IMG/VR virus record: IMGVR_UViG_3300021979_000001
Coordinates: 66,948 to 130,947 of that record
Length of the DNA: 64,000 nucleotides
Source: a virus
Taxonomy: Duplodnaviria; Heunggongvirae; Uroviricota; Caudoviricetes
Direction: 5' to 3' (one strand)
In this document: positions 1 through 64,000 of the stretch, piece after piece
Position numbering within the stretch: the stretch's first letter is position 1
How the letters are laid out: each line of letters begins with the position of its first letter
Program-made: the position numbers and the translations under genes
Notes under the pieces: model-generated
Database searches by the model: none
The model's input: the letters and a program-made list of their open reading frames with translations, nothing else
What the model was told of the DNA's origin: nothing

Positions 1-540
1 ATGCACACCATCGCTATGACCGGCAGTCATTGATCCTGGGAATGATCCTGAAACGGTTCTACCGTCGCGATTGATAAAATCATCAATCAAAATAGCTTCA
101 CTGGGTCGCGGAACTGGCCCGTCAAGCACTTCTGCATAGCCATGCACCCCATATGCCCGATCAGTATACAGCATTGTCTCGCTGCCGGTTTCATGGGTCA
201 CTGTAATGGTAAAACGAACATACCCATCATCCAATGATGCACTATCTAATGCATTAATTGAAAATTTGCATAATGCGCGGGTAGCATCAATAATATCCAA
301 CTGCGTCGTGTATACAATTTCATCATTGTTGATAATATTAAGTTTCGGAACCATCGTTGATAAATCAACCGGTCTACGATCACCATCCAGAACAAACACA
401 TTAATATCGTTCGTAACGTTACGATAAATTTTGAAATCAGTGCGATTAACCGGGAAATTCATTGCGCTTGCTCCATCAGCAATGCCCGCAACAGTCAAAG
501 TAATCACTTGTGGTATGTAATAAACGCTGAATGCGGCCAT
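1..540 (-). CDS. Partial gene running off the window start; probable virion/baseplate structural protein
   Basis: Manually translated open frame from ATG 540 (MAAFSVYYIPQVITLTVAG...NRTDFKIYRNVTNDINVFVLDGDRRPVDL...), 180 codons with no stop; beta-rich; AATAAATA at 574-581 upstream. Not in the supplied ORF track. Confidence 0.6.
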   Translation of the reverse strand, partial: MAAFSVYYIPQVITLTVAGIADGASAMNFPVNRTDFKIYRNVTNDINVFVLDGDRRPVDLSTMVPKLNIINNDEIVYTTQLDIIDATRALCKFSINALDSASLDDGYVRFTITVTHETGSETMLYTDRAYGVHGYAEVLDGPVPRPSEAILIDDFINRDGRTVSGSFPGSMTAGHSDGVH

Positions 541-647
541 AATAAATCCAAATATAGTAAGAAAATTCAACATTATTTATTTAAAAATAACATATCATTT
601 TTATACGATTATAAATATTGACATATTAACCCAGGGTAAACTAATAA

Positions 648-1022
648 ATGACTAACGAAATTAAGAATATTTTAAACCAATTTCCTTTTCTTAGTTATGG
701 CTGTTTAAACGAAACACCATATTTGGGAATCGTTCAAAACAGTGATAATCAATTAATTTCGATGTATGTCATCGACTCAATCCCGACCGAAGACCTTAGA
801 AAGAAATTTCTTGCATATGGTGAAATTTGGTGGTGGGAATCAAACCGAACCATCCCAATCAATATTTTTCTCAAGGATAGGTTCAAACAGTTTAATGTTT
901 GTCTTAAACATTTTTCCCGAAAAGATTTTGAACTGATTGATGGACCGGCTGTTAGTCTGGCTGAAACTATTGCCAGACGTGTGAAAAAACGCCAGGTAAC
1001 TTTGGTCAGAAAAACTGACTAA
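648..1022 (+). CDS. Conserved jumbo-phage hypothetical protein
   Basis: 124-aa ORF with WWWESNRTIPINIF motif; perfect TATAAATA at 610-617 upstream. Confidence 0.7.
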   Translation: MTNEIKNILNQFPFLSYGCLNETPYLGIVQNSDNQLISMYVIDSIPTEDLRKKFLAYGEIWWWESNRTIPINIFLKDRFKQFNVCLKHFSRKDFELIDGPAVSLAETIARRVKKRQVTLVRKTD

Positions 1023-1530
1023 CGTATTCACCATATTTCAATAAAAACATAACCTTCGTGTCTTCATCGAAAATAAATAAAATCTGGTGATTATTTGCGC
1101 CTACGTAGGAACACCAATCGGCATTTGCTTTTGTTTCGTCAATCCATGCCAATACATCGGTGATTTTATTACATGGAACAAGGTAATACGAATACGGAAT
1201 GATTCCGATGATCTCTGCCACCAGACTCGTCATATTGTCTAGTTCTTCCATGTGTTTTTTTAAATTATCATTCAACAACATGATTTCATTATTTAAATCA
1301 TATAATTTGTCTCTTGCCTCTTGGACATTTTCTTTAGCATTATTCACACCATTAATTATATCGTCAAGATCGGTTTCCGTTTCAACCATGCCAATGTCAT
1401 TACATACGCTGGTTAACTCGTTTTCGGCAGTTTCGCACACCGAGTCAATTTGCGAACTGTTTTTCTCAATTGTTGCAACATTACTGGCATCAAGATCGGG
1501 AACAAACGCATAAAAATGATATTTTTCCAT
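1006..1530 (-). CDS. Hypothetical protein with coiled coil and C-terminal F-x-D...MFLLKYG motif
   Basis: 174-aa ORF; heptad-like middle; C-terminal motif recurs in other small ORFs of this window. Confidence 0.65.
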   Translation of the reverse strand: MEKYHFYAFVPDLDASNVATIEKNSSQIDSVCETAENELTSVCNDIGMVETETDLDDIINGVNNAKENVQEARDKLYDLNNEIMLLNDNLKKHMEELDNMTSLVAEIIGIIPYSYYLVPCNKITDVLAWIDETKANADWCSYVGANNHQILFIFDEDTKVMFLLKYGEYVSQFF

Positions 1531-1672
1531 AGTCGCATTACACCATTGGTTCTAATATATATATACCCCCTCACATATCAGCATGATACTGAACTGTCAA
1601 TAAAATTATAGTTGACTGCCTTTTTTTTACAGGATATTAAATACCCACCTTTTTTGTTAGAGGATTAGCCAA

Positions 1673-1912
1673 ATGTCACTACGATTATTCGTGCTATGTG
1701 TCATCGTTGCGTTCGGAATTTTCTATGCTCTTACCCTACCGTTATTGGCAAAGCTATTGCTAATTCCATGGGGCATTGGCATCATGCTTCGGTTTTTAAA
1801 AAAAGACTACCTTGTGTCCACGGTTGGGGCGGTATTTCTACCGGCAGGATTGGTCATTTTTGTGTATGACCTGGTGTCAAATGTCATATCCCGGAAGAAA
1901 AAAACAAAATGA
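1673..1912 (+). CDS. Small membrane protein
   Basis: 79 aa, about 3 hydrophobic segments, basic tail; SD AGGA upstream; stop overlaps next start (ATGA). Confidence 0.65.
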   Translation: MSLRLFVLCVIVAFGIFYALTLPLLAKLLLIPWGIGIMLRFLKKDYLVSTVGAVFLPAGLVIFVYDLVSNVISRKKKTK

Positions 1913-3384
1913 ACTTTAAAATTCAAAATTTTCGCGCCGGGTTTGCAACAAACTCGTCGTCATCTCATTCCATTGTTCTGTTGCCGACTAAAAAGTATGG
2001 TATCACCAGCAAATATGACATCGATTCGTATTATGGTCCGGCGGGGTTTGGGTCTGAAAATTTTCGCTTATGTAGCGAACAAGAAAAAATGCGATATTTG
2101 GCGACAATTTTGTATACGGAATTTGATGAAATGACATCAAATTTTGCCAAAATGATACAACCCGTGTTGGCGCACACATCTCCGTCAACCAAACAATTCT
2201 TTGAAACGCAACAACCACTGGACACAAACCAAGTATATATCGATCATGAAAGTCAGTTCACATATGACACATTAACCCCTGGAATGGTTCGTCGATTAAT
2301 TGCAAAATTCACGAACCCGTATGTTGCGGTATATGGTGGACGTGATGGCGATTTTGTCAATCAATTGCCATCAGAACACCTTATCAACTACTATGATGAA
2401 AACAAACCAAATAACAGCAACATAAATCCAAATTTGCTGGAACCGAACATTTTATTGAAGCATGAAGGCAATCGGGTTGTCATCATGGACACGACAAATG
2501 GAAATAAACTCCGATTTACTATGGCGGACGACGACGAACCGTGGACCAAATCATTATCCCCGGAATTAGTCGATGTTAAAATCACGAACTTTTGTGCAAA
2601 AGGATGCAACTTTTGTTACCAAAGTTCAACAAAAGATGGAAAACATGCGCCGGTTGATGAAGTAAAAAAAATAATTGATCTGCTAATTGATGCTGAAACT
2701 TTTGAAATTGCGATTGGTGGTGGTGAACCGACGGATCATCCCGATTTAATCGAAATCATGCAATATGCGCGGGATAACACCATTATCCCGAATCTGACCA
2801 CCTATACTACAAAATGGGTGGATGATCCGGTTAAATTTAAAGCGATCATGACTCTTGCTGGGGGCATCGGTGTTTCATGCCATAGCAGCAAAGATTTTGC
2901 CATGATTGACAAGATTGTAGATGCAGTAATATCCAATAATGGATTTAGTTCTCGGTTTGCAAAAATCATGGCACAGCATGTTGTCGGATCAGTTCCGTTT
3001 GAAGTTACCGAAGAAGTTCTCCGCCACGCATTCAAACATAAATATCCCATATTATTATTGGGATATAAACCGGTTGGTTTTGGCGCAGAATATATTCACG
3101 ACAGCATCGAAGCTGCGTTATTGATCAAACTGATTTATAATTCAAAAAATGATTATCCCGATGGGATGTTGTCAGTCGATACCGCATTTTTGGAATTATA
3201 CCCAAATTTGTGCGCGGCCCTGGAAATACCAACGGAACTAACAACAAGCCCGGAGGGAAAGTTTTCTTGCTATATCGACGCCACGACAAAAATGATGGCA
3301 CCATCAAGCTATTGTGACAAAACAGAATATCATCCCTTACCAAATACGTTGGATGATTTCAAAAAACTATTCCAGACATTCTAA
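1909..3384 (+). CDS. Radical SAM protein with N-terminal GFATNSSSSHS domain
   Basis: CxxxCxxC (CAKGCNFC), GGGEP motif, NLTT; about 200-aa N-terminal extension. Confidence 0.85.
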   Translation: MNFKIQNFRAGFATNSSSSHSIVLLPTKKYGITSKYDIDSYYGPAGFGSENFRLCSEQEKMRYLATILYTEFDEMTSNFAKMIQPVLAHTSPSTKQFFETQQPLDTNQVYIDHESQFTYDTLTPGMVRRLIAKFTNPYVAVYGGRDGDFVNQLPSEHLINYYDENKPNNSNINPNLLEPNILLKHEGNRVVIMDTTNGNKLRFTMADDDEPWTKSLSPELVDVKITNFCAKGCNFCYQSSTKDGKHAPVDEVKKIIDLLIDAETFEIAIGGGEPTDHPDLIEIMQYARDNTIIPNLTTYTTKWVDDPVKFKAIMTLAGGIGVSCHSSKDFAMIDKIVDAVISNNGFSSRFAKIMAQHVVGSVPFEVTEEVLRHAFKHKYPILLLGYKPVGFGAEYIHDSIEAALLIKLIYNSKNDYPDGMLSVDTAFLELYPNLCAALEIPTELTTSPEGKFSCYIDATTKMMAPSSYCDKTEYHPLPNTLDDFKKLFQTF

Positions 3385-3387
3385 TAG

Positions 3388-3415
3388 ATAGCGGGGATGT
3401 AAAACTCCCCGCTAT
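3388..3415. terminator. Intrinsic terminator hairpin between convergent genes
   Basis: ATAGCGGGGA / TCCCCGCTAT 10-bp stem, 8-nt loop. Confidence 0.7.
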
Positions 3416-3900
3416 TATAATAACGAAGATAACCGCATTCGTAGCAACACACGAACGGCATCATCTTGTGCCGCAAATAAAATATCTGTTTTGAAATAGT
3501 TGATTTTAATATATGACATCCTAACATCGGTATCGGTTTCATCCATGAAATCAACAATAAGTTTTTTTAACTTCGTATGAATTGCTGGATGGTGATTGAT
3601 GTTATATGGTGCCGTTATTACAAATGATCCAGAAATTTGCTTATTATCAAACCATTTGATGAAATGGTTATAGTCTTCGCGACGATAAAAAACCAGTTTA
3701 TATTCGATCACATCTAGGCGAATTAAAATAATTGGTCTTCGGCAATTAAAAAAACACCATTTCACTACTTCTTCAATATCCCAAACCCGATCACACATTT
3801 TATAATAATCGATGTTTATATATTTACACCGTGAGAACCGAGAATCTTCGGAAAATTGTTGTTCCGTCATCACAAAAATTTTATTCATCGTCACCCACAA
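3415..3900 (-). CDS. Hypothetical protein
   Basis: 161-aa ORF; two halves each ending in an F-x-x-x-(E/D)-D-like motif. Confidence 0.6.
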   Translation of the reverse strand: MWVTMNKIFVMTEQQFSEDSRFSRCKYINIDYYKMCDRVWDIEEVVKWCFFNCRRPIILIRLDVIEYKLVFYRREDYNHFIKWFDNKQISGSFVITAPYNINHHPAIHTKLKKLIVDFMDETDTDVRMSYIKINYFKTDILFAAQDDAVRVLLRMRLSSLL

Positions 3901-4295
3901 TAAGTTAGTTTAAAAGCAGTTGCAATTATACAGTCATCAAATGAGAATTTCAACGAATACTGGTCAGTATCATAACTATGAATAGTCATTGACCATTTAA
4001 CCTTCTGTTCCGCGATCCATTCTATAAGAAGTTGTTGTTTGGTTTCATTGTAATAAAAGTTGTTATATTCGTAATAAATAACACCAGAATATGCTAATGA
4101 TGTTGCTGAAAAATGTTCAAACCGACCGGAATCTAAATTAATTTCATGAAAATATATTGGTATTATTTGAAATGAATTAATAATTTTCTGTTTTTCTACA
4201 TCAATACATTCGAAAAATAATACAGCATCGCGGCGAAATCTAACAAATGGTAATATACTTATCTGCTGATGTTCCGTCGTTGTTATCATCATCAA
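3891..4295 (-). CDS. Hypothetical protein (C-terminal FSFDD...AFKLTY motif)
   Basis: 134-aa ORF in operon-like packing; start uncertain. Confidence 0.6.
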   Translation of the reverse strand: MMMITTTEHQQISILPFVRFRRDAVLFFECIDVEKQKIINSFQIIPIYFHEINLDSGRFEHFSATSLAYSGVIYYEYNNFYYNETKQQLLIEWIAEQKVKWSMTIHSYDTDQYSLKFSFDDCIIATAFKLTYCG

Positions 4296-4893
4296 GCGTA
4301 TCCTTTACCTTTTCGCACATAATATTCAATTGAACAATAATTGATACTGCATACGCAATTGCGTGTGCCCGTTTGAAAATAAATCCATCAGTAGATGGTG
4401 TCCAAACTTCCGCATCTATTTCATGTCGGGGACGATATGCAAGATGCCGTTTACCTGGCCGCATTAATGCCAGGATAACAGCAAGGTCTTCCACTGATTT
4501 TGGTTTGATTGCCGATACAATACCGAAATGGCGTCCAATATGGGCCAGGTCTTCGACAATTTCTACATGCTCAAACAAGGACCAGTCTGGTTCAGTTTCG
4601 GCCAATTCAATCAGATGGTCTTCATCGCGAACATCGGCATATATCGAATTATTAAGAAAATCGATTTTGAAAAAACCAAGTTTTTCGGCAGTCTCATATT
4701 CCAATGTGGCACACCCATCAATAGGATCAGACGGGATATTTTGAAAATACACACCTGATGGATGTTTTTTGCGATCACCACCAAGTTGAATTGCAGCAGG
4801 AATATACATTAATCCATTTAACGCACTATCTTTATCCGCAAAATCAATATCAATATCCGTATTAACTTTATTAATTGGCTTATTGGTTGTCAT
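4240..4893 (-). CDS. Minimal DnaE-like (DNA polymerase III alpha) catalytic core
   Basis: TDIDIDF, KHPSGV, GFFKIDFL, ALMRPG, FKRAHAIAYA motifs of C-family polymerases; only 217 aa. Confidence 0.85.
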   Translation of the reverse strand: MTTNKPINKVNTDIDIDFADKDSALNGLMYIPAAIQLGGDRKKHPSGVYFQNIPSDPIDGCATLEYETAEKLGFFKIDFLNNSIYADVRDEDHLIELAETEPDWSLFEHVEIVEDLAHIGRHFGIVSAIKPKSVEDLAVILALMRPGKRHLAYRPRHEIDAEVWTPSTDGFIFKRAHAIAYAVSIIVQLNIMCEKVKDTLDDDNNDGTSADKYITIC

Positions 4894-4902
4894 ATTTATT
4901 TG

Positions 4903-5376
4903 TCACTTATCTGTATTATCAACAATCACACTAAATGTGCTATCTTTTTTCTTTTTTGTGGGTAGATCAATTGCCATATTCAACCCGGCACTAAAATCGT
5001 AAACAACTTCTCGTTCTTTCACACGATTAATATGCATGAGTTCGATTTTACATTCTGCCCGTTTTTCCAGACAAATGATTAAACCACAAATCAAAAAGTT
5101 AAGACTTTTGACAACTGCATTATTTTCATCTTTTCGGTCACTGTCTGATAAATTCTTCATCTTGGTCAAATTACTAATGATCAATACTCGCCAATGTGTC
5201 GGGTCCAGATCATCCCATGTTTCACGACCAACAAATGGCTCCCATGTAATCAAGTCTTGCAATAAAGAATCGGTTTGATTCCAATATGATTTAACTACTG
5301 AAAAATCATTTTCAGAAAACGTAATTTGAATTCTGGTATCAATTTCATAATCATTAATAATTACAACCGTTCCCAT
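4903..5376 (-). CDS. Hypothetical protein
   Basis: 157-aa ORF, tightly packed, SD AGGATAAGG upstream. Confidence 0.65.
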   Translation of the reverse strand: MGTVVIINDYEIDTRIQITFSENDFSVVKSYWNQTDSLLQDLITWEPFVGRETWDDLDPTHWRVLIISNLTKMKNLSDSDRKDENNAVVKSLNFLICGLIICLEKRAECKIELMHINRVKEREVVYDFSAGLNMAIDLPTKKKKDSTFSVIVDNTDK

Positions 5377-5449
5377 TTACCTATCCTTTATTTTTACCAA
5401 TGCATAATACCATTCACGACCACAAAAATCTATTTAAAACACATTCAGG

Positions 5450-5827
5450 CTAATCGTATCGATCAATTTTCTTTTGTAATTGTTTTCCCAGTTCTGCTAT
5501 CTTTTTATCTAAGACACGAATTGAATTTTTTAACATATTAACTTTATTATTCAAATTTTGAAGTTGTTGATCTTTCTGGTCAAGTTTCCGTTCTAATGAT
5601 TTAACGTAATCCACACTTGGTATATTGGTTACCTTCCCAAACATTTTGATTGACGTAATATATCCCGGTTTCAACGTCAATTGCTGTTCCATATTCCGTG
5701 CCGCTTGTTCTGCCGTAACTCCTTTATCTACTTTATTGTCGTCATTGTTGTCGTCACCATCTTCATCTTCGTTGGCATACATCATATGTAAAAATTCGTC
5801 ATCATATGGTAAATTATCGTTTTCCAT
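5450..5827 (-). CDS. Hypothetical coiled-coil protein
   Basis: 125 aa, acidic N-terminus, heptad C-terminus; start abuts upstream stop (TAATG). Confidence 0.65.
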   Translation of the reverse strand: MENDNLPYDDEFLHMMYANEDEDGDDNNDDNKVDKGVTAEQAARNMEQQLTLKPGYITSIKMFGKVTNIPSVDYVKSLERKLDQKDQQLQNLNNKVNMLKNSIRVLDKKIAELGKQLQKKIDRYD

Positions 5828-6603
5828 TATAATCCCACTTCGTTAAACACCTGTTGGATATAATCCACATCTTTTTTATTTTCGTCCAAACGTTGCGCCC
5901 AAAACAACGGATTGATTCGACGTTCGATTAGTATCATTTGTTCATCAGTCATTTTATTCAACAATTCTGCGGCACTGGGTGCCGTATACATAACCCAGGG
6001 CGATATTCTACCGTTTGCGATCCATAAAACGGCGCGGGTTGGATTAACCAATCGAAAAAAATCAACCCAATTATTCCCGGTTTCTGCCGACCATTCTTGC
6101 ATTAACCGGAATGTGCGCTCAATGGCCGCATCCGGTGTTTCTTTGATGAATAAATCCTGCATATAACGATCAAATGTTTCAGTTGACTGCCAATCGCGTT
6201 CTTTAATGCGTTGAATAATCAAAAATTCCATAAAACGGTTTGGGTTTACTACCCTGTTATACATAACATAATTCGCCAACCTTACGAATGCAGTATACAG
6301 TTGGCTGTCACTAAATTTTTTATATGTTAAGGTGCTTACGCTTTGTCCGAAACTGATCCGATAGAAAATAGTATATAACTGGTATGCCAGTTGTATTATC
6401 GGAGAAGTTCGGTCCATAGCACGTTGTTTACCAACACACATATGAATAATTAATGATTTTTCCCGCACAAAATCTTTATTACAATATTCACAGGTAAATT
6501 TTTCGGCCTTATTTTTTCGTTTTCTTCCGCTGACCTGTTTTTGTTGTTTTTTTCTGGTTTCTTTTTTTTCCGCCACCATTTCCTGTATATTTTTCATAGG
6601 CAT
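5827..6603 (-). CDS. C2H2-type zinc-finger protein of the replication cluster
   Basis: CEYCNKDFVREKSLIIHMC motif; start may be Met at 6579. Confidence 0.7.
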   Translation of the reverse strand: MPMKNIQEMVAEKKETRKKQQKQVSGRKRKNKAEKFTCEYCNKDFVREKSLIIHMCVGKQRAMDRTSPIIQLAYQLYTIFYRISFGQSVSTLTYKKFSDSQLYTAFVRLANYVMYNRVVNPNRFMEFLIIQRIKERDWQSTETFDRYMQDLFIKETPDAAIERTFRLMQEWSAETGNNWVDFFRLVNPTRAVLWIANGRISPWVMYTAPSAAELLNKMTDEQMILIERRINPLFWAQRLDENKKDVDYIQQVFNEVGL

Positions 6604-7066
6604 CGACCAAATCCTTTACTTCACTATCCTGGTAACCGAGTTCTTCAACAAATGTTTGAAATGTTTCACTATTTAATTTAGATAAAATCAAGTCAATTTC
6701 CTGATCATTTGCTAGTGGGTATTTCTGCAAGATCACATCATCTAAAACATCTGATTTAACAACCACCCGTTTCGGCATAGGAATCCATTCGTGCGATTGT
6801 GCGACACCTAAACCGCATGTCACCATTGCCTTATAGTGCATGGAAGGGTCAGTTATATCGAAAAAGTTTAGATTTACGCGCTCGTTTACCGCATAGATAT
6901 AGTAGTCAGCATAATTGGGATTTTTGATAGCACTTAGCCAACGCATCACAACAAGAGGTTGGAATCCTTTTTTTTGATCATCGGATAACTGATCGAAAAA
7001 TAACATATCTTTACGATCAATTGCGCGCAAGGTGTCAAAAATATCCAATTTGTATCTGGTAGTCAT
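6509..7066 (-). CDS. gp62: Clamp-loader small subunit (T4 gp62-like)
   Basis: FQPLVVMRWLS, YAVNERVN..FFDI, HEWIP pattern recalled from T4-like gp62 family; replication context. Confidence 0.6.
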   Translation of the reverse strand: MTTRYKLDIFDTLRAIDRKDMLFFDQLSDDQKKGFQPLVVMRWLSAIKNPNYADYYIYAVNERVNLNFFDITDPSMHYKAMVTCGLGVAQSHEWIPMPKRVVVKSDVLDDVILQKYPLANDQEIDLILSKLNSETFQTFVEELGYQDSEVKDLVDAYEKYTGNGGGKKRNQKKTTKTGQRKKTKK

Positions 7067-7097
7067 AAAAGTATAATACCCATTTTTGATCGTTCTG

Positions 7098-7210
7098 TAT
7101 AAATAACTTTAGAAATAGATATTCGATGTATCTCCATGCGCGATTATCCCTAAAGCGTTTGGTGTTGCTCACCCCACACATTGCATAACAATGTGTGGGG
7201 TTTTCTTTTC
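7098..7210 (+). ncRNA. Candidate late-expressed small RNA
   Basis: TATAAATA 7098-7105, then a 12-bp hairpin (7172-7200) plus TTTTCTTTTC; no annotated plus-strand gene. Confidence 0.35.
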
Positions 7211-7309
7211 ATTACATGGCGGCGTAAAATGATAACATCAGCAAATGTATATTGATGATTATTGCCGCAGAAATAGTTTCACACGCCTGACCATAAACAA
7301 TATTATTCA

Positions 7310-8002
7310 TTACTTGTCACCCGTCGTGGATTTATTCGATGATGGTGCCTTTTTGCTTGTCGATTTTGTGGTGGTTTTTTTGGCTACTGGGGCGCGTTTG
7401 GTAGCGGGCGGGGCCTTGGGTGCTGTTTCTGTGGAAACGTCGTTGGTGGCTTGATTTACCCCCATGGCGGCGATGTTTTCATCAACGGTTGTATCAACAT
7501 GTTCAACATCTTCCTTATCATCTTTTTTCGATGATGATTGATCATCGTCCTTGTCAGATACATCTTCCTTGTCAGATACATCTTCCTTGTCAGATACATC
7601 TTCCTTGTCAGATACATCGTCCTTATCAGATACATCGTCGCGTGATGTGGCATCGTTTTTAAATACCAAAACCGACATAAATTCTAAAAAAATGTCATTC
7701 GCCTTATTCAAAGACCCACGTGACAATACCCGATCCAATTCCACCACCAAATCATCGCACCCCAATGCAAGATTGGTGTTTGTATTTGACATCACTGAAT
7801 GTAGTTTGTCATATGCCATACGCATATTTCCTTTACCATTCAATAACAAAATTTCGTCAAATATGGCATCAGAACCACGTTCTTCGGGCGAATGGGCTAA
7901 AAACATGTCAATTAAAATATCGACTACGCGGTTATTATTACCTTGTTTGATTGATCCTTCCAGGGTGATTAAACCATTTGTCAAATTCACATCATATGTC
8001 AT
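7310..8002 (-). CDS. Hypothetical protein with acidic DVSDKE repeats and Lys/Thr-rich tail
   Basis: 230-aa ORF; low-complexity C-terminal half. Confidence 0.7.
   Translation of the reverse strand: MTYDVNLTNGLITLEGSIKQGNNNRVVDILIDMFLAHSPEERGSDAIFDEILLLNGKGNMRMAYDKLHSVMSNTNTNLALGCDDLVVELDRVLSRGSLNKANDIFLEFMSVLVFKNDATSRDDVSDKDDVSDKEDVSDKEDVSDKEDVSDKDDDQSSSKKDDKEDVEHVDTTVDENIAAMGVNQATNDVSTETAPKAPPATKRAPVAKKTTTKSTSKKAPSSNKSTTGDK
7544..7633. repeat. In-frame tandem repeat, 5 x 18 bp
   Basis: Unit ATC(T/G)TCCTT(G/A)TCAGATAC at 7544, 7562, 7580, 7598, 7616. Confidence 0.95.
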
Positions 8003-8044
8003 TAGTATTATTAATCCTTATATCTATTGTTTTATGTGTCGCAA

Positions 8045-8548
8045 TCACGCAAATATTTTCGTGATGTCTAATGATTCCGGTAGTTTGTTGGTGTCCCTAA
8101 CAAAAAATGCGCATGGCGCATTTTCACCACTCCGCAATGGAACGGCAAGAATATGCCCCCATTTTAGCTTAGGCAAATTCCAAACAACATTGGGGTAAAT
8201 ATTATCAATTGATATTTCCATGAAATCAGGAATATATCCATTTATCGGGTTCATTGTGAACGCATCAAAATCCCGACCATTCAAATGTTTCAATTCGATA
8301 ATCTCAATATTGCCAATATTTTTATCGCCAATGACAATGGACCAGTCGAGAGGCATACGAATGCGATATTTGCCAATACTCAAATCTACTGCCGGACGTT
8401 CATAAACTTCAAGAAAAATCAATGGAATAAAATAAAAATCCACATCTGATTGATTTGAATAATCCAGAACACAATATCTAAGATCATCAATTTGATTGGG
8501 TAACTCATTCATATCGAATGTTTTATTTTCAGAAAGCATAACACGCAT
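8045..8548 (-). CDS. Conserved hypothetical protein next to UvsW
   Basis: 167-aa beta-rich ORF (YFIPLIFLE, MPLDWSIVIG, WNLPKLKWGHIL). Confidence 0.7.
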   Translation of the reverse strand: MRVMLSENKTFDMNELPNQIDDLRYCVLDYSNQSDVDFYFIPLIFLEVYERPAVDLSIGKYRIRMPLDWSIVIGDKNIGNIEIIELKHLNGRDFDAFTMNPINGYIPDFMEISIDNIYPNVVWNLPKLKWGHILAVPLRSGENAPCAFFVRDTNKLPESLDITKIFA

Positions 8549-8560
8549 TAATTTTAATCC

Positions 8561-10021
8561 TTAACGATAAATGACCTTTGATACTTTATATGGATAATTA
8601 GCATCCTTATAATATGTTTTTCTTTTTGCAAGATGTCGTTTGCTGAATTTTGATGTTGAACATATGTCATAAATCCGAACGAAATCTTTATCTTTTGCTT
8701 TACGAATCCCTCTCCCGATTGATTGAATCACCCGAACAAAGGATTTCCCGGATTCCATTAGCACCAGGTTAAATATTCGAGGGATGTTAATTCCGACTGC
8801 CGCTACGCCATATGTTGCAATTAAAATCTTACCATCAGCCGTTTGAACATCGTCATATTCTTTTTTTCTGTTTTTAGTTTTCACCGTCCCATTAATAAAA
8901 ATCGAATCAGGAATAATGCTTTTTAAGAACTCACCCGTTTCAATTCGATCCACCAGAATCAACGTATTACCGGTTTCCGAAATCGCGATGCAGCTTTCGG
9001 CAATAAATGATAATCTTGCTTTATCAGTTGTCAGAAATTTATATTCCCCAGCATAATCAGAATATGACACGTGATCATCTACTAATTGCATGACATTAAC
9101 GTCGCACTTCGCCAAAACGCCCTGATCTTGCAAATCGTGTGCTTTAATTTCTCCGACCACCGGACCAAGTGATAATAAGATGTTAAAAAAATCAAAATCA
9201 TCTTTTGGGACGGTCCCGGTAAGCCCCCATCTGATCGGAACATCTGATAGGGCATTAGTTAAAAGGTCTTTCAACTCCTTTGCCTTAGCGGTATGCACTT
9301 CATCCACCATCACGCAAACCATACCCGCAACAAACTCGTCGATAGGTATATCTATTTGTTTTCGTCTGGTTTTTTTATCGAACACGGATAACGATTGCCA
9401 CGTGGAAATAGTATGTGTGTGGCCCCATTCTTTTCTGTCACCATAAAAAACACCAACATCCAAACCAAGATTTTTGTAATCTTCTTCGGTTTGTTCAACC
9501 AGTGATTTGCTCGGCACAATAACCAAGGTGCGACCATAAGGTTCACAAATCGTGGATAATGCAGCGGTTAATAGTGTTTTACCGGCACCGGTTGAAATCG
9601 ACTGGATTGATTGTAAGTTATCAAGATAACGCCGAATTGCTTCAACTTGGTAGTCACGCAAAACAATCGGCTCACCTGCAAATCTATGACCTTCGGGCCA
9701 TAATTTGTGAGATAGCATCGTTTCTGATACTTCTGGGAACGAAAAATTTAATTGTGGACGACGATCATCCAGTTCAATCTCATATCCATGTTCCAGCACA
9801 ATTGGAAGGACATATTCCAATAAATTTACGTAAGTTCCGCCACCAATAGTAGCGAAATTAACCTTCCCATCCCATCTTCCCATTTTGAAAGACGGAACGT
9901 GCCGAGCGTATGGACAGAAAAAACTTAATTTTTCAGTAATTTTCCGACGAATAATCGGGTCTAATCCATCAAATTTAACATTTACTTGATCTAATATTTT
10001 TAAGGTGCAAGTATTCATCAA
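8561..10021 (-). CDS. uvsW: UvsW-like SF2 DNA helicase
   Basis: LRDYQ, STGAGKT (Walker A), VDEVH, GLTGT, GINIPR, IQSIGRGIR. Confidence 0.92.
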   Translation of the reverse strand: MMNTCTLKILDQVNVKFDGLDPIIRRKITEKLSFFCPYARHVPSFKMGRWDGKVNFATIGGGTYVNLLEYVLPIVLEHGYEIELDDRRPQLNFSFPEVSETMLSHKLWPEGHRFAGEPIVLRDYQVEAIRRYLDNLQSIQSISTGAGKTLLTAALSTICEPYGRTLVIVPSKSLVEQTEEDYKNLGLDVGVFYGDRKEWGHTHTISTWQSLSVFDKKTRRKQIDIPIDEFVAGMVCVMVDEVHTAKAKELKDLLTNALSDVPIRWGLTGTVPKDDFDFFNILLSLGPVVGEIKAHDLQDQGVLAKCDVNVMQLVDDHVSYSDYAGEYKFLTTDKARLSFIAESCIAISETGNTLILVDRIETGEFLKSIIPDSIFINGTVKTKNRKKEYDDVQTADGKILIATYGVAAVGINIPRIFNLVLMESGKSFVRVIQSIGRGIRKAKDKDFVRIYDICSTSKFSKRHLAKRKTYYKDANYPYKVSKVIYR

Positions 10022-10126
10022 TATTATTTCTCACATTATTCATTGTATTTAATTACTTTCAGTAACAATAATTTACGACAATTCACCAGATAGAAGCAAT
10101 AAATTTCGCATAACTAACTGATTTTG

Positions 10127-11587
10127 TTACACAAAATGGATTTTGCTGCCAGAATATGCATGTTCAATTACCGGAATATCACACACCATCTTAAATTTAG
10201 CATCCCATTGGCGATAATTATTACTATTAATAAACAGGTCTTTGAATTTTTCATACGATAACCACTCGTCATTAATCGCGGCGGTGTATTCATATATTGA
10301 GTATAAATCACCCACAGACGACAACACATTTGTCGTATTACAAATAATAAATGTGTTATGAAACACAATGATATTGTGCTGAAATAATAATTTCCCGCCC
10401 TTGGTTATAGCATTAGATGATATTTGCATTAGGGCATGTCGGGGATACCCGATAGAAAACCAGTCATAAATTTTGTGTAATATTGGTTCATTTTGATCCA
10501 GTGGCACGAAATATATGGAATACCCCGGTTTAAAAGATGACATCTGATCAATCTTAATTTTTGATCGGCCACATGTTAACATGCATTGAGAAACTGATGG
10601 ATACTCGTCATTAATATATGCAGAAATATTGATCAATGATTTCCGATTGCCATAAATGACAAGAGGAAATTTTCCACTAGACATACAATACCGCAATGCA
10701 TATTGGTATGTGTTCTCACCATATAATATCCCCCGGCCAAATTGTTTCGATAACACACGGGCCGTGATCGTTTCTTTTTCCGACATATGGGGGTATTCGA
10801 TATGTTTAACAATTTCGGATCGATCAATCTGCGTTTGTTCTGGATATGTATCCAATAAATCCAAACCATTGTGACTGGTCTTGGGAAATGAATGTGGGGT
10901 ATCATTAATTGTAATTGTTAGGGTATCATCAACAATTGTATGATGAAATTCCAATGGTTTGAATGATTGTTTAGTGAAAATTGACAAGAAATCGGTAATT
11001 GCATCACAGACGGTTACCGTATTTTCACCGATAAACTTTATAATTGCGGCAGTTGAGTTATCCGTAACCGAACAATATATTTTTTTATGAAATCCGTCTT
11101 GAATGTATTGAACATTCGTAATTCCAGAAATATACGAATTGAAGTGTTTCCGATCAGAATCGGAAATCGAAATAACGAACATTCCATCATAAAGATCAAT
11201 ACTTGGTGTAATATCAGGAACAACATTCGAATAAAAACCATTATTTTTAATCACATCGACATCAATCCCCTTATCGCGCAACCGAGGTGAATATTTATCG
11301 AACATATTTAAAATTTTTGTTTTATGATACACTGAAATATTCAGGGGAATAGAATATTTTTCTTCGGCACAAAAAGAAATATCAATGGTTCGAATCAAGG
11401 GTAACCCCTGGGACTGATCGTAATCATTATTACCAAATACAACTTTTTTGATGGAATTTATCAGTCCTATATCGTATTTGCTTATGGACACTAAGTCAGA
11501 CAATCCACGAAAAACGAACATATCAACATGCATATTCAAATATGGTTCTAGCCAGGCGTCCGTATGTCGAGGTGTTAACATGACCAT
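10127..11587 (-). CDS. Hypothetical protein
   Basis: 486-aa ORF, no motif recognised. Confidence 0.7.
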   Translation of the reverse strand: MVMLTPRHTDAWLEPYLNMHVDMFVFRGLSDLVSISKYDIGLINSIKKVVFGNNDYDQSQGLPLIRTIDISFCAEEKYSIPLNISVYHKTKILNMFDKYSPRLRDKGIDVDVIKNNGFYSNVVPDITPSIDLYDGMFVISISDSDRKHFNSYISGITNVQYIQDGFHKKIYCSVTDNSTAAIIKFIGENTVTVCDAITDFLSIFTKQSFKPLEFHHTIVDDTLTITINDTPHSFPKTSHNGLDLLDTYPEQTQIDRSEIVKHIEYPHMSEKETITARVLSKQFGRGILYGENTYQYALRYCMSSGKFPLVIYGNRKSLINISAYINDEYPSVSQCMLTCGRSKIKIDQMSSFKPGYSIYFVPLDQNEPILHKIYDWFSIGYPRHALMQISSNAITKGGKLLFQHNIIVFHNTFIICNTTNVLSSVGDLYSIYEYTAAINDEWLSYEKFKDLFINSNNYRQWDAKFKMVCDIPVIEHAYSGSKIHFV

Positions 11588-11795
11588 AAATGTCCTTTTT
11601 GCTGCGCGGGGATCAGATACCGAACCATCTACAATTTTCGTTACCTTGTCAATACATTATCACCAATTCCGTCGTTTTCAAAAAAACCTGCATTTACAAC
11701 GAGTTAACAACCATTGATTTTTTTTAGTGCGTATCGTCCGAAAACTATGGTATCCTATATTTTACCGTTATATACAAACACAAATGGATTGACAC

Positions 11796-12035
11796 ATGAT
11801 ATATTATAACAAAATTGACTGGAACCAAGCCAGTAAACTTGGATTAATCCAACGGATCAATTCCGAAATTCTGCATCCACTGGGATTAGCAATGACACGC
11901 AATACGACTACCGGGGCGAGCGATTTCATTCTTGTCGCGGAAGATGGGCATTATGAATATTCCGATGATGTTGTTATCAAACCGATCTTAACCAAAGAAG
12001 AAATTCAAGAAAAAATTAATAAACCCGGCGACTGA
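11796..12035 (+). CDS. Conserved small phage protein
   Basis: DWNQASKLGLIQRINSEILHPLGLAM motif that I recall from many phages. Confidence 0.7.
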   Translation: MIYYNKIDWNQASKLGLIQRINSEILHPLGLAMTRNTTTGASDFILVAEDGHYEYSDDVVIKPILTKEEIQEKINKPGD

Positions 12036-12068
12036 ACAAATAACTCCCATGAGTTTACTAATTTAATT

Positions 12069-12305
12069 ATGAAAGTAAGTGACATGTCCGATTATACGAA
12101 ACTTTTTTTCAACTCGGTGTTTTACTATTATTTTAGTGTGCTTTTCTTCACGATATTAAACGAAATTCCGACTATCACCCAATATCAAATCGCGCAGGCA
12201 TTGGTGTTTTTCATAATTGGTCTAATCGGAAACGTTGTGATCACCCTGAAACTATTCATGCTCACTGAAACCATTATGTCCAAAATTATAAATGATGGTG
12301 CATAA
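12069..12305 (+). CDS. Small membrane protein
   Basis: 78 aa with two hydrophobic segments. Confidence 0.55.
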   Translation: MKVSDMSDYTKLFFNSVFYYYFSVLFFTILNEIPTITQYQIAQALVFFIIGLIGNVVITLKLFMLTETIMSKIINDGA

Positions 12306-12420
12306 TTATGTTTATCTCTAACATGGTAAAATAATCCACGAACATGTTGACAACCATTATATCGTGTGAATATATGGACGGGCATTCATTTTAACCGCGA
12401 ATTAGATGGATGCACAACAG

Positions 12421-12505
12421 AAATGGCGTTGAGTTGTAAGCCCCCCCTTTGACTCAACGCCATTTTTATATCTGGACATAAAAAAGCGGGGGAAATTTCC
12501 CCCGC
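12421..12505. terminator. Pair of terminator hairpins between convergent genes
   Basis: 14-bp stem AAATGGCGTTGAGT/ACTCAACGCCATTT (12421-12465) and perfect palindrome GCGGGGGAAATTTCCCCCGC (12486-12505) with an A-tract. Confidence 0.7.
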
Positions 12506-12525
12506 CTGGCATTGACCGTTTTTGC

Positions 12526-12954
12526 TTAATTTTCGGAATAAACGACAGTCTTTTCAATGCTGTCATAAAATTCATTGGTAAGATTCTGGATACGTTCATC
12601 CAAATCTTGCCGTTGATCCTGGGTGAGACGGGGGCGCTTTGGTGCTGCTGCGGTCCGATTAATTTTGAACATAGAACACCCCCAGCGGAGTTTCATAAAC
12701 GCCATGTCCGTCCGGGTTAAAGTCTCCAACAAGATGCTGTCAACATACCGGTGCCCGTCTTTATGACGGTAGGTTTGCACCCGATACCGACATCCTTCGG
12801 ATTCTTCCATGTAACGTTCTTTTAACCATTCGACGATTTCTTCGGCGGGTATGGTATTATCGTTTATCCATACTTGATGTTTATAAATATACCATTTTGG
12901 TTCGTCACGAACATTCCGCTTCATATCTTTCAGAACGGTATTGATCTTAGTCAT
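12526..12954 (-). CDS. Hypothetical protein (DMAFMKLRWG motif)
   Basis: 142-aa ORF, SD GAGG upstream. Confidence 0.7.
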   Translation of the reverse strand: MTKINTVLKDMKRNVRDEPKWYIYKHQVWINDNTIPAEEIVEWLKERYMEESEGCRYRVQTYRHKDGHRYVDSILLETLTRTDMAFMKLRWGCSMFKINRTAAAPKRPRLTQDQRQDLDERIQNLTNEFYDSIEKTVVYSEN

Positions 12955-13008
12955 AGTTAACCATCCCTCAACATTAATTGAATGTCCCGATTATACACCA
13001 AAAATAAT

Positions 13009-13046
13009 AAAAAACAACCCATGAAATAAACATGGGTTGTTTTTTT
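13009..13046 (-). terminator. Intrinsic terminator after uvsY
   Basis: AAAAACAACCCATG / CATGGGTTGTTTTT. Confidence 0.75.
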
Positions 13047-13504
13047 TAAATAATGGAGTCTTCAAGTCCCGCAACACGTAGCTTTGTCACATTTGTTAGC
13101 TGAAAGTGCATATACTCCCACCCTTTGGTAAGACTAACAAATTTGTCCCGCACCACGCACATATGCAAACGCAATTCACTCATTGCAATTACTTCTTTAT
13201 CGCCTTCGGCATATCGTCTTGCTGCATGTTCACTTAGACTTCTGGGATAATGCTCGGTATAGTGTTTAATCCGTTCCGTCATAATTTTCGTTCGTTGCAA
13301 ATCAAGATATTGCATAATCGCTTCGATTTCGTAAAGTTGCGCAGTTCGGTGCTGAACAACACCAGAAATTCGTTGTGCAAGTGATTCAATTCGCCCGTCA
13401 AATGGTATTTCATTCCTGGCAATCTCATATTCAGATTCAAAATAATCGAATGCATCTACAACATGATCGATATTATCTGTAACTTTACGATACCATTTTG
13501 ACAT
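13046..13504 (-). CDS. uvsY: UvsY recombination mediator
   Basis: Helical protein with HYTEHYPRSLS..AARRYAEGD and FQLTNVTKLRVAGLED; next to uvsX; start set at MSKW. Confidence 0.8.
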   Translation of the reverse strand: MSKWYRKVTDNIDHVVDAFDYFESEYEIARNEIPFDGRIESLAQRISGVVQHRTAQLYEIEAIMQYLDLQRTKIMTERIKHYTEHYPRSLSEHAARRYAEGDKEVIAMSELRLHMCVVRDKFVSLTKGWEYMHFQLTNVTKLRVAGLEDSII

Positions 13505-13506
13505 TT

Positions 13507-13743
13507 TTAATCCTCGAACCAATAATCATCATCTGGTTCATCATCTTCATATTCATATACTTCACGATATGCATTTGCCAAATATTGATCTTCATCAACA
13601 AGATCACGAAGATCATCTGCTTCATAGCCATTTGATTCAAACGTTCGCAGCATTTCAGTTGCAAACGATTGTTTTCTGGAATTCGTTAAATTATCTTTAA
13701 TCAAATCCCACAGTTCATACACAAGAGTCGATTCTCTATTCAT
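13507..13743 (-). CDS. Hypothetical acidic protein
   Basis: 78-aa ORF between uvsX and uvsY. Confidence 0.65.
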   Translation of the reverse strand: MNRESTLVYELWDLIKDNLTNSRKQSFATEMLRTFESNGYEADDLRDLVDEDQYLANAYREVYEYEDDEPDDDYWFED

Positions 13744-13845
13744 TTTTTTTTATCCTGACAGGTGGTTTTACTACTCACCAATAATACATAGGTATATTAT
13801 GGTATCCCCTTATTAAAGTCACCCGTAACGGTTATTAGGGATAGG

Positions 13846-13876
13846 TAATGGGACCATTATAACAATGGTCCCATTA
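13846..13876 (-). terminator. Hairpin after uvsX
   Basis: 13-bp perfect stem TAATGGGACCATT/AATGGTCCCATTA. Confidence 0.6.
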
Positions 13877-13891
13877 ATTTATCAAAGTTTA

Positions 13892-14968
13892 TTATTCGTC
13901 GTCGTCATCATCATTTTCAGAAGCAATTGCGTTTTGTTTTTCCATTTGTGCTTCAAATTCAGACATGAGTAAATTCAGACGATCAGTATCTTTGTTCCAT
14001 TCTTTTCGATACATTTTGTGTTCTGTGCCATCGAGAGACACATATTTCATCCGGTTTCCTTCTTTTACCAGAATACCGGCTTTTTCACACATTTCTACCA
14101 ACCCGGAATATGGGTTCATTCCGGTATCATATGGAATTTGGATTACGACTTCTTCAAATGGCTTCGAAAATCTGGTCTTTACAACCTTGACCTTGGAACG
14201 AATGCCGTTGATTTCTTTGGTCTTATTACCATCTTCATCCTCTTTCAGTTTCAATTTATTCATCGAAACGATGATAGATGATGCATAGATAAATCCTGAT
14301 CCACCAGATACAATGTCGTCGGGGTTGAATGTATCCTGGGATTTATAAGTATGGTTGGTTGCCACCATCCCGATAGGCCATCCATTAAACAATCGAATAC
14401 ATTGCGTAACCAACGCCTTCAACTGTTTCGCTTTACGACCCATATCACCTTTCATATCACCTTTTTCAAACTGATCTCGTTCGGTTGATGTGGTCAGCAT
14501 CCCAAGCGAGTCAATGACGAATAAAATCTTTGGCCGATCTTCTTCATCAACATTTTTATATTCGGCAACATATTGTGACATAAGAGTGTTGATCGTGGTG
14601 CCGCAATCATCTGGTGACGATACCGGAAGGCGCATAAGATTTGGATCATCAGGATCAACCCCCAGTGCCGAAATCCATGACCGATCAACCGCATCTTCCG
14701 AGTCCAAAAGAATAACAGAAATACCATTATTGATTGCGTATTTTATCAAATTACCGGAAACAAAATACGATTTACCAGACCCGGATTCCCCGGCGAAAAC
14801 CGACACTTTGCCATCCAGCGGAATACCTTTGAAGAAATCACCACTAATGCGGTAATTAAGAACGAAGTTCCCGGTATCCAGCCAGGTTTTGGGATCATGA
14901 AATCCCTCAATGATGTCCAACTTTTTGGTAATTTCTTTTCTGAATTTAGAAAAATCTAAAGGTTTCAT
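13892..14968 (-). CDS. uvsX: UvsX/RecA recombinase
   Basis: GESGSGKS Walker A, LDSE, VIDSLG, NHTY, SGGSGFIYASS. Confidence 0.95.
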   Translation of the reverse strand: MKPLDFSKFRKEITKKLDIIEGFHDPKTWLDTGNFVLNYRISGDFFKGIPLDGKVSVFAGESGSGKSYFVSGNLIKYAINNGISVILLDSEDAVDRSWISALGVDPDDPNLMRLPVSSPDDCGTTINTLMSQYVAEYKNVDEEDRPKILFVIDSLGMLTTSTERDQFEKGDMKGDMGRKAKQLKALVTQCIRLFNGWPIGMVATNHTYKSQDTFNPDDIVSGGSGFIYASSIIVSMNKLKLKEDEDGNKTKEINGIRSKVKVVKTRFSKPFEEVVIQIPYDTGMNPYSGLVEMCEKAGILVKEGNRMKYVSLDGTEHKMYRKEWNKDTDRLNLLMSEFEAQMEKQNAIASENDDDDDE

Positions 14969-15017
14969 TAAGACCTCAAATATAATTGATAATTATAGTG
15001 AAATATATTCAAAAGGA

Positions 15018-15043
15018 AAACGGGGACCATTCGGTCCCCGTTT
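15018..15043 (-). terminator. Intrinsic terminator after gp32
   Basis: AAACGGGGACC-ATTC-GGTCCCCGTTT. Confidence 0.75.
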
Positions 15044-15058
15044 CAAGATCAACCGAAA

Positions 15059-16159
15059 TTACTGGTTGCCACCACGCTGTTTAATGCGGTTCAAAATGTC
15101 TTCGGTATTTGAACGCTGGGTCGCAGCGGCCATTGCGGCGTCTGATGTGGACGCTTGGGCCGTGCTGTTGTTACCTACAGGTGATACCTGTTCAACAGTT
15201 GCCTGTTGTGCCTCGTTCACCACCGGATTATGCTGTTGGGCATACGCATTACTTGGGTTACCAAATGCTGCCTGGGTTGTTCCGTGCCCGACTGGCTGTG
15301 CCCGAAGGGGAGCGGAACTCGCGCCACCACCAGAACTGTTATTCGTTTTTGACGGATACGCACGATAATACTGACCAAACGAATCATAATCGAACGGTTT
15401 ACCAGCAAAGGAATCTTCAAACATCTGTTTGATTGCATCCATTTCAGTGCTGTCCGGGCGACGACCGAGATATTCACTAAGATCGTTAAGCCCATATTGA
15501 TCAATTGCGCTGGTTTCGGTATCAGTCAATGAGCGGGTTTCAAATGACCACTGACTGGTGTATTTCGCATGCTTGCCGTTGTTGCCTTTCATGATATTAA
15601 AATCACGGCCACCCATGTAATCAATCGGGAAGTGTTTAAATTCCGGGTTGATCAGTGAGTTTTCGATGACTTCGTAAATCATTTTACCGATGACAAATCG
15701 GCGGATCGGATTTTCCGGTGCATTTTCTTCAACCATTGCAGATGACGTAACAAAGCCCTGGAAAATGTAACTTTTCTTTTTCCAATATCGGCGGGCAATT
15801 GCTTCATCTTCTGGCCCACCATCCCAAAGATGTTTTGTGGCAGCAATGATCGGGCAACGCATGTTGTTGAACATATCCACACACGGAACCGTCACCTCAA
15901 CCTCTTTGTCAGTTGGGTAATCCCCACCAACAACACCGGCAAACGGCATTTTAATGGTTTCGCGATTTACCCAAAAGAAGGTATTATCTGGATTGGCATC
16001 AGGAAGGAAACGAACCGAGAGGGTTGAACCGGTGGGAATGTTCCAGAATGGATACATTGCATTATCACCAGTTGACTTTGATTTGGAATCACCTGTATTT
16101 TTCTGTTTTGCTTTTGCTGCGAGTAGTTTTTCTTTAATTGCTGTAAGTTTATCAGTCAT
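15059..16159 (-). CDS. gp32: Single-stranded DNA-binding protein (T4 gp32-like)
   Basis: VRFLPDA, CVDMF...CPI, YWKKKSYIFQGFV, IRRFVIG, GRDFNI; start set at MTDKL; GATAAATA at 16238-16245. Confidence 0.9.
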   Translation of the reverse strand: MTDKLTAIKEKLLAAKAKQKNTGDSKSKSTGDNAMYPFWNIPTGSTLSVRFLPDANPDNTFFWVNRETIKMPFAGVVGGDYPTDKEVEVTVPCVDMFNNMRCPIIAATKHLWDGGPEDEAIARRYWKKKSYIFQGFVTSSAMVEENAPENPIRRFVIGKMIYEVIENSLINPEFKHFPIDYMGGRDFNIMKGNNGKHAKYTSQWSFETRSLTDTETSAIDQYGLNDLSEYLGRRPDSTEMDAIKQMFEDSFAGKPFDYDSFGQYYRAYPSKTNNSSGGGASSAPLRAQPVGHGTTQAAFGNPSNAYAQQHNPVVNEAQQATVEQVSPVGNNSTAQASTSDAAMAAATQRSNTEDILNRIKQRGGNQ

Positions 16160-16708
16160 GTTAATGTTGCCTATAATTTTGCTGTTTTGATGTTGTTCAT
16201 TTGTTAATGACGGGTGAGTTTTCCCCACCAGACATTTTATTTATCTTCGTTAAACAAAGATACCAGTTCTCTGTCATAACAAAGCATCGTAGACTATGAA
16301 TTTGCAGTTAATATCAACAATCACGCTGTATTGATTAAAGTAAAAGCCAAATAAAAATCACTTATTCCGTCTCGATGAATTTGAAATTACTTCATCTAAC
16401 CGACAAAGGTCAATATTTTTGAAAAATATTCCTGTAACCTATTGTTTTTAAAAAGCTAAACGTGATTTTATATAAAAATAAAATGGTGCCCCGGTATTAA
16501 AAATGAAAAATATCCATGTTGGACACAAAATATCCGTATCAGGATGGATCGAATGTGAACACGCGTGATTAGCCGTTTTAATCGCCGTAGGGAGGGTGTT
16601 GATGAATTTGGCTAGGGTGGGTGCTATTTTTATGTAATGCCGCTGTGTGCCCAAAAAAACAGGGTTGGTGTTGATGTTTTAGTGCGATGAACGGTATGAA
16701 TGACAAAT

Positions 16709-16742
16709 AAAAACGGCAGGGTGTTTTGGTCCTGCCGTTTTT
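16709..16742 (-). terminator. Intrinsic terminator
   Basis: AAAAACGGCAGG / CCTGCCGTTTTT. Confidence 0.75.
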
Positions 16743-16760
16743 CATTCTGTTATCAATTTT

Positions 16761-18656
16761 TTAACGCGGGATGATACGTCCATTTAACCCGGAAAGTGAT
16801 CGAATCCGATCAACATACCCGTTATCATGCGTGACCTCGACTTCTGATTTCAAATCAGTATCAGGGTTTTCTTCCCGTGGCAGTAAAATATCTTCGCGGG
16901 ATAATTCGGCTTCGTCCAGGTCATCGGTATCAATGCTATCCACTGAACCGGCATCAGCATCCGTATCATATACAGTATACCCCATTTCACCCAATTCGGT
17001 TGCAATCGCATCCCACATCATATCACCATAATACGTGGTTGTTCTGCTATCAACCATTACCCCACGATCTTCGAATTTTATAGATAGATATGATTGCAGC
17101 ATCCCCATCACATATGTTTTGGTAATTTCATCGCTACTATCAGAATCGACCCATTCGATACCGGTATCATTTAAAAATTCCGATACATCAAAATCCGAAA
17201 TAATTTCATCGCCGATCCGGTAAATTTCATCTTCATCAAACCCATCTGTGGGATTGCCCCGCGCCGCACCCATCCGGGAATGCCATTCTGCTGCGTTTTT
17301 CATGGGTAAATTTACCTCATTTATAATTCTACCAATCGATGACATCCATTCATCGAACTCGCGCACGACTTCTTTGCGCGGTAAATTAGTATCCATACCA
17401 ATACCCGATAGTTTAAGTGCATGCAATGCAATGCTACGCAGTAACCGTAGTTTCTGTTCATCACGAACCGTTTCAATATTATCGCGAACGTATGATAACA
17501 GATTAAGCATTGAGTCATTTTTAACTTTAGGGATAACTGCACCCAGTTTAAACAGCATTTCACCTGTTTTATCGACGAAACTTGGGGATGACCCGTTTTC
17601 TGGCTGACCTAGTAATTCCAATTTACCATTCTTGAAATTGTCCCATGCCTGCGCATCAACATCTTTTCCAAGAATATTAATTGTGTTTGTTTTCGGTGCA
17701 AAATCAACATCTTCTGCCACAGTTCGACAAACAGTTTCAAGAATATTAGTGTCAGTAATGAGATTTGAAAGAGTTTCATTGACAATCGCAGAAATATTTT
17801 CAGGAATAGTAAAGGTTTCTTCACCTTCGGTTAACGCGGTTACTTCTTCCTTGATTTTTTCGGCTTCATCATCATAACTGGTGCCCCGTGCAATACGCGA
17901 AAATTGGTTTCGCATGTTTTTCATCTTGCATCGGCAAGATTCGCGAATATCCATTGCCGCTACTGGTAATGAAGAACGATTACCATATACCGTCCTCGCA
18001 CATGTCGCCAGGCTAGAATAATCACTTGCCATGCGTAAAATCTGCTTACCAACCGCATCCGCAAAATCCCCACCCTGACTAATATGCTGCGTCATTGCGC
18101 GGGCCGATCCCAAATTATTTTCAGGAAAAAGCATTCTCTCACCAATTGAATTTTCGATGAAAATCTGATCAATGTTGCGGGACCGGGAACCGATCACGTC
18201 TTCGTTTACTTTTGCAGTATGACGAACAATCATTTTCGCATTTTCTAACTTTAGATAAGAACTGCGAGATGTTCCATACATGCCTTCAACTAATTTCATA
18301 TTATTATTCCTATTTTCGATGACCGAATGTTTGGTCGCAAACTGCTTTGGGGTTAATTCGTGGCCGTATCGTTTAACTTCACTTAATATATTATATTTTG
18401 TGGCAATAGTTCTAATTGTGTTGATAAATCCTTCAACATCTTTGATATTTGTCGATTTACTTAAATGCACACGGATACGGCTATCATCACCATCATCAAT
18501 GATCGACACCAGCATATTTTCTGGCTTGGCAAACATCCGACGGGCATCATCCGGTTCATATACTTGGTTACCATCCTCGTCATATAGCATTACCGTGTAA
18601 TCATATGCGCGCAGCGTTCTAAATACCTCGCTCGCGGTCTCACCAAAATCAATCAC
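16761..18656 (-). CDS. Probable virion (head-internal) structural protein
   Basis: GSRSRNIDQIFIEN..GER..FP..NLGSARAM core; multiple (I/L/V)-x-E sites; ends RIRSLSGL. Start likely GTG 18656 (SD GGAG; GATAAATA at 18683-18690). Confidence 0.6.
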   Translation of the reverse strand: MIDFGETASEVFRTLRAYDYTVMLYDEDGNQVYEPDDARRMFAKPENMLVSIIDDGDDSRIRVHLSKSTNIKDVEGFINTIRTIATKYNILSEVKRYGHELTPKQFATKHSVIENRNNNMKLVEGMYGTSRSSYLKLENAKMIVRHTAKVNEDVIGSRSRNIDQIFIENSIGERMLFPENNLGSARAMTQHISQGGDFADAVGKQILRMASDYSSLATCARTVYGNRSSLPVAAMDIRESCRCKMKNMRNQFSRIARGTSYDDEAEKIKEEVTALTEGEETFTIPENISAIVNETLSNLITDTNILETVCRTVAEDVDFAPKTNTINILGKDVDAQAWDNFKNGKLELLGQPENGSSPSFVDKTGEMLFKLGAVIPKVKNDSMLNLLSYVRDNIETVRDEQKLRLLRSIALHALKLSGIGMDTNLPRKEVVREFDEWMSSIGRIINEVNLPMKNAAEWHSRMGAARGNPTDGFDEDEIYRIGDEIISDFDVSEFLNDTGIEWVDSDSSDEITKTYVMGMLQSYLSIKFEDRGVMVDSRTTTYYGDMMWDAIATELGEMGYTVYDTDADAGSVDSIDTDDLDEAELSREDILLPREENPDTDLKSEVEVTHDNGYVDRIRSLSGLNGRIIPR

Positions 18657-18762
18657 AATTTGTTCTCCACATTTCTTGGTTTTATTTATCAAGTTATCTC
18701 TTTGACATTCCCGGCTAATATGATATGAATTATTGTATCACTTTGTTTTTTGAGTTTATGTC

Positions 18763-19575
18763 ATGTCATTTATTTTAACTGAAACATTGGTTTGTCGGTC
18801 ACTGAACAGTTTCGTTGAATATTTGTGTAATACCAAATTTACCACAGAAATGTATCCAATCCAATGGGATACCAACCATGGTAAACAAGTTTCGTATCTC
18901 GTGAATATTCTTAAGAAAATGGAAATGACAGCAATTATGCGGACAAAACGCTTTTTGCTTATCTCATACCAGCGGGGAAGTCGAGCCAAGTGGCAGGAAA
19001 AACCAAATCCATCATTTACAGAAACGTATTGCACGTTTCATGAACATCGCCCTAATATGTCGGTTTCATTATTCAACAATATTGGTAATATGATTTTTTC
19101 TATTTTAGAAAACCCATATTTCGGTGATGTTATCATCGATCTTAAAGAGGCGAAATCCTATAGCGTTCAAAATTTTTTCAGTAAATCAACGAATAAGACA
19201 ATCCAGGTCGCCATCGATCATGCAAAACAAAATTTCAATGACAAACTTAATGCAGAATTGATGTTTGCAATTAAAGTGGGTTGCAACGCCAATTTTTTCA
19301 GTAAAACATATAATCTTACGTTTCGTGCCATAATGGAAATCGGGTTTTCATTTTATAAAAGCAATGTTAACCCGAAAAATTTCAAATATATCGTCTATGT
19401 CGCAAGTGATACTAATGAATTTCAAAATTATATTTCATTATATGTAAATAAACGTCAGTTTAAACAAAATGTTTTGTTGTTAGCAATACCCGATTATAAT
19501 GAACTGTTATTATTTTATCTAGCACATAGTGACAAAAATATCAGAGCAATTGATATTACAATCGGGTTAGACTAA
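18763..19575 (+). CDS. Hypothetical protein
   Basis: 270-aa ORF, no motif recognised. Confidence 0.6.
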   Translation: MSFILTETLVCRSLNSFVEYLCNTKFTTEMYPIQWDTNHGKQVSYLVNILKKMEMTAIMRTKRFLLISYQRGSRAKWQEKPNPSFTETYCTFHEHRPNMSVSLFNNIGNMIFSILENPYFGDVIIDLKEAKSYSVQNFFSKSTNKTIQVAIDHAKQNFNDKLNAELMFAIKVGCNANFFSKTYNLTFRAIMEIGFSFYKSNVNPKNFKYIVYVASDTNEFQNYISLYVNKRQFKQNVLLLAIPDYNELLLFYLAHSDKNIRAIDITIGLD

Positions 19576-19585
19576 TAATCAAAAC

Positions 19586-19620
19586 AAAAAAATACCCCCG
19601 TTTTATCGGGGGATATTTTT
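19586..19620. terminator. Bidirectional terminator
   Basis: CCCCCG/CGGGGG stem flanked by A- and T-tracts between convergent genes. Confidence 0.7.
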
Positions 19621-20062
19621 ATTCATCATCTGATGATGCAGGGTATTGAGTTAAAACCGTTTCAATCATGTCGTGAAACATGATCATGTTTCCGAGCAGG
19701 GCTTGCGGCGAAAATCCCGAAAGCATATCACGCGGGATCATTGCTGAAATACGGTTCAAAACCGCACGATATTCAGCCGCTTCCTGTTCAGCCGGAGAAA
19801 GTGTGTCCGTGTCGTCAACAATTTCCCAATCAGTTTCAACGATTGGACACGTGTTATACCAAACACATTCCCCGTTAGGGCCACCCATCCCCACGATGTG
19901 GGTATAGATTTCGTCACCCATCTTTTTTAATGTCGGTTTAGAAACGTAACGTTTTCCTTCTACCGACAAATTGGTTTTGGTTTTCGAACCGGCACCGCGC
20001 ACATGAATTTGGTAACACGGGCAATAATACAGCCCAGTCGGTTTATGCCGAATGCGCCACAT
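19619..20062 (-). CDS. Hypothetical phage protein
   Basis: 147-aa ORF, MWRIRHKPTGLYY start. Confidence 0.65.
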   Translation of the reverse strand: MWRIRHKPTGLYYCPCYQIHVRGAGSKTKTNLSVEGKRYVSKPTLKKMGDEIYTHIVGMGGPNGECVWYNTCPIVETDWEIVDDTDTLSPAEQEAAEYRAVLNRISAMIPRDMLSGFSPQALLGNMIMFHDMIETVLTQYPASSDDE

Positions 20063-20065
20063 GGT

Positions 20066-20740
20066 TTATTCCCCAGCAAGAAGTTGTGAGACGCGTTCAA
20101 ACGCACGTTGGTCAGGGTCATCCGTTCCCTTGGTCGTTTTGATGGCAATGGTGCCAATCACTGGCAAAAGGGCAGTCAATGCGGATTTTGATTTTTTCCA
20201 AACCGCGTCAACGTTTTCTTGATCGATGATGATCGATGTTGATGGTTCTTGCTTCAAAAACAAATCCTGCGGCAAAAAGGGATTGTCCAGCAACGTTTTT
20301 GAAATTTTTTCGAGCAATTTTTCATTTGTTGCATATTTTGGGTTGATCAGATACGTGGTCACGCCCTTATCAACCGTTGTCGTCCCTACGCGATATTTTT
20401 TCAGAACCTTTGCATCATCGCCGGAAATTGCCGAATTTTTCGGCTTCATTTTGAACATGCATGTTGCCGACACATCGCCGTCAATTCCTTCGAAACTTTT
20501 CGGGCGGGCCTTCGATGCCGTTACCGATTCAACAAAACAATTCAAAATTTCGTCTTTTGTCTTGTTTTCCTGATCGGCCTTGATTTTGTTCAGGTATCCG
20601 ATCACACTGTTGATAGCAGAAATGATTTCAATACCATTAATATCGACGACCGGCATACTTTCTTTCTTCTTCTTACTTTCGGTCGGGATCGTTTCAGCAT
20701 TTTTGAAAATATTCATCATAATCCCCAATGTGTATTTCAT
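20066..20740 (-). CDS. Hypothetical protein
   Basis: 224-aa ORF. Confidence 0.65.
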   Translation of the reverse strand: MKYTLGIMMNIFKNAETIPTESKKKKESMPVVDINGIEIISAINSVIGYLNKIKADQENKTKDEILNCFVESVTASKARPKSFEGIDGDVSATCMFKMKPKNSAISGDDAKVLKKYRVGTTTVDKGVTTYLINPKYATNEKLLEKISKTLLDNPFLPQDLFLKQEPSTSIIIDQENVDAVWKKSKSALTALLPVIGTIAIKTTKGTDDPDQRAFERVSQLLAGE

Positions 20741-20788
20741 TTCGTGAAGTTCAAAATAAACGCTACTAATAAAATTGTCAACATGTTT

Positions 20789-22561
20789 TTACACCAAAAA
20801 TGGCATTGGATCAGAATCAAATACTTCATCATCCGAAATGTGTTCAAGCATTTCTTGCATGTCAATTTGATTTGATATTGATTCTAGCATGCGAACGATC
20901 AGCAAGGTCGCGCTCACCAAGTCATCATGCTCACCCGGCTTCGCAGAAAATGATGATTCTTTACGAACATAATTTTTCAATTCACGCAGCAATTGCCGAG
21001 AATTAATTTTCATACGATCACTTTCAACCAAACTTTTCAACCGGGCACACGATGATAATTTCTTTTTATTTGTTGTATTCAACCCTTTGCGAACACGGCG
21101 AGTTTGACCTCTACGTTTCTTCTCGTTTACCATGATCCCAGGGAATCGTTCAATACCAGTGTCCTCGATGACCAATAACACCGCCTCGCCTATCGAGTTG
21201 TTTTCGATAGTCCAATAAATTTCCGGTTCAAAATCACCAATATGATGTAATTCCGATTCAATAAACATCAGGATTCGCATCAAGGTCAACACTTGATCAC
21301 GCACTGGTGTGGTGTTATGTTGCCATTCGGCTACCTGCACCATGCCAGGCATTTCAAAAACTTGAATTGCCGCATTATCTCCTCCCGTTCCTAATGACGG
21401 ATCAAGACTCACCATATACACTTTTCCCGGTTCCGGTTCCTTATACCAACGCACAGTCCCGGTATAAAATTCAGGTTCTCGATAATCAAGTCGCGACAAG
21501 CATAATGACGACACCAGCGTTTCATCATCAGAAATAAATTCACAGCAAAATTCCTGCCTAAATCGGGCTTCCCCTAATTGCTCTCGGTAAGGTCGCGCCC
21601 AGTCTTCATCCCGTTCGGGATGCTCCCACCATGGAATACAAACCGGATAAAACCCGTTTTTACCAACCCCGCCATCATTAATATTACCATATTCATCCGT
21701 ATTATTAATCGCGCCTTTCCAAATTTGAGCGAACATATCCTCGTCCGATTTTGGTGTAGACGTGATAATGCATGATCCACCCGTTGAAAGTGTCGGTTGA
21801 ATAGCGGTAAAAAATTCAGTCTGTTTATTTGGTGGGACAAATGCAAATTCGTCCATGTAAAGTAATGTAATAGATAAACCACGACCCGCATCAGCAGATG
21901 TCGCACGACATGTAATTTTAGAATTATTGTCAAAAACAATAGTTCCTTTATTATATTCAGTGACGCCACATCTGATATAATCCGGGACGTTTTTATATGC
22001 ATACTTGATACGATCCATAATTTCGAGTGCTTGGCTTAACTTATTTGCCACAACAAGAATTGTCGTATCTTTAACAAACATAGCACGCCATAATAAGTAT
22101 GCGGCAGCACACGTCGTATTATGAGACAATATACCATCGGTATAATACAAATGATTCATTTTATCATTTGGATCATCCGTGTTAACTTCAACGCAATACA
22201 TATGGGTTCGGATATTTAATGATCGGGATGCAACTACTTCTTCTACACCATCTGATGTTTTAATTCGATCACCCGGCACCAAATCCATCATCCAGGCACA
22301 ACTATGATCTTCCCGGATCACACGATGCTTATCCGCAGCATATAACGTCTTCGTGCTAGTCTTTAATTCCCATACTTCATACGGAACTGTGCGAAATGCC
22401 CGATGAACCGTCCCAAAATCACTCTTGAAATTATGCTCTTGAATATGTGTGAATTTTTTAACATCGTTCGCAGAAATTTCATTTTTATTTCTATGATCGT
22501 TGTCTAAAATCCATAATGCAGCTTTAATCAAAATAATTAATAGTCTATTAATCATAACCAT
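20789..22561 (-). CDS. terL: Terminase large subunit, C-terminal half (IntC + C-extein)
   Basis: After HN/T: TTCAAAYLLW, GRGLSITLLYMDEFAF (Walker B), TSTP, nuclease VSLDPSLGTGGDNAA and HDDLV motifs of T4 gp17. Confidence 0.95.
   Translation of the reverse strand: MVMINRLLIILIKAALWILDNDHRNKNEISANDVKKFTHIQEHNFKSDFGTVHRAFRTVPYEVWELKTSTKTLYAADKHRVIREDHSCAWMMDLVPGDRIKTSDGVEEVVASRSLNIRTHMYCVEVNTDDPNDKMNHLYYTDGILSHNTTCAAAYLLWRAMFVKDTTILVVANKLSQALEIMDRIKYAYKNVPDYIRCGVTEYNKGTIVFDNNSKITCRATSADAGRGLSITLLYMDEFAFVPPNKQTEFFTAIQPTLSTGGSCIITSTPKSDEDMFAQIWKGAINNTDEYGNINDGGVGKNGFYPVCIPWWEHPERDEDWARPYREQLGEARFRQEFCCEFISDDETLVSSLCLSRLDYREPEFYTGTVRWYKEPEPGKVYMVSLDPSLGTGGDNAAIQVFEMPGMVQVAEWQHNTTPVRDQVLTLMRILMFIESELHHIGDFEPEIYWTIENNSIGEAVLLVIEDTGIERFPGIMVNEKKRRGQTRRVRKGLNTTNKKKLSSCARLKSLVESDRMKINSRQLLRELKNYVRKESSFSAKPGEHDDLVSATLLIVRMLESISNQIDMQEMLEHISDDEVFDSDPMPFLV
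22118..22561 (-). mobile_element. Split intein, C-terminal part (about 148 aa)
   Basis: Block B-like LYAADKH, block F MYCVEV, block G YYTDGILSHN followed by Thr+1. Confidence 0.9.
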
Positions 22562-22579
22562 TACAGTAGTTGTTTATGA

Positions 22580-22631
22580 TATTTATGCATAAATGGCAGA
22601 AAATAAGGAAAAACTGAAATTCACATAAATA
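22580..22631. promoter_or_regulatory. Divergent T4-like late promoters with a 14-bp palindrome
   Basis: CATAAATA on minus (22580-22587) and plus (22624-22631); ATTTATGCATAAAT palindrome 22581-22594. Confidence 0.55.
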
Positions 22632-22659
22632 TTAACAACGTTTATGTCGGGATAATCCA

Positions 22660-23580
22660 ATGGAATTGTGTGAACTATTCAACAATAAAACCAAACTTAC
22701 CGAGTTTATTGAAACTCGATCATTATATGACATAGCATATAACGAATTTTTGATTGCTATCCATAAATCAGCAACTTATGTAAAAAATAATAATGCTACC
22801 GACAGTTATTGGAAAGGAACAGTTCTTGATTTCATTCGAAATGCAGCAAATAAAACAATGGAATCAATTAATGAGAACTTTACTAACCATACCGTTACTA
22901 TGTTAGTAAAAGTTGTTAAAAGTTCTTCTATTGCTTCTGGGGGGGCATTTTCTATCTATAGCGATAGCACTTCTGCAATTAATATAAACATACCAGCCTC
23001 TTTTTTTGACAATGGGGCAGATTGGTTTGTCAATTTAATTGAAAATGGTGGGGATATTACATTCGCTAAAAATGCAGCACGAGTGTTGACACATGAATAC
23101 ATTCACCTCATGCAGCAATTGCAAATAACAAATAATATTTCTGCAACATCCGAAGTCCCAAAATTTAAGCGTGCATTAAAAAGAATTGGTAGTCCTAAAA
23201 AAATGGATAAATGGAATTACGATTCTCTTAACCATATGAAAAATAACCCAACCGATTATTATACACCTGATGAACAACAGGATGCCAAGGCAACATTATA
23301 TTTGTCTGGAAAAGATGAAGTGGATGCACATGCCTTAAATTCGGCACAAGAAATGATCGATGTTTTTGGATCAGCAACCAATGCACTAACTTATTTGACG
23401 CCAGGGAGATCGAAAGACCTGTTTAAAGAAATGAAAAATATACCACATCTTTACCAATTTCTGTTTTATGTGGGTCATAAATCCGCAACAAAATCATCAA
23501 AAAAACTGTTCTTTAAACGATTATATGCACACCTCAAACATTACCAAGATGCGGAACAACAAAATAATACCCCGGTGTAA
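22660..23580 (+). CDS. Zincin-like metallopeptidase
   Basis: VLTHEYIHLMQ (HExxH) with downstream Y-LSGKDEVDAHA third-ligand motif; leader MELCELF...LTE. Confidence 0.7.
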   Translation: MELCELFNNKTKLTEFIETRSLYDIAYNEFLIAIHKSATYVKNNNATDSYWKGTVLDFIRNAANKTMESINENFTNHTVTMLVKVVKSSSIASGGAFSIYSDSTSAININIPASFFDNGADWFVNLIENGGDITFAKNAARVLTHEYIHLMQQLQITNNISATSEVPKFKRALKRIGSPKKMDKWNYDSLNHMKNNPTDYYTPDEQQDAKATLYLSGKDEVDAHALNSAQEMIDVFGSATNALTYLTPGRSKDLFKEMKNIPHLYQFLFYVGHKSATKSSKKLFFKRLYAHLKHYQDAEQQNNTPV

Positions 23581-23595
23581 TTTCCGGGGTATTAT
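23564..23595. terminator. Bidirectional terminator
   Basis: 12-bp stem ATAATACCCCGG / CCGGGGTATTAT between convergent genes. Confidence 0.75.
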
Positions 23596-23598
23596 CAT

Positions 23599-24657
23599 TT
23601 ACATCATGAAGCCGATGCACATGCCTAATATCTTATCTGGATTTGTTCTATAATCATCTTCCCAAACAACCATCACATCGTAACCCTTATCTTTTAATTC
23701 ATCGAGTTTCTTTTTATCATATTCCCATTTTTCACTTGCTATAAATTGTCTTTTACCTTTAATTATATCAGTTGGTTTATAATATTTTGGGTTTGCGTGC
23801 CAATAATCCCCATTGAACTCAATAATTTTTTTAGATTGCTCACATAGACAATCAACTTTATAGATAGACGATCCTCGAATTGATCTTTCTTCTTTACCAT
23901 ATAATAATTTTTTATTTACAGATTTTTCTACTTCTTCAAATAAAGTAAACGACATTTTAGAATATCCACTATACATCCCTGATTTTTGTAGCGAATCTAA
24001 CCATTTTTCCTGGCGTTGTGTAAACCGTTCTTGTCCTTCATCTTCGCCATACCGTTCGACAAATTTTTCCAACGTATTCGTTGTTTGTCGTTCCTTTACC
24101 AGTTTTATCGCATCATCTTCGGTATGACCTTTATTAATCCAATATTCTTTCTGATTAGGGCGAAGATGGTATGTTGGGTCTTTTTCTTTGCGTTCGCGCA
24201 ATGTTTCCATAGCGCGGTCAATTCGATCTGTGTTTTCAGCATGCCATTTGGCAGAACAAGAAAACCCACAAAAGGCCGGGTATGACCATTTCATTTGTTG
24301 AAATTTCACTGATTTATGACATTGTTTACAAAATGGTTCGGCTCTTGCGGAACCATATTTTTCATCATTATGCAATTCATGCCATTCATCTGGCATATAT
24401 TTTTCGCCATATTGTAAAAAATATTCTTCATTTGTCATGCCAAGGTCAGTAATAGACCTGGCAAGATATTTTCGGGCAGCAAACCAAGTTTTGATGATAG
24501 GATTGTAATATTTCTTTTCGGCAAAGTTATAACTGCCTTCGCGAAAATAATGACCCGGATGATGTTCTTCCCCATGCTTTCGAAAACCATCCGGGCCACC
24601 AGTTAACTGTTCTTTACAAAGATTGCATGTTACTTTTTGTCTTATTCGTGTAGTCAT
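23599..24657 (-). CDS. Free-standing Vsr/DUF559-like homing endonuclease
   Basis: KVDCL...IIEFNGDYWHANP...KGYDVMVVWEDD nuclease domain; CxxC zinc-binding segments; lies between the split intein halves. Confidence 0.8.
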   Translation of the reverse strand: MTTRIRQKVTCNLCKEQLTGGPDGFRKHGEEHHPGHYFREGSYNFAEKKYYNPIIKTWFAARKYLARSITDLGMTNEEYFLQYGEKYMPDEWHELHNDEKYGSARAEPFCKQCHKSVKFQQMKWSYPAFCGFSCSAKWHAENTDRIDRAMETLRERKEKDPTYHLRPNQKEYWINKGHTEDDAIKLVKERQTTNTLEKFVERYGEDEGQERFTQRQEKWLDSLQKSGMYSGYSKMSFTLFEEVEKSVNKKLLYGKEERSIRGSSIYKVDCLCEQSKKIIEFNGDYWHANPKYYKPTDIIKGKRQFIASEKWEYDKKKLDELKDKGYDVMVVWEDDYRTNPDKILGMCIGFMM

Positions 24658-24709
24658 AGATTCTTTTCCCTAGGAAGTTCTATGACTATTTATCAAGTTG
24701 GAAACTGTT

Positions 24710-25120
24710 CTACGAATTGATTGTTATCGACAATAACTTTTTCTCTAAATAGTTTACGATCCGGTCTCTAATCCGCAGTTTTACAAGGTTTCCAATTTGT
24801 TCAACATCACCATCTTTTATTATACAAGTTTCATGTGTAGAACATTTGCCCATTTGCCGCGATGTCATTCCAATACTAAAACGATTTTCGTGGAATGCTT
24901 CGAGCATTTCGTGCTGGAAAGGATATAACTTGAAAGGCAGGGCACCTTTCGTTGGATGCTGAATTTTCACAAAACGATCAAAAAAGAAAAATGGATCAAC
25001 CGTGCATTTTGCAAGTTCTTGTGCTTCTTTTTTTGTATATGTCGAAACCGTATTTGGGCGTTTTACTTCATCATCTGGAATCATGTTATTTGACATTATT
25101 TTTAAAGGGGTTTCCCCCAT
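24710..25120 (-). CDS. terL: Terminase large subunit, N-terminal half (N-extein + IntN)
   Basis: DPFFF..FVKIQHPTKG..PFKLYPFQ..SRQMGK, then Cys1 of the intein. Confidence 0.95.
   Translation of the reverse strand: MGETPLKIMSNNMIPDDEVKRPNTVSTYTKKEAQELAKCTVDPFFFFDRFVKIQHPTKGALPFKLYPFQHEMLEAFHENRFSIGMTSRQMGKCSTHETCIIKDGDVEQIGNLVKLRIRDRIVNYLEKKLLSITINS
24713..24844 (-). mobile_element. Split intein, N-terminal part (44 aa)
   Basis: CSTHETCIIKDGDVEQIGNL block A directly after RQMGK; ORF stops 44 codons later. Confidence 0.85.
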
Positions 25121-25190
25121 CCTTTGTGTAGGTTTACCTTATATTTATGCGTTAAGTGCCAACATAACGTATCATTTGGTTAAATCCTTT

Positions 25191-25358
25191 TATAAATATC
25201 CATAAGAAGTTGTAACCGCACTTAAATTACCCATCTTGTGGCATGATTTCTTAGACCTTTGCTCGGCCCCTCCTAACCGCGTAAAGATATACGAAGAAGG
25301 CATAGAACGATCACAGTCCAGGCTGACTGACCTAAGCCGACGTGATCGTTCTTTTTTT
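25191..25358 (+). ncRNA. Candidate late small RNA with anti-SD-like motif
   Basis: TATAAATA 25191-25198; CCTCCT 25269-25274; long hairpin 25304-25352 followed by T7. Confidence 0.35.
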
Positions 25359-25410
25359 GTTGACTATTGTTTTATAAACAGTATCGTGGTAGTGTTTTTA
25401 ACCAATAGGT

Positions 25411-25950
25411 ATGATGATGTCTTCGACCAAAACGTTATATGTTTGTCGCAAATCTAAAAAGACATATAAATCAAAACATGGTTACCGCAATTTTATTAAA
25501 ATGCGGGCAATTAACCAATACGATAATCTGGTCAAGTCCTATATTATGGATTATTTCAGTCAAATCACATCATTAGATGAATTATCTATTTTGATTCATG
25601 AGTGTTATCCAATGGTGGTTCGAGTATTAAATGGACGTAATTGGATTTTTACCAAAACAAATGTCACTATTCCGGCAAACCATATCCATATACATCATAA
25701 TAATAAGACATATAATATTTCAAGGGAATGGCTTGACCAGTTACCACGCAACACTACCAAGGATTTGATACCCTGTTGGGGCATCATAATTGAAGTAGGT
25801 CAGTCAAATACCAATAGTTATTTTTCGGACGTGATGGATTATATGCCATTTATGGATGTGTCCATGGGTGTTGGTAACACCTATGTCGAATGCTTCATTC
25901 GCAAAGAATATAATGTCGCAATTGCGGTTATGGCAAAAATGAAATCATGA
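25411..25950 (+). CDS. Hypothetical protein
   Basis: 179-aa ORF; TTGACT-N16-TATCGT upstream (25360-25387). Confidence 0.65.
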   Translation: MMMSSTKTLYVCRKSKKTYKSKHGYRNFIKMRAINQYDNLVKSYIMDYFSQITSLDELSILIHECYPMVVRVLNGRNWIFTKTNVTIPANHIHIHHNNKTYNISREWLDQLPRNTTKDLIPCWGIIIEVGQSNTNSYFSDVMDYMPFMDVSMGVGNTYVECFIRKEYNVAIAVMAKMKS

Positions 25951-25957
25951 TTTGGAC

Positions 25958-25993
25958 AAAAAAAGCTGCATGAAATTAATCATGCAGCTTTTT
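25958..25993. terminator. Bidirectional terminator
   Basis: AAAAGCTGCATGA / TCATGCAGCTTTT. Confidence 0.75.
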
Positions 25994-25996
25994 CGG

Positions 25997-26389
25997 TTAC
26001 ATCAACTTTGATACCATTATCACAGTATCATCATTGAATAACAACTTATCTGGATTATCTGGATCAGCAATCATTATCAACAAACGGTTAAAAATGCTTT
26101 TGTTCGCAGAGAAAACGTTGTTGTAGTTTGCCTTCTCCATATAATGCCGTATTTGGCATAACTCAATATGGACGGGTTCCCATTGATCTTCTAGTCCATG
26201 ACACGAACAATGCGAGCCATTCACCCAGTATAGGTTACCATTTTTTATAAAGACAACATCTGCATCACCCTGATAAAACTCGTATTCGTATGATGCAAAT
26301 ATTACCACACCATCAATACTTGAAATACCAAACTCTTTACAAATGTCGCCATCGTTCGAAAATTCACCGTAATACATAATATCCTCCAT
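25997..26389 (-). CDS. Hypothetical phage protein
   Basis: 130 aa, ASYEYEFYQGDA..GSHCSCHGLEDQWEP motif; SD GGAGG; TTGACA-N18-TAGAAT at 26482-26453. Confidence 0.7.
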   Translation of the reverse strand: MEDIMYYGEFSNDGDICKEFGISSIDGVVIFASYEYEFYQGDADVVFIKNGNLYWVNGSHCSCHGLEDQWEPVHIELCQIRHYMEKANYNNVFSANKSIFNRLLIMIADPDNPDKLLFNDDTVIMVSKLM

Positions 26390-26478
26390 AACAAATTACC
26401 GGCAAAAGGGCATCTTTGCTATATTGGAATTACATCTTACGCCTTGAAACACATTCTATAATGTAATAACTTCATATG

Positions 26479-27081
26479 TCAATAATTATTTGCTGAACGG
26501 TGTTTACACTCTGTCATTATTTTCTTTTTGTATTCTATATATTCTTTCAAATGATTTGACGAATATGCTTTCATCATTGCCAGGGATGATTGATCTTCAA
26601 TGATTGCCTCTAATCCCATATGCAATGGTGTCGGCCATTCGCCGTATTCGCACCAGACATATCCCTGATTTTCCCAATTTAGAATTGGGGTAAATTCAGT
26701 ATCGATTATCCCGAGAAACGTAGTATAACGAAATGTATCTTGTTTAAATACATACAATTGATGTAGATCGAGTTTACCAGAATACTTAGTTTCTTCGTAG
26801 GCTTCACGAATGCATGCTTTTTTTAAGTCTTCATTAGGGTCAACGGCCCCACCCCATGATCCCCATGTATTGGCAGCATCAACATGCGCCGAACGATGGG
26901 CGATCAAAAACCGCCCGGTATCCTGTGCCATAAATATAAGACCAGCACCTGCGCGGCCCCAGAAACCAGTTTCCTGTTGTGCCTTTGCGTGTTCTTCATC
27001 ATGATCAACATAATCACTATCATCATCATCATCGGCATTATATTGCAATGTTTGTTCAATTAATTCGATTAAATCTCTCAT
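26479..27081 (-). CDS. Nudix hydrolase with capsid-targeting-like leader
   Basis: Nudix box GGAVDPNEDLKKACIREAYEET; leader MRDLIELIE. Confidence 0.85.
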   Translation of the reverse strand: MRDLIELIEQTLQYNADDDDDSDYVDHDEEHAKAQQETGFWGRAGAGLIFMAQDTGRFLIAHRSAHVDAANTWGSWGGAVDPNEDLKKACIREAYEETKYSGKLDLHQLYVFKQDTFRYTTFLGIIDTEFTPILNWENQGYVWCEYGEWPTPLHMGLEAIIEDQSSLAMMKAYSSNHLKEYIEYKKKIMTECKHRSANNY

Positions 27082-28472
27082 TATTCTTTCCCTATAAAAT
27101 CAATAGCAATAGCCTTAATTCGGTCAAGGAAAGCGTTTGACGGGTTTTCCAGTGTGTCACCATCATTATCCCGCACATCAATCACACGGACATTTAACGA
27201 GGTTTTTCCACTATATTCTGCGGTTGCTGTTCCATGTTGGTTACCGATTTTCCATGGGAAATTATAAGTCCCAGAAGAATCGGCAATTTCGTCATCGAAA
27301 TCTTCTGTGATTGTTTCTAATTGTTTACGAGAAATAAACATTTCATCACCATCGGCCACGACGCCACCAAGACGCCGATGTATTGCGGGAACTTGTTTTT
27401 TGTTCGCAACATTTGGTAGATACGAATACAACCCGAGATATTCTGGATCAATTGTTTGTAACACCACCCGATACAAGTCCATACCCAATCCTTGATTACG
27501 GTATTTCCGGTCAATTTCCACGCTTTCAATATACATCCACTTAGACTTTTTTTTGCGCACGGGCCTTAGTGACATGTGACCAATCTGTTTATTATCATCG
27601 GTCCAAACAGTGTAGTAGTTTGGGTGATCAATGGTGTTGACCGCAATTTTAAAATTATCCTTTTCCCATACAATATGTTTTCCTTCCCACATAGAATATG
27701 AGTCGTCTGTTTCTTCCATCAACTCTGCGTATCTGGACATGACGAGTTGATCGTTTTCTGTATTATTTTTGATTTTTTTTAGAAATTCAGTGCCTTTAAA
27801 TCCTGGCAGATAAACTGATTTTCCCGAATACGCATCGCGCACTGTGACATTACCAAGGGAATCATCTTCGTATGCAAAGCGATGTTCATTTTGTTCGACC
27901 AACGTTGAAATATCATTTTCATTGTTACGTTTAAGTTTTTCTTGCAATGAATATAATAATGTTTGCACATCTTCTTCTGAAATTCCCATACGACCAGCGA
28001 TTTTTTGCTTTCCAGACAATGACATTTTAATACCTGAAACGATTTCGTCATCCGCAATACCGGCTCTTGTTAAGATATTATGTAGCTGTTCAATATCACC
28101 GCCATCTTCGTTTAATCGGCTTGGGTCATCAAGTGCATTATCGGCATAGTTTCCGGTATAACGCACCTTGTTTGATGATTTTGACGAGAAATCATATGCA
28201 CTAATTTTCATATCACGCTTTTTACGATCTGGTGATGATTTACGATAATCGAAATCTGCATTTTCGGACATATTACTGTGATATTCGACATACGTTTGCA
28301 ATTGCCGGGGAGACAAAGAATTTGTTGCTCTAGCCGCATTATTGATTGCAGTATTATGATCAAACCCATCATCAATAAGGTCTTGATAGATGCGGGCACC
28401 TGTTATTAGTGCCCGTCTATTAATCATTTGTTTAGCATGGGTTACAAAATCTTCTGATAATGCCATAATCAA
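27081..28472 (-). CDS. Multidomain probable virion protein with an embedded GNAT acetyltransferase
   Basis: IESVEIDRKYRNQGLGMDLY (GNAT motif A); modules separated by LNE/LVE/LME/ITE. Confidence 0.65.
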   Translation of the reverse strand: MIMALSEDFVTHAKQMINRRALITGARIYQDLIDDGFDHNTAINNAARATNSLSPRQLQTYVEYHSNMSENADFDYRKSSPDRKKRDMKISAYDFSSKSSNKVRYTGNYADNALDDPSRLNEDGGDIEQLHNILTRAGIADDEIVSGIKMSLSGKQKIAGRMGISEEDVQTLLYSLQEKLKRNNENDISTLVEQNEHRFAYEDDSLGNVTVRDAYSGKSVYLPGFKGTEFLKKIKNNTENDQLVMSRYAELMEETDDSYSMWEGKHIVWEKDNFKIAVNTIDHPNYYTVWTDDNKQIGHMSLRPVRKKKSKWMYIESVEIDRKYRNQGLGMDLYRVVLQTIDPEYLGLYSYLPNVANKKQVPAIHRRLGGVVADGDEMFISRKQLETITEDFDDEIADSSGTYNFPWKIGNQHGTATAEYSGKTSLNVRVIDVRDNDGDTLENPSNAFLDRIKAIAIDFIGKE

Positions 28473-29269
28473 CTATCCTTACGTAATGTATCGGGTTCGC
28501 GTTTCATGACAATTCTGCCACCATCTTTTTTTGTATAGACACGTTTATAGGTAATGCATTCATCGTCCAGGTTACCAATACGACTGGTATTAGTAAGATC
28601 GATTTCGTCATTAATCGGCTTACCATTACGACGATCTGATGCTGACCGTGGCGCATCTTTGATTTCGTCATTAAATGTGTCTTCTGGTATCGTATCGTCT
28701 TTTGGCATATCAATCCATTTAAACAGTGAATTTGGGGCATCAACTTTTTCGGTTTTGCCTTCCTGTTCAACTTGATACAGATAATCAAGAAACTTGGTTA
28801 CAAACTTATTTCCGTAATAATCCTCTGAATTTGTGTTTGGTGCTTCTGGATAATCCGGTTGTGTCAACAACGCCGAGCGCATCATTCCGTCATTTTTTGC
28901 ATCGGCATCCATTTCATTATTAGCAACAATTTGTTGCGACTGGCGCTCGATTGGATCATTTTCTGCCCGAACAACAATAAATTTTTCCGGGATACCAAGA
29001 GTATATTTTAATTCCTGTTGCAATACATATGCGCTTGCCGGTAATGTCACGACAATATCAATTGTATAAACTTCTGCATTTTTGACATCCGTAAAATCCA
29101 ATGGGTTTTCCTGAATGATCGTTTTCCGCACCCGTGACATTTCAACCGGGACATATTTCATGATGCATCGCTCGATTACATCAAGTTGATCTTCTTCTAG
29201 TGGAACAACCGTTTTAATACGATAGTTATACCGACGTTCGTTTTCTATTAAATAGTTTTTCAGACTCAT
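28469..29269 (-). CDS. Probable virion structural protein
   Basis: MSLKNYLIE start; CATAAATA at 29297-29304; YRIKT...PLDF..VKNAEV. Confidence 0.6.
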   Translation of the reverse strand: MSLKNYLIENERRYNYRIKTVVPLEEDQLDVIERCIMKYVPVEMSRVRKTIIQENPLDFTDVKNAEVYTIDIVVTLPASAYVLQQELKYTLGIPEKFIVVRAENDPIERQSQQIVANNEMDADAKNDGMMRSALLTQPDYPEAPNTNSEDYYGNKFVTKFLDYLYQVEQEGKTEKVDAPNSLFKWIDMPKDDTIPEDTFNDEIKDAPRSASDRRNGKPINDEIDLTNTSRIGNLDDECITYKRVYTKKDGGRIVMKREPDTLRKDS

Positions 29270-29332
29270 GACAACATCCATGTGTTTAGGTGTAACTATT
29301 TATGTTTTTATTATTTTGTCGGTATATTTACA

Positions 29333-29899
29333 TCAATCAGTATTTTTATTTTTACTTGCATTCAGTTCATCAATGATGTCGTTTCTATTTGCCACTAGAT
29401 ATGTTTCACCATTTCCGGGATTATCGATAGCATCACCTGCGACTTGTTTTTGAATATCAATTTTTTGCTGTTCGAGCATCAGTCGCATTTGTTTAAGCTG
29501 CGCTTCTCTTTTAGAGTTTTTGGCATCAATTGCAATTTTATACATGTTACCAGACACTTCGAACATTCTTGCTGCCTTTGTCCGATCAATATTAAACCCA
29601 AACTCCATTACGTCACGCGCATGTTTTAACACTTCGTCATAAATTTCATCCATTGCGGTTCCATGATCGGCCCCATCAATAAGTGATAATTTTTCTTTAC
29701 TAACGTGTATAAATTTCATTGCATCATCGATGATCTTTTGGTTTTCATCAATTTCATCATCGACATTATTTGTATCATCTGGTAAAAAATCTGGATCAGG
29801 TTCATTCAAAACGTCTTCTGAAATATCGTCATCTGTTTCACCATTTAATACATCATTCATACTTGGTAAGTTTAGCATATCTTCAATACCTTTGGTCAT
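29333..29899 (-). CDS. Probable terminase small subunit (gp16-like)
   Basis: Helical AARMFEVSGNMYKIAIDAK..KQMRL resembles the PRAYEVAGQLIK motif I recall from T4-like TerS; packaging context. Confidence 0.5.
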   Translation of the reverse strand: MTKGIEDMLNLPSMNDVLNGETDDDISEDVLNEPDPDFLPDDTNNVDDEIDENQKIIDDAMKFIHVSKEKLSLIDGADHGTAMDEIYDEVLKHARDVMEFGFNIDRTKAARMFEVSGNMYKIAIDAKNSKREAQLKQMRLMLEQQKIDIQKQVAGDAIDNPGNGETYLVANRNDIIDELNASKNKNTD

Positions 29900-30336
29900 T
29901 TTTTCCTCTTAAATGCGAACAGTTGCTTTTCAGTTGCCACGCGAAAATACAAGCCTCGTTTTTGGCAATAAATCATTGCCGCTTGCCATTTTGCGGCGTT
30001 TACTTCTTGAATTTCTCGTGTTTTTCTTGATATTCGAGTTTCATTATATCCAGGAACTTCCTTTGCCGGTTTAACTTCGATCATTTCGGCATGTTGTTTG
30101 CCATTTTTATCAACGTATATCACTAGAAAGTCAGGAACATACACCGACCATTTCCCGGTATGTGGATGTTTATATGGTATTTGCACACTTTCCGAACCCC
30201 ACTGCACGACCGATGGGTGTTGATCAAATACCATCATCAATGATAATTCCCATGATGATCGATAAATGATTGGATGCTTACCCACGTATTTATGGGGATT
30301 TTTTGGAACGAATGTATCCGATGCGAATTTAGCCAT
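29896..30336 (-). CDS. gp4: Head completion nuclease (T4 gp4-like)
   Basis: PKNPHKYVG..IYRSSWE..WGSE..IPY..YVPDF..IEVKP..KWQAA; start set at MAKF. Confidence 0.9.
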   Translation of the reverse strand: MAKFASDTFVPKNPHKYVGKHPIIYRSSWELSLMMVFDQHPSVVQWGSESVQIPYKHPHTGKWSVYVPDFLVIYVDKNGKQHAEMIEVKPAKEVPGYNETRISRKTREIQEVNAAKWQAAMIYCQKRGLYFRVATEKQLFAFKRKK

Positions 30337-30340
30337 TTTT

Positions 30341-31801
30341 TTACAACCAAGGCAATCCATCAATATTTGTATTTTCTGGTGGTTTTGTGTTTCCACCACC
30401 CAACCAAGGTAAACCCTCGACATCGGAATTATGATCCACTGCCTCACCCGTAGGTAATTTCACTTTTTGGGAACCGTTATTAATCCCGATCTGTGCGGAC
30501 CCGGTTCGGTTGATGTTAACCGTGCCATAAACTTGACTTGAAACTTTCGTTCCATTTGTCGTCGAAATTTGTGAACGCGGTGTTGTGTTTGTTTTCTGCG
30601 CACTATCAACCAAAGCCCCAACCAGGTTTGATGCGGCATATGATTTGCCATACCAATTTCCACTTGTGGAATTAGTTGCGCTTTTTGCAGCAGACAGTAA
30701 CGCACCACTAACTGGATCATTAGTCTGCACATTAGACAGCAAAAATGAGGATACCCCACCAACTGGTGTTTGCGTTCCGCCGATCATTGATCCCAATGTG
30801 GGGTTGATCATATATCCAATCTGTGACCCAAGCCCTGCTGTGTTGCCCGATACCACGGCTTTGGTTGCGGTCTTTGCGATTTGGCCGAAATCAAAATTAC
30901 CAAACAGGCTTAGTGCCCCTGATCCTTTGGATGTCGGTTGGATATTTTTCACATTAACGAGTGGTTGTTCTCGTTGTTTGAGCATATCAAGATTAACACC
31001 GGTCGCAAATTCGGATGTCATACCGGTATAACCTACTCCGAATTCTTCGGCTGTTCCTGGAACTTCATTTGTAAGACCTTCCAAGAACATTGATTTAAAT
31101 TCTTCGTATGGGCCGCGTTGACCTTCTTCCCCGGTGTTTTTTTCCAGTGGGACTGGGCGTCCGCCATTTCGATAAATTATCGCTTCGTATGACAATGTGA
31201 TGTTGATCATTGCCACACCACTATTTTCATAATCCAAATCATCTGGGTCAAATGATGTGATTTTAGGATTAATCAAATCGTATTGAACGTAATACCCGCC
31301 ATAAACCTGAAAAACTTCAACGGCATCGAAAAAGAACTGGCTGTTCAAATCTGCGGCGTCACTTAGTCCTTCACGCGGAGAATAACCATAACCATTACCG
31401 TTATCATACATCGGTGTCCCGGTTGTAATATCATACCGAAACATTGCGGGGTTTCCCTGGCGAAAATCACCGAAATACCATTCTGAATATTCAGTCCACA
31501 TACTCATAGCCAAGCTATCTGATGTATCATACAAGGTCAATTTTACTGGTTGTAGCTTGTAGCCAGTATGCACTTGTCTTTTCTTATTATACTGATGCAA
31601 TTCTTCGGTGACCGGTTGAACTGCCGGACGATCCACGCTTTTAACAATAAATCCGAGATTACTTTTCCAATCTCCATTTCCGGTGCCAGACGATGCCCGT
31701 TTGAATCGCACATAGAAAAGCGATTTCGGCCTTGCAGGATGTGGACCCCCAAGGCCGAAAATCAGGTTAGACTGCCGTGGATTTTTTACAATATCCGCCA
31801 T
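30341..31801 (-). CDS. Tail-tube paralog / baseplate tube initiator (gp48/gp54-like)
   Basis: gp19-like fold motifs (VKSVDRP, QYNKKRQV, LTLYD, NPKITSFDPDDLDY, ITLSYE) plus low-complexity tail. Confidence 0.7.
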   Translation of the reverse strand: MADIVKNPRQSNLIFGLGGPHPARPKSLFYVRFKRASSGTGNGDWKSNLGFIVKSVDRPAVQPVTEELHQYNKKRQVHTGYKLQPVKLTLYDTSDSLAMSMWTEYSEWYFGDFRQGNPAMFRYDITTGTPMYDNGNGYGYSPREGLSDAADLNSQFFFDAVEVFQVYGGYYVQYDLINPKITSFDPDDLDYENSGVAMINITLSYEAIIYRNGGRPVPLEKNTGEEGQRGPYEEFKSMFLEGLTNEVPGTAEEFGVGYTGMTSEFATGVNLDMLKQREQPLVNVKNIQPTSKGSGALSLFGNFDFGQIAKTATKAVVSGNTAGLGSQIGYMINPTLGSMIGGTQTPVGGVSSFLLSNVQTNDPVSGALLSAAKSATNSTSGNWYGKSYAASNLVGALVDSAQKTNTTPRSQISTTNGTKVSSQVYGTVNINRTGSAQIGINNGSQKVKLPTGEAVDHNSDVEGLPWLGGGNTKPPENTNIDGLPWL

Positions 31802-31812
31802 AGTCTAAATCC

Positions 31813-32394
31813 TTACGTCAAAAATGGACCAGTATTAGAAAATTCTGGCTGTAGAGGCATTAGCCCACCAGTTTGGGTGGCATTATCATATCTAACGCTT
31901 AGCTGGATCGTCATATAATCACTTGATGAATAATCAAATCCATCCCAATTGATGTTTTCCAGGAAGCAATCTTCAAGTTCCCACTGTTCTAGAACAGCAT
32001 CATTACCATCGAGTGTTTCAATGAACATTTGAAATTTAAAATTCGAACCAGCCAATGGCGATGTCTGCTGAAAATGGTTCATCTGTTTTTGTTCTTGGTG
32101 ACCAACTAAACGAGAAACCGAGTTGCTGGTATCATCACGCAAGGTTAAATCAATAGGTGACCATTCCGCTTTACTTGGATAATAGGCAATCGAGTTGTAG
32201 CTATGCACGGCAATAGCAGATGATGCAACGGTTGGACGACCAACTGACTGAACCTGCTGTGTAAATTCAATGCCGCCCTGGATCGGACCAAAGTTTACAA
32301 CTCTAACCCTAAATTTATATTTTGTTTTCGGCTGTAGCATCCCACCACGACCACCACCGTCAACTGGAACACCGAAATTTTGAACTGTAGGCAT
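31813..32394 (-). CDS. gp19: Tail tube protein (gp19-like)
   Basis: LQPKTKYKFRV, VQSVGRP, W.PIDLTLRD, WELEDCF, LSVRYDNA; TATAAATA at 32430-32437. Confidence 0.85.
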   Translation of the reverse strand: MPTVQNFGVPVDGGGRGGMLQPKTKYKFRVRVVNFGPIQGGIEFTQQVQSVGRPTVASSAIAVHSYNSIAYYPSKAEWSPIDLTLRDDTSNSVSRLVGHQEQKQMNHFQQTSPLAGSNFKFQMFIETLDGNDAVLEQWELEDCFLENINWDGFDYSSSDYMTIQLSVRYDNATQTGGLMPLQPEFSNTGPFLT

Positions 32395-32429
32395 GTGTTT
32401 ACATTCCTCTTAGTATATTGTTATATTGT

Positions 32430-32437
32430 TATTTATA
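32430..32437 (-). promoter_or_regulatory. T4-like late promoter (representative of the NATAAATA set)
   Basis: Perfect TATAAATA. Variants lie 7-80 nt upstream of gp32 (16238), TerL-C (22580), endonuclease (24687), TerL-N (25142), 29297, sheath (36867), ART (50146), gp13 (52970), gp14 (56520), lysozyme (59724) and gp15 (61490). Confidence 0.7.
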
Positions 32438-32488
32438 CTCTTGTGTAATGGCCGGTCTTTTGGATGCATTACAACACACTTATTTATG

Positions 32489-32516
32489 TTGAATTTTTTT
32501 ATAAAAAGTGTAGAAT
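32489..32516 (+). promoter_or_regulatory. Host sigma70-like promoter candidate
   Basis: TTGAAT-N16-TAGAAT upstream of the 32558 ORF. Confidence 0.4.
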
Positions 32517-32557
32517 CCGGCAAACTTCGGCAACTTTTAACTATGGATTTTGAATAA

Positions 32558-33103
32558 ATGTCTGAAATGATTGCAACTCACTATCAAATGGTAAAACATT
32601 TCTACGCGGATCAGACCGCCAAACGGTCTAAAATCCCATTGATTAACCACATCGATGAAGGGATGAAACTCTTAGAATATTTCAATGCTGATGATTACAC
32701 GATTGCGGCATACGCAGTGCATCCGTTGGTCCAGGATAATGAAATCCGGCAGAAGCAAATTGACAACGGCATCGTTGCCACAATTGATCCAACTGTTTTA
32801 AAATTGGCATACGACTATTCTACAATTGCGAATGACTATTTATGCCGAAATAATACCGACAATTATGACTACCGAACGATTATGAATATCATTGCAGGTC
32901 ACATCAATCATGGCTGTGACAGTCGGGCATTGATTATGCTCAAAGCAGATAAAGCACAAAATCGAAAAGATTTTGAAATTGCTCATTTAGGGACGCATCC
33001 CCGGTCTGATCAGCTACATGAATATTTTAAGAAATGGCTCAATGTTCTCGGCATTTCCGAATATGAATACACAAATATTTTAATCCCGATCATGACAAAA
33101 TAA
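32558..33103 (+). CDS. HD-fold (SpoT/Mesh1-like) protein with HD changed to HP
   Basis: KRSKIPLINH...IAAYAVHPLVQD...LKADKAQN parallels RxSGxPYIxH...AALLHDxVED...KLADRLHN. Confidence 0.55.
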   Translation: MSEMIATHYQMVKHFYADQTAKRSKIPLINHIDEGMKLLEYFNADDYTIAAYAVHPLVQDNEIRQKQIDNGIVATIDPTVLKLAYDYSTIANDYLCRNNTDNYDYRTIMNIIAGHINHGCDSRALIMLKADKAQNRKDFEIAHLGTHPRSDQLHEYFKKWLNVLGISEYEYTNILIPIMTK

Positions 33104-33248
33104 AAGAAAACCCCCGTATCAATAAATGTGGTGGTTTTGACGTTGGGTTATTGATTAACTCATATTAACGGGGGACCACTGCTTTATATTTGATCATGTG
33201 TCATTAATCATACTATTATAAAAATAACAGTTAAAATGAGAAATTAAT

Positions 33249-33878
33249 ATGGGAAACATAATTTTTATCAGACATGGCGAAAGTATGGGGAATATAGATT
33301 CACAAAACTATTCCTTACCAGATAGTGCCGTATGTTTAACAACCACCGGGGTTTATCAAGCGGTGGCCTGTGGCAAATATATCAAAACATGGGGTAAAAC
33401 CCATGGGTTATCTCGTGTCCATGCGTTTTGTTCAGAATTCACTCGCGCACAACAAACGGCAAAAATCGTGTGTGACCTTTTGGGCCATACCGGTAATATT
33501 ACCATTACCCCATACCTTAACGAACGACATTACGGAACTGGCAAGCCCGAAGGCAATCATACACGGGATGATTTGCATTCGGATTGGTATGCCCGGCCTG
33601 TGAATGGTGAATCTCTTGAAATGGCGGGGAAACGGCTTGAAACTTGGTTTGATCGCGAAGCTACACCTCTTTCGGAATCTGGTGTCGTTATTGTCTTCAC
33701 TCACGGCCAAGTGATGAAATATATAATGACCCGGTTCATGGGAATACATCATGATGCTATCAAACCACCAAAAGTCCCTTCCAAAAATGCATGCCCTTAC
33801 ATAATGGGTGATTATACCGAAGGACATACCATTCTTACTTTACCCAAATATCAAGAAGCATTAGACCGGATCATTTAA
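33249..33878 (+). CDS. Histidine phosphatase (phosphoglycerate mutase-like family)
   Basis: FIRHGES, SEFTRAQQTA, LNERHYG, GES, VFTHG. Confidence 0.9.
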   Translation: MGNIIFIRHGESMGNIDSQNYSLPDSAVCLTTTGVYQAVACGKYIKTWGKTHGLSRVHAFCSEFTRAQQTAKIVCDLLGHTGNITITPYLNERHYGTGKPEGNHTRDDLHSDWYARPVNGESLEMAGKRLETWFDREATPLSESGVVIVFTHGQVMKYIMTRFMGIHHDAIKPPKVPSKNACPYIMGDYTEGHTILTLPKYQEALDRII

Positions 33879-33900
33879 AATGTTTGGATTATGCACATAT

Positions 33901-33937
33901 AAAAAAAGAGACATCCTTTTTTGGGATGTCTCTTTTT
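33901..33937. terminator. Bidirectional terminator
   Basis: AAAAAGAGACATCC / GGATGTCTCTTTTT. Confidence 0.8.
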
Positions 33938-33955
33938 ATTAATGTTTACTATAGT

Positions 33956-36832
33956 TTAGAATGATAAATCATCACCACTATTACGAAGACGAACTGGGAT
34001 GTATACAAATTCAACTGCTTTGAGCGGAATGTATGCAATATCAATCCAAAGTTCGTTTCTGTTGCGACGTTCTGGTGTATTATTTGATTCATCACAAACA
34101 ATAACGAAGTCTTCTATAGCACGAAGACCAATTAGTCCCGTAAAGAACCGTTCGACTGTTAATCTAGCACTATCGCGAGTTTGCTGATCATTCTGTTCAA
34201 AGATGAACGGTTTAACCATAATATCAAGACGATACCGCAAGTAGTTGTCCAGTCGGGCCACATTGATACGATCTTCTGCACTATCAACTGCTGAAAGTGT
34301 TTTTTGACCATAGATCACCAAGCCACGATTTGGAATGAATGCTATCGGGTTGATCTTGTTTGAATATAGAACATTTCGTTGTCCTTCATTCAACAAGGTC
34401 GCCTGGAATTCACCTTCGCTCGTCAAATAACCAACAGATGTTGCATTATCTACTAACCCACGAGTGAAACCAGCCGGAGCAAACCATGGATATGCAACCT
34501 GATCATTATAAGCAAATGTTCGCAGCGCAATAGTCGATGGTGGGACCATAATTTCCATGCCATCAATATTCGTAGATAGGCCCCATGGATAATAGATACC
34601 ACAATATTCATCGGCAGTCGTTAATCCGTCTTCGCCGTTTGATGCAGCCCCATTTGCATTTTGTGCCCATGCCTGTATATCAGTTGCATTCGGGCGAAGG
34701 CGGGCTGGGGTGTCACCAATGATGAATGATACTAACTTTTGATCAGTATTCAGCATATTCATTTCGTCGATTAGTTCCGGGTAACCCGGTGCGGCCATGA
34801 TGTTGTAGTAAACCAAATCCGAACGAAGGTCTTGATTTGCCGCAACGGCAGCACTCATTGCTCGAACAACCATCGTGCGCTGGGCTTTACGACCCGCATG
34901 CATTGCACCATCTTGGCGATTACCAGATACCGTAACCCAACGACCGGCTGAATCAAGAGCCGGAAACTCATACAACGATGAACCAACCGTATAGCCATCA
35001 TAAGTATAATCTGTATTTGGATCAAAACCGCCATCCAGGAAGTAATTAGGCTTCCATTCTTTCACATTATTTGTGCTGTAGCGAGTGTTGAACATCAGCA
35101 TACCGGCTGGATATTCGCGAGGGTCTGGCGCATCGGGATCAAGATAATCCGAAATCAACATATCTTCAATTTCTTCGGAGTTATATGAATACGCACCGTT
35201 ATTTGCCATTCCAGCAAATTGAACGCCACTATCGGCACGAGCATCCCCAAATATAATACCAAACGGTGTTGTCTGATCGGTAACATCAATGCTTGACCAT
35301 TTACGTGTTTCTGCATTATAACGATATAATGCAGGATAATTTTCGGTATCTGACGAATTTAACCAAATGTCGTTACTTACCAGCGCACCACCACCTTGTT
35401 GTGTGAGCGGTGTTGATCCTGCAATAATAACACCCATCGGATCAGTATTAGGATATTGGCGTTTGTAACCAATCCACTGATCCCCGTCGCAATACATAAT
35501 ATCAACACGATAGTCTTCGGAAAACCATAATGTTCCTTCCTCTGGGGCAGTGGTTGGTGCCGAAGTGTCTGCTTCGTAAACCAGTCCTTCCCAGATCGAC
35601 CCATTCCAACGGCGCAACATTTGTGCGCCAGTCACCGAATCGTATCCAACATAAACTGCACCAGATGATGGTATTCCGATTGCATTGAGTGCGGCGGCAT
35701 CTTTAATCGGATCGCCGTCGTTCATTGTGCTGTTGAATGGATAAAATGGCGCGGAAACAGTGATCCACTGACCTTGATCAGCATTATAATAACGGACTTT
35801 CCACGCAGCCCCATTATTTGGGCTGGTGCCTTTAACCCACACATCACCGGACACTGACCCAGATGGATATTGTGCGTTATTTGTCCAGTATACCTGAACA
35901 CCCTTTTTGGTGCCACTTGTGATACCCAGGACATCTAGCGGAGTTCCCGTTGCATTTGTAACGGTCAGATCACCACCAATTGTATTTTTGATTACCAACG
36001 CACCATTGCCGCTTTCGGCACTAACATCATCGATACCGGCACTGTTAATGTCAGAAATAACTTCGGCCAGGGTTCCGCCAGTAAATGTAACCGTAATTCC
36101 ATTGATCTGTATTGCATTACCAACGGTTACGTTTGCGGGGCTGGTTTTCCCGATCAAAGTTGTGGGGCGTGCTGCTTTCCAGTCATCTGACCCGATTTGA
36201 TACCAGGTTCCATTAATTTTTTCATAACTGTAGTTTGCCGCTGTTAACGGGACTATCGCAAAATCACCGTTGTTACCATATGACGCAGCAGGGTAAATTC
36301 CGCTTTCATCTTCGGTAACATTCGATCCCATAGCCACTTTGACTGGTTGTGTTTCCCATGCGGCACCGGCAACCGAATTACCATTTGATTGAAAAATACC
36401 CCAAACCGTATCAGATAAATCAAGCCAGTAAGTTCCAGAAAACGGCTCGCCACGTGGGGCACTATCGCTCGTTTCAAGCTGATCAAGATCAATATCTGCA
36501 CGAATTACGTATGCCTGATTGCTGATACCAAGATATTGATATGCAGCATGTAACCCATACTCATTCAATTCGCTACCATGAATGGCAGTTCCCTGAACCG
36601 ATTTAAATGATGGATTACCGAAATTTTGAATAAGTTCGCGTTGACTTGTCGCGATAAATAATTTTCCTGCCTGTGCTGGTTGCGTATATGGTGCAATTCC
36701 ATCACCAGACGGTGATACTTTATTAGATGCAGTCGCAATTACGATAAGCGGAACTGTTCCTTCGCCTGCTGATGCGTAGAAACTTTCGTTAATGAATTGC
36801 ACGTCAACACCTGGGCTGACCAATGTAGCCAT
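33956..36832 (-). CDS. gp18: Tail sheath protein (gp18-like), 958 aa
   Basis: LVSPGVDVQFINES start; YPWFAPAGFTRG, LYSNKINPI, YGQKTL, DRINVARL, FEQND..TR, NELWIDI. Confidence 0.95.
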   Translation of the reverse strand: MATLVSPGVDVQFINESFYASAGEGTVPLIVIATASNKVSPSGDGIAPYTQPAQAGKLFIATSQRELIQNFGNPSFKSVQGTAIHGSELNEYGLHAAYQYLGISNQAYVIRADIDLDQLETSDSAPRGEPFSGTYWLDLSDTVWGIFQSNGNSVAGAAWETQPVKVAMGSNVTEDESGIYPAASYGNNGDFAIVPLTAANYSYEKINGTWYQIGSDDWKAARPTTLIGKTSPANVTVGNAIQINGITVTFTGGTLAEVISDINSAGIDDVSAESGNGALVIKNTIGGDLTVTNATGTPLDVLGITSGTKKGVQVYWTNNAQYPSGSVSGDVWVKGTSPNNGAAWKVRYYNADQGQWITVSAPFYPFNSTMNDGDPIKDAAALNAIGIPSSGAVYVGYDSVTGAQMLRRWNGSIWEGLVYEADTSAPTTAPEEGTLWFSEDYRVDIMYCDGDQWIGYKRQYPNTDPMGVIIAGSTPLTQQGGGALVSNDIWLNSSDTENYPALYRYNAETRKWSSIDVTDQTTPFGIIFGDARADSGVQFAGMANNGAYSYNSEEIEDMLISDYLDPDAPDPREYPAGMLMFNTRYSTNNVKEWKPNYFLDGGFDPNTDYTYDGYTVGSSLYEFPALDSAGRWVTVSGNRQDGAMHAGRKAQRTMVVRAMSAAVAANQDLRSDLVYYNIMAAPGYPELIDEMNMLNTDQKLVSFIIGDTPARLRPNATDIQAWAQNANGAASNGEDGLTTADEYCGIYYPWGLSTNIDGMEIMVPPSTIALRTFAYNDQVAYPWFAPAGFTRGLVDNATSVGYLTSEGEFQATLLNEGQRNVLYSNKINPIAFIPNRGLVIYGQKTLSAVDSAEDRINVARLDNYLRYRLDIMVKPFIFEQNDQQTRDSARLTVERFFTGLIGLRAIEDFVIVCDESNNTPERRNRNELWIDIAYIPLKAVEFVYIPVRLRNSGDDLSF

Positions 36833-37110
36833 ATTTAGACCTCCGGGATAAACACTGTGTGTCTTTTATTTATGTCAATATACTTTTAGAAACGTCGGAT
36901 AAGACCAAACTTATCACTATTATTTCTGATATTTTTAGTTCTCATTGGTTTTATTTATTTGAATTGCATAAAAATCGTGTTTTAATATTATTTTTTCGCA
37001 GTTTTCTGCCATTTCATCCATTACATATTAATATTTCATAATATGATAATATATTAATATAATGGATGCCCAGCATGTAAATTATTGAAAAATAACGATA
37101 ATTTTATCTG

Positions 37111-37138
37111 TTGCAAAAAATCAAAAACATTATATTAT
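37111..37138 (+). promoter_or_regulatory. Sigma70-like promoter candidate heading the paralog array
   Basis: TTGCAA-N16-TATTAT. Confidence 0.4.
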
Positions 37139-37160
37139 GGTATGAAATTTTTTATAGCAG

Positions 37161-38246
37161 GTGGATATGTATCTCATTCTCAATGAAAATAACAAACCCG
37201 TTATCGATATTAACCAGATGAACGCCAAACTCTCCATATTCCACGATGGGGAGTTGGTTGGTCATATTATTTGCAGTGGGTTAAACCTAATCACAATACA
37301 ATGTTATGACTTTGAAACCATGCTGTCATTAGACGACACCAAATCTAAAACTTATTTGGATTTTATGTATAAGGATACTACTAATGCTACGTTTAACGAT
37401 TATATCTATAACAAGATATTAACAATTATTATTTCTATTCGTGAATTGAAAAAATATGAAAAAGATTTAAGTCCTATACATTGGACAATCAAAAATAACG
37501 CAAACATCATGTTTTATTGTTATAGTGTTGCTGTTAATGGTTGGTCTCTTGAACAGAACCATTCTATATTTGATCATTCTAATAATAAAGATTTTTTATT
37601 ATTGTCGAAGGACGATTTAGAATTACATATTGTAGAATATATTCGTTGCCTTGTGAAAACTGTATTGGATGATAAATCACAACAATACATTGTGCGCGAT
37701 TATGATAGCAATACAAATCTATATTACCAAAAATATTATTCGTTGACCAGTTTTTGTCAAGATATTGGTTTGCACCATACAAACCCTATTTCAAAAAACA
37801 CGACGTTATCGTTTTTTAATAAGCATAATGATGCATTTGTAAAAAGGATTTCGTCTGATGAAATTATTGAGATTATTAAAGATTACAAAATCAATGACCG
37901 TATAGAACTGAATTTTGATATAACAACGTATACATTAATTAAACATAATGTATATGATCCATCATATTTGTTGATTTATTATTTTATCGATAATGTCAAT
38001 CCTGACAACGATGTGATGACTAATTTTCTTAAAGAAAATGCATGTCCTATTATACCACTGAAAAACTCACCGGAACTTTTCGATACCATTGGGGTGTATT
38101 CTGGGGAAATGAATAATCTTTCCACCATGCTGCAACTGATTGGTGCAAAATATGCTAGCATCGTTCCGGTTAAGATTATCATGGACTTATATGAAACCAT
38201 GAAACATAGTCCATATATATCCAGCATTAAGGTAAATTCACGATGA
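37161..38246 (+). CDS. Array protein, divergent family A-like
   Basis: 361 aa; C-terminal MLQLIG..IVPVKIIMD resembles family A ends. Confidence 0.65.
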   Translation: MDMYLILNENNKPVIDINQMNAKLSIFHDGELVGHIICSGLNLITIQCYDFETMLSLDDTKSKTYLDFMYKDTTNATFNDYIYNKILTIIISIRELKKYEKDLSPIHWTIKNNANIMFYCYSVAVNGWSLEQNHSIFDHSNNKDFLLLSKDDLELHIVEYIRCLVKTVLDDKSQQYIVRDYDSNTNLYYQKYYSLTSFCQDIGLHHTNPISKNTTLSFFNKHNDAFVKRISSDEIIEIIKDYKINDRIELNFDITTYTLIKHNVYDPSYLLIYYFIDNVNPDNDVMTNFLKENACPIIPLKNSPELFDTIGVYSGEMNNLSTMLQLIGAKYASIVPVKIIMDLYETMKHSPYISSIKVNSR

Positions 38247-39304
38247 AACTGGAATGCACCGCCGTTTATGATCACACTGTTGTTAGTGACACTAACTTTG
38301 TATACCGTGTCTTTGATCATGCCGGGAAACAAATTGGCGAATGTGTGGATAAGACCAACCGCGAACGAACCGTCACTCTTAATGGCACAAAGTTTGTTTT
38401 TGGCCTGGGTCATATGCTGACATTTTCGGCAGTTGAGACCGTCAATCTATTGATATTGACCGAAAAAATCTGTCTTGGTTATGACATAGCCATCTATACT
38501 CGGCTTGATCACTCGACATTGCAGGTGTATAATAGCCATAATCAAATTATTGCCACGATTTCATTAATAAAGGAAAATAATAAGACCTGTATTCAAATTG
38601 CCGGGGTATATGATTATGCCAAACTAACCTATTGTATAGATGATATTTTGGCTATCGATTTGGCATATCTTATCGAAATGTTGTATCGCGCACATATGTC
38701 AATAATTGTTAATGATCCGTCAAACTGTTTTATAAACATTGATTTTGGAGAATATACAAAGCGATTTAATTTAGATTCCATAATAACTGAACATACTTAT
38801 ATTATGAGTTTGACCACACATTCAAAATTAAATGGATTTATTCCAAAATATGTTGTGTATTACAAACACGATGATACCACATTCAATATTTTATTTGATG
38901 GGAAACACGCGTATAATTTCATCATTAATCATTTAACGATACATGCTAGACCGTTTACCGCAAAATATATAACAAACTTAGCTAAAGATTATTCTAATTA
39001 TAAAATTTATAGTATTTCATCAACACTGTATTATGAAATAAAAGATTCATTACCACCAGTTGAAATTATATATGATATAAAATATGTCATTGATTCATAT
39101 AATGATCGTAATAATTTCAATCATTATATTGCCACGTATCAAACTTTAAAATCGTTTATTGGTATTTTTTTTGATACTGCTGGTAATATCGCGTTTCGAG
39201 ATACAATATTTATTAGTGATAATATGTTGATATATACATTTTTCAAAGTATCAAATTTTAAGGATACCCAGTTCAAAATGTATGATTTATTAATCAGCAT
39301 TTGA
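38243..39304 (+). CDS. Array protein, divergent
   Basis: 353 aa; VYRVFDHAGKQIGEC motif; ATGA overlap with the previous gene. Confidence 0.65.
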   Translation: MKLECTAVYDHTVVSDTNFVYRVFDHAGKQIGECVDKTNRERTVTLNGTKFVFGLGHMLTFSAVETVNLLILTEKICLGYDIAIYTRLDHSTLQVYNSHNQIIATISLIKENNKTCIQIAGVYDYAKLTYCIDDILAIDLAYLIEMLYRAHMSIIVNDPSNCFINIDFGEYTKRFNLDSIITEHTYIMSLTTHSKLNGFIPKYVVYYKHDDTTFNILFDGKHAYNFIINHLTIHARPFTAKYITNLAKDYSNYKIYSISSTLYYEIKDSLPPVEIIYDIKYVIDSYNDRNNFNHYIATYQTLKSFIGIFFDTAGNIAFRDTIFISDNMLIYTFFKVSNFKDTQFKMYDLLISI

Positions 39305-39338
39305 GTCGTTTGTATAAAACATCCAGGAAGAAATTATT

Positions 39339-40511
39339 ATGTCACTACCTAATGGTCGTAAAAATAAAATCTGGATTGGGGCTAATTCCTATTATCATAT
39401 TGTGTTGTGTGACAATTCTAAAAATTATTTTTACATATATAACAGCGATAAAACTGAAATTGGTTTTTGTCGTTATGATGAAAATACACATCATTTTGAA
39501 TTTAAAATAGATCATCCTGATTATTACAATATTAATATTTCAGTGATTGATGATTCTGCTGCGCCACAAAAAATAAACTCGACATTTACCATTTCTGGCG
39601 TTATATCTCAATTTCTTAATATTTTAGACGTTATTACTACAAACAATAACCAAGATGAAACTATGTATCTATCGGTTATTTCACCAAAATCAACATTGGC
39701 ACATATTATTATAAATCATAAAACATATAATCATAAGACGAAACATCTTAAAACATTTATGACAAGTCATGCGGAACTTGGGTATAATATTAGTAATATT
39801 GCCAAATATTGTTTTCACAATATATCGACTTTTGGTAAAAACCGGTCTTATAAAAAATCATTTACCGAATGCAATGAACACATAACAACATATTATAATA
39901 AAACCACATGTTTCATGTATACCTTAAACGGTAAAGAATTTATTCATTCCAGCCTACAAGAAAGCATGCATGCTATATCACAGGTAAGCGATTATTTACC
40001 GAATAATTTCGTCATAGAAAAACGTTTAGTCGTAAACAACAAACTGATTAAAGTATATACCTTACAAACGGTATTGTTATATATTTTTAAAATGTTACTT
40101 ACTAACATTATTTCGGATATTAGCATCAACATTAAACGAAGTAATAAAGATTTTAATTATAACATATGGGGTTCATATTTTGAAACCATATCAAAAGACA
40201 TTACAAATTTCATATATAATAATATAACTGAAATGTCCATTAATGGATGTATTTGTGTAATCTATAATAACACGGATGATATAAAAATGTGTCATGATAG
40301 TATAGCACAGACAATACCAAATCACATCGTATCACCGTATTCCGACGAACATTTGTATCTCGAATCATTGGATCATAGCATCATGCTAAAATTATTAAAT
40401 ATTGAAACCCCCATCGTTTATAAGATGCATACGATATATTCCAAGTTATCAGCACATGTGTTAATGAGGCAATTATTTTCAACCATGGATATTCGTCATA
40501 ATCCGTTATAA
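39339..40511 (+). CDS. Array family A paralog 1
   Basis: IGFCRYDENTHHFEFKIDH..NISVID; VISPKSTLAHIII. Confidence 0.75.
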   Translation: MSLPNGRKNKIWIGANSYYHIVLCDNSKNYFYIYNSDKTEIGFCRYDENTHHFEFKIDHPDYYNINISVIDDSAAPQKINSTFTISGVISQFLNILDVITTNNNQDETMYLSVISPKSTLAHIIINHKTYNHKTKHLKTFMTSHAELGYNISNIAKYCFHNISTFGKNRSYKKSFTECNEHITTYYNKTTCFMYTLNGKEFIHSSLQESMHAISQVSDYLPNNFVIEKRLVVNNKLIKVYTLQTVLLYIFKMLLTNIISDISINIKRSNKDFNYNIWGSYFETISKDITNFIYNNITEMSINGCICVIYNNTDDIKMCHDSIAQTIPNHIVSPYSDEHLYLESLDHSIMLKLLNIETPIVYKMHTIYSKLSAHVLMRQLFSTMDIRHNPL

Positions 40512-40533
40512 TAATTAACCAGGAATAACAGAC

Positions 40534-41715
40534 ATGTATACCTTTTCCGAACTGACAACCATGATTGATGCGATTTTACATTATGGCGTTATTGTCAACA
40601 AAACCATATATAAATCAGAAACCCATGAAATTGCCATAACCACTAATGATGCCAGAACCGAGTTTACTTTTAATAAATACGATATTAAAACCAAAACCAC
40701 AAAACCCCTGCTTTTTCTATCGTATATAAAATACCCAAATGATAAAGTATATTATACGATTATATATCAAAATATTCATTATAATCTCACATTCATTTCT
40801 AAAGAACATAATTATCGTAGTGATCTATACTACATACTTAGCAACAGTATGCTGTTTTTTGTTATTGATGAATGTTGGGAAGAATTACAAAATCATAAAA
40901 TCAAACTTTATTTTGATAATAATGGTAGCGTATTATATTTCTATAGACAGGAAAATGGCACAAAAGATAAAACATATATTATGAAATTACAAATAATAAA
41001 TGATGTTTTATATTCATTACCAGTATTAAATGCAATGGGCACAAAGACTATACCAGAAAAAAGTTTTAATAATCCCGTGAGATTGATTAGTAATCTGTTA
41101 TCACGAATTAAAACATATACTCGTTACATGATGTGTGATGCCTATGGCAACACCATGAAAAGACACGAATCCGCTAGCTTGATTACCCTTATGCGGAAAT
41201 TTAAGAAACATAATTCTGTATATCGTATAATAAATGAGAACTTATCGGTTTCAAAAGTGGAAATTGGATTAGGCGTTAATAAACCATTTCTTTCAAATAA
41301 CCAATTAGTTGATAAATTCAGAAAAACAATTATTTCTGATAATTTAACCAAACTAATTGCACCATATCGACCTAGAATCGGAAAATACATAGTTGACAAT
41401 ATTTCGTCCATTGGTTTATCTGATTCGATATGTGTAGCACGAAACCAAACGAGATTTTCATTTTCCAACCAAGAATATAATAACTTTGTCCAACAACTTG
41501 ATAATGAAAATATAAAAGTGATCGATAGTTATAACGGTGTCATATTTACCCATATTTCATCATATGAACATGAAATATTTCTACAACTAATATCCGATGT
41601 CTCACTTAAAAAAAACAACATTGCTGACATAATGTCTACTAATGATATAAAACCTCTATTATGTAAGGATATGTTATCAGAAGAAATCAACAATTATTTG
41701 AAACTCGAAGTGTGA
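40534..41715 (+). CDS. Array family B paralog 1
   Basis: LLSRIKTYTRY; LSVSKVEIGL; IGKY; DMLSEEINNYL. Confidence 0.75.
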   Translation: MYTFSELTTMIDAILHYGVIVNKTIYKSETHEIAITTNDARTEFTFNKYDIKTKTTKPLLFLSYIKYPNDKVYYTIIYQNIHYNLTFISKEHNYRSDLYYILSNSMLFFVIDECWEELQNHKIKLYFDNNGSVLYFYRQENGTKDKTYIMKLQIINDVLYSLPVLNAMGTKTIPEKSFNNPVRLISNLLSRIKTYTRYMMCDAYGNTMKRHESASLITLMRKFKKHNSVYRIINENLSVSKVEIGLGVNKPFLSNNQLVDKFRKTIISDNLTKLIAPYRPRIGKYIVDNISSIGLSDSICVARNQTRFSFSNQEYNNFVQQLDNENIKVIDSYNGVIFTHISSYEHEIFLQLISDVSLKKNNIADIMSTNDIKPLLCKDMLSEEINNYLKLEV

Positions 41716-41742
41716 TTATAAAACTGTCAGTGGTATGATGTT

Positions 41743-42900
41743 ATGAGCAAGAACATGTTATTATTTTACCCGGTTCAAGTGACCCCAAATTCATACGACA
41801 TTTACGCACATCCCGCAATAAAGATCGGGATATGTCGTTTTGATCCGAACACAAAACATTTTGAATTTAAGACAGATCATCCATTCTTTCTTAATCTTGA
41901 TATTTCTATAATCGATAATAAAGTTGATCTTGAATTATATTCTCTACAAGATTCAATATATGATTATATTGCCATATATAGTGCGTTAGAACTTCATCGT
42001 CATCCACAAGGAAAAAATAAGTATATCTATGTTCTATCTCCTAAATCCACATTACTGAATATAATAATCAATGTTAAAACATACAATTATAATACAAAAC
42101 GTTTTAATACATTTATGAAAATATACACCGAGTTCGAACTTGTATCTATACATCCTATTAAACGAAAATATAAGTATTACACTAGTGGGATATATATCAG
42201 TGGGTTATTAGACTATGTATGCCACGATACATTTTATGAATGTAACACTTATGTTTCCAATTATTTTAATGATAGCACGTATTTTTCATATACAAATAAC
42301 CATCAGGACTATGAAACGCAGCATAAATCCTTGTATGGTGCGATTCAACATATTGGGATTGATAACCCTGACAATATAGTAAATGTAACCATTGTTAAAA
42401 AAAGAACATCTAATAATAAACCGGTTAAAACAGTTTCACCGAACGTGTGTTTAAAAGAATATGTTCACATGCAAATCGCAAACGTGATTTCAATGGTGAT
42501 TGAAGACGAAAATAATACAACAAATATTAAAATCATAGGTGACAATTATAATAAGTATAATCATTACACCTTAATATATAATAAGTATGGTATGTCTAAT
42601 TTTAAGGCAGGAATGGCAGATTTAGTATATGATAATATTAATAATATATCACCCAATGGATTTGTATGTCATCTCAATTTTAACGACGCTGATATAACCG
42701 CATCTGAAATCGTTGAAAATATAATAATTTTACCGCATTTAAATATCGTGATCACAGAATCATATGAAGAAATAATTTTACTGAAACTATGTGGTGTGAC
42801 TGTTGTATGGGCATGTCCTGTATCTACTATTTTTGAACATGTAAAAACCACTTCCGTAATGCATGATTACCTGATAAACTACACAAAATTCGCGAATTAG
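41743..42900 (+). CDS. Array family A paralog 2
   Basis: IGICRFDPNTKHFEFKTDH..DISIID; VLSPKSTLLNIII. Confidence 0.75.
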   Translation: MSKNMLLFYPVQVTPNSYDIYAHPAIKIGICRFDPNTKHFEFKTDHPFFLNLDISIIDNKVDLELYSLQDSIYDYIAIYSALELHRHPQGKNKYIYVLSPKSTLLNIIINVKTYNYNTKRFNTFMKIYTEFELVSIHPIKRKYKYYTSGIYISGLLDYVCHDTFYECNTYVSNYFNDSTYFSYTNNHQDYETQHKSLYGAIQHIGIDNPDNIVNVTIVKKRTSNNKPVKTVSPNVCLKEYVHMQIANVISMVIEDENNTTNIKIIGDNYNKYNHYTLIYNKYGMSNFKAGMADLVYDNINNISPNGFVCHLNFNDADITASEIVENIIILPHLNIVITESYEEIILLKLCGVTVVWACPVSTIFEHVKTTSVMHDYLINYTKFAN

Positions 42901-42924
42901 ATTAACATATACCGAGAACCACCA

Positions 42925-44139
42925 ATGATCACTCAATATGAGTCTATCAAACTAAGTGATCGTCTCATTGCGGCATGCGGCGACACATCTATCAGTCCCG
43001 CACGTGATTCGGTAAACATCGTCTTGCATGATGGTAACAAAAATTCTTTGTATTTTGTTACCACTGAAAATAACAAACAATACTCCATCATTAATGTTAA
43101 TAAAAAAACAAATATAGAAACCGTCATTATACATGGACGAGATTATTCTGATTGTTACCTGGGTAAAGAAATAACCATTACCTGTGATTATGCCCAATCA
43201 ACGAATTATACATCAACCTGGTGTAACCATAACTTTATCGTTCTTTTGGTTAATGTGTATTTCATATGGGATAAATTGGTTAAACATAATGTTCATATGA
43301 AACTTATTGCCAGTAATACCATTAGTTTTTATCAGATCGATCAACATACCAACAAGGAAATGATCATATTAACGGTTCAATCGGGAAATTATGGTCATAA
43401 AATAAAAGAAACGGTATCACCAATATCACTCCGCACATTACTGGATAATCAGAAATCACTTGCACATGAAGTGCTGTTAATTCTTCTATCGCGGATTAAA
43501 ACGTATACCCAGTTCTACATCTGTGATGCCAGTAAGGATTGTGACAATATCTATACTAAACAACACATCAACATATCAGGTATGATTAGGGATATACATA
43601 AACAATATCCAACAAATACCTTGAATATTATCAAAAATAAAAACCTAGTCGTTAAAAAGAACGAAGTCGGTTTGAATGTTACAACTGATTATATGACAAC
43701 AAATAAATTGATCAATCTATACCGTTCAATAATTATACCCGATTTAATAAATAAACATCTTCAATATTCATCGACTATAAACAATTCGATTTTCATAGGT
43801 AAATATGTGTATCGGAATTTATCCAATTTTCATATTGATGATTTGATTTGTAAGATCGAGGATCATGATCTGCTAAATTATGATAATCCTCAATATACCG
43901 ATTCAATTAATATGATTCGTTCCGAAGGTATTACTATAATAACAATATGCAATAATGTTATTTGTGTTCGGGTTCCGTCACAAAAACTTTGGATGTGGTT
44001 ACAACTGTTAACCAGTAATAATATTATTAAAACTAATATTACCACATTGCTATCTACTCCCCCGATAAAATATTTGTTGAACAAAAATATGGTATCACCA
44101 GAAATCAATGAATATTTGCAATTGGATCAGGAACCTTGA
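42925..44139 (+). CDS. Array family B paralog 2
   Basis: LLSRIKTYTQF; LVVKKNEVGL; IGKY; NMVSPEINEYL. Confidence 0.75.
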   Translation: MITQYESIKLSDRLIAACGDTSISPARDSVNIVLHDGNKNSLYFVTTENNKQYSIINVNKKTNIETVIIHGRDYSDCYLGKEITITCDYAQSTNYTSTWCNHNFIVLLVNVYFIWDKLVKHNVHMKLIASNTISFYQIDQHTNKEMIILTVQSGNYGHKIKETVSPISLRTLLDNQKSLAHEVLLILLSRIKTYTQFYICDASKDCDNIYTKQHINISGMIRDIHKQYPTNTLNIIKNKNLVVKKNEVGLNVTTDYMTTNKLINLYRSIIIPDLINKHLQYSSTINNSIFIGKYVYRNLSNFHIDDLICKIEDHDLLNYDNPQYTDSINMIRSEGITIITICNNVICVRVPSQKLWMWLQLLTSNNIIKTNITTLLSTPPIKYLLNKNMVSPEINEYLQLDQEP

Positions 44140-44360
44140 ACATCGACGCCACTGCCCATAATTTGGTGCTGTGGGCGCGTGTCCGAAGTGCAACGCCATG
44201 GTGATAGCCATAACCAGGAACGAGTGGTCTATGGCCGTTAAATGCAATATATCTAACCACAACGATCCCATCTGAAAACACAGAAACAGTTGACAATGGA
44301 TTAAAAATAATCAAACCTATGTTGCCCCTGCAATCGAAAATTTGTAATTAGGTCCACCCC

Positions 44361-45575
44361 ATGCCCAATGATCTTTTAGAATATACACACGGTCTTCCAA
44401 TTTCAGTTAATGATTTGGTATGGGAGACACATAATAATAATAATTATTATTATTTAGAACTTGCACGCAACACGTATGTTATTTATGGCGATAACAAACA
44501 ACCAATCGGGGTATGTAATTTTGATATTAACACCGGTAAATTCAATTTTAAAATTGATCACAGTGATTATTTGAATATTGATATTTCTATTGTTGATACC
44601 GAAATTGCAAAAACCCCGGATTTTTCAATGGCACACATCATTGGATCATTTATAAGCATCTATCGGGAAATAAACAACAACGAGTCACCAAGATCGTATA
44701 ATACGTTTTTTTATATAATTTCAAAAGAATCGTCGTTGTCTCATATTATTGTTGAGGCAAAAACTTTTAACTTTGACACAAAACGTTTAACAACGTTTAT
44801 GAAAACGCATGCGGTCATTGATTATTTTAATGAATCCACACCACACTATGTATTTTATAATACCGCAACGCACGGCAAAAACAAATCTAATCACAAATCA
44901 TTTTCTAAGTGTGATAGTCATACCACTACCTATTTTTGGCGAAACTATTATTATGTTTATTCATTAGATGAACATAATAATCGTTATTTTAAAACATTAA
45001 AAGATGCGATTGATAGTATTGCAACGACGTGTTTAAAAGCGGATGACAGTTTGAAAATCAAACAAGTCACTGTAGCAAATAACTTTGTTACTAAAGTCTA
45101 TCACAACAAAAACATTATTCACAAGTTGATTCGATCATATATACGAAATGATATGCCTAATATTACAAACTGCATAGTTTATTTCAATAAATGTGATCAA
45201 TACAAAACACATTATGGGCAAAGTTCGGGCCAATACACCCGTGATGGACATGTTAATGACTATGATGAACATTTGAATGACTATGCTCATTTTGTAGCAA
45301 AATATATTAATGTTTTTACCCCTGGTGGTTTTGTTTGTTATATTGATTATGATTTACAAACCTTGGATATAACGAAACTCGTAAATGGAACCATTATCAA
45401 TCCAGAACAGAAATCGTTTGCTTTTGTTCCTTCTTACGAAGATATTGTTCTGCTTCAATTAACCGATGTTAAAATCATGAACCAGTGTCCAGTATCGGTC
45501 TTTTTCGACAAATTAACGGATAATCCGATGATCAATGATTATCTATCTAATAATTCACGTTATTTCAAACCGTAA
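44361..45575 (+). CDS. Array family A paralog 3
   Basis: IGVCNFDINTGKFNFKIDH..DISIVD; IISKESSLSHIIV. Confidence 0.75.
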   Translation: MPNDLLEYTHGLPISVNDLVWETHNNNNYYYLELARNTYVIYGDNKQPIGVCNFDINTGKFNFKIDHSDYLNIDISIVDTEIAKTPDFSMAHIIGSFISIYREINNNESPRSYNTFFYIISKESSLSHIIVEAKTFNFDTKRLTTFMKTHAVIDYFNESTPHYVFYNTATHGKNKSNHKSFSKCDSHTTTYFWRNYYYVYSLDEHNNRYFKTLKDAIDSIATTCLKADDSLKIKQVTVANNFVTKVYHNKNIIHKLIRSYIRNDMPNITNCIVYFNKCDQYKTHYGQSSGQYTRDGHVNDYDEHLNDYAHFVAKYINVFTPGGFVCYIDYDLQTLDITKLVNGTIINPEQKSFAFVPSYEDIVLLQLTDVKIMNQCPVSVFFDKLTDNPMINDYLSNNSRYFKP

Positions 45576-45578
45576 AGA

Positions 45579-46793
45579 TTGCTAGGTTCACCAATGTTAT
45601 CCAAAGACGATATTGTTAAAATTAATAATTTTTATTATATTCACTGCGATTTTCTATACGCAGATGATAAAAATCATATGGTGCGTGATCGGGCATTGTT
45701 TGAAACCAAGGCATACTGCATTCGGGCAAAATCATCATCCGAAACCAAACAAATGACGGTTTATCGCGTTGACAAAAAAACAAATGAAGTAACTGTTATC
45801 TTAACTGTGCTTGGTAAAGCAACCAATAATGGCAAACCAATAATCACCCTTTATTGTGACTTTAATAATTCCGAGAAAATTACAATTCCGTTTTTTAATA
45901 CCACCTTATTTACGTTAATGATTGGTGTTTACGTTATTTGGCCTAAACTCCAACGCGCTCGCGTCAATATGCGATTTTCAAAAAATGTTATTATTTTTTA
46001 TCGTTTGAATAAAAAAAATAACACAGAACATCATATCAAGAAAATAGTAGTTGAAAACTGTGATGCGTATACCTCTCTTTCGTGTGTATCCGCACTAGGT
46101 CATGTCCGCAACGATGACGATTTTAGTGGTAATATTACCCATATTCTAACCAATTTACTTACACGCATTAAATCATTCACCAAATATTATATTGCTGACC
46201 CGTATTCAAACGATATTCCTAAAAAACATAAAAATACATTAAACATTATTCGGTTGCTACACAATAATCATCACAATCACGCGCTGTCATTTATTGAGAA
46301 CAGGCAGTTGACGGTAAAAAAGGTTGAGATTGGGTTAGATGAAACGACAGATCATTTATCGACCGATGAATTAATTGCAGCATATCGGTCACAAATTTTA
46401 GCAGACAGTATCACACAGTTGATTGCACCACACTATCATGCAATCGGAAAATATGTGCTAAAAAATTTGAAATCGTTGGGTGCCCATGATTTGATATGTT
46501 GTTCTGTTGACCATATATTGCTTGATTATAACAATCCCGATTATGACGATATAATTAATCGCCTGGACGACCAAGGGATTACCGTCATTACAGACTATTC
46601 CGGTGCAATTTACACACATGTTCCAACTAACATGCAAAAAATATTTTTACAAATTCTAACCAACGCATTGCCGAATTGCACAAATATTGCCGAAATATTA
46701 TCCAATAACCAATGCATATCATGTCTTTTGACGGATGATATGTTGTCAGATGAAATGAAGCAATATATCGATACCAACATTCACCATAAATAA
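45579..46793 (+). CDS. Array family B paralog 3
   Basis: LLTRIKSFTKY; LTVKKVEIGL; IGKY; DMLSDEMKQYI. Confidence 0.75.
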   Translation: MLGSPMLSKDDIVKINNFYYIHCDFLYADDKNHMVRDRALFETKAYCIRAKSSSETKQMTVYRVDKKTNEVTVILTVLGKATNNGKPIITLYCDFNNSEKITIPFFNTTLFTLMIGVYVIWPKLQRARVNMRFSKNVIIFYRLNKKNNTEHHIKKIVVENCDAYTSLSCVSALGHVRNDDDFSGNITHILTNLLTRIKSFTKYYIADPYSNDIPKKHKNTLNIIRLLHNNHHNHALSFIENRQLTVKKVEIGLDETTDHLSTDELIAAYRSQILADSITQLIAPHYHAIGKYVLKNLKSLGAHDLICCSVDHILLDYNNPDYDDIINRLDDQGITVITDYSGAIYTHVPTNMQKIFLQILTNALPNCTNIAEILSNNQCISCLLTDDMLSDEMKQYIDTNIHHK

Positions 46794-46969
46794 TCGTCGC
46801 TAGGGCGGTTATTTTGCCCGTGTGATGCGTTCTAGCAAATTTAGGTAGGTTGGTGTGGGTCACATATTTACCGACGTGGTATGGCCCTAAAAATGGGCAA
46901 TAAAAATAAAACACTTGAATATAATTATTTCCATGTTATTAATTAATCAGCAGATTAGGGAATATTAAC

Positions 46970-47290
46970 ATGAAAACTTTACGCGACTGGATGATGGACG
47001 AATATTTTGATAGCCATCAGTTCGACAAAAAATATGTCCGGTTGAATAAGATGCTGGATATTCCAATTGTCAAAGACAGCGATGAATTGTCAGTTGGTGA
47101 TCATATGATCTGGCCGGAGTTCAAAGAAAAGAACATCCAGTCTTGGGTGGAACTTGAAAACGGGTGGTGTGTCGCATTCAACGAGAATGTCTCTCGGGGA
47201 TGGTCTTTTCCCTTTAAAAAACTTCCATTGTCGCCTCGGATCAAAAAAGTCCAGACAAACAAAACTGATTATGAATTTCAGTTAATTTGA
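46970..47290 (+). CDS. Hypothetical phage protein
   Basis: 106 aa, WVELENGWCVAFNENVSRGWSFP; SD AGGG. Confidence 0.7.
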   Translation: MKTLRDWMMDEYFDSHQFDKKYVRLNKMLDIPIVKDSDELSVGDHMIWPEFKEKNIQSWVELENGWCVAFNENVSRGWSFPFKKLPLSPRIKKVQTNKTDYEFQLI

Positions 47291-47306
47291 TTTTAAAAAC
47301 CGGAAT

Positions 47307-47894
47307 TTATTGTCGGTTTTTATCATATTCCATAAGTGTTTTGATTGCATCTTTCCCTTCTTTTGTCAATTTTCTCTTTCCGATTCCTGCCCAAATATCA
47401 GTGGGTTTCGGAACATCAATGACCCTGGTCCATCCACTCTGCCATTGATACCATTGGTTCGTTATCATATCAAATAGCCATAGCGGCAAATCATTATTGG
47501 CCCCATGAATGTCAATAAACATTTGGGTTGCCCATGCAGTTCCACCTTCAACGTTGCCATTTATAAGATTAGATACCGCATAAACCGCAGTTGAATCTTT
47601 AACCTGATACCAGTTTCTCTGTAAGAGTTGTTTGGTATATTTCGACATTGGTGGATAATTACGTTTTAGCGTGGCATTTGCTCGGATCAATGCGTTATCT
47701 GCCAAATCAAGTTGACTATCACTTAATACTACAATGTCATCGTCGGGAACGTTTGTTTTTTGACTTTGGAATACCCAATGAATGACTTTATGCCCTGCCA
47801 AACCCGCAGTCATTCCCCAAACTGAATCCGCCCCATCAGCACCACCACTAAGACATATAGACACTGATAATTTATTATCATCGATTATTTTCAT
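47307..47894 (-). CDS. SLOG-superfamily (DprA/YspA-like) protein
   Basis: LSGGADGAD, RNWYQV..STAVYA, GGTAWA, WAGIGKR. Confidence 0.65.
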   Translation of the reverse strand: MKIIDDNKLSVSICLSGGADGADSVWGMTAGLAGHKVIHWVFQSQKTNVPDDDIVVLSDSQLDLADNALIRANATLKRNYPPMSKYTKQLLQRNWYQVKDSTAVYAVSNLINGNVEGGTAWATQMFIDIHGANNDLPLWLFDMITNQWYQWQSGWTRVIDVPKPTDIWAGIGKRKLTKEGKDAIKTLMEYDKNRQ

Positions 47895-48138
47895 TATCCA
47901 CCACTTTCATTTGATCACCAAAATGCATAAATAATATGGTCATATTTGCCACATCATTAATACCAATATGGATATAGTGTTCATGTATACCACGCAATTT
48001 GGTGCTTAATATTTTATAGTTACTTTTGTGGATGTTATTGTCACTAATCACCTTTTTTATTTGTTTAATCGTTCCCGTTCGAGTCATGCCACTCAAAACA
48101 GAAAAACACAACAAATAGTCATAATCACGCAGTCGCAT
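47878..48138 (-). CDS. Hypothetical protein
   Basis: 86-aa ORF overlapping neighbours in operon style. Confidence 0.5.
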   Translation of the reverse strand: MRLRDYDYLLCFSVLSGMTRTGTIKQIKKVISDNNIHKSNYKILSTKLRGIHEHYIHIGINDVANMTILFMHFGDQMKVVDNENNR

Positions 48139-48763
48139 CGATAATTTTCTTTCTGATTTCAGATTTCAATTTATCAAAATCTTGAGATTGATTTTCAATG
48201 ACCAAATCAACTGGCGACGAAAGCCAGGACCATTGGCTATCGTGGATTTCACATTTTTTAAAATACTCGATAGCATTAATGTCCCCGGATGCCGCAGCTA
48301 TACCAACATCTTCCCACGATGGAACGTTCGGTCCGATAATTTTTGCAATTTTCGAACCCATTTTATTAACCATTTCAATTTCATTTGGGTATCTTGCATC
48401 CACGATAACAATTTTTGCATCCACCGGCAAGATCGATAATCGACGTTCAACCGCATAAATCCAGATATTAGGGTTAAAATATTGGCGCATAACATCCGTG
48501 CCAATAATTTCCAGTGACTTTAACGGACAGAAATTTGGAATACCAAGTTTTTGCGCCCACCAGTAATCAATTTTCTCTCGTTGTTCTCTATGCTCTTTTG
48601 TGCGACCATCAATCATCACCCGGTCATAACCAAAAATACTGCATGATACGTCTTTCAATGCATCAGCAAAACTAAATGGCGAATAACCATGATATTTTTC
48701 AAGGATACTAGCGGTTATCGTTTTTCCACTACCATGATAACCAACTAACGTTATGATTTTCAT
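48125..48763 (-). CDS. Deoxynucleoside monophosphate kinase (T4 gp1-like)
   Basis: LVGYHGSGKIT, SFADALK, IGTDVMR, DARYPNE; start set at MKIITL. Confidence 0.9.
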   Translation of the reverse strand: MKIITLVGYHGSGKTITASILEKYHGYSPFSFADALKDVSCSIFGYDRVMIDGRTKEHREQREKIDYWWAQKLGIPNFCPLKSLEIIGTDVMRQYFNPNIWIYAVERRLSILPVDAKIVIVDARYPNEIEMVNKMGSKIAKIIGPNVPSWEDVGIAAASGDINAIEYFKKCEIHDSQWSWLSSPVDLVIENQSQDFDKLKSEIRKKIIDATA

Positions 48764-48828
48764 AAAAAAAGTTCCCATATAATTTATATGGGAACTATAT
48801 AATATTGTTGTGCTTTCACACAATATTT

Positions 48829-49233
48829 TTATGGATGCAATTGCATGTTTGCAACAACAGGTTGACACTTATCAACCGGTCCAAAAACATACGCACATGT
48901 GACAATCGGAATGAGATGTGTCACTTCCCCATCCTTAACAGGATAGGTTGGGTCAAACACCTCTGAAAACAACAGACCGGCATCAACCGATTTCAGCTTA
49001 ACGGAAGAAAAATCCGAATATTTTGCAGCAAGGACAATCGTTGTCCCAAATGCACGATTATCCTTCCACTCTTTTAACCATTCTTCCATTTGCGTTGCCT
49101 GGCTATCGGAAATAATCCACTCCATTTTAGCCACAGCTTCATTTGCAGCATGCGCCGCCTGGGCCATTGCTTTACCTGGGTTCATGCTTTCCATGTCGGT
49201 CCGCATCAGAATATATAAACGAATGTCTTTCAT
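48829..49233 (-). CDS. Pth2-like peptidyl-tRNA hydrolase, paralog 1
   Basis: YILMRTDM..MNPGKAMAQAAHA, TIVL, T..VFGP. Confidence 0.75.
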   Translation of the reverse strand: MKDIRLYILMRTDMESMNPGKAMAQAAHAANEAVAKMEWIISDSQATQMEEWLKEWKDNRAFGTTIVLAAKYSDFSSVKLKSVDAGLLFSEVFDPTYPVKDGEVTHLIPIVTCAYVFGPVDKCQPVVANMQLHP

Positions 49234-49299
49234 TACTGATCACCTTTTTTTAGTAATGTGATATACATATACATATGCATACACCACACTAAAAAAATG

Positions 49300-50118
49300 T
49301 CAATCAAAAGTTTCATGTATATTGTCACTATCAACGTTAAACGTAGTGTTTTTTACCGTTTTGATTTGTCCAGGATAGAATGCCACCCAAATATCAAATC
49401 TCGAACCTTTATCATTTGCTGGCACAAAAATTCCGTCATACCCTAAAGACTTCGTTAATATTTTAAAAATATTTCGGTCTCTGCCAGCCGAATTAAATAT
49501 ATCATGAACCAAATCAATATCAGTATTATTATAATCATATAGCATATTTGTTGCCGTGTTTAAGACAGTTTGATACCCTAAATCGTTTTCATCACCATAA
49601 TTACTTAAAAAGAATTCATCTTCTCGTGCGACTGCATTAATCAATTTCTTTAAATTCGCTTTGGTAATCGTTTTTCGATTCCAAGATAACGGTTTCTGTA
49701 TTGATAAGTAAACCGAATATATAGTATCCCCAAACATTTTGGATTTGTCTATATCCGGTGTAAAATAAAAACCATTACCTTCCATTGTTCCAGTCTGACC
49801 AATGAATTGATCATCAAATACATCAAAAACTTTTTCACTACCATGATAAACGACTAATGGATTACCATTTTTATCCACAACTTTACTATCTCTAAACCAT
49901 GCCTTGAAGGCAGGATTATCGGTAATATCCGAGGTATCATCTTCAATGATTGATTGAGAACGTCTAATGACCAACGGTTTTTGTTCGTTATCTTCTACTG
50001 ATCCAGTCAGCGGTTTTGCAATAGAGGCGACACTTCCCGCAGATGTGCCTCCATCCGTTGAATCTTCACTTAAATCATAATTATTATTAGTTACGGAAAC
50101 AATATCATAATATCTCAT
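49300..50118 (-). CDS. ADP-ribosyltransferase-fold protein (ART-PolyVal-like)
   Basis: FKAWFRDSKVVD..G.PLVVYHG, GFYFT, VYLSIQKPL, GYDGI, VAFYPGQIK. Confidence 0.75.
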   Translation of the reverse strand: MRYYDIVSVTNNNYDLSEDSTDGGTSAGSVASIAKPLTGSVEDNEQKPLVIRRSQSIIEDDTSDITDNPAFKAWFRDSKVVDKNGNPLVVYHGSEKVFDVFDDQFIGQTGTMEGNGFYFTPDIDKSKMFGDTIYSVYLSIQKPLSWNRKTITKANLKKLINAVAREDEFFLSNYGDENDLGYQTVLNTATNMLYDYNNTDIDLVHDIFNSAGRDRNIFKILTKSLGYDGIFVPANDKGSRFDIWVAFYPGQIKTVKNTTFNVDSDNIHETFD

Positions 50119-50148
50119 GTGTTTGCCTTAATATATTAATAATCATAT

Positions 50149-51672
50149 TTATGTTAACGAAAATGATTTTTCATATTGCAATCGAACGGCATTATTTGAT
50201 TTTATTGCTGGTTCACCTTTAGGCCAGGGTCTTTCCAGAACATATTTGGCATAATCAAGTGATGCTCTAGCAGACGTTGCAATTGCATCTTCGCCCATTG
50301 GAAACGGACCATGCAAGCATGATGCTGCATAAACAAATGATGCCATAGGGTCAGTCGCAATAACAGGTTCGGCGGCAGGCCACGGCCCTTTGATAACCAT
50401 TTGTGCATATCTTGCTGTCTGTTTGGGATGTCTTAATATGATTTCTTCTGCCTCGGGCCAACGTGTTTTAAATCCCAACGCCTTTTCCATATATGACATT
50501 ATAAAATCAATATTTTCCGATGCCAGAATTGTTGGTTCTCCCAATATGAACCGACCTTTTAACGTATCATTGGCATAAGATACCGATGCATCTGCGTTCG
50601 TTGCTATATATTTTTCAAGATCAGGTCTTGGGCCAATTTTTTTAATAAGCAATATCAAAAATTTGGGCGACTTTTTCAATACATTAACGATTTTTTTCAT
50701 CATAACACTATCTACGGTTATGCTGTCACGCAACGCAAAATTATAAGCAAGTTCCGGTCTAGATAATATAAATGGAATGGCATCATCCGCAACCGGAACC
50801 GTATCATCCGACAATAATGCTATGTTCCCAACATCATTCAGTTTTTTTACAGTCAGTGTCCCTGCATATCTGGATATTTCATAATTTTTATACGCCTGAT
50901 CTGCCTGATAATATGTCTGCCCTTCGACATACAAATAATCATTTGCAACCGTAATAAAATCTCGAACCGATTTCAAAAATTCGGGGGCATCCATACCAAA
51001 TTTTTCAGTTGAAATTGAAAATACAACATTTGAAAATCCGTTTTTGTCTTTGGTAGTATTAATCAAAGGTTTAATACCCACCCTGGCGGTTGGATGATTA
51101 ATATTCAGATCATCTGCCGTAATCTGATATGCCGTTAATTCACCCAACATATATTCGTCAAACCGTTTCATGCCTTGTGTTTCATCATCCAAATTCATAC
51201 AAGATGTCCAACCACGGTCTGTTGATCTTCCCATATAATCATATGGATGACGTGTAATAACAGTAAGGATATTTGTAGATTTAGATGTAGAACGAATGAT
51301 GTCTTCGTTGAAATTTTTCAACAAATTGGTATTAATCCGACTTAAAAGTTTACCAATTTTTATTAACCGATTATTTTTATCTTTTGCTATGCCTTTGATA
51401 TAGTCAACAATGTCATATCCGTGTTTTGATAACTCGGTTTCAACTTTCTTTAAAGTATCACTTTGCGAAACATCTCTATCAACAATGTCAAGTTTTTTAT
51501 ATAAACGATACCCATTTTTTGACATTTTCCAACCATGTTTCTCCATATGTTTAAACAATTCGGCAAACCGATCTACATTGTCGCATAGCCCATATGTTCT
51601 CATAGTGTTCTTGTATTTTGATAAGGGTATCGATTCCACTATTCTTGACCCAATAATATCTGATATTCTCAT
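50149..51672 (-). CDS. Probable virion-packaged protein with C-terminal 25-aa repeats
   Basis: Leader MRISDII..IVE; TRHPYD..GWTSCM domain; about 5 repeats Y-A-x3-(L/I)-K-G-(R/P)-(W/F)-P-x-(A/G)-E. Confidence 0.65.
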   Translation of the reverse strand: MRISDIIGSRIVESIPLSKYKNTMRTYGLCDNVDRFAELFKHMEKHGWKMSKNGYRLYKKLDIVDRDVSQSDTLKKVETELSKHGYDIVDYIKGIAKDKNNRLIKIGKLLSRINTNLLKNFNEDIIRSTSKSTNILTVITRHPYDYMGRSTDRGWTSCMNLDDETQGMKRFDEYMLGELTAYQITADDLNINHPTARVGIKPLINTTKDKNGFSNVVFSISTEKFGMDAPEFLKSVRDFITVANDYLYVEGQTYYQADQAYKNYEISRYAGTLTVKKLNDVGNIALLSDDTVPVADDAIPFILSRPELAYNFALRDSITVDSVMMKKIVNVLKKSPKFLILLIKKIGPRPDLEKYIATNADASVSYANDTLKGRFILGEPTILASENIDFIMSYMEKALGFKTRWPEAEEIILRHPKQTARYAQMVIKGPWPAAEPVIATDPMASFVYAASCLHGPFPMGEDAIATSARASLDYAKYVLERPWPKGEPAIKSNNAVRLQYEKSFSLT

Positions 51673-52178
51673 ATTGTTATATTCTCTATTATTTTGGCAC
51701 TACCGCACAAATATTCATAACGGGAACCTTCGGATAATTCTGCATTCCAGTAGTTTTTGGCATATTGAATTATTTGATGTTTATTTTCGTATATGGTTTC
51801 ATCACCTAATATATTACTTTCACATATCATGTAAATCTCACCATACCATTTAATATTACATTTATGTATATTGGTTAATGGTTCCACCACGTATACGTAA
51901 TCAGTATACCCGCCCATATAATCAATATCGGAAATCGTTGATGCCAAAAACACGGCATTCATCCGCGAAATTGCATTTTGTGGCCGATATTTTTCCAAAT
52001 ATTGTTCAACCATATTAATTGCATCTTGTTCAGTGTCATCCAAAAAAGGATCATTTGCCCGAACATAACCGTATTGTTGAGGGGAAAGAATTGTGTTTAA
52101 GGGCAATTTGTTTCGCGAACCATGATAATAATTAATCCCGGTTTCGGCTTCCCGCACAATGTTAATGATATTTCTCAC
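51669..52178 (-). CDS. ADP-ribosyltransferase-fold protein
   Basis: YYHGS, SRMNAVFLA, YVYVVEP, YEYL; leader MRNIINIVRE. Confidence 0.55.
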   Translation of the reverse strand: MRNIINIVREAETGINYYHGSRNKLPLNTILSPQQYGYVRANDPFLDDTEQDAINMVEQYLEKYRPQNAISRMNAVFLASTISDIDYMGGYTDYVYVVEPLTNIHKCNIKWYGEIYMICESNILGDETIYENKHQIIQYAKNYWNAELSEGSRYEYLCGSAKIIENITI

Positions 52179-52963
52179 CCTATGACCAACCCATATCCCT
52201 CGTGGCTATCGATCAACGTTTTAATTTCGAGTTCCAGCCGTTCAAATTCGGCAAGGGCTTCCTGTTTTAACGCGTCCCCATTCATCGATATTCCACCTTG
52301 TGGACCCGCCACACTACTGAATTTAGACCTGGCTTCACCCATGATCTGTTTACATACTGCAATTGTGTAATCCCGCATCCAGGGGCGAGAATAAACATCA
52401 TTTAACAGTATTTCCTCCGGGCGGGCATTATATACATGCAAACAAATAGTTTCCTGGTGCATAAACCGACGATGTAAAGTAAGTTTTTTCGTTCCCGTGT
52501 CCCAAGTGTATTGTATATCACGACCAAACATTCTGCCGACCATTTCCTGAAATCCCATTGCCAGATCATATGTCGCAAGAAAACCAGCCCCAGAATTACC
52601 AAGCTGTCCAGGATTTTGAATCATGTAGATATTATTTGTAAACGAAAGGCTAAAAGGATCGATAGATGCACCGGTTCCAGCACCGGTTCCACCCATTGTT
52701 CTACGGTATATTGATCTAACTTCTTGCACCTCATTTGGTAACACATATGATTGCACATCTGGTTGGGTATCTAAAAATACAAAACTTTCCTCTATCGAAT
52801 TACCCGAACGCTGACGATAACGCGACAACGCTTTGTCCAGCGCAATGTCGTAATGTTCAGGGTCAAGTTCAAGATCAATTATGCCGCTACCTAACAGCAG
52901 TCGGACTTCTTTGAGTATCTGGGCACGAGCGGGTGACATCACAATTTTCCTCACATATGACAT
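52175..52963 (-). CDS. gp13: Neck protein (gp13-like)
   Basis: IIDLELDPEHYD..L..A..YRQR, YVLP.EV, W.RDY..A..K...GEARSKF, GGISMNG..L. Confidence 0.85.
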   Translation of the reverse strand: MSYVRKIVMSPARAQILKEVRLLLGSGIIDLELDPEHYDIALDKALSRYRQRSGNSIEESFVFLDTQPDVQSYVLPNEVQEVRSIYRRTMGGTGAGTGASIDPFSLSFTNNIYMIQNPGQLGNSGAGFLATYDLAMGFQEMVGRMFGRDIQYTWDTGTKKLTLHRRFMHQETICLHVYNARPEEILLNDVYSRPWMRDYTIAVCKQIMGEARSKFSSVAGPQGGISMNGDALKQEALAEFERLELEIKTLIDSHEGYGLVIG

Positions 52964-53051
52964 TTAATATATTTATGGTTTTTGGTTGCCAATATCGAAA
53001 ATTATGGTAGTGTCGTCATCGTATAGAATAAAACTCATGGGGGAAGTTATC

Positions 53052-53492
53052 ATGAAACATCAAATATGGCTCAAGGGTGAAAACACCCCGTATTCTGATC
53101 CCAAGTTGTTAACCCATCCACAAATACACAACGAAGATGGCCCCGCAATCATCATTCACGATGATGATGGCAAACTGCAATCCGTCATTTATATGAAAAA
53201 TGGGAAGTTGCATAACCCGGATGGCCCCGCGATGGTCCGTTATAATAAGGGTAAACCGGTCAATGCCCGCTGGATTGTTGATTCCGTTCTACACAACACG
53301 AATGGCCCCGCTATTATCGATTACGATGCTGATGGCAAGGTTCGTAATTATGAATACTGGATTTTGGGGAAACACATCGAAAACGGTTCGGTCTACGACT
53401 GGGCCAAGAACATTGGTGTTGACCCGGCGCAAATGTCATCAGTTGCCGAACATCTTTTTGTTATGAATTTTTCCCCGGAATTAATGCGGTGA
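53052..53492 (+). CDS. H-N-x-D-G-P-A repeat protein
   Basis: Three repeats HNEDGPAII / HNPDGPAMV / HNTNGPAII; start set at MKHQ. Confidence 0.75.
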   Translation: MKHQIWLKGENTPYSDPKLLTHPQIHNEDGPAIIIHDDDGKLQSVIYMKNGKLHNPDGPAMVRYNKGKPVNARWIVDSVLHNTNGPAIIDYDADGKVRNYEYWILGKHIENGSVYDWAKNIGVDPAQMSSVAEHLFVMNFSPELMR

Positions 53493-53866
53493 CTGAAAAT
53501 AATCAGGAATTAAAAATGTGGTTGGTATGTCGAACAGACATTGATATGCCGCGACCAAAAGCTATGGGACAAGCCGGTCATGGCTTTAGTTTGTGTCTTG
53601 TTGCCGCAATGAATAAGAATCCAAATCTCGTGCATGAATATAACACAAATTCGTGCCCAAAAATTGTGATCGGTGCTAAAAATATTGCGGCACTGGAACG
53701 CGCACACCGTGAATGTGTGGATGCCGGGTTATTTGTATCGCCAATTATCATTGATGCAGCAAGAACACATTTTACCGAACCTACCGCAACGGTTTTTGCG
53801 GTTGGGCCATGCTATCGGAATGAACTTCCTACTTTCGTTCAACGCGCACAGCTATTGAAACAATGA
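53489..53866 (+). CDS. Pth2-like peptidyl-tRNA hydrolase, paralog 2
   Basis: KMWLVCRTDI.MPRPKAMGQAGH, PKIVI, DAARTHF, TVFAVGP. Confidence 0.85.
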   Translation: MTENNQELKMWLVCRTDIDMPRPKAMGQAGHGFSLCLVAAMNKNPNLVHEYNTNSCPKIVIGAKNIAALERAHRECVDAGLFVSPIIIDAARTHFTEPTATVFAVGPCYRNELPTFVQRAQLLKQ

Positions 53867-53978
53867 AATATGGTGTCAATTATATGCAATTTACAAAATA
53901 TAATCAGCCACCAGAATTGGTATTGGATATGATCCAGGACACAATGTTGTATCATTTGTAATTGAACGGAATATTCAC

Positions 53979-54443
53979 ATGGCAACATACCAGTTTGAAT
54001 CTTTTCTAAAATGTCCGATATATCATGGTTTTGGAAAATCGACTAGCAAACGAAAAATTTTCAATAATTTTACGGTGGACACGTTTGAAACTGCATACAA
54101 ACGGTATCTGCGTTGTCGGGATGCTGCGAAATGGGAAGCTAATCTGATTTCAATTTCGAATGAAAACAAATTATTATATTCGACCGTATCTGGTATTAAT
54201 AATAAAGAAATCGACATTAAACCATTCATCAATAAACATTATATTACCGATGAAATTGCATTTTCTATGCTTAAAATGGAAATGGCGTATGCAGTCAAAT
54301 GTATAAAAGGATATAATATTAAAATGTTTAAATTATATGATTTAAATGATAATTTAATCGGATATTGTAATAATGTTTCCCCATTAAAACCCGAAGTTAT
54401 ATCGCCATACTTAATTGGCGTCAATTATCATATTACTAATTGA
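53979..54443 (+). CDS. Small-array paralog 1
   Basis: YQF..FETAY..AFSMLKMEMAYAVK..FKLYD..IGYC. Confidence 0.75.
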   Translation: MATYQFESFLKCPIYHGFGKSTSKRKIFNNFTVDTFETAYKRYLRCRDAAKWEANLISISNENKLLYSTVSGINNKEIDIKPFINKHYITDEIAFSMLKMEMAYAVKCIKGYNIKMFKLYDLNDNLIGYCNNVSPLKPEVISPYLIGVNYHITN

Positions 54444-54464
54444 CCCGAAATAAGGAGTTATAAT

Positions 54465-54962
54465 ATGGCAAACGAAACGATCAAACAATATCAGTTTGAA
54501 TATAAACCATGTCCCAATAGATTTACTATTGGTGACATTATTAATAACATTCATAATACATCAGTTTTTGAGACAACCAATTTCAAAGATGCATATATGT
54601 ATTATATCAAAAAAACAATCCCATTAGTATCAGAATTAATTAACATATATATGATTGAAAATGATGAAAAAACATTACTATATAATTATTTAACCGGGAT
54701 TTTAGTGTCAGATGATAATGTTATTAAACATATAAATTATTCTAACAATTTAATATCATTTGATCAATCATTTTCTATACTTAAATTGGAAATGGGATAC
54801 GCGATTAAATCAATATGCAATGTCGCAACAGTATTTCATTTATATGATAATGAACATAATATAATTGGTGCATGTGCGAAAATTGATTCTGATAATTTAG
54901 ATATACGAATTGATAGAAATAAAAATTATATAATTATTAATGGGCATTTATACAGGGGTTAA
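54465..54962 (+). CDS. Small-array paralog 2
   Basis: YQF..FKDAY..SFSILKLEMGYAIK..FHLYD..IGAC. Confidence 0.75.
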   Translation: MANETIKQYQFEYKPCPNRFTIGDIINNIHNTSVFETTNFKDAYMYYIKKTIPLVSELINIYMIENDEKTLLYNYLTGILVSDDNVIKHINYSNNLISFDQSFSILKLEMGYAIKSICNVATVFHLYDNEHNIIGACAKIDSDNLDIRIDRNKNYIIINGHLYRG

Positions 54963-54970
54963 ACGTAGAA

Positions 54971-55480
54971 ATGGCAGAATATCAATTCTTATGGAAAACA
55001 ACCGGTTATGATGATGCTTCACGCAGAATTATTAGTAATTATATTTCGGTGTCAAAGGATTGTGACTTTATTACCGCATGTGAAAAATTTAACAATAAAT
55101 GCAAAAGACATAACCCTAATCCGTATGACGCTACTAAACAATTACAATTGATTTATAGTATCACCGATAATACGTCTACATGTGAAACAATTTATGATCA
55201 CAACCTTGGTTTTTATGACTGTGCGGAAAGTCGTGATTATACAAAAAACATTGTCCCGAATGACCGATATATCACACCATCCGTCGCATTCACTATGTTA
55301 AAATTAGGCGGATATTATGCAGTAAAAGATACGGCAATATGTCTGCCAACTTTTTTTGGTATTTTTGACCTGGATAATATTTATGTAGGTGCAACGGAAC
55401 GTATTGAATATAATAACACAATAAAATGGAAAGAGTATAATAGTATTATAATTAGTATCAATCATCTTACTGATAGCTAA
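54971..55480 (+). CDS. Small-array paralog 3
   Basis: YQF..FITAC..AFTMLKLGGYYAVK..FGIFD..VGAT. Confidence 0.75.
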   Translation: MAEYQFLWKTTGYDDASRRIISNYISVSKDCDFITACEKFNNKCKRHNPNPYDATKQLQLIYSITDNTSTCETIYDHNLGFYDCAESRDYTKNIVPNDRYITPSVAFTMLKLGGYYAVKDTAICLPTFFGIFDLDNIYVGATERIEYNNTIKWKEYNSIIISINHLTDS

Positions 55481-55481
55481 A

Positions 55482-55994
55482 GTGAGAATCGTTGAAATGA
55501 CAATTAACACTTATACATTTTGTTATGAAACCACCTTTTATAGAAAATCAAAAGGATGGATTGAAAGCAAGATTACTCGTGAATACAAAACGGTTATCGA
55601 ATCAGATAACTTCACGGATGCATATTATGGTTTTCTACATCGTCGAAAATATAAATCACCCGCAATATTAAAGCAGGTTATACTTAATACATCAGATAAC
55701 ATTCAAATACAATTATACCATAAATTTTCAGGATTTTCAAATTACGACAATTCTGTATTTGAATATATTGACGGATATAAACATTTATTACCGTTAGATA
55801 ATGTATTCGTTATGCTTAAGTTAAATATGGCATATGCGGTAAAACATATAACCGAGATAATGACGTTTTTTGAAATATATGACCCACAAGGACATCTTAT
55901 CGGAACCTGTTACAATATTAATTTCAAAAAAAATATACAATATTGTTATTATCCAAATCGAAATCTACTAGTTCTTAATAGCGATTTACTCTAA
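55482..55994 (+). CDS. Small-array paralog 4
   Basis: YTF..FTDAY..VFVMLKLNMAYAVK..FEIYD..IGTC. Confidence 0.75.
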   Translation: MRIVEMTINTYTFCYETTFYRKSKGWIESKITREYKTVIESDNFTDAYYGFLHRRKYKSPAILKQVILNTSDNIQIQLYHKFSGFSNYDNSVFEYIDGYKHLLPLDNVFVMLKLNMAYAVKHITEIMTFFEIYDPQGHLIGTCYNINFKKNIQYCYYPNRNLLVLNSDLL

Positions 55995-56010
55995 TAATAG
56001 TGGTTAAACG

Positions 56011-56520
56011 ATGACAAGATATAAATTCGCATGGAAAACAATTTATATAAACGACAGTTACATTAATACAACATCACGTGTTTTCACAAGAATATACGAT
56101 GCTGATTATTTGGATGCGGCTTTTAGTAAATATGAAAATTCATGTTTAAAAAAAGAAAATAAAAGAACATTACTTTATATCTATATTATGTCTGATAATT
56201 ATGGTGGTCCAGGCAAAACAATATATGATTTAAATACTGGGTTTACCGATTGTATTGATTTCGTCATGAAATACTTTATTGATTCCAATAATTATATTTC
56301 ACCGTTACAAGCATTTACCATGCTAAAGATGGGTGCAACAATTGCACGTAAGAATACCGATTCATATAAGCCAACGGTATTTGATCTATTTGATACTAAA
56401 CATAATTATGTCGGGTCTACTGAACGTATTGAATATCAAAACTCGATAAAGTGGTATAGATCAATATCTCACATGGTAACAGACACATCTATTTTGTATA
56501 ATATAAAAGAACATGATTGA
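56011..56520 (+). CDS. Small-array paralog 5
   Basis: YKF..LDAAF..AFTMLKMGATIARK..FDLFD..VGST. Confidence 0.75.
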   Translation: MTRYKFAWKTIYINDSYINTTSRVFTRIYDADYLDAAFSKYENSCLKKENKRTLLYIYIMSDNYGGPGKTIYDLNTGFTDCIDFVMKYFIDSNNYISPLQAFTMLKMGATIARKNTDSYKPTVFDLFDTKHNYVGSTERIEYQNSIKWYRSISHMVTDTSILYNIKEHD

Positions 56521-56547
56521 ATAAATACTCTTAAATATTGGAGTATA

Positions 56548-57609
56548 TTGGCAATGCCACGATTATCATTATGGAATAGTGGAAAGAAAGGCAACGATTA
56601 TAAATTTTTTGACCGAACTATTTCTGAATTTTTTTATGTTTCAGGAACGGCATGCTATATTCATAAGTTTCTTGGCGTTCATGACCAGTCCGACGAACAA
56701 GATCAAGAACCAAATGTCACGAGTATTCAAGACATCGTATTGCTCGAAAATAGAGATCGAAAATATAGTGACCAGGTATATGAACTCCCTGGCATCTACA
56801 ATGTATCTGACAGTGATTTTGACCTGCGTCAAATGGGTTTCTTCCTGACCGGGGATACCATCTACATCGAGTTCCACCTTAATGACATGATCAATCTATT
56901 AGGCCGCAAATTGATTGCAGGTGACGTTATTGAATTGCCGCATTTGCGCGATGATACTGGTTTGGATATGAGTAAACCAGCGATTCCCAAATTTTATGTG
57001 GTTGATGAAGCAACCCGTGCATCGGATGGTTATTCAACAACCTGGTTCCCTCATATCTGGCGGGTTAAAGTTATCCCAATGACCGGCGCACAAGAATATC
57101 AAGACATCCTCGATAAACAAGCAACTGATCCATTCGGTATAACACAAAGTGGTCCTATCGGTGACTTAATGACCACCTTGGGCACTGAACTGGGAATTAA
57201 CGAAGCGATTATTGAAGAAGCGAAAACGCACGTAGCTGCCAGAAATTTTGATAATCGGCAGTTTTATATCCTACTTGATTTTGATGGTGGGCCACCATGG
57301 GTTCACACCGGTGATGGTATTCCACCTAATGGGGCAGAATTGCTTGGCTCGGGCACTAAATATCCAGATGATGCTGTTGAGGGAGATTATTTTTTACGAA
57401 CCGATTGGGCACCACATACTCTTTTTCAAAAGACGGGCAGCAAATGGAAAATAGTTGAACAAGATTATCGACGAGGACATTGGTCTTCTGCACATCGTCT
57501 ATTGGAAGATTTTATCAATCAGAACGGAACGTCAACATTTTCCGATGGATCAACTGCACCAACAAAACAAATGTTGTCACAAGCACTTAAACCGAGAGCG
57601 GATTTTTAA
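56548..57609 (+). CDS. gp14: Neck protein (gp14-like head-tail connector)
   Basis: IQDIVLLENRDRKY, GIYNV, GFFL..DTIYIEFH, GRK..AGDVIELPH; AATAAATA at 56520. Confidence 0.75.
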   Translation: MAMPRLSLWNSGKKGNDYKFFDRTISEFFYVSGTACYIHKFLGVHDQSDEQDQEPNVTSIQDIVLLENRDRKYSDQVYELPGIYNVSDSDFDLRQMGFFLTGDTIYIEFHLNDMINLLGRKLIAGDVIELPHLRDDTGLDMSKPAIPKFYVVDEATRASDGYSTTWFPHIWRVKVIPMTGAQEYQDILDKQATDPFGITQSGPIGDLMTTLGTELGINEAIIEEAKTHVAARNFDNRQFYILLDFDGGPPWVHTGDGIPPNGAELLGSGTKYPDDAVEGDYFLRTDWAPHTLFQKTGSKWKIVEQDYRRGHWSSAHRLLEDFINQNGTSTFSDGSTAPTKQMLSQALKPRADF

Positions 57610-57610
57610 T

Positions 57611-58369
57611 ATGAGAAATTTTATCGATATTATAAATGAATATCACGAATGGGAAGAATGGGATAGCTATGAACATAAAGACATAAAAACCCCTTCATTT
57701 CCTGACCCAACAACAAACCCAAATTTTGTTAGATGGTTTGGTAAATCAATCGTTGTTGATCATAAAACAAAAAAACCATTAGTGGTATTTCGTGGAGAAC
57801 ATGGTGATACAAATGGGAATTTCTTATCACGCAGATCAAGTTTAACCTTTAGTTCGTTTCATTCAGCAAATTCATATAGCTTATCACCAAATGATCGTGA
57901 TGATTTATATGCATCCAACCCACATGTATTTCCATGTTATTTAAAAATCGAAAAGCCATTTATTGTGCAATACACTGATCCATATGTCGAATTTAGCGAT
58001 ATGTTGCGAATTGCACCGTTAACGAAAGTGATTGAATTAGCAATCAGATTTGAAGATGGCATTTATAACACCGGTAATTGGATGGATAATTACAGTGATG
58101 ATTATGATTCCGTAGAAGAATTGCTCACACAAAAACCAGAAGAAATCAAAAAACTATACACGTTAGCTTTTGAAATATTGGATGACGCGGAATGTGTTTC
58201 ATTAATTAAACAGGCCGGGTATGATGGGGCAATACATGGGGGATTTGGTGTAGAACATGATGCAGAGTATCGAGTTTTTGATATTCGGCATGTTAAATCA
58301 ATCTTTAATAATGGTTCATTTAATCCATCATCAACAAATATTTCAGAACAACAAAAAGGCGGGGATTAA
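57611..58369 (+). CDS. ADP-ribosyltransferase-fold protein (ART-PolyVal-like, R-S-E type)
   Basis: FVRWFGKS.VVD...PLVVFRG, LTFSS, CYLKIEKP, GYDG, EYRVF; start ATG 57611 (MRNFIDIINE), not 57455. Confidence 0.7.
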   Translation: MRNFIDIINEYHEWEEWDSYEHKDIKTPSFPDPTTNPNFVRWFGKSIVVDHKTKKPLVVFRGEHGDTNGNFLSRRSSLTFSSFHSANSYSLSPNDRDDLYASNPHVFPCYLKIEKPFIVQYTDPYVEFSDMLRIAPLTKVIELAIRFEDGIYNTGNWMDNYSDDYDSVEELLTQKPEEIKKLYTLAFEILDDAECVSLIKQAGYDGAIHGGFGVEHDAEYRVFDIRHVKSIFNNGSFNPSSTNISEQQKGGD

Positions 58370-58380
58370 TCCCGCCTTTT
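58354..58380. terminator. Bidirectional terminator
   Basis: AAAAGGCGGG / CCCGCCTTTT. Confidence 0.75.
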
Positions 58381-58690
58381 ATTTGTTGTAGAAATGAGAA
58401 ATAATGTATTCAATTAATTTTGTTGCTTTTCTTTTACTATTTTCAGATGGTCCACCCATATACACACTTGGGTGATCAAAATGCCCAGCTAATAATGATT
58501 TCATTTCATCTGATTGCAAGAATATCTCAATTGTTAATTGTGTCTGTTTAACGATTAACATTAAATTGTTATCAGAACAAATATCGGAACGTTTGTATTG
58601 ATTAATTTGTTCTTCCCAATAATTGTTACTTACTGGTCCGTGTTGATTTTCATATATCGAACGACATAACATTTCAATCGTATTATTCAT
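58379..58690 (-). CDS. Hypothetical protein
   Basis: Phage-like C-terminus (FDHPSVYMGGPS); start set at MNNTIEML because the upstream extension is repeat-derived. Confidence 0.55.
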   Translation of the reverse strand: MNNTIEMLCRSIYENQHGPVSNNYWEEQINQYKRSDICSDNNLMLIVKQTQLTIEIFLQSDEMKSLLAGHFDHPSVYMGGPSENSKRKATKLIEYIISHFYNK

Positions 58691-58860
58691 GTGTGGTTTT
58701 CTTGTGTTCCTGGTATTCATGTGTGTTTTCCTTGTGTAATACTGACATAGATATTCATTATTATCTCTTTGTGTATCTTCTTGTGTTTTTACGTATTTCT
58801 TTGTGATTCGTTCTGCAATTATCTCTTTGAGATTCTTTCTGTGATTATCTCTTTGTGTAT
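58684..58860. repeat. Iteron-like direct repeats
   Basis: 24-bp near-repeat at 58684 and 58714; ATTATCTCTTTG(TGTAT) at 58760, 58818, 58844. Confidence 0.8.
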
Positions 58861-58994
58861 TTCTGTGTGATTCTTGACACATTTGTTTATTAACAATTTC
58901 CTAATGCTTGTTTAACAAGTTTCTAACACGCTCACATGCGTTCGCTAACTTTTCATTGAAGCATTGTTTATTGTAATACTTATTTTTTAAAATC

Positions 58995-59600
58995 AATTCT
59001 GATAGATTTAACGTCACTTAATCCCCCCTGTCACCAGAATAATAGAAATACATCATAAACCACATTATTAAAAAAATAATGGGTTGATGCATTCCCAAAC
59101 AATTCTGATAACAGGGGGGTTACGTAGATACAAAATCTGATGAGTTTGTAGCCATTCCAGAAGTCACTTAATGCGTTTATAGCATTAGCTGGTGGTTGCC
59201 CGTATCCAGCATGCGCGACCCAACCCCTTGCACGTGATTTGCACCTAATAATGGGATAGTTACCGCAATCATCCTTACTTTTGCTTTTTTTAATGATGCT
59301 GATGCTACCCAGGTTATCACGTTTAACGCAACAACGGTTACGGCCTTTAATAAGGTCCGAGTAAATATACCATGCATTGGAAGGACACGATATATTTGGA
59401 TGGGTATCAAAGTGTCAAGACATTGCCATCCTCGTTATTGTTTAGGGCCTTTTTTCGGGGCAAATCCCCGACGAGCAGCAGTCCCGTGTTACACGGTCCT
59501 TCTCGGTTGCTGTTCTAGCATAACGCCCGGTCCCTGATTCCCGGTGATATTTTTGGGGTGGAAGTGACCCCGACTACTTCCTGAACTGTATGATTAGGAC
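58995..59600 (-). ncRNA. Candidate large structured non-coding RNA (or replication origin)
   Basis: About 600 nt with no credible ORF, more than 10 helices; TTGACT-N16-GATACT at 59628-59601 on the minus strand. Confidence 0.45.
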
Positions 59601-59759
59601 AGTATCATATCATCAATTTTTGAGTCAATATTAATCAGAAAATTGTTGTCAACGATAAAATCAATGATATTTAGTCTTTAAAATAGTTGACAATTATATT
59701 TTTTGGTGAGTTTGAATTTTTTTTATAAATAGTGTCGAACCAAAATTACAGGTGACACT

Positions 59760-60185
59760 ATGAAAATATCAAAAACTGGGGTTGCATTAATTCAAGAATT
59801 TGAAGGACTTGAACTGGAATCATATCAAGATTCGGTTGGTATATGGACTATTGGTTATGGCACTACTCGAAACATTCATGAGGGTATGGTTATCACCGAA
59901 GGACAGGCAACGCAATTTCTCGAAAAAGACGTATCTGAAACCGAACAAGCGGTAAACAACATGACATCTTACCCAATTAATCAAAATCAATTTGATGCCT
60001 TGGTATCATTTGCTTATAATGTGGGCATAACCGCACTGCGTTCTAGCACATTGATGCGCAAACTCAATGCGGGTGATGTTGATGGTGCTGCAAATGAGTT
60101 CCAGCGCTGGGTTAGAGCAGGCGGGAAAGTCCTTCCTGGGCTGGTAAGACGACGAGAAGCCGAACGCGCACTTTTCATTTCTTAA
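59760..60185 (+). CDS. GH24 phage lysozyme (endolysin)
   Basis: EFEG...YQDSVGIWTIGYGTT catalytic E-x8-D-x5-T, FDALVSFAYNVG, GLVRRREAE; TATAAATA at 59724. Confidence 0.95.
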   Translation: MKISKTGVALIQEFEGLELESYQDSVGIWTIGYGTTRNIHEGMVITEGQATQFLEKDVSETEQAVNNMTSYPINQNQFDALVSFAYNVGITALRSSTLMRKLNAGDVDGAANEFQRWVRAGGKVLPGLVRRREAERALFIS

Positions 60186-60188
60186 CAT

Positions 60189-60218
60189 AAAAACGGGTGG
60201 TTAGTTCACCCGTTTTTT
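60189..60218 (+). terminator. Intrinsic terminator
   Basis: AAAAACGGGTG / CACCCGTTTTT. Confidence 0.75.
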
Positions 60219-60234
60219 ATTAAAAAGGTTTTAT

Positions 60235-61491
60235 ATGTCTGATCCATTGAAGAACAAAAAATTCTGTGTTCTCCCTTTTATTCATTTTTCTAATCGGCCC
60301 ACTGGAAATATTCGGTTGTGCTGTGAAGCAGAGAGTCCGCATGACTGGTTATTAAATGATGGCAACACCGCCGCCATTGGCCGGGACGATTTCATGGGGG
60401 ACGTTTGGAACTCGGATTATATTAAAGATGTTCGCAAAAAAATGTTTGCTGGTGAATATGTCAAAGAGTGTGAAACCAGATGTTATTTTAATGAATCCGT
60501 GGGCATTATGTCGAAACGGGAACGTGCAAACGAACGATGGTTAACCCCGGATGTCGTTGATAGAGTTGTCAAAGCAGCAAACAATGATATGCATGTTGCC
60601 GAACCGCCCAAATTTATTGATGTTAAACTCGGCAATCTATGTAATTTATCATGTCGTATGTGTTCAGCAGTCAGCAGCACCCGGTGGTTGAATGATGTTA
60701 AAATGATGTCAGATGATCTTCCACCAGAATATGACAAAAGTGTGAAACGTGGTCAGGCAATCACCCGGTGGTGGGATTCAGCAACATTTGAAAAAAACAT
60801 GATGGATATATTACCATATGTTGACGTTATTCAAGCAACGGGTGGCGAACCATTTTTAAATAAAAAACTTTTGGAAATTATAGAGAAAATACCGGATGAA
60901 CAATGCGCAAAAATGTCATTTTGGGTATCATCAAATGTCCAGCATATTGATGACCGGTGGTTCGTTGCCTTATCTCGATTTAAAGATGCCGGTGTAAACG
61001 CCAGTATTGATGCGACGGGCAAAGCATTGGAATATATTCGTCAACATGCCGAATGGGATACCATTGTCGAAAACATTTACCGCCTTGAAGAATGTGGGAC
61101 ATCATTAAAAATATCATATACCCATCAACTCTTTTCATTGGAATATTTGCCATCATTATATGACTTTGCCATATCGCGTCGTTCTGGTAAAAAAAAGATG
61201 ATGGTTCAACCGCATATTCTTCGGTATCCCATCACATATCGTCAATCGATTTTGTGTGATGACGGTCGTAATCATTTCGTTCAAAAATATCGAGATTATT
61301 TGGCATCGCAGAATTTGTTGTCCGATCATGATAGAGAATCGATTGAAGCAATTATCAATGATTTGAACAACGGTCAGCATGACCCAGATACTCTATCCAA
61401 ATCGCAGCACGTCACCCGAACAATGGATACTTATTATAACCGAAATTTTGCAGACGTATTCCCTGAACTTAATCAGTTTTTAAAATGGTGA
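60235..61491 (+). CDS. Radical SAM protein with N-terminal twitch/SPASM-like Cys domain
   Basis: FCVLPF..LCC..C..C, then CNLSCRMC, TGGEPF, ASIDA. Confidence 0.9.
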   Translation: MSDPLKNKKFCVLPFIHFSNRPTGNIRLCCEAESPHDWLLNDGNTAAIGRDDFMGDVWNSDYIKDVRKKMFAGEYVKECETRCYFNESVGIMSKRERANERWLTPDVVDRVVKAANNDMHVAEPPKFIDVKLGNLCNLSCRMCSAVSSTRWLNDVKMMSDDLPPEYDKSVKRGQAITRWWDSATFEKNMMDILPYVDVIQATGGEPFLNKKLLEIIEKIPDEQCAKMSFWVSSNVQHIDDRWFVALSRFKDAGVNASIDATGKALEYIRQHAEWDTIVENIYRLEECGTSLKISYTHQLFSLEYLPSLYDFAISRRSGKKKMMVQPHILRYPITYRQSILCDDGRNHFVQKYRDYLASQNLLSDHDRESIEAIINDLNNGQHDPDTLSKSQHVTRTMDTYYNRNFADVFPELNQFLKW

Positions 61492-61524
61492 TAAATACCC
61501 ATATAGCTATTATGGGTAATTATA

Positions 61525-62850
61525 ATGTTTCAAGGATTAGACTATTGGTATGATGGACAAATCCGCCGCTATCTTGATATGATGGTGTTGGCACTATCCG
61601 GGTTTAAATGGGAAGGTGGTCGTCGCAATGGGGATGCACCACAACAGCATGTGACACCATGTCGTATTGCTTCTCGGGATAAACAGATTGCGACGATTAT
61701 GCAAAACGCATCAGAAAACACTATTTTAACCGTTCCAATGATAACCGTTGCGATGTCGGGTTTACAGATGCGCCGGGAAGATTTACAACACCCTGGACAT
61801 ATTTCAACCGTCCAGGCAACGGAACGAGAAATTGATCCATTAACACAAAAATACACCAATAAACCCGGTGTTCGATATACGGTAAGACGGATGATGCCGC
61901 GTCCATTCAATTTAATGATACAAATTGATATTTGGACTTCAAATATGCAGCAGAAATTACAACTTTCGGAACAGATTTTGACTGTATTAATGCCAGGATT
62001 TGACATTCAAAATTCGGATAATGCGTTAGATTGGTCATCTGCTACTACCGCAATGCTCGAAGATGTTACATGGTCAAGTAGATCAATCCCGGTAGGCCAA
62101 TCCGATGATATTGACATTATGACAATAAATATCCGAATTCCGATCTGGCTTAATCCCCCGGCAGAAGTGACGCAACAAAAACTTATTCATCAAATCAATA
62201 CCAATATCGGGTATATCGATTCCGTTGATGACGATGATTTTGATAGGTTCGAACAACAAATCGTGACTCCTGGTAATCACATGGTATCGGTTCAAAATGG
62301 AACGGTGAAATTATTGGGTGAAAACGGGACGGATACATCCGTAACATGGGATCATTTGTTGCGGGAATATGGCCGAACCTCGTTATCAAGCAGATTACAT
62401 ATCAAAACATTAACTGACATTGAAGATGATTCTGGCGATATTATTGGAACATTTGCAGTTGATGCAAATGATCCGCAAATACTTAATTGGTATATTGATA
62501 TTGATACCTTGCCCGTCAATACCTTACCACCGGTTACTGCGGTTATCGACCCACGTAAGACCACACCAATCAACGGAGATATTGTGCCGATTGAGGGGGC
62601 ACGGTATTTGGTCATTGAAAATATTGCACCAGGAACACAAGCATGGGGACCGCTTTCGGCCCGAACTAATGATATTATTCAATACGTTAATGGTAGTTGG
62701 ATTGTGTCATTTGACTCGAATAATTCTACTGCCACCGAATATGTGGTAAACCAAACATCAGGTAGTCAAATGCGATTTAGTAATGGTGAATGGCTAATGG
62801 CGGTGGATGGGGTTTATGCCCCTGGATACTGGCGCTTATTCTTACAATAA
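61525..62850 (+). CDS. gp15: Tail terminator / sheath stabiliser (gp15-like)
   Basis: YWYDGQIRRY, VPMITV, MPRPFNL..DIWT..QKLQL.EQIL..F..P, DW; GATAAATA at 61490. Confidence 0.8.
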   Translation: MFQGLDYWYDGQIRRYLDMMVLALSGFKWEGGRRNGDAPQQHVTPCRIASRDKQIATIMQNASENTILTVPMITVAMSGLQMRREDLQHPGHISTVQATEREIDPLTQKYTNKPGVRYTVRRMMPRPFNLMIQIDIWTSNMQQKLQLSEQILTVLMPGFDIQNSDNALDWSSATTAMLEDVTWSSRSIPVGQSDDIDIMTINIRIPIWLNPPAEVTQQKLIHQINTNIGYIDSVDDDDFDRFEQQIVTPGNHMVSVQNGTVKLLGENGTDTSVTWDHLLREYGRTSLSSRLHIKTLTDIEDDSGDIIGTFAVDANDPQILNWYIDIDTLPVNTLPPVTAVIDPRKTTPINGDIVPIEGARYLVIENIAPGTQAWGPLSARTNDIIQYVNGSWIVSFDSNNSTATEYVVNQTSGSQMRFSNGEWLMAVDGVYAPGYWRLFLQ

Positions 62851-62853
62851 AAA

Positions 62854-63279
62854 GTGAGGACCGAAATGCTTTATCCTATTGGTGAACAAATGCTGTTTCC
62901 AGACGAGCGGACACTTTCTTATTTTAGAGAGTTTGCGGATGGGCCAATCGTTATTAAAGAGCCTAGGGTGCCGACAATTTCAATTTTTACTCTTATTGAA
63001 AATCGAAAAGGGTTTATGGAAAAACATGGGTTCACCACCATTCGACTATTGGATGTATCCCAACATGATCCATATTGGACAATATGCCGAGAACTTTCAC
63101 GGTTGGGAATATTAGTAGGATCAATATTAGAAAAAGGGTGGGTGTGGGACTTGCAACAACAAAAAATTATGGTTGACCATTCATGCGCATTCTGGCATAT
63201 TGATCCGAATGATGTTATATCATTTGATATAACCGGGGAAATTCCCGATTTTCGTGTTTCCGTAATACAAAAAAGGTAA
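62854..63279 (+). CDS. Hypothetical protein
   Basis: 141-aa ORF, GTG start. Confidence 0.55.
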   Translation: MRTEMLYPIGEQMLFPDERTLSYFREFADGPIVIKEPRVPTISIFTLIENRKGFMEKHGFTTIRLLDVSQHDPYWTICRELSRLGILVGSILEKGWVWDLQQQKIMVDHSCAFWHIDPNDVISFDITGEIPDFRVSVIQKR

Positions 63280-63284
63280 AATCA

Positions 63285-63743
63285 ATGGTAGTTGCCGCTA
63301 AATCCAACCAAAATACATATTTATACGACAATTCGAAAAGACCACAACTGGTTGCACCAAATGAAGTATTTGTTGCATTTTTTCAGCGGTTCGCATCCGA
63401 TGGTATTATCGATGATTCCCGCGATGCCAATATGATCAAACTGATGGTTCAGTTTGGTATTCTTGCCGAAACTGAACGCGGGTTTAAATTGACGGAACTC
63501 GGGGTTAAATGCAAAACCGCGATTTCAAACAATATGGTCTGGAACTTGGATGCCGGATCGGAAGACTATAATGAAACCGTGACTTTCTGGATGCGGTTCG
63601 GTCCCACCAATCACCCAAATGCAAATCATGAATGGCTGTTAAACATGCCAGCATTGCCAGAATTGGCCGAAAATTTGTCATACATCACCCTTGCAAAACT
63701 TCGAGGCGATAATAATGATGGTGGACCAGAGGAAAATGATTAA
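63285..63743 (+). CDS. Hypothetical protein
   Basis: 152-aa ORF. Confidence 0.6.
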   Translation: MVVAAKSNQNTYLYDNSKRPQLVAPNEVFVAFFQRFASDGIIDDSRDANMIKLMVQFGILAETERGFKLTELGVKCKTAISNNMVWNLDAGSEDYNETVTFWMRFGPTNHPNANHEWLLNMPALPELAENLSYITLAKLRGDNNDGGPEEND

Positions 63744-64000
63744 TGACTAAATTAATCAACAAAATCGGTTGTTACAATTTTAAAAATAGCCGATTTCTGG
63801 TTGGTGATGGTGATTACATGGTTAGTAAAGATATGATTCGCGTTTTTCGTGAATCATATCTTCGTAATATGTTAATCTGTTCCTGGAATTTAACCCCGGT
63901 GCAAATGGAGAAGACGTTCATTCCATTAAAATTTATTGATTTTATTGAACGAAAAATAATGTCGTTGGAAAAGTTACATGTCGTATATGATATGAACGAT
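63743..64000 (+). CDS. Partial hypothetical protein running off the window end
   Basis: TAATG coupling; MTKLINKIGCYNFKNSRF... open to the end of the window. Confidence 0.55.
   Translation, partial: MTKLINKIGCYNFKNSRFLVGDGDYMVSKDMIRVFRESYLRNMLICSWNLTPVQMEKTFIPLKFIDFIERKIMSLEKLHVVYDMND

Follow-up and report, generated by a model that had tools for sequence, protein, structure and literature searches.

Layout of the terminase locus

The window, the whole 64,000-nt stretch of DNA analysed here, belongs to a 457-kb phage genome whose large-terminase gene is present as two genes, terL-N and terL-C, both on the minus strand and each with a start and a stop codon of its own (Table 1). The two genes are spaced by 2148 nt and carry the pieces of a split intein that interrupts the Walker A motif, as claimed in the preliminary description, which had placed the halves about 2.15 kb apart on the same strand. 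Two further ORFs are located in the gap, one encoding a 352-aa protein on the minus strand and the other, ORF306, on the plus strand.

Table 1. Coordinates of the genes and features of the terL locus in the window.
Feature	Position	Strand	Description
terL-N ORF	24710-25120	-	136 aa; N-extein residues 1-92 (...SRQMGK), N-intein residues 93-136
terL N-extein	24845..25120	-	92 aa; ends with first half of Walker A (SRQMGK)
N-intein	24713..24844	-	44 aa, CSTHET...ITINS; block A C-S-T-H-E-T-C-I, then predicted amphipathic helix; stop codon 24710-24712
Free-standing homing endonuclease gene (putative)	23599..24657	-	352 aa; N-terminal Cys/His zinc-finger-like motif, C-terminal Vsr/DUF559-like nuclease (..IEFNGDYWHANP..WE..)
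ORF306	22660..23580	+	306 aa; HExxH protein, HEYIH at residues 145-149
terL-C ORF	20789-22561	-	590 aa; C-intein residues 1-148 (...GILSHN), C-extein residues 149-590 (TTCAAAYLLW...)
C-intein	22118..22561	-	148 aa; N-terminal helix (..LLWILDNDHR..), HINT core, block B A-D-K-H, blocks F/G ..HMYCVEV..HLYYTDGILSHN
terL C-extein	20792..22117	-	442 aa; second half of Walker A (TT..), rest of ATPase, RNaseH-like nuclease; stop codon 20789-20791
ATAAATA promoter-like motif	25142..25148	-	28 nt before terL-N start codon
ATAAATA promoter-like motif	24687..24693	-	36 nt before endonuclease start codon
ATAAATA promoter-like motif	22625..22631	+	35 nt before ORF306 start codon
ATAAATA promoter-like motif	22580..22586	-	25 nt before terL-C start codon; in 98-nt divergent region shared with ORF306
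Hairpin	23563..23596	.	perfect 12-bp (ATAATACCCCGG / CCGGGGTATTAT); between convergent stops of ORF306 and endonuclease gene

In a PHROG search, the N-extein matches the terminase large subunit families phrog_5989 and phrog_36964, and its residues 18-92 align with residues 92-166 of T4 gp17 (3EZK), a stretch that in T4 ends SRQLGK. The C-extein is matched by the Pfam families PF03237 and PF17289, and its residues 1-423 align with T4 gp17 residues 167-565 (E 4e-41), the extein-extein junction falling at gp17 K166|T167, inside Walker A. Removal of the intein restores a contiguous and conserved host protein: apart from the uninterrupted run of both alignments along gp17, 11 intein-less related IMG/VR contigs were found in which the reading frame runs on from N-extein residue 92 to the first C-extein residue and RQxGK[T/S]T is unbroken. 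Judged from the gp17 alignments and these contiguous relatives, the junction is not a chance match, and the joined exteins give RQMGKTT, the gp17 Walker A already recognised in the preliminary description. An intact terL elsewhere in the genome, which would speak against a split essential gene, was also looked for. Neither a protein search nor the families PF03237, PF03354 and PF04466 revealed a second terminase in the whole genome. CheckV gives its completeness as 100%, a figure that is an estimate for a metagenome assembly classed as linear; the record has no terminal repeats.

All four genes (terL-N, the endonuclease gene, terL-C and ORF306) are preceded by an ATAAATA motif of their own. 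In the genome as a whole, the 80 nt that precede crude gene calls contain this motif at 8-fold enrichment, with a peak 30-44 nt from the ATG, and it may well serve as a promoter. The 9-mer CATAAATAT was also considered as a promoter signal and rejected, its 8 occurrences in the window not being significant vs the 3.7 expected; the shorter ATAAATA carries the signal. No clear Shine-Dalgarno sequence was found upstream of the terL-C start. The hairpin between ORF306 and the endonuclease gene appears in the terminator scan as a minus-strand stem of 13 pairs, its perfect 12-bp part corresponding to inverted repeat I21, and is likely a terminator.

The intein and its family

Cys93 of terL-N, which directly follows SRQMGK, is intein residue 1 and lies in block A. 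Among eight aligned N-halves (that of the window, six others and the contiguous relative P0034), this position is Cys in five and Ser in three. For the C-intein, 49 homologues with 41-72% identity were obtained. The Ala, Asp and His of block B (A-D-x-H) are invariant in 34 sequences, Ala standing in place of the Thr usual in most inteins (TxxH), and S-H-N|T, residues 146-149 of terL-C, is likewise invariant in 34 C-halves. Over 25 full-length homologues, mean identity is 59% for the C-intein vs 55% for the C-extein; in these alignments the intein piece is conserved to the same degree as TerL itself, which we read as selection.

The family profile matches solved inteins, VidaL with E 4e-10 and also Spl DnaX and gp41-1. 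A structural model was built on the unsplit relative (P0034:75-295), the intein pieces of the window being known by sequence and family. The AF2 core has a pLDDT above 90, and the top 50 Foldseek matches in the PDB are all inteins or related HINT-type domains, so that a HINT fold is predicted for the family. Block A is poorly modelled because the structure job used alignment A3, which does not include the N-halves (the MAFFT alignments A1 and A2, which misplaced the short N-halves onto the C-intein, were discarded): the N-intein part has no alignment depth and a pLDDT of 31-60, and the long helix predicted over block A is unreliable. A complex prediction for C half residues 1-160 and N half residues 81-136 obtained a score of 0.00, with single-sequence folding and a partner pLDDT below 50, and weighs neither for nor against their association. 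The intein has the features of class 1, namely Cys1, the block-B His, His-Asn followed by Thr+1, the predicted HINT fold and a restorable host protein, and these point to trans-splicing of the terL halves.

The preliminary description had proposed that the locus be compared in relatives, and doing so revealed intein-less, contiguous and split alleles at the same site. P0034 has a contiguous mini-intein there and L012 a LAGLIDADG maxi-intein; L005, L021 and L023 have a split intein without endonuclease, and L019 and L025 a split intein with one. At locus L026 the terL pieces lie on both strands, 6 kb apart. A cultured, plaque-forming example is the 490-kb jumbo phage Atu_ph07 of Agrobacterium (NC_042013), whose TerL is interrupted at the identical P-loop site by an intein of this family, split as gp110/gp109, with junctions ...RQLGK|SVHKST... 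and ...GILSHN|TTVAAAY..., an N-intein of 42 aa and a C-intein of about 148 aa. Its TerL-C is 58.5% identical to that of the window over residues 20-573. The viability of this phage lends splicing of the split form indirect support. Unlike the locus described here, its halves are adjacent (11-nt gap), with neither endonuclease nor extra gene, and the nucleophile is Ser1 instead of Cys1.

Genes arranged in this way have been known since 2009, when Dassa, London, Stoddard, Schueler-Furman & Pietrokovski described a terminase with an atypical split (GOS, Lake Gatun; PMC2677866). In a fractured gene, the host gene lies in two ORFs that carry split-intein halves, with a free-standing endonuclease gene between them, and half of the endonucleases at such loci are Vsr-like (PMC2677866). 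The terL locus of the window is a fractured gene in this sense, and the preliminary description had rightly likened it to known fractured genes and to TerL inteins with an atypical split; opposite-strand ORF306 lies outside the definition. Compared by description, the 2009 locus is likewise a gp17-like myovirus terminase in two ORFs separated by a split intein, and it is one of the loci with a free-standing endonuclease gene. The locus of the window differs in its 148-aa C-intein, which has a conserved helix at its N terminus, in the additional gene that occupies the gap on the opposite strand, and in lying in a 457-kb genome rated complete. AceL-TerL, GOS-TerL and the consensus Cat (PDB 6DSL) share with the intein of the window the TerL host, a short N-intein, a long C-intein, class 1 and a break after the first helix, the S2 position (PMC13014065), but their N-inteins are of 25-37 aa, their C-inteins of 104-115 aa and their +1 residue is Cys, as opposed to 44 aa, 148 aa and Thr here. 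With a family profile that matches CatC weakly (E 0.069) vs the far stronger VidaL match, the intein falls, by sequence, outside their family despite its similarly early S2-type split. Of the solved structures, VidaL (PDB 6VGV), likewise an intein with a natural atypical split, is the closest both by profile and by fold (P0034 model: Foldseek E 3e-7, rmsd 1.1 A over 99 columns). However, identity is only about 24%, and VidaL is split after strand beta2, leaving a 16-aa N-intein (PMC13014065), whereas the intein of the window is split later, after the helix.

Two genes between the terminase halves

The 352-aa ORF is intact. Its product matches PF04480 (21.8 bits vs a cut-off of 20.6) and phrog_22677 and phrog_3339, both named homing endonuclease; 242 homologues were found, some of which carry the JGI name Vsr. 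Among 45 homologues, that of the window included, D269, E280, G283, H287, P290, W311, D314 and W332 are invariant, and D269, E280, H287 and D314 align with the Vsr catalytic core. Cys/His motifs are present in the N-terminal two-thirds of the protein. The Vsr-like endonuclease named in the preliminary description is borne out by these matches. The protein resembles the I-Bth0305I/Vsr-like family (PDB 3R3P; PMC3239194) in the E..GD.WH...D...WE pattern of its C-terminal nuclease, in its DUF559 match and in the position of its gene between split-intein halves, as described for that family, although its alignment to Vsr (1VSR/1ODG) and to I-Bth0305I (3R3P) is weak (E 0.45-0.8, with about 0.7 for the solved Vsr structures). 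We infer that this gene is the free-standing homing endonuclease of the split-intein element and that its product has nuclease activity; endonuclease-less alleles such as those of L021, L023 and Atu_ph07 could be its targets.

With ORF306, Pfam, PHROG and PDB sequence searches gave no match, and a word-index homologue search returned only the query. A paralogue with the motif HEYFH is present in the same genome (G000:C1:312716-313534), together with three distant metagenome homologues, and H-E-x-x-H-x-x-Q and a downstream Glu are invariant across the 5 sequences of the family. The AF2 model has a pLDDT of 72. With it, Foldseek found no match in the PDB at E 0.001 or better, a wide VIA-align comparison gave Z scores of 7.6 or lower, at the level of helical bundles, with zincins only at Z 4.4-6.3, and structural neighbours in the Atlas include U49, WLM, M78 and M48 at TM 0.29-0.41. 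From its motif, ORF306 is possibly a zincin-like metallopeptidase.

The preliminary description was right that an opposite-strand gene is present at the locus, at 22660-23580 (+), but in regarding such a gene as unrecognised it overstated the novelty: the gaps of L036 and L039 also hold extra genes. One could consider ORF306 as functional cargo of the mobile element, e.g., a protease acting on the intein, the endonuclease or a host factor and aiding homing, as it lies inside the element, has its own promoter-like motif and keeps the HExxH..Q..E signature in its few homologues. We consider this improbable. No match to ORF306 was found in the related loci searched with it (L003-L017, L019-L026 and L030-L109), and on these searches it is not part of the intein/endonuclease element in relatives. 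Moreover, the same gap elsewhere holds quite different genes: three in L036, two of them antisense and one phosphatase-like, and five in L039, four of which are extra, unrelated ORFs. As its only clear relative is the paralogue elsewhere in the same genome, an intragenomic origin is favoured. Flanking repeats or a target-site duplication around ORF306 were looked for and none was convincing, there being only a 26-nt, 85% direct repeat (23315-23340 and 23606-23631); upstream of the paralogue, no clear promoter or terminator picture was apparent. Taking into account that other contigs carry extra or opposite-strand genes, up to five, between the halves, ORF306 is a tolerated insertion and not a special design.

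Proposed joining of the terminase halves

We consider it very probable that the only large-terminase gene of this phage is a fractured gene whose products are joined by a trans-splicing split intein, with an endonuclease gene and the inserted ORF306 in the gap. The intein would have entered between the Lys and the Thr of the Walker A P-loop and would have been split near its start, past the first strands and the helix, leaving the N-intein and the C-intein on two separately translated proteins. Each half would be transcribed from its own late-type ATAAATA promoter, and the two polypeptides would then associate, docking probably being helped by the helix that ends the N-intein and the one that starts the C-intein; in the model of the unsplit relative, the two form a continuous helix-turn-helix. 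In the reconstituted HINT domain, class-1 trans-splicing would proceed through the Cys1 acyl shift, attack by Thr+1, cyclisation of Asn148 and the O-to-N shift, yielding a 534-aa TerL with an intact P-loop, SRQMGKTT. ORF306 would be an unrelated, self-contained gene inserted into the gap, tolerated there because trans-splicing needs neither adjacency nor co-transcription of the halves.

The halves might instead assemble non-covalently, the intein pieces being docking domains that form no peptide bond. Such assembly is reported for NrdA of Aeromonas phage Aeh1, whose gene a homing endonuclease has split into fragments (PMC3045599), and the helical tails predicted at the split ends could serve as a dimerisation module. 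About 190 aa of intein would nevertheless be left within the P-loop, between GK and T, and docking alone needs none of the invariant Cys/Ser1, block-B His, penultimate His, terminal Asn and Thr+1, which makes this reading very unlikely. Still less credit can be given to the view that the genome is defective or misassembled and its terminase decaying and without function. The genome is indeed a metagenome-assembled virus record lacking terminal repeats, but the reading frames of both halves and of the endonuclease gene are unbroken, conservation of the intein equals that of TerL, and the genome has no other terminase; the same split layout is also seen on many independent contigs, 100-576 kb long, and in cultured Atu_ph07. 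The chance that RNA splicing joins the halves, be it through a group I or group II intron or in trans, is minute. Although phage genes carry self-splicing introns with Vsr-like endonuclease genes, e.g., recA of 0305phi8-36 (PMC2677866), scanning 20000-26000 against Rfam with E values up to 1 gave three chance-level matches and no intron family. Moreover, start codon, stop codon and promoter-like motif are separate for the two halves, the interval between them contains a gene in antisense orientation and a strong hairpin, and intein blocks are found on both sides of the break; the preliminary description had likewise held that only protein trans-splicing can make the enzyme. The dispersed pieces of L026 are explained only by joining at the protein level.

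With trans-splicing as the preferred reading, an essential late enzyme would depend on protein splicing, in a group of phages with a culturable relative. In annotation, loci of this kind end up as a pair of broken or duplicated genes, as the preliminary description had anticipated of pipelines: even in cultured Atu_ph07, gp110 and gp109 are both annotated 'terminase large subunit', and the genome paper does not mention an intein. As a consequence, TerL-based phylogenies and completeness checks can go wrong. For protein engineering, the family offers a further natural early-split intein, with Cys1/Thr+1 chemistry, an N piece of 42-44 aa and helical tails that possibly aid docking. As for the antisense gene, its main lesson is that insertions are tolerated in the gap of a split intein.

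More tentatively, and with the odds rather against it, the intein may have become a fixed, selected joining device in the jumbo-phage clade that includes Atu_ph07, no longer a passing parasite. If so, the conserved helical tails may let halves made from unlinked genes find each other, and the break would be ordinary intergenic space that collects autonomous genes, such as ORF306, the phosphatase-like gene and others of L036 and the four ORFs of L039. The terL pieces would eventually scatter over the genome, as in L026, and splicing could gate packaging, e.g., via the Cys1 redox state or separate promoters.

Position of the break in the terminase gene

The virus record containing the window is 457,165 bp long, with a CheckV completeness of 100%. 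Its large-terminase gene (terL) is found as two ORFs, terL-N and terL-C, with 2148 nt between the stop of the former and the start of the latter. The extein (terminase) part of terL-N terminates in FSIGMTSRQMGK and is followed by CSTHETCIIK, the ORF then running to SITINS and a stop codon; residues 1-148 of terL-C terminate in HLYYTDGILSHN, with TTCAAAYLLWRAMF directly after. Both halves are assigned to terminase families in PHROGs, and the Pfam domains Terminase_6N and Terminase_6C are matched in the C half only, from residue 149 onward. Of the 890 positions of profile phrog_36964, the N half covers 18-117 and the C half 417-862, a two-block match that fits a profile made from terminases carrying inteins.

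When T4 gp17 (3EZK) was used for the alignment, its residues 92-166, ending in SRQLGK, were aligned by N-extein residues 18-92, and its residues 167-565, starting with TT, by C-extein residues 1-423. As the exteins abut at gp17 166/167, the break lies between the Lys and the Thr of the Walker A motif. The C-extein was also used as query to retrieve 15 related IMG/VR loci, and in 11 of them N-extein residue 92 continues in frame into C-extein residue 1, with an uninterrupted RQ[MTAS]GK[TS]T. The gp17 alignments and these relatives, a comparison that the preliminary description had called for, agree with its claim that terL is split inside Walker A.

Features of the terL locus and of the loci compared with it (window coordinates unless a handle is given; G000:C1, whole genome of the phage; L018 and L026, fetched loci)
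Feature	Position	Strand	Remarks
terL-N	24710-25120	minus	136-aa ORF (ORF listing)
terL-C	20789-22561	minus	590-aa ORF (ORF listing)
Endonuclease gene	23599-24657	minus	352 aa; DUF559 above threshold (Pfam)
ORF306	22660-23580	plus	HEYIH at residues 145-149
ATAAATA copy	25192-25198	plus	back-to-back with the terL-N promoter-like motif
ORF306 paralogue	G000:C1:312716-313534 (L018:717-1535)	plus	272 aa; HEYFH
L026 middle piece	L026:7001-8113	plus	
L026 N half	L026:8081-8449	minus	overlaps 3' end of middle piece
L026 nuclease piece	L026:42-1151	minus	6 kb away

The intein family and its fold

A search with C-half residues 1-150 yielded 49 proteins that likewise have this domain fused N-terminally to TerL (41-72% identity), several of them on contigs of 290-576 kb. 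A-D-x-H (block B) and S-H-N/T (block G and position +1) are invariant in the alignment of 34 C-intein homologues. The eight N-halves that were aligned share the block-A pattern x-x-x-[DENS]-T-x-[IV], position 1 being Cys in five and Ser in three. Mean identity of 25 full-length homologues to the window is 59% for the C-intein and 55% for the C-extein; constraint on the intein is therefore at least equal to that on the enzyme.

An unsplit form of the same intein, with Ser1 (GRQIGK/SEVFDT), is found in P0034, a 730-aa protein from a 2.5-kb contig, where about 7 residues of read-through replace the stop and start of the other family members. P0034 and its split relatives make up a natural contiguous/split pair. 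Its intein region, modelled with the family alignment, reached a mean pLDDT of 80 (core above 90), the block-A part, with zero alignment depth, being unreliable. All of the top 50 Foldseek PDB matches of the model are inteins or related HINT-type domains, VidaL coming first (E 3e-7, rmsd 1.1 Å over 99 columns) and Cat eleventh. VidaL also led the family profile search (E 4e-10), followed by Spl DnaX and gp41-1; the match to CatC was weaker (E 0.069). In the predicted structure a short turn separates two helices, one ending the N piece and one beginning the C piece, and the strongly conserved LLWxLDxDHR would be located in the latter. Catalytic residues, homologue alignment, HINT-type model and VidaL profile match thus agree on an intein at the terL break, as previously proposed.

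In the published nomenclature, this intein counts as an early atypical split of S2 type, and its N piece, of 44 aa, is above the 15-37 aa quoted for natural atypical splits (PMC13014065). It resembles the characterised AceL-TerL and GOS-TerL in being split early within TerL and differs from them in that theirs are Cys+1 inteins with pieces of 25-37 and 104-115 aa. A gp17-like terminase is among the fractured genes of Dassa et al. (2009), and is the only one of them with an unusual break point, the 122-aa C part keeping all N motifs except N1. In a literature search of incomplete coverage, no description of the intein family in jumbo phages or of a split terL in Agrobacterium phage Atu_ph07 was found.

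Another fractured gene of this phage, outside the window, encodes the large subunit of ribonucleotide reductase (L029:85-3243, corresponding to G000:C1:46881-50039). The N-side ORF (579 aa, KLSNL/CFAPDT) includes an N-intein of about 120 aa, and the C-side ORF (424 aa) has its C-intein, about 34 aa long, at the start (GHIVHN/CTEILEV). The gap, of about 145 nt, is without endonuclease, and PF14890 is matched with E 7e-18.

Probable joining and expression of the two halves

An intact terL elsewhere in the genome, which would have spoken against the preliminary description, was not found by protein, Pfam or tblastn searches: the C-extein gave one match only, PF03237 matched once (PF03354 weakly, at the same place), PF04466 gave zero matches, and tblastn with all pieces of the locus revealed no second copy. 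An Rfam scan of positions 20000-26000 found no intron. Of the indirect evidence for joining of the halves, the strongest is the existence of a plaque-forming phage with this split. Atu_ph07 (490,380 bp) is the best match among deposited phages, with 58.5% identity along residues 20-573, C-intein included. Its gp110 (123 aa, CGRQLGK/SVHKSTDITY) and gp109 (602 aa, TNGILSHN/TTVAAAY) are adjacent (L027:3561-5752) and are both annotated as "terminase large subunit", the double call anticipated for annotation pipelines. The word "intein" is absent from the Atu_ph07 genome paper, as it is from the pertinent sections of two subsequent papers on jumbo phages. We infer with high confidence that terL-N and terL-C are joined by protein trans-splicing.

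For 481 crude gene calls, the 80-nt upstream regions contain 87 copies of the heptamer ATAAATA, vs. about 11 expected (8-fold), with a sharp genome-wide peak 30-44 nt before the start codon; the heptamer looks like the T4-late-like promoter core of this phage. Of the five copies in 20000-26000, four are correctly oriented, each preceding one gene of the locus (terL-N, the endonuclease gene, terL-C or ORF306) by 25-36 nt, and a perfect 12-bp hairpin is present between the convergent ends of ORF306 and the endonuclease gene. Judging from these motifs, four transcripts, each started separately, are likely.

Genes in the gap and the same site in relatives

The endonuclease matches PHROG families including "homing endonuclease" and has 242 homologues, some with the JGI name Vsr; residues D269, E280, G283, H287, P290, W311, D314 and W332 are invariant in the 45 of them that were aligned, and in alignments the core shows weak similarity to Vsr and I-Bth0305I. 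Homologues lie between the terL halves in L019, L025 and about 40 of 80 further loci. The Vsr-like assignment made at the outset is sustained by the DUF559 match and the invariant residues, and by sequence the enzyme belongs to the Vsr-like family known from the fractured genes of Dassa et al. (2009). A 26-nt direct repeat, 85% identical, links 23315-23340, in ORF306, and 23606-23631, at the endonuclease 3' end; it may have arisen by chance or be left over from recombination.

ORF306 has zero Pfam or PHROG matches, and zero matches in the related terL loci that were searched with it. Its relatives are one paralogue in the same genome and three distant homologues, and H-E-x-x-H-x-x-Q plus a later Glu are invariant among them all. 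The paralogue, probably starting not at the first GTG but at the ATG 15 nt after it, stands alone on its strand, flanked by minus-strand ORFs. The predicted model of ORF306 (pLDDT 72) gave no significant fold matches, zincins appearing among the weak ones only. In our reading, ORF306 is a real gene that may encode a zincin-like protein and was inserted into the gap independently.

The split site is treated very loosely in the clade. In L021, L023 and Atu_ph07 the halves adjoin or overlap, without endonuclease, and L005 is split at the same point with an N piece of 37 aa, a gap of 26 nt and a C piece of 123 aa. The exact same P-loop site is occupied in L012:5017-6000 by a 328-aa LAGLIDADG-type intein (GK/ALSLDT to THN/TT), which starts with Ala, unlike the usual class-1 start. 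In L025 (56-kb contig, 5413-9201), terL is in three ORFs owing to an additional early-split intein, located behind C-extein residue 192; the gene order is N half, endonuclease, middle piece (with C-intein 1, the ATPase and a short N-intein 2) and a last piece of 369 aa that has C-intein 2 and the nuclease. In L026 (130-kb contig, 42-8449), three terL pieces are scattered over both strands. The C-intein of P0012 (610 aa, 137-kb contig) is 63% identical to that of the window and the following extein 27%, suggesting intein transfer between distant terL lineages or an unusual host protein.

Scanning IMG/VR with a pattern from the intein alignment gave 459 matching stretches; in the 80 retrieved, N-extein end and C-extein start are about 465 to 3705 nt apart. 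The gap of L036:3752-7786 contains a 187-aa ORF and two antisense genes, one for the endonuclease and one, of 172 aa, with a phosphatase-like HCxxGxxRS motif (HCNAGQSRS); in that of L039:1559-6844 (3.7 kb) there are an endonuclease and four further ORFs on the same strand. The window is therefore not alone in having extra or antisense genes in the gap: the opposite-strand gene noted in the preliminary description as unfamiliar is indeed there, as ORF306, but L036 also has antisense genes. The locus belongs to the known kind of fractured genes with atypically split TerL inteins. Modestly new are an intein subfamily whose pieces are long and have helical tails, shared with a cultured jumbo phage, and the tolerance of an unrelated antisense gene in the terL gap.

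Follow-up and report, generated by a model that had tools for sequence, protein, structure and literature searches.

The internal proteins IPI, IPII and IPIII of phage T4 carry the capsid-targeting sequence (CTS) MKTYQEFIAE, which is removed by the protease gp21. In the T-even phages this tag is the only feature common to the diverse internal proteins, and it has been used to find them (PMC3012670, PMC12373910). The polyvalent proteins of phages and conjugative elements (Iyer et al. 2017, ref. 100 in PMC7824862) are also predicted to enter the host with the DNA. In giant phages of the phiKZ/SPN3US type many head proteins are packaged, processed by the prohead protease and ejected, as PMC5694885 and PMC10052503 describe. 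Because most giant phages are uncultured, the cargo they carry beyond their DNA is largely unmapped.

We analysed a window of 64,000 nucleotides from the 457-kb genome of an uncultured tailed phage (Caudoviricetes; positions 66,948 to 130,947 of IMG/VR record IMGVR_UViG_3300021979_000001). A first-pass annotation had proposed that seven dispersed genes of this window start with a leader of the T4 capsid-targeting type. About 30 proteins encoded in the genome, probably late ones, bear such a tag on otherwise unrelated bodies. We consider it fairly probable (roughly 0.65) that this N-terminal peptide is the lineage's own version of the T4 sequence, the course of packaging, cleavage and delivery proposed below included.

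Two leader families

All seven N-termini translate as read in the first-pass annotation, and five of them (genes starting at 57611, 52178, 27081, 51672 and 50118) belong to one family. This type A has the consensus M-R-x-x-[I/S]-[D/N]-I-[I/V]-x-E, with a longer form MSDIRKFINIV, and occurs on about 23 genes across the genome, whose bodies are of at least nine unrelated kinds. Type B, M-x-[L/I]-x-[D/E]-L-F-E, is found on about ten genes including the one at 22660; the pattern M-x(2-4)-[DEH]-L-F occurs on ten genes compared with about one expected. The gene at 29269 has a T4-like start. BLAST and Pfam searches showed the bearers to be unrelated to each other (ART-PolyVal, DUF3990, NUDIX, Amidoligase_2 and unknowns). 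The genome-wide motif scan, suggested earlier as a predictor of further cargo, yielded about 25 additional genes outside the window.

The motif is located almost only at N-termini. A strict word, R-x-[FWILYH]-[IS]-[DNE]-I-[IVC], occurs ten times in the six frames of the 457-kb genome, and in each of the seven cases that fall in open frames it stands no more than a few residues from the start of a long ORF. A leader HMM gave at least 10.4 bits for 21 N-termini, the internal control maximum being 8.7 bits (2280 windows). In a leave-one-out test 18 of the 23 type-A leaders outscored every control window, the other five being marginal. An [ILV]-x-E ending at residues 5-20 is present in 31 of 32 leaders compared with 18.8% of the other proteins, an enrichment which is partly circular because the Glu helped to recognise the first members. 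Some leaders have no Glu at position 9-10 (MREFINILIAI, MREHINIVKG and MSDIRKFINIVSG).

The likeness of the leaders might be due to chance or to a preference for A+T-rich codons following the start of strongly expressed late genes, without any signal function. The genome has 38% G+C and the conserved residues N, D, I and E have A+T-rich codons, which would fit this explanation. We nevertheless regard it as very improbable, since Arg at position 2 is kept via five different codons (AGA, CGA, CGC, CGT and CGG), the MSDIRKFINIV forms carry the motif three to five residues further in, and it is absent from the 2280 internal windows and recurs in a phage contig with 59% G+C. The DNA upstream of the leader genes is unrelated except for a promoter motif. 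Together with the varying Arg codons this indicates that the leader is kept by selection at the protein level.

Leader-bearing genes of the window

The coordinates of the leader genes and their neighbours are given in Table 1. The protein encoded at 49300-50118, labelled as an ADP-ribosyltransferase (ART) in the first-pass annotation, clearly matches ART-PolyVal (PF18760; 78.2 bits, Pfam gathering cut-off 31.2 bits). The second protein with this label, 57611-58369, remains just below the cut-off with 29.8 bits (phrog_8642, E 1.5e-22); its ATG lies one base past the upstream stop. Five more ART-PolyVal genes above the cut-off were found elsewhere in the genome. For the third, 51669-52178, whose GTG start overlaps the stop of the adaptor gene, the label found no confirmation in a Pfam search, which gave no match. 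An hhalign comparison with the ART paralogues was negative, too, only the word YYHGS being aligned, and the single-sequence fold (pLDDT 35) was too low for use. There the ART label is only a lead, its sole basis being the likeness of language-model (Atlas) features to DUF2441 of the ART clan (0.94).

The Nudix assignment was confirmed by a PF00293 match (E 6e-11) and an intact box G-x5-E-x7-R-E-x2-E-E at residues 78-97. For the gene at 22660, which sits between the two halves of a split terminase gene, the zincin label is plausible in view of the HEYIH motif and of zinc peptidases among its weak structural neighbours. The GNAT-domain protein starts with MALSE and has neither a type-A nor a type-B leader.

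Table 1. Leader-bearing genes, neighbouring genes and late-promoter-like motifs in the window.
Feature	Position	Strand	Remarks
Late-promoter-like motif CATAAATA	22624..22631	+	36 nt 5' of 22660 start
Zincin-like protein, 306 aa	22660..23580	+	HEYIH at aa 145
Type-B leader MELCELF...KLTE	22660-22704	+	of 22660 gene
Nudix hydrolase, 200 aa	26479..27081	-	type-A leader MRDLIELIE (27055-27081), then acidic linker
GNAT acetyltransferase-domain protein, 461 aa	27081..28466	-	in presumed late operon 29269 > 28466 > 27081
Conserved virion protein, 266 aa	28469..29269	-	N-terminus MSLKNYLIE (29243-29269), T4-signal-like
Late-promoter-like motif CATAAATA	29297..29304	-	heads operon 29269 > 28466 > 27081
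ART-PolyVal ADP-ribosyltransferase-family protein, 272 aa	49300..50118	-	
Type-A leader MRYYDIV...DLSE	50065-50118	-	of 50118 gene; acidic linker in protein
Late-promoter-like motif CATAAATA	50146..50153	-	35 nt 5' of 50118 start
507-aa protein	50149..51672	-	type-A leader MRISDIIGSRIVE (51634-51672)
169-aa protein	51669..52178	-	type-A leader MRNIINIVRE (52149-52178)
Head-tail adaptor (Ad2-type)	52175..52939	-	first gene of operon, two leader-tagged genes downstream
Late-promoter-like motif CATAAATA	52970..52977	-	heads adaptor > 52178 gene > 51672 gene
Late-promoter-like motif AATAAATA	56520..56527	+	heads 56554 gene > 57611 gene
Virion structural protein, 351 aa	56554..57609	+	phrog_11591 E 7e-98; upstream partner of tagged ART
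ART-PolyVal-like protein, 252 aa	57611..58369	+	type-A leader MRNFIDIINE (57611-57640)

Late-promoter-like motifs and head maturation

The motif NATAAATA resembles the T4-type late promoter and is located 30-49 nt 5' of the sheath, tube, portal and protease genes. It was detected upstream of 14 of 22 leader genes compared with 87 of 591 others (odds ratio 10, P 5e-7). All seven genes lie in transcription units that start with such a motif; leader genes of the window without a motif of their own lie downstream in operons headed by it. A gp55-like late sigma factor gave a weak match (E 8e-4).

The genome also encodes a prohead protease of the T4 gp21 type (Peptidase_S77, PF03420, E 4e-26) with 34% identity to T4 gp21, keeping the catalytic His and Ser motifs (..DHP, GVSSRG). 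Genes for the portal, the scaffold and a gp23-like capsid protein are adjacent, forming a T4-type head module. In the major capsid protein, V-M-E and L-M-E sites surround the position aligned with the L-T-E cut of T4, and the scaffold contains 5.6 [LIV]xE per 100 aa (genome mean 1.3). Likening the leader to the T4 signal is thus backed by this protease and these sites, and the architecture given in the T4 record matches as well.

Leader-bearing proteins in particles of a cultured relative

A leader model trained on the genome of this phage only was applied to the annotated genes of a cultured relative, Agrobacterium phage Atu_ph07. It selected gp594, gp206, gp487, gp46, gp672, gp43, gp561, gp482 and gp33. 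All nine are listed in the virion ESI-MS/MS table (PMC6102473) compared with 19.6% of all genes (P 3.5e-7), an association that falls short of proof for the head interior because the particles were PEG-purified and the protein list includes a few replication and metabolic proteins. In Atu_ph07 the motif is thus not equally frequent on virion and non-virion genes. The result holds for the picks outside structural clusters, too (5/5, P 1.9e-5).

Orthologues of three tagged proteins, gp394, gp196 and gp113, were likewise detected in Atu_ph07 virions. Of these, gp394 (start MQYTDLIE, 18 peptides) is the orthologue of 50149-51672, and gp113 as well as PA5oct gp282, also found in virions by ESI-MS/MS, correspond to 28469-29269. 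The one ART-PolyVal-like protein of Atu_ph07, gp381 (MKWQDLSE), and the array gp53-gp63, all starting with M[RK]W.QL[TN]E, are virion-associated as well. The leaders of Atu_ph07 differ in detail (MRLIDLLE, M[RK]W.QL.E), and PA5oct has few similar starts only.

The N-terminus could instead serve a role outside the particle, e.g. as a docking site for a phage chaperone or AAA+ unfoldase, in regulated breakdown, or in keeping the enzymes inactive until cytoplasmic processing. Short amphipathic N-termini have many possible uses, several AAA+ chaperones are encoded by jumbo phages of this group (PMC7824862), and packaging in the phage studied here is itself deduced. Such a role is improbable in our view, as it leaves unexplained the presence of all model-selected Atu_ph07 proteins in particles, the late-promoter link and the position of some tagged genes directly after capsid protein, adaptor and virion-protein genes.

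It is unlikely, though slightly less so, that the tag brings its bearers to the particle yet not into the space filled with DNA from which they would be injected, the bearers being structural or decoration parts or attached assembly factors. Hair-like fibres on the head and tail of Atu_ph07 are candidate decoration, the mass spectrometry shows particle association only, for many tagged proteins no enzyme domain can be recognised, and the tagged-like protein 28469-29269 is a conserved virion protein whose gene adjoins neck genes. On the other hand, those tagged bodies that can be identified (ART-clan, Nudix, amidoligase) are soluble enzymes and lack domains of fibres or capsid decoration, the form of the tag and its cut site are those of the T4 internal-protein signal, and according to its record annotation T4 packages the ADP-ribosyltransferase Alt via such a tag.

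Proposed course of packaging and delivery

We therefore prefer the reading of the leader as a capsid-targeting sequence, in which the tagged proteins are probably packaged in the head and pass to the host with the DNA. Some 30 proteins would be made with the tag late in infection: at least seven ART-PolyVal proteins, DUF3990/DUF2441-like ART-clan proteins, the Nudix hydrolase, an amidoligase, the zincin-like protein and many unknowns. The tag would dock its bearers onto the scaffolding core, so that they become enclosed in the prohead, where the gp21-type protease would cut after the [I/L/V]-x-E ending the tag, as for the capsid protein and the scaffold. The mature enzymes would remain in the head and accompany the DNA into the host, and the NAD-using and nucleotide-directed enzymes could act ahead of any phage gene expression.

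A more far-reaching view is tentative. The tag may represent a complete, sequence-readable list of the approximately 30 proteins delivered by Atu_ph07-like jumbo phages, the repertoire of giant polyvalent proteins being split into single tagged enzymes. The ADP-ribosyltransferase arrays, Nudix hydrolase and amidoligase might then act, before phage genes are read, as a first strike centred on NAD and nucleotides against the defence or transcription of the host.

A tag of this kind, backed by the proteome of a relative, would let metagenomic genomes list delivered proteins directly. It flags many ADP-ribosyltransferase-type enzymes as candidate early host-takeover or counter-defence factors, would account for about a hundred 'hypothetical' proteins in Atu_ph07 particles and is a candidate for loading heads of phages in this group with selected proteins in laboratory strains.

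Comparison with known systems

The proteins described here share the ART-PolyVal domain with the polyvalent proteins as well as the predicted delivery, and the PHROG profiles matched by their ART domains are 1664 and 2900 positions long and so represent very large phage proteins. A single giant polypeptide as in the polyvalent proteins was rejected, since the tagged proteins comprise 120-604 aa with one or two domains and a tag of their own each. The head ejection proteins of phiKZ/SPN3US-type phages follow the same course of packaging, processing and ejection as proposed here. These phages represent a different group with a different protease lineage, and we know of no common short N-terminal tag in them.

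KVP40.0290 of Vibrio phage KVP40 is an orthologue of the tagged gene 328280-329392 of our phage (genome coordinates). KVP40.0290 has a late promoter (CATAAATA) and a T4-like leader, homology starts right after the leader Glu, and the leader is KVP40's own, MKNLKSFMEE...LNE. As judged from this alignment, the tag goes with the lineage of the phage rather than with the cargo.

The closest likeness is to the T4 CTS, which likewise spans about ten residues and forms the very start of unrelated late proteins, with Met, a basic residue 2, a hydrophobic pair and x-Glu. Like T4, this phage has a gp21-family protease, and motifs resembling T4 late promoters lie ahead of the tagged genes. The consensus differs (MR-x-x-I-[DN]-I-[IV]-x-E and M-x-L-x-[DE]-L-F-E), and there are about 30 bearers compared with three or four in T4. 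The cargo consists mostly of enzymes, whereas that of T4 is small restriction inhibitors. Moreover, the genome is only distantly related to T4 and the system is known here from sequence alone. T4 Alt, a NAD-using transferase, is a late product that travels in the head and reaches the host cell along with the DNA, as we propose for the ARTs, and its start MELITELFDE resembles the type-B leaders MELAELFFE, MELCELF and MLLADLFE. Unlike Alt, the transferases of this phage belong to other ART-clan families (ART-PolyVal, DUF3990-like) and are present in at least seven copies.

Leader peptides on unrelated proteins

Seven genes of the window had been described in the first-pass annotation as sharing a capsid-targeting-like N-terminus. 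All seven N-termini (starts at 57611, 52178, 51672, 50118, 29269, 27081 and 22660) are present as described in the translated sequence, and the observation is confirmed. Genes were roughly called over the whole viral record (457,165 bp, 38% G+C) and their N-termini listed; MR-x-x-(x)-[DNE]-[IL]-[IVF] opens 16 of them. Variants with the word shifted 3-5 residues inward (MSDIRKFINIV, MTGIRKWINIITE and MSDMRQLIDLVE) were found by weight matrix and HMM, and the genome-wide motif scan that the annotation had proposed yields about 23 bearers of this type A leader. The HMM scored 21 N-termini at 10.4 bits or more compared to at most 8.7 bits in 2280 internal windows, and 18/23 leaders still outscored every control when left out of the model. 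The pattern R-x-[FWILYH]-[IS]-[DNE]-I-[IVC] occurs 10 times in all six frames; its occurrences in open frames all fall within the first residues of a long ORF (7/7). A second, type B leader (M-x-[LI]-x-[DE]-L-F-E) opens 10 genes, including the 22660 gene, where about 1 is expected.

The protein bodies behind the leaders are mutually unrelated. At least seven are ART-PolyVal proteins; the others are DUF3990-like proteins, a Nudix hydrolase, an Amidoligase_2 protein, a zincin-like protein, one with a weak match to GNAT and many without a domain. One tagged ART gene lies directly 3' of the capsid gene, and five consecutive tagged genes outside the window mix types A and B. Gp394 of Agrobacterium phage Atu_ph07 is matched by both the 137635 gene (type B) and the 51672 gene (type A); these two look like paralogues, i.e. 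the leader types may be interchangeable on one body. Spread of the leader as a mobile DNA cassette together with its promoter was rejected, because the DNA upstream of the leader genes is unrelated except for the promoter motif. As the leader Arg is in addition encoded by five different codons, it is the peptide that is under selection rather than a DNA cassette.

The tagged ART gene next to the capsid gene is itself followed immediately by two paralogues. They start MTNNDIISYLNN and MSNMNDIISYLNS, a word like the leader core without its Arg and Glu.

Genes and proteins of the window

Searching the phage collection for near-identical DNA gave no match, and relatives were therefore sought by protein. 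The nearest cultured ones are Atu_ph07, Sinorhizobium phage Phosso and Pseudomonas phage PA5oct, the tail sheath being 52% identical to that of Atu_ph07. Late structural genes also lie within the span of the tagged genes (tail sheath, two tube-like proteins, head closure, head-tail adaptor, virion proteins). The ATG of the 57611 gene sits one base past the stop codon of the upstream virion-protein gene, and the GTG start of the 52178 gene overlaps the adaptor gene stop. The 22660 gene and an HNH endonuclease gene, each with a late-promoter-like motif in front, separate the two pieces of the terminase large-subunit gene.

Three of the products had been labelled ART. This holds for the 50118 gene (ART-PolyVal, 78 bits; Pfam, PHROGs), while the product of the 57611 gene falls just below the cut-off (29.8 bits vs 31.2; phrog_8642, E 1.5e-22) and the label of the 52178 gene found no confirmation. 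The latter has no Pfam match, was negative against the ART-PolyVal paralogues of the genome by hhalign, and gave an unusable single-sequence AlphaFold model (pLDDT 35); what remains for ART is a language-model likeness to DUF2441, a family placed in the ART clan by Pfam (PMC7955679). In the same hhalign comparison the genome gene 358257-358637 was marginal (49% probability). The Nudix assignment of the 27081 gene proved correct (Pfam, PHROGs, intact Nudix box). The 29269 gene matches a 'virion structural protein' family. HEYIH stands at residue 145 of the 'zincin', whose weak structural neighbours include zinc peptidases.

Positions of the features discussed (window coordinates unless stated otherwise)
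Feature	Position	Strand	Remarks
Window in the viral record	genome 66948-130947
Terminase large subunit, two pieces	20789-25120		136-aa N part, 590-aa C part
22660 gene	22660-23580		Type B
27081 gene	26479-27081
29269 gene	28469-29269
Eight tandem ORFs, ~350-400 aa	37167-46793	+	Local G+C only 29-33%; two searched against PHROG, no match
phrog_1866 paralogue pair, on either side of the tagged-gene operon	48829-49233; 53516-53866	-; +	For the second, also a weak match to a hydrolase family
50118 gene	49300-50118
51672 gene	50149-51672		Type A
52178 gene	51669-52178
Five tandem ORFs, ~165 aa	53979-56520	+	Starts alike (M..YQF); one (53979-54443) searched against PHROG, no match
57611 gene	57611-58369
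Operon with motif	52970		Adaptor, 52178 gene, 51672 gene
Operon with motif	50146		ART
Operon with motif	29297		Virion protein, GNAT protein, Nudix
Operon with motif	56520		Virion protein, ART
Operon with motif	22624		Zincin-like gene
Five consecutive tagged genes	genome 137635-144706	-	Outside window
MTNNDIISYLNN/MSNMNDIISYLNS paralogues	genome 219620-221059	-	Outside window
Peptidase_S77 protease	genome 224563-225186
Tagged gene with KVP40-type orthologues	genome 328280-329392
Three neighbouring leader genes	IMGVR_UViG_3300009177_000068, 983-3003
Atu_ph07 gp113	NC_042013.1 84393-85142
Atu_ph07 MRLFDLFEK ORF	NC_042013.1 315248-315526
Atu_ph07 gp544	NC_042013.1 390965-391801

Association with a late-promoter-like motif

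The late promoter of T4 is TATAAATA. Of 104 occurrences of NATAAATA near gene starts in the present genome, 74 sit 30-49 nt before the start, and the motif precedes the genes for sheath, tube, portal and protease. The same motif is found before 14/22 type A genes compared to 87/591 others (odds ratio 10, P 5e-7). Late motifs had also been claimed for the window genes, and each indeed has one or sits downstream in a motif-headed operon. A gp55-like sigma factor is only weakly detectable. If made late, enzymes of this kind would be of use early in the next infection only as particle-borne proteins.

Tagged proteins in particles of Atu_ph07

The published particle proteome of Atu_ph07 comprises 140/714 gene products (Supplementary Table S5, PMC6102473); N-terminal tags, cleavage or internal proteins are not mentioned in that paper. 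We ran an HMM trained solely on the present genome on all Atu_ph07 ATG starts and mapped the matches to annotated genes. Nine annotated N-termini reached at least 8.5 bits (gp594, gp206, gp487, gp46, gp672, gp43, gp561, gp482 and gp33). All nine are in the table (hypergeometric P 3.5e-7). The particles were PEG-purified and some replication proteins are on the list, and the count reflects virion association rather than a place inside the head or leader removal. A motif equally frequent on non-virion genes, which the annotation had named as evidence against packaging, is thus not what Atu_ph07 presents. Five of the nine are encoded outside the three structural clusters, against a background there of 11.6% (P 1.9e-5).

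Leaders in this phage include MSDLRKFINILNE (gp594), MRLIDLLE (gp561 and gp672) and M[RK]W.QL[TN]E (gp53-63). Orthologues of tagged proteins are in the table as well: gp394, for the 51672 gene, with 18 peptides (N-terminus MQYTDLIE), the amidoligase orthologue gp196 with 14 (MRWQDISSKKLTE) and gp113, orthologue of the 29269 gene, with 11. An upstream in-frame ATG would give gp113 the N-terminus MKTLQDYLTE, and its annotated start looks too far downstream. The gp53-gp63 array, gp408 and gp381, a weak ART-PolyVal protein, all start M[RK]W.Q[LD][TNS]E and are all in the table; these starts were noticed after seeing it and were left out of the test. Pfam gave no domain for the gp53-gp63 family, and we do not claim it as ART-like on account of its YRGM word.

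An Atu_ph07 ORF with the leader MRLFDLFEK is absent from the annotation. Gp544 carries a leader-like word (SLRNFMNIIKE) near residue 101-113. Its abundance peaks in the lowest gel band, which would fit an internal cut.

In PA5oct, gp282 (the other orthologue of the 29269 gene), gp246 and gp333 are flagged ESI-MS/MS, gp213 and the Nudix protein gp322 are not; these flags weigh little because the flagged list holds ribonucleotide reductase and thymidylate synthase and similar starts are few.

One tagged gene has orthologues in KVP40-type T4 relatives. In front of KVP40.0290 lies a CATAAATA promoter; the protein has a leader of its own, MKNLKSFMEE...LNE, and its homology to the tagged product begins at the residue after the leader Glu. 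The leader hence goes with the phage, not with the cargo. The exact degenerate DNA pattern for MRxFINIVxE has only 3 matches across IMG/VR, near chance level; two of the three look real, both on fragments (8% and 15% of a genome). On the former, a viral contig with 59% G+C and about 8% of a genome, three genes next to one another begin with MTMRKYLDILKE, MRDLINLVE and MREFINIVTE; TATAAATA precedes the MREFINIVTE gene.

Head machinery and proposed leader cleavage

The type A leader equals in length and layout the capsid-targeting sequence MKTYQEFIAE of T4 IPII and IPIII, and type B resembles the T4 Alt start MELITELFDE (T4 record). A Peptidase_S77 protease (E 4e-26) encoded in the genome shares 34% identity with T4 gp21 and retains the ..DHP and GVSSRG motifs. 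It lies in a head module that follows the T4 order: portal, small protein, acidic protein, protease, scaffold, capsid protein. V-M-E and L-M-E occur in the capsid protein around the position aligned with the T4 L-T-E cut, and the scaffold contains 5.6 [LIV]-x-E per 100 residues compared to a genome mean of 1.3. Of the leaders, 31/32 have an [ILV]-x-E with its Glu at residues 5-20, as do 18.8% of other proteins, an enrichment that is partly circular since the Glu helped to recognise the first members.

Altogether, the reading of the leader as a signal for packaging and delivery is supported, and we put the probability of the full mechanism at about 0.65. The tag probably brings the proteins into the particle. 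Its removal by the protease is somewhat favoured, and for injection of the cargo the chances are about even.

Comparison with known systems

In T-even phages the targeting signal, by which the internal proteins are loaded onto the scaffolding core, is their sole common feature. New genes for such proteins have been found with its help, and foreign proteins have been packaged with it (PMC3012670, PMC12373910). T4 Alt is a packaged ADP-ribosyltransferase (T4 annotation), and ART and GNAT domains were found in 'polyvalent proteins', which are thought to be injected (PMC7824862). In SPN3US-type giant phages, many ejection proteins are packaged and processed (PMC5694885, PMC10052503). The present case is therefore a variant of the known T4-type system. 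It differs from the T-even signal system in its consensus, in a far larger, enzyme-rich cargo and in its distant jumbo lineage.

Follow-up and report, generated by a model that had tools for sequence, protein, structure and literature searches.

The 64,000-nt stretch of DNA considered here (the window) is part of the genome of a 457-kb uncultured phage related to Agrobacterium phage Atu_ph07. Its positions 37161–46793 hold eight open reading frames on one strand, the last six in alternating A-B order. What has produced this arrangement, and what might the encoded proteins do? A sequence-only reading had taken the alternation as the mark of a two-component module, probably a heterodimer, expressed early and diversified in an arms race. 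The location, ancestry and likely role of these genes each bear on that proposal.

An operon-like insert at a conserved junction

The eight frames are real genes, as is evident from their lengths (353–404 codons, encoding proteins of 353–404 aa), from the Shine-Dalgarno-like sequences before most of them, and from their tight spacing in DNA of 31% GC. All lie on the + strand. Two orphans come first: U1 (37161..38246; 361 aa, or 359 aa from the likelier ATG at 37167, which is also the JGI gene call) and U2 (38243..39304; 353 aa), whose first 4 nt overlap the U1 stop. There follow A1 (39339..40511; 390 aa) and B1 (40534..41715; 393 aa), A2 (41743..42900; 385 aa) and B2 (42925..44139; 404 aa), and finally A3 (44361..45575; 404 aa, with an internal 21-nt tandem duplication at 45242–45283) and B3 (45579..46793; 404 aa from a TTG, or 399 aa from the likelier ATG at 45594). 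Spacers within the array range from -4 to +34 nt, the single exception being the 221-nt gap between the second and third units (44140..44360; GC 0.45). That this gap might be a known or structured RNA or the remnant of a gene was considered and ruled out: it has no Rfam match and a fold z-score of -0.34, and nothing similar occurs in the phage genome or in that of Atu_ph07.

To the left of the array, across a divergent intergenic region (36833..37160), lies the tail-sheath gene (33956..36832, - strand; 958 aa, with Pfam domains Phage_sheath_1C and Phage_sheath_1). On the right, a terminator-like hairpin with a T-rich tail (46796..46809, + strand) begins 3 nt past the B3 stop, a weak signal given that the region contains two such sites against 4.4 expected. 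It is followed by a 106-aa reading frame (46970..47290; sub-threshold match to the slr1957 family, E 0.005), the final + strand gene before a DprA-like gene (47307..47894, - strand; 195 aa). Both flanking genes have orthologs in the two nearest relatives, the sheath being 52% identical to that of Atu_ph07 and 46% to that of Sinorhizobium phage Phosso, and the DprA-like protein matching Atu_ph07 gp133 at 44% identity (E 2e-51) and Phosso gp392 at 45% (E 4e-54). In each of these phages the DprA-like gene is adjacent to and codirectional with the sheath gene, about 100 nt upstream of it, and neither A nor B is present in either genome. Because the same orthologs are here separated by an opposite-strand block of 10.4 kb, this block is a lineage-specific, operon-like insert, with three copies of a two-gene unit at its core. 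It shares with the genes called morons its self-contained, opposite-strand organization, its own upstream region, its terminator-like end and its position between genes that are adjacent in relatives; unlike typical morons, it is far larger (10.4 kb, nine genes) and internally duplicated.

A possible explanation for such a block is that it is foreign cargo, i.e., a mobile island or a cassette of the toxin-immunity or defence type, acquired by recent horizontal transfer and still carrying the base composition of its source. The opposite-strand insertion at a conserved junction would fit this view, as would the AT-richness that had been judged by eye and that measurement upholds: the GC content of the array is 0.310 as opposed to 0.383 genome-wide, the lowest among 896 windows of 9.6 kb. 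However, the genome contains many tandem paralog arrays, and several of these home-grown arrays are equally AT-rich (0.275–0.327). Moreover, the insertion is not bordered by repeats, Pfam revealed no domain of an integrase, transposase or homing endonuclease in the block, PADLOC returned nothing, and no donor-like homolog emerged among 5.8 billion or 1.84 billion proteins or from genome, metagenome and virus contigs. We regard recent transfer from outside as very improbable.

Duplication history of the alternating genes

The three A proteins are mutual paralogs, with 28% identity over almost their whole length (BLASTP, E 7e-35 to 1e-40), as are the three B proteins, at 31–35% identity (E 3e-31 to 9e-51). 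The locus is thus a tandem multigene family with three co-oriented paralogs of each kind (A x3, B x3; E 1e-31 to 1e-51). Repeats in the DNA recur with a period of 2356–2365 and 2681–2684 nt, which is the length of the two-gene unit. These results agree with the sequence-only reading on the three alternating pairs, on the pair as the duplicated unit, and on the deep divergence of the copies (about 30% identity). All of the motifs that it quoted for A and B were found, with one amendment: SPKSTL reads SKESSL in A3.

The two leading genes, which had been counted as diverged members of the array, do not belong to it by sequence. Neither U1 nor U2 has significant likeness to A, to B or to the other (BLASTP E > 0.4), and their hhalign scores of 14–20 fall inside the range of shuffled controls (15 ± 2.3, maximum 21), so that their status as diverged A or B copies is rejected at this level. 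Nor did either match a homolog or family in Pfam, PHROGs, PADLOC, NCBIfam, the PDB sequences or, by tblastn, 50,697 phage records.

Between A and B, by contrast with U1 and U2, there is a trace of common ancestry. Profiles of the two align colinearly near their C-termini (A 287–355 with B 281–355) with an hhalign score of 27.9, a value reached by none of 80 column shuffles (mean 15.3, sd 2.3, maximum 23.4); in the greedy mode of hhalign the colinearity extends over 15–383 of A and 11–392 of B, and a 31-nt DNA match joins the C-termini of B1 and A2. The likeness is weak (hhalign probability just 5–7%), and it is the shuffles and the colinearity that argue for it. A and B are therefore probably old sister genes as opposed to independent families.

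A sister origin supplies a simpler, mechanical cause for the alternation, namely that a two-gene segment was duplicated, and it weakens the case that the pairing proves a complex. Taken further, it leads to the view that all six genes form a single family without obligate pairing, whose products act singly and whose alternation is only the footprint of the duplicated segment. The probable homology, equal length and common layout of A and B speak for this, and the genome is rich in ordinary single-family tandem arrays; once an A-B-A order existed, recombination between like copies would automatically duplicate a two-gene unit. What this view accounts for less well is that both members are intact in all three units despite roughly 70% divergence, that the A and B subfamilies each retain invariant motifs of their own, and that B is the more basic protein in every unit (pI 7.6–8.9, against 6.3–7.7 for the neighbouring A). 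The separate motifs of A and B suggest two distinct, non-redundant roles, and we consider a six-member family of singly acting proteins somewhat unlikely.

The history that we favour starts from one ancestral gene, about 390 codons long, whose two duplicates would have diverged to become A and B, leaving the common C-terminal region as a trace, after which the A-B segment would have duplicated twice by unequal recombination. The six copies would then have drifted to about 30% identity with their reading frames intact, and the persistence of open frames through such drift would imply that each copy is still under selection. The orphans U1 and U2 would head the same transcription unit as the A-B units.

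Homologs, predicted structure and expression

The sequence-only reading recognized no domain in these proteins, and database searches bear this out: for all eight, Pfam, PHROGs, PADLOC, NCBIfam and the PDB sequences gave empty or sub-threshold results (no PADLOC match at E <= 0.1; only sub-threshold noise from Pfam and NCBIfam). Among models of known anti-phage defence and toxin-antitoxin systems, none from PADLOC, Pfam or NCBIfam matched. Searches of wider scope were equally barren. A tblastn search of 50,697 phage records with U1, U2, A3 and B3 returned nothing, and when the A and B profiles and U2 were run against 5.8 billion proteins in a word-indexed search, the sole match was to this phage itself, in a JGI contig of 16 kb that is chimeric. 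JGI sample 3300021977 also contains this phage. No homolog was obtained when the B profile was searched exhaustively, as an HMM, against 1.84 billion representatives, or from pattern scans in which IMG/VR was covered with both A and B, and metagenome and genome contigs with A. The B profile did give one stray match (E 1e-5), to six short stretches of a 570-aa protein, which looks like an effect of composition. A feature search of the ESM Atlas yielded a top score of 0.87 for B3, a lead at most, and none for A3. With no match in the nearest relatives, GenBank phages, IMG/VR or the large protein sets, the A/B family is, as judged by sequence likeness, confined to one phage lineage in public data and is a real, expanded accessory family.

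Structure prediction added little. The AF2 models are poor, with a mean pLDDT of 59 for A (about 80 is reached only at residues 190–385) and of 49 for B (about 65–80 only at residues 1–160). With these models, Foldseek, which had been suggested as a check, and the other fold searches (PDB, BFVD, AFDB clusters, Atlas, VIA) found nothing above noise. At that noise level, residues 104–200 of B resemble generic alpha+beta sandwiches (Med17 of Mediator, YjbR, the TriTu immunity protein, frataxin and PsiB; Z 5–8) and residues 300–375 of A a ferredoxin-like domain (Z 3.5–4.6). The A model weakly resembled a 335-aa Atu_ph07 protein (BFVD E 8e-3, TM 0.21–0.23), a match that was discarded, there being no sequence support for it across the whole Atu_ph07 genome. 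Because no transmembrane-like segment is conserved among the paralogs, the A and B proteins are probably soluble and cytoplasmic; by inspection, the array proteins have no N-terminal capsid-targeting leader in common, either with one another or with the products of neighbouring genes.

The claim that a sigma70-like promoter heads the array fared less well. Motif scans of the intergenic region located two such matches, at 37035–37063 (10/12) and 37111–37138 (9/12), neither of which exceeds chance in DNA this AT-rich: the region holds 94 sigma70-like matches, compared with 79.8 ± 8.5 in shuffles. A palindromic 10-mer, ATATTAATAT, occurs twice upstream of the array (37025 and 37051) and seven times genome-wide. 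The late-type motif ATAAATA is some 8–14 fold enriched upstream of genes and precedes those for sheath, tube and terminase. The divergent sheath gene has a copy at 36873 on the - strand, and the 327 nt ahead of the array contain none on the + strand; the array is also encoded on the strand opposite to the virion genes. Its transcription thus probably precedes that of the T4-type late genes or is separate from it, and 'early' or 'non-late' is here an argument by exclusion, from the absence of a single motif.

Virion component or host-directed battery

The array adjoins structural genes, a position that is also compatible with a role in the virion. In one such model the three A-B units would encode three different heterodimers that build an appendage of the tail or particle, like the side arms of Pseudomonas phage JBD30 or the 'hairs' on particles of the Atu_ph07 type. 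In JBD30, gp47 and gp48 (PDB 8rk3) form a tail-fibre-forming heterodimer that is used three times: the two proteins are similar in fold, and three such heterodimers make up the arms (Valentova et al. 2024, PMC11445458). Hair-like fibres have been reported on Atu_ph07 (PMC7824862). The parallel is that gp47 and gp48 are products of adjacent genes, and that the array, which borders the tail-sheath gene, comprises three gene pairs whose members are probable sisters. But JBD30 uses one pair three times, whereas here there are three pairs, without late-gene signals (the strand is opposite to that of all neighbouring structural genes and no ATAAATA lies 5') and missing from Atu_ph07 and Phosso, which have the same virion module. 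Furthermore, phrog_687 is not among the PHROGs matches, nor the 8rk3 chain among those from the PDB sequences, up to E 10, and no other PDB chain matched; 8rk3, which has a nitrilase-superfamily-like sandwich fold, does not figure in the Foldseek and VIA lists, although the models used for these are poor (mean pLDDT 59 and 49); and neither fibre-like repeats nor a beta-helix or coiled coil can be seen in the predicted secondary structure. A virion-associated module is in our view unlikely.

We tentatively prefer, as close to an even call, a lineage-specific A-B expansion encoding soluble, probably non-late, host-directed accessory proteins. The A and B proteins would constitute a diversified battery for host takeover or counter-defence, each unit perhaps tuned to a different variant of its target. 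Similar proposals have been made for other multigene families that are lineage-specific, both in jumbo phages and in large DNA viruses, and such expansions have precedent in jumbo phages, including a family of about 35 zinc-ribbon copies that expanded in tandem in Bacillus phage G (Iyer et al. 2021, PMC7824862). As in phage G, the paralogs are co-oriented, in tandem, deeply diverged, restricted to one lineage and at most presumed to be host-directed in function; the array differs in that its unit is two genes of about 390–400 aa instead of one small gene, with three units and no recognizable domain.

A bolder form of the argument makes A and B a new fold pair that would assemble into three cognate heterodimers, an early battery in which each unit would bind or neutralise a different variant of some defence or other target in the host. 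We think this quite improbable; if true, it would be a 'pair-wise' genomic accordion, a kind not yet described in phages. In large eukaryotic DNA viruses, genomic accordions (e.g., amplification of poxvirus K3L, or the MGF360/505 families of ASFV) are commonly interpreted as adaptive responses to the defences of the host, and for these poxvirus and ASFV multigene families the host targets are known and many strains have been compared. The present array resembles them as a set of accessory genes amplified in tandem and then diverged; it differs in being found in a single phage genome, its paralogs saturated at about 30% identity, a divergence too old for rate analysis.

On present evidence, coming as it does from one uncultured phage genome, the array alters no general view. 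Much of the extra DNA of giant phages consists of lineage-specific gene families, few of which have a known function, and this locus illustrates them cleanly: its insertion site is datable, its repeat unit comprises two genes, and all six copies are intact though deeply diverged. As such, it is a reasonable target for asking if expansions of this kind encode tools of counter-defence or host takeover.

Gene order at the insertion site

The source record is 457,165 bp long and complete according to CheckV, and the window occupies G000:C1:66948-130947 of it. Its 958-aa tail sheath protein shares 52% identity with that of Agrobacterium phage Atu_ph07 (490 kb) and 46% with that of Sinorhizobium phage Phosso (469 kb), and nothing nearer was found in IMG/VR. 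In both relatives, the sheath gene is preceded, at a distance of about 100 nt, by a DprA-like gene in the same orientation. Its ortholog here (47307-47894, - strand; 44-45% identity, E 2e-51 and 4e-54 to the relatives' genes) and the dNMP kinase gene past it are likewise conserved, and the DprA-like and sheath genes are separated by 10.4 kb on the opposite strand, consisting of an eight-gene array and a 106-aa ORF. Because the two genes are neighbors in both relatives, the array is a lineage-specific insertion at a conserved junction. Neither Atu_ph07 nor Phosso encodes a protein resembling A or B, the two gene types that alternate within the array.

The 106-aa ORF that ends the inserted block (46970-47290, + strand) has a sole, sub-threshold match to the slr1957 family (E 0.005), and a bidirectional terminator-like hairpin lies near 47294-47320. 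The sheath gene is flanked on its far side by another opposite-strand insert of two genes, encoding an HD-domain protein and a histidine phosphatase (32558-33878); opposite-strand accessory inserts recur in the structural module of this phage.

Duplication of a two-gene unit

The array consists of eight co-oriented ORFs of 353-404 codons on the + strand (37161-46793), with spacers of -4 to +34 nt, except for a single one of 221 nt, and Shine-Dalgarno-like purine runs before most starts. For the first gene, U1 (37161), the likelier start is the ATG at 37167 (+ strand), as in the JGI gene call, and for B3 that at 45594 (+ strand). Stop triplets are expected about once per 12 codons in DNA of 31% GC, and since frames of about 390 codons cannot persist open by chance at this composition, all eight ORFs are maintained genes.

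An all-versus-all BLASTP comparison of the eight proteins recovered two clean triplets, such that the alternation of three A and three B paralogs noticed in the sequence-only reading is real and beyond chance. The A proteins (A1, A2 and A3, at 39339, 41743 and 44361) share 28% identity across almost the whole of their length (E 7e-35 to 1e-40), and the B proteins (B1, B2 and B3, at 40534, 42925 and 45579) share 31-35% (E 3e-31 to 9e-51). The motifs reported from that reading are all present, although SPKSTL is SKESSL in A3. DNA-level likeness is left only at the best-conserved A motifs (61-72% identity), which repeat at periods of 2356-2365 and 2681-2684 nt, i.e., the length of one A-B unit, in agreement with the view that the pair was duplicated. 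No extra copy of A or B occurs anywhere in the 457-kb genome. The two leading genes, U1 and U2 (38243), had been noted as two more diverged genes, but they have no detectable kinship with A or B, nor with one another: BLASTP E-values exceed 0.4, hhalign scores of 14-20 fall within shuffled controls (15 +/- 2.3, max 21), and an HMM of the C-terminal region of the six A and B sequences missed both.

A and B are themselves probably old sister genes, as several weak but consistent signs suggest. Profile-profile comparison (hhalign) aligned A 287-355 to B 281-355, an equivalent position in proteins of equal length, with a score of 27.9, compared to a mean of 15.3 (sd 2.3, max 23.4) for eighty column-shuffled B profiles, and the greedy-mode alignment was colinear across 15-383 and 11-392. 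The C-termini of B1 and A2 are linked by a 31-nt DNA match (74% identity) spanning a SYE..I.L.L motif, and the predicted order of secondary structures is similar in A and B (beta-meander, helix, beta-sheet, long helices, and a small alpha/beta C-terminal domain).

The alternation could therefore be a mechanical outcome of duplicating two adjacent, diverged sister genes, in that segment duplication, or unequal exchange between like copies, gives A-B-A-B-A-B from side-by-side sisters with no need of a complex. Arguing for pairing are the maintenance of both A and B in all three units and the invariant motifs peculiar to each subfamily; as an interpretation of the paired array, A and B may form a heterodimer.

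The 221-nt spacer, between units 2 and 3 (44140-44360), has a GC content of 0.45, much higher than that of the array (0.31), with no Rfam match, no excess folding energy and no likeness elsewhere in the genome; it may contain an internal promoter or be an insertion scar. Within A3, a 21-nt tandem duplication (45242-45283; DGHVNDY / DEHLNDY) shows that small-scale slippage is still active inside the array.

Orphan proteins in AT-rich DNA

Searches of Pfam, PHROGs, PADLOC, NCBIfam and PDB sequences returned no significant match to the array proteins, in keeping with the earlier failure to recognize a domain. GenBank phages likewise gave no match, nor did IMG/VR or the contigs of metagenomes and genomes when these were scanned. 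When the B profile was run exhaustively as an HMM against 1.84 billion representatives, nothing credible emerged, and the sole return from 5.8 billion clustered proteins was this very phage, on a JGI contig that is chimeric. By sequence, then, these proteins are orphans. As base composition predicts, N, I, K and Y are abundant in them; each B is somewhat more basic than the adjoining A, and no transmembrane-like segment is conserved. AlphaFold2 models, built from alignments of only three sequences each, were poor (mean pLDDT: A, 59; B, 49), and fold searches with them gave no match above the tools' stated noise level.

A 443-aa database protein resembling A3 (P0009) was rejected as a homolog. 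The contig of the L004:10955-11624 region (Ga0232639_1000204 of JGI 3300021977) is a second assembly of this phage, identical to window 34361-45314, beyond which unrelated DNA fuses A3 to a tail with a ...LAGDFNA... stretch. The junction looks like an assembly chimera, accounting for P0009.

The AT-richness previously judged by eye was borne out: the GC content of the array is 0.310 versus 0.383 for the genome, the lowest among 896 overlapping 9.6-kb windows. A foreign origin might be read from this value; however, several other tight paralog arrays in the genome are similarly AT-rich (GC 0.275-0.327), making low GC poor evidence of such an origin and, it seems, a general trait of local paralog arrays in this phage. 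The most AT-rich gene set of the genome (mean GC 0.275) is a five-gene array of 154-170-aa paralogs at 53979-56520 (G000 120926-123467). Other families include a very large one of 32-45 genes of 80-107 aa at both record ends (G000:C1:356-20136 and 452301-456993), all on the - strand and many preceded by a conserved TTAACTTA-containing sequence, and a dispersed one of ten genes for 388-485-aa proteins, one at window 60235-61491 and nine elsewhere in the record. The cysteine-rich N-terminus of the window copy is, on our impression of its sequence, reminiscent of radical-SAM proteins.

Expression and possible role

Across the genome, the strongest enrichment among octamers that precede genes (about 8-14 fold) is shown by variants of ATAAATA, which forms the core of the late promoter of T4, TATAAATA. 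ATAAATA lies 8-80 nt upstream of 80 of the 542 called genes, including those for sheath, tube and terminase; sites within the window include 36873, 32436 and 22586. Because it is absent from the + strand of the 327 nt that precede the array, non-late expression is a reasonable deduction by exclusion. The proposed sigma70-like promoter fared less well: matches exist at 37035-37063 (10/12) and 37111-37138 (9/12), but the number of such matches in the region does not stand out from shuffled sequence (94 vs. 79.8 +/- 8.5). A weak terminator-like hairpin follows the B3 stop. Upstream of the array, the palindromic 10-mer ATATTAATAT occurs twice, 26 nt apart, forming an 18-nt inverted repeat (37025-37060); the 457-kb genome has only 7 copies of it, and the pair could be an operator.

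Heterodimers are known from JBD30, in which gp47 and gp48 form three per tail arm (PMC11445458). That the array is a module of this kind is unlikely, given that its proteins have no sequence match to phrog_687 or any PDB chain, even at E 10, and that their gene context is neither late nor structural; the JBD30 structure 8rk3 is missing from all fold lists, for which the models queried were poor. On present evidence, the array is best described as an accessory operon in a giant phage, specific to its lineage and internally duplicated. Multigene expansions are a well-known class in jumbo phages (PMC7824862), of which this array would be a further member, differing from the usual ones in that its repeat unit is two genes, from two probably ancient sisters. 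Such an operon may have a role in host interaction.

Follow-up and report, generated by a model that had tools for sequence, protein, structure and literature searches.

The minus strand between positions 58905 and 59628 very likely carries the gene for a conserved, structured RNA. These positions refer to the window, the 64,000-nt stretch of DNA analysed here, which corresponds to G000:66948-130947 of a 457,165-bp viral contig (G000; 38% GC) from a T4-like giant phage. The RNA family is neither in Rfam 15 nor in the searchable literature, and it represents a new RNA class that is like GOLLD and ROOL RNAs only in kind.

Locus, strand and promoter

The element, hereafter called copy A, lies in an interval of 877 nt without genes between two divergent ATG codons, one belonging to a minus-strand ORF (58882) and the other to an endolysin gene (59760). 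An earlier note, made from the sequence alone, had called this the largest gene-free region in the window and had described it as GC-richer than its flanks. Both statements held: the next-widest ORF-free gap spans 532 nt (16229-16760), and GC content within the copy A gap is 43-50% versus ~30% in the flanks. No frame opens in this gap under table 11, table 4 or a code with TAG=Q, and neither Pfam nor PHROGs has a match for its longest stop-to-stop frames. A 77-codon minus-strand ORF is present in the gap, and it is not kept in the paralogs described below. The closest relative of the neighboring endolysin is 61% identical, and an exact-protein look-up of ORF167, the same-strand ORF 3′ of copy A, returned no contig on record. 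ARAGORN detected no tRNA genes in the window and placed the tmRNA of this genome elsewhere (G000:160209-160554).

The predicted fold depends strongly on the strand. Over positions 58995-59628, the minus strand folds with a z-score of -8.2, against -4.1 for the plus strand. Most prominent is a terminal hairpin of 104 nt (P16), which reaches -58.9 kcal/mol (z = -9.4) in the minus sense versus -38.8 kcal/mol in the plus sense because G-U pairs, of which it has many, form only in the minus sense. In a composition-corrected fold scan of the whole genome, this hairpin ranks second among 22,852 windows of 130 nt. For copy A, folding favors the sense over the antisense strand by 26 kcal/mol, and the same preference is seen in 12 of 12 homologs (mean 19 kcal/mol), whose GC contents range from 39% to 59%. 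The copy A RNA is thus read from the minus strand, and the strand is no longer uncertain. The foot of P16 points the same way. It reads YCUCCCC.../...GGGGGGAR in all 16 folded members from both subfamilies and always pairs via G-U in the minus sense, even though the length of P16 ranges from ~20 nt to ~115 nt among members. Its 3′ strand stays G-rich and its 5′ strand drifts between C and U, a pattern that nothing other than RNA, or a single strand of the minus sense, would tolerate.

A consensus scan places a sigma-70-type promoter immediately upstream of the folded region (Table 1). Its counterparts in distant homologs read TTGACT-N16-TCTAC(T/A)-GTCCGAC (G003a and G003b) and TTGACG-N16-TCTATA (G004b), and the spacing from the promoter to the first helix is equal in these three GC-rich loci (52-55%) and in copy A. 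Two further copies from the same phage genome, B and C, carry TTGACY-N18-TATATT. The promoter is therefore kept across genomes of 38-58% GC. Because a host-type promoter has been retained despite this difference in base composition, we consider it good indirect evidence for transcription. From this conserved promoter we infer a transcription start at ~59594, for which there are no expression data. The 3′ end, inferred and likewise unmapped, is set at ~58905, downstream of P17, a conserved hairpin, and of a further small hairpin.

Table 1. Positions of copy A RNA features, flanking genes and paralogs (window positions unless prefixed with G000)
Feature	Position	Strand	Remarks
GH24 endolysin gene	59760-60185		Divergent flank of the copy A gap
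ORF167	58379-58882	minus	Orphan; 5′ part built of DNA repeats
Sigma-70-type promoter, TTGACT-N16-GATACT	59601-59628	minus	Consensus scan
Copy A	G000:125908-126645	minus	Studied element
Copy B	G000:415442-416189	minus	nhmmer
Copy C	G000:198846-199523	plus	nhmmer, E 7e-52
Copy D	G000:305464-306126	plus	nhmmer, E 1.4e-32
Putative transcript, ~690 nt	58905-59594	minus	Both ends inferred from sequence, unmapped
5′ three-way domain	59512-59586	minus	P1 encloses P2 and P3
P1	59586-59583 with 59515-59512	minus	Counted in alignment A7
P2 hairpin	59571-59555	minus	Counted in alignment A7
P3	59541-59544 with 59527-59530	minus	Alignment inspection; uncounted
Variable hairpin	59496-59484	minus	
P5 (GCU/GGC) enclosing hairpin P6 (CGGGG/CCCCG)	59447-59479	minus	Followed by conserved GAAAAAGGCAC
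Middle domain	59363-59431	minus	P7, P8 and P9; covariation in alignment A8
P7	59426-59431 with 59398-59403	minus	
P8	59419-59422 with 59405-59408	minus	
P9 hairpin	59389-59397 with 59363-59371	minus	
P11 long-range helix	59328-59331 with 59228-59231	minus	Closes variable insert; preceded by conserved CAUAACCGUU
3′ domain core	59161-59221	minus	P12 encloses P13 and P14
P12	59215-59221 with 59161-59167	minus	
P13 bulged hairpin	59188-59210	minus	Capped by GNRA tetraloop
P14 hairpin	59169-59187	minus	UAUAAAC loop
P15 hairpin	59129-59150	minus	Conserved ACUCAGGA in and around loop
P16 long terminal hairpin	59018-59121	minus	5′ foot pyrimidine-rich, 3′ foot GGGGGGA
Conserved single-stranded tail 3′ of P16	58996-59022	minus	AAGUGACG ... 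AUCUAGGAU-like
P17 3′ hairpin	58923-58949	minus	Internal GCGAACG ... GUGAGCG; by inspection

Paralogs, distant homologs and covariation

The first and third ranks of the genome-wide fold scan both fall in the widest ORF-free gap of the phage genome (G000:415220-416125), and this gap holds the same blocks as copy A. An nhmmer profile built from two copies yielded a set of four (A to D in Table 1), which are ~55-60% identical and collinear across ~650 nt. The four copies occupy the largest ORF-free gaps of the genome and have no ORF in common. Their settings vary: copies A and B lie between divergent genes, copy C sits 3′ of a BFD-like ferredoxin gene with SmpB downstream, and copy D sits 3′ of an ART-like gene and then meets a convergent gene. 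No tRNA gene is adjacent to any of the four, the nearest being 5-6 kb from copies C and D.

The nearest sequenced relatives of the phage are Sinorhizobium phage Phosso, Agrobacterium phage Atu_ph07 and two IMG/VR genomes (G001 and G002), whose gp15-like proteins are 37-44% identical to that of our genome. All four keep the gene order virion protein, endolysin, gp15. None has a large gap at the corresponding locus, and neither BLAST nor R1, a covariance model of the 3′ domain with which copy A scores 110.7 bits, finds a copy of the RNA anywhere in them. Homologs were recovered from IMG/VR with a degenerate pattern that describes the 23-nt motif conserved in hairpin P13, followed by R1. The pattern occurs at 18 loci, and R1 confirmed a full-length 3′ domain in four of these, on contigs of 415 kb (66.5 bits), 34 kb (36.3 bits), and 240 kb and 79 kb (48.2 bits each). 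At each of the four, several hundred nucleotides are also matched by the four-copy nhmmer profile (E 1e-30 to 6e-19). For metagenome members found through the P13 pattern, E values run from 2e-22 to 2e-101. By R1, genomes G003 and G004 carry two copies each and G005, a complete genome of 452.8 kb, carries three. An exact 27-mer pattern and the first 5′-domain pattern had no match in IMG/VR, and blastn with copy A, a subfamily-2 member and the Microvirga copy described next as queries found no copy in isolate phages or plasmids.

The family also reaches into bacterial genomes. Microvirga sp. VF16 has one full-length copy on its chromosome (58.4 bits), and another copy is found on a small contig of M. 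tunisiensis (42.2 bits). The Microvirga copy adjoins an integrase-family ORF and genes of an ABC-3C defence system. No prophage is recognisable in this context, which is a genomic island. Only one of 121 sampled genomes from the bacterial family of Microvirga has a copy, and therefore the RNA is sporadic cargo in bacteria rather than a core gene.

A second, more distant group comes from contigs in which heme oxygenase, bilin reductase and ATP-dependent DNA ligase genes surround the RNA. These contigs are cyanophage-like and have a common gene order. The P12-P14 module of this group is almost letter for letter that of the first group, and a terminal CUCCCCC/GGGGGAG hairpin is present as well. 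Homology between the groups beyond these two shared parts is no more than possible. An all-vs-all BLASTP comparison of flanking ORFs identified no protein neighbor conserved across homologs. Beyond the cyanophage-like gene order, the sole recurrent neighbor is a gene for an Smr-domain protein, located upstream on the same strand in three genomes (at copy C, G003a and L148). G003a is also the only copy near a tRNA island, which lies 2 kb downstream.

Comparison of these sequences shows that ~15 helices are retained through compensatory changes, four of which (P3, P6, P11 and P17) rest on alignment inspection rather than on counted pairs. The full-length consensus structure is still partial; an automatic one from 12 sequences gave an alignment too poor to use, and the counts below refer to three separate domains. 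The 3′ domain was assessed with 12 distinct sequences fitted to a covariance model (alignment A6). Here, 89.6% of cells are paired compared with 77.8% after shuffling, 12 of 25 pairs show double-sided changes (6.9 expected), and the covariation score is 0.238 versus 0.091 shuffled, with slid-partner controls at or below 0.071. Within this domain, P15 (helix 5 of A6) has double-sided changes at four of seven pairs, with 75% of cells paired. For the middle domain (A8; 10 sequences, plain MAFFT), the corresponding values are 91.1% versus 76.5% of cells paired, 13 of 19 pairs with double-sided changes (6.8 expected), and a score of 0.550 versus 0.257 (slid-partner controls ≤0.239). Support for P1 and P2 in the 5′ domain (A7; nine sequences, plain MAFFT) comes from 93.3% versus 77.6% of cells paired and a score of 0.581 versus 0.291 (slid-partner controls ≤0.136); double-sided changes in this domain affect five of 10 pairs with 3.7 expected, a count matched by 127 of 500 shuffles. 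In all three domains, none of 500 shuffles matched the observed paired-cell percentage or covariation score.

The remaining helices and motifs fit the same picture, mostly by eye. In copy D, the CCGG/CCGG of P3 is replaced by CCAG/CUGG, P5 is paired 100% in 10 sequences, and the P6 stem differs in sequence in each homolog with the hairpin retained. The partners of the long-range helix P11, which were not counted, change together: UUGC/GCAA in copy A, GGUC/GACC in copies B and D, GGACC/GGUC in copy C, and other pairs in metagenome homologs. The single-stranded tail that follows P16 is kept in copies A to D, G003a, G004a, L141 and L148. Likewise, the P17 motif is found within a hairpin in G003a, G004a, L141, L148, L155 and L133.

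Most of the individual elements proposed in the earlier note survive this comparison. The CCCCCCTGT/ACAGGGGGG helix is the foot of P16 and is supported by homolog covariation, and the same kind of support extends to TAATGC/GCATTA, GCTGG/CCAGC with its GCAA loop, AAATATA/TATATTT, CGGGG/CCCCG and GGGGT/ACCCC. The CCGTG/CACGG helix is located in a variable insert, and the direct repeat GTCACTTAAT (59013 and 59163) is present. Two proposals failed the comparative check and are not conserved, namely a 10-bp helix at 59313-59335 and a helix at 59473/59507 that favored the plus strand and had left the strand in doubt. The promoter was correctly described as pointing into the element, and it proved to be conserved in distant GC-rich homologs. 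The proposed boundaries, 58995-59628, held only in part, as the element extends ~70 nt past the left edge and includes P17. The broader proposal, a new large structured RNA of ROOL or GOLLD size, is supported by at least 12 covarying homologs, the promoter and the lack of an Rfam match. Two of the outcomes that would have refuted it, an Rfam match and homologs without covariation, were checked; the match is absent and the homologs do covary.

Possible function and competing explanations

If the copy A RNA is expressed as its promoter suggests, host RNA polymerase would transcribe it early in infection from ~59594, although expression data are lacking. The RNA may then fold into a compact tertiary structure. 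We infer this because an invariant GNRA-capped hairpin is combined with many conserved purine-rich junctions, and there are no data on tertiary contacts. Tetraloop and A-minor contacts are usually built from such hairpins and junctions. By analogy with proposals made for GOLLD and ROOL, the folded RNA might act in trans as a scaffold or decoy on host or phage machinery. GOLLD and ROOL RNAs self-assemble into RNA-only cages (bioRxiv 10.1101/2024.12.08.627333), and we borrow the cage of ROOL as a working model by analogy, without multimer data for the new family. Perhaps the paralogs co-assemble, or perhaps they serve separate stages of infection. Involvement in translation or ribosome rescue is conceivable and remains a weak lead, which rests on the Smr-domain gene in three genomes and on SmpB near copy C. 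Taken jointly, the propositions that this is a conserved structured RNA gene and that its product acts in trans are favored by only a modest margin.

Among the alternatives, the one that survives best is an origin-primer RNA, which the earlier note had raised and which is neither shown nor excluded here. In this scheme, the copies would mark replication origins at which a promoter-driven structured transcript would stay persistently hybridised to DNA and prime leading-strand synthesis, in the manner of ColE1 RNA II or of the R-loops at T4 origins. Several observations favor it. Two to four dispersed copies are present per giant genome, and the phage is T4-like; T4 is known to use several transcript-primed origins. 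GC skew jumps from minus to plus at four of four copies in this genome (p = 0.22, 0.003, 0.06 and 0.02 for the individual copies; combined by hand, ~5e-4). In addition, an invariant G6 run lies near the 3′ end, and ColE1 RNA II also depends on a G-run. Iteron-like repeats and AT-rich DNA are found directly downstream of copy A. However, a positive skew jump occurs at only three of seven copies in G003-G005, and gene orientation switches ~130 times in the G000 genome, which makes divergence points frequent there. The RNA does not run in a consistent direction with respect to the skew jump, and direct repeats occur beside copy A only and not beside C or D. Finally, ~15 covarying helices and a GNRA hairpin far exceed the needs of known primer RNAs. 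We regard an origin primer as unlikely.

A catalytic or self-processing RNA is also unlikely, and catalysis is no more than an inference. Under this explanation, the family would be a new large ribozyme, such as an RNA-processing enzyme or a selfish self-cleaving element. In its size, its GNRA-capped hairpin and its abundance of conserved purines left unpaired, the RNA has traits typical of large ribozymes, and the Microvirga genomic island with its adjacent integrase-family gene suggests mobility. However, there is no similarity to Rfam ribozyme families, and flanking exons, target duplications and terminal repeats are all absent.

It is very unlikely that the element is a long cis-acting leader, that is, a 5′ UTR that controls a downstream gene or is processed off its transcript (for copy A, the ORF at 58379-58882). 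In its favor, copies A and B each have a small ORF on the same strand 3′ of the element with no intervening U-tract terminator, and the ~45-bp duplex of P16 would suit RNase III, given the established properties of that enzyme. However, the ORFs downstream of copies A, B and C are mutually unrelated, the one at copy A is an orphan whose 5′ part consists of DNA repeats, and neighbors vary across homologs. Copy D runs into a convergent gene, so the element cannot be a mere 5′ leader. The absence of any RNA function, with the region being a decayed foreign cassette, a DNA-level inverted repeat or a set of missed small protein genes, would suit a GC-rich island in an AT-rich genome and the 77-codon ORF, but is all but excluded because that ORF is not kept in the paralogs, the frames match nothing in Pfam or PHROGs, and the stem changes are compensatory and strand-asymmetric, as DNA-level decay would not produce.

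Returning to the trans-acting RNA, a bolder reading can be considered. The family could be an undescribed class of ornate phage RNA, ~650-700 nt long, with two to four paralogs per genome that each have an early promoter and that form a hetero-oligomer or serve as decoys against host translation-rescue or defence systems. On present evidence we lean slightly against this version. If it were true, it would amount to an RNA-level strategy unknown from GOLLD and ROOL, which occur as single genes.

Comparison with known RNA families

Known RNA classes do not account for the element. Rfam 15 has no match at gathering score in the entire window, and a scan of 58800-59800 with E up to 10 returned only spurious microRNA-precursor look-alikes on the P16 hairpin. 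There is also no Rfam match at four homolog loci (E up to 0.1) or at the Microvirga and Bordetella loci, and no member of either subfamily matches any Rfam family. Specifically, family members have no Rfam match to RNase P RNA, tmRNA, 6S RNA, group I or II introns, OLE or HEARO, and these scans support the earlier failure to recognise the hallmarks of RNase P, tmRNA, 6S and group I/II RNAs. The reverse transcriptase domain RVT_1 (PF00078) is absent from the whole 457-kb genome, whereas control genomes do match. The element thus lacks the reverse transcriptase that is encoded together with the ncRNAs of retrons, DRT systems and group II introns. The family is undescribed in the searchable literature, and a publication outside that scope is not excluded.

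The length of the family members permits in vitro transcription, chemical probing and cryo-EM, and the natural paralogs and distant homologs supply a ready covariation data set for modelling. Several traits of the family are unusual, namely the presence of several diverged copies per genome, a conserved sigma-70-type promoter of its own, distribution among giant phages of 38% to 58% GC, and occasional residence in bacterial genomic islands. More generally, the largest 'empty' gaps in giant-phage genomes can hide RNA genes that protein-centred annotation misses.

Primer transcripts such as ColE1 RNA II and those of T4 origin R-loops resemble the new RNA in being promoter-driven structured transcripts of several hundred nucleotides. 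The new RNA also has a G-run near its 3′ part and dispersed copies in a T4-like genome. However, known primers are not conserved families with many covarying helices.

OLE RNA (Rfam RF00515) is a further parallel, as it is a strongly conserved and highly structured bacterial ncRNA of ~600 nt whose biochemical function is unsettled. OLE RNAs are chromosomal in Bacillota and have dedicated protein partners encoded adjacent to them. In contrast, the new RNA is phage-borne, lacks a conserved neighbor and has no Rfam match to OLE or any other family.

ROOL (RF03087) shares with the new family a similar length (~600 nt), carriage by phages or prophages, a complex fold and an unknown function. The hosts of ROOL are phages of Lactobacillales and rumen bacteria, whereas the new family occurs in giant phages related to alphaproteobacterial phages, and none of its members is matched by the ROOL covariance model. 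GOLLD (RF02032) is likewise a very large, elaborately structured, phage-borne ncRNA with an unknown function and no known protein partner. Copy A falls below its gathering score (150 bits) and has no match even at E up to 10. Furthermore, the new RNA is ~700 nt long and occurs as two to four diverged paralogs per genome, whereas many GOLLD RNAs reach at least 800 nt. The adjacency or fusion to tRNAs that is frequent, though not obligatory, for GOLLD and ROOL is missing from the four copies in our genome. The same Rfam scan revealed that this genome also encodes a true GOLLD RNA (177.9 bits), and therefore the new RNA is no replacement for GOLLD. Dense conserved structure over more than 500 nt is very rare in bacteria and phages, the known examples being GOLLD, ROOL, OLE and HEARO. 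The new family joins these four RNAs, each of which has prompted its own structural and functional studies.

Gene neighborhood of RNA copy A

Because the endolysin gene diverging from RNA copy A is preceded by the T4 late promoter consensus, it is likely that the endolysin and this RNA belong to different temporal classes. The endolysin and gp15-like genes are directly adjacent in the sequenced relatives Phosso and Atu_ph07 and in G001, an IMG/VR relative with no RNA copy by BLAST or model R1, whereas a radical-SAM/SPASM gene separates them in the window.

On the other side of copy A, the first ~65 codons of an orphan ORF consist of direct DNA repeats (four copies of 29 nt and two of 24 nt), which are A-rich on the coding strand. 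Perhaps the annotated start is wrong, or the repeats might instead constitute a DNA-level element. Judging from sequence alone, the hairpin located beyond this ORF could be a bidirectional terminator, which it resembles.

Features near copy A and elsewhere in the phage genome (G000; L070, L072 and L074 are stretches of it)
Feature	Coordinates	Strand	Remarks
GC-rich hairpin	window 58354-58380		T-runs on both strands; between ART-like gene and orphan ORF
Orphan ORF	window 58379-58882	-	repeats at 58684-58872
T4 late promoter consensus	window 59724-59731	+	TATAAATA; 28 nt upstream of endolysin ATG
Radical-SAM/SPASM gene	window 60235-61491	+	between endolysin and gp15-like genes
tmRNA, permuted (two-piece type)	G000:160209-160554		outside window; ARAGORN call; tag ANDNVASNMAVAA
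Smr-domain ORF	L072:14-265		outside window
SmpB-like ORF	L072:2283-2711		outside window
GOLLD RNA (RF02032)	L074:481-934 = G000:352780-353233	-	outside window; 177.9 bits, E 5e-49
Long hairpin with T-run	L070:1042-1171 = G000:415241-415370		very stable; just downstream of copy B

Ribosome-rescue and tRNA genes

Given its tmRNA and the SmpB-like and Smr-domain ORFs on either side of copy C, this phage carries a small ribosome-rescue gene set. Separately, G005, a 452.8-kb giant-phage contig, has two neighboring tRNA genes (L231:14352-14507), both with anticodon CUA, and this hints at TAG suppression or recoding in that phage.

Other structured elements in the genome

The hairpin downstream of copy B ranked third in the genome-wide fold scan. 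GC skew is extreme (-0.34 to -0.50) at G000:1-20000 and 450000-457165, outside the window. The same genome also encodes a true GOLLD RNA, with tRNA-Met and tRNA-Asn genes immediately downstream.
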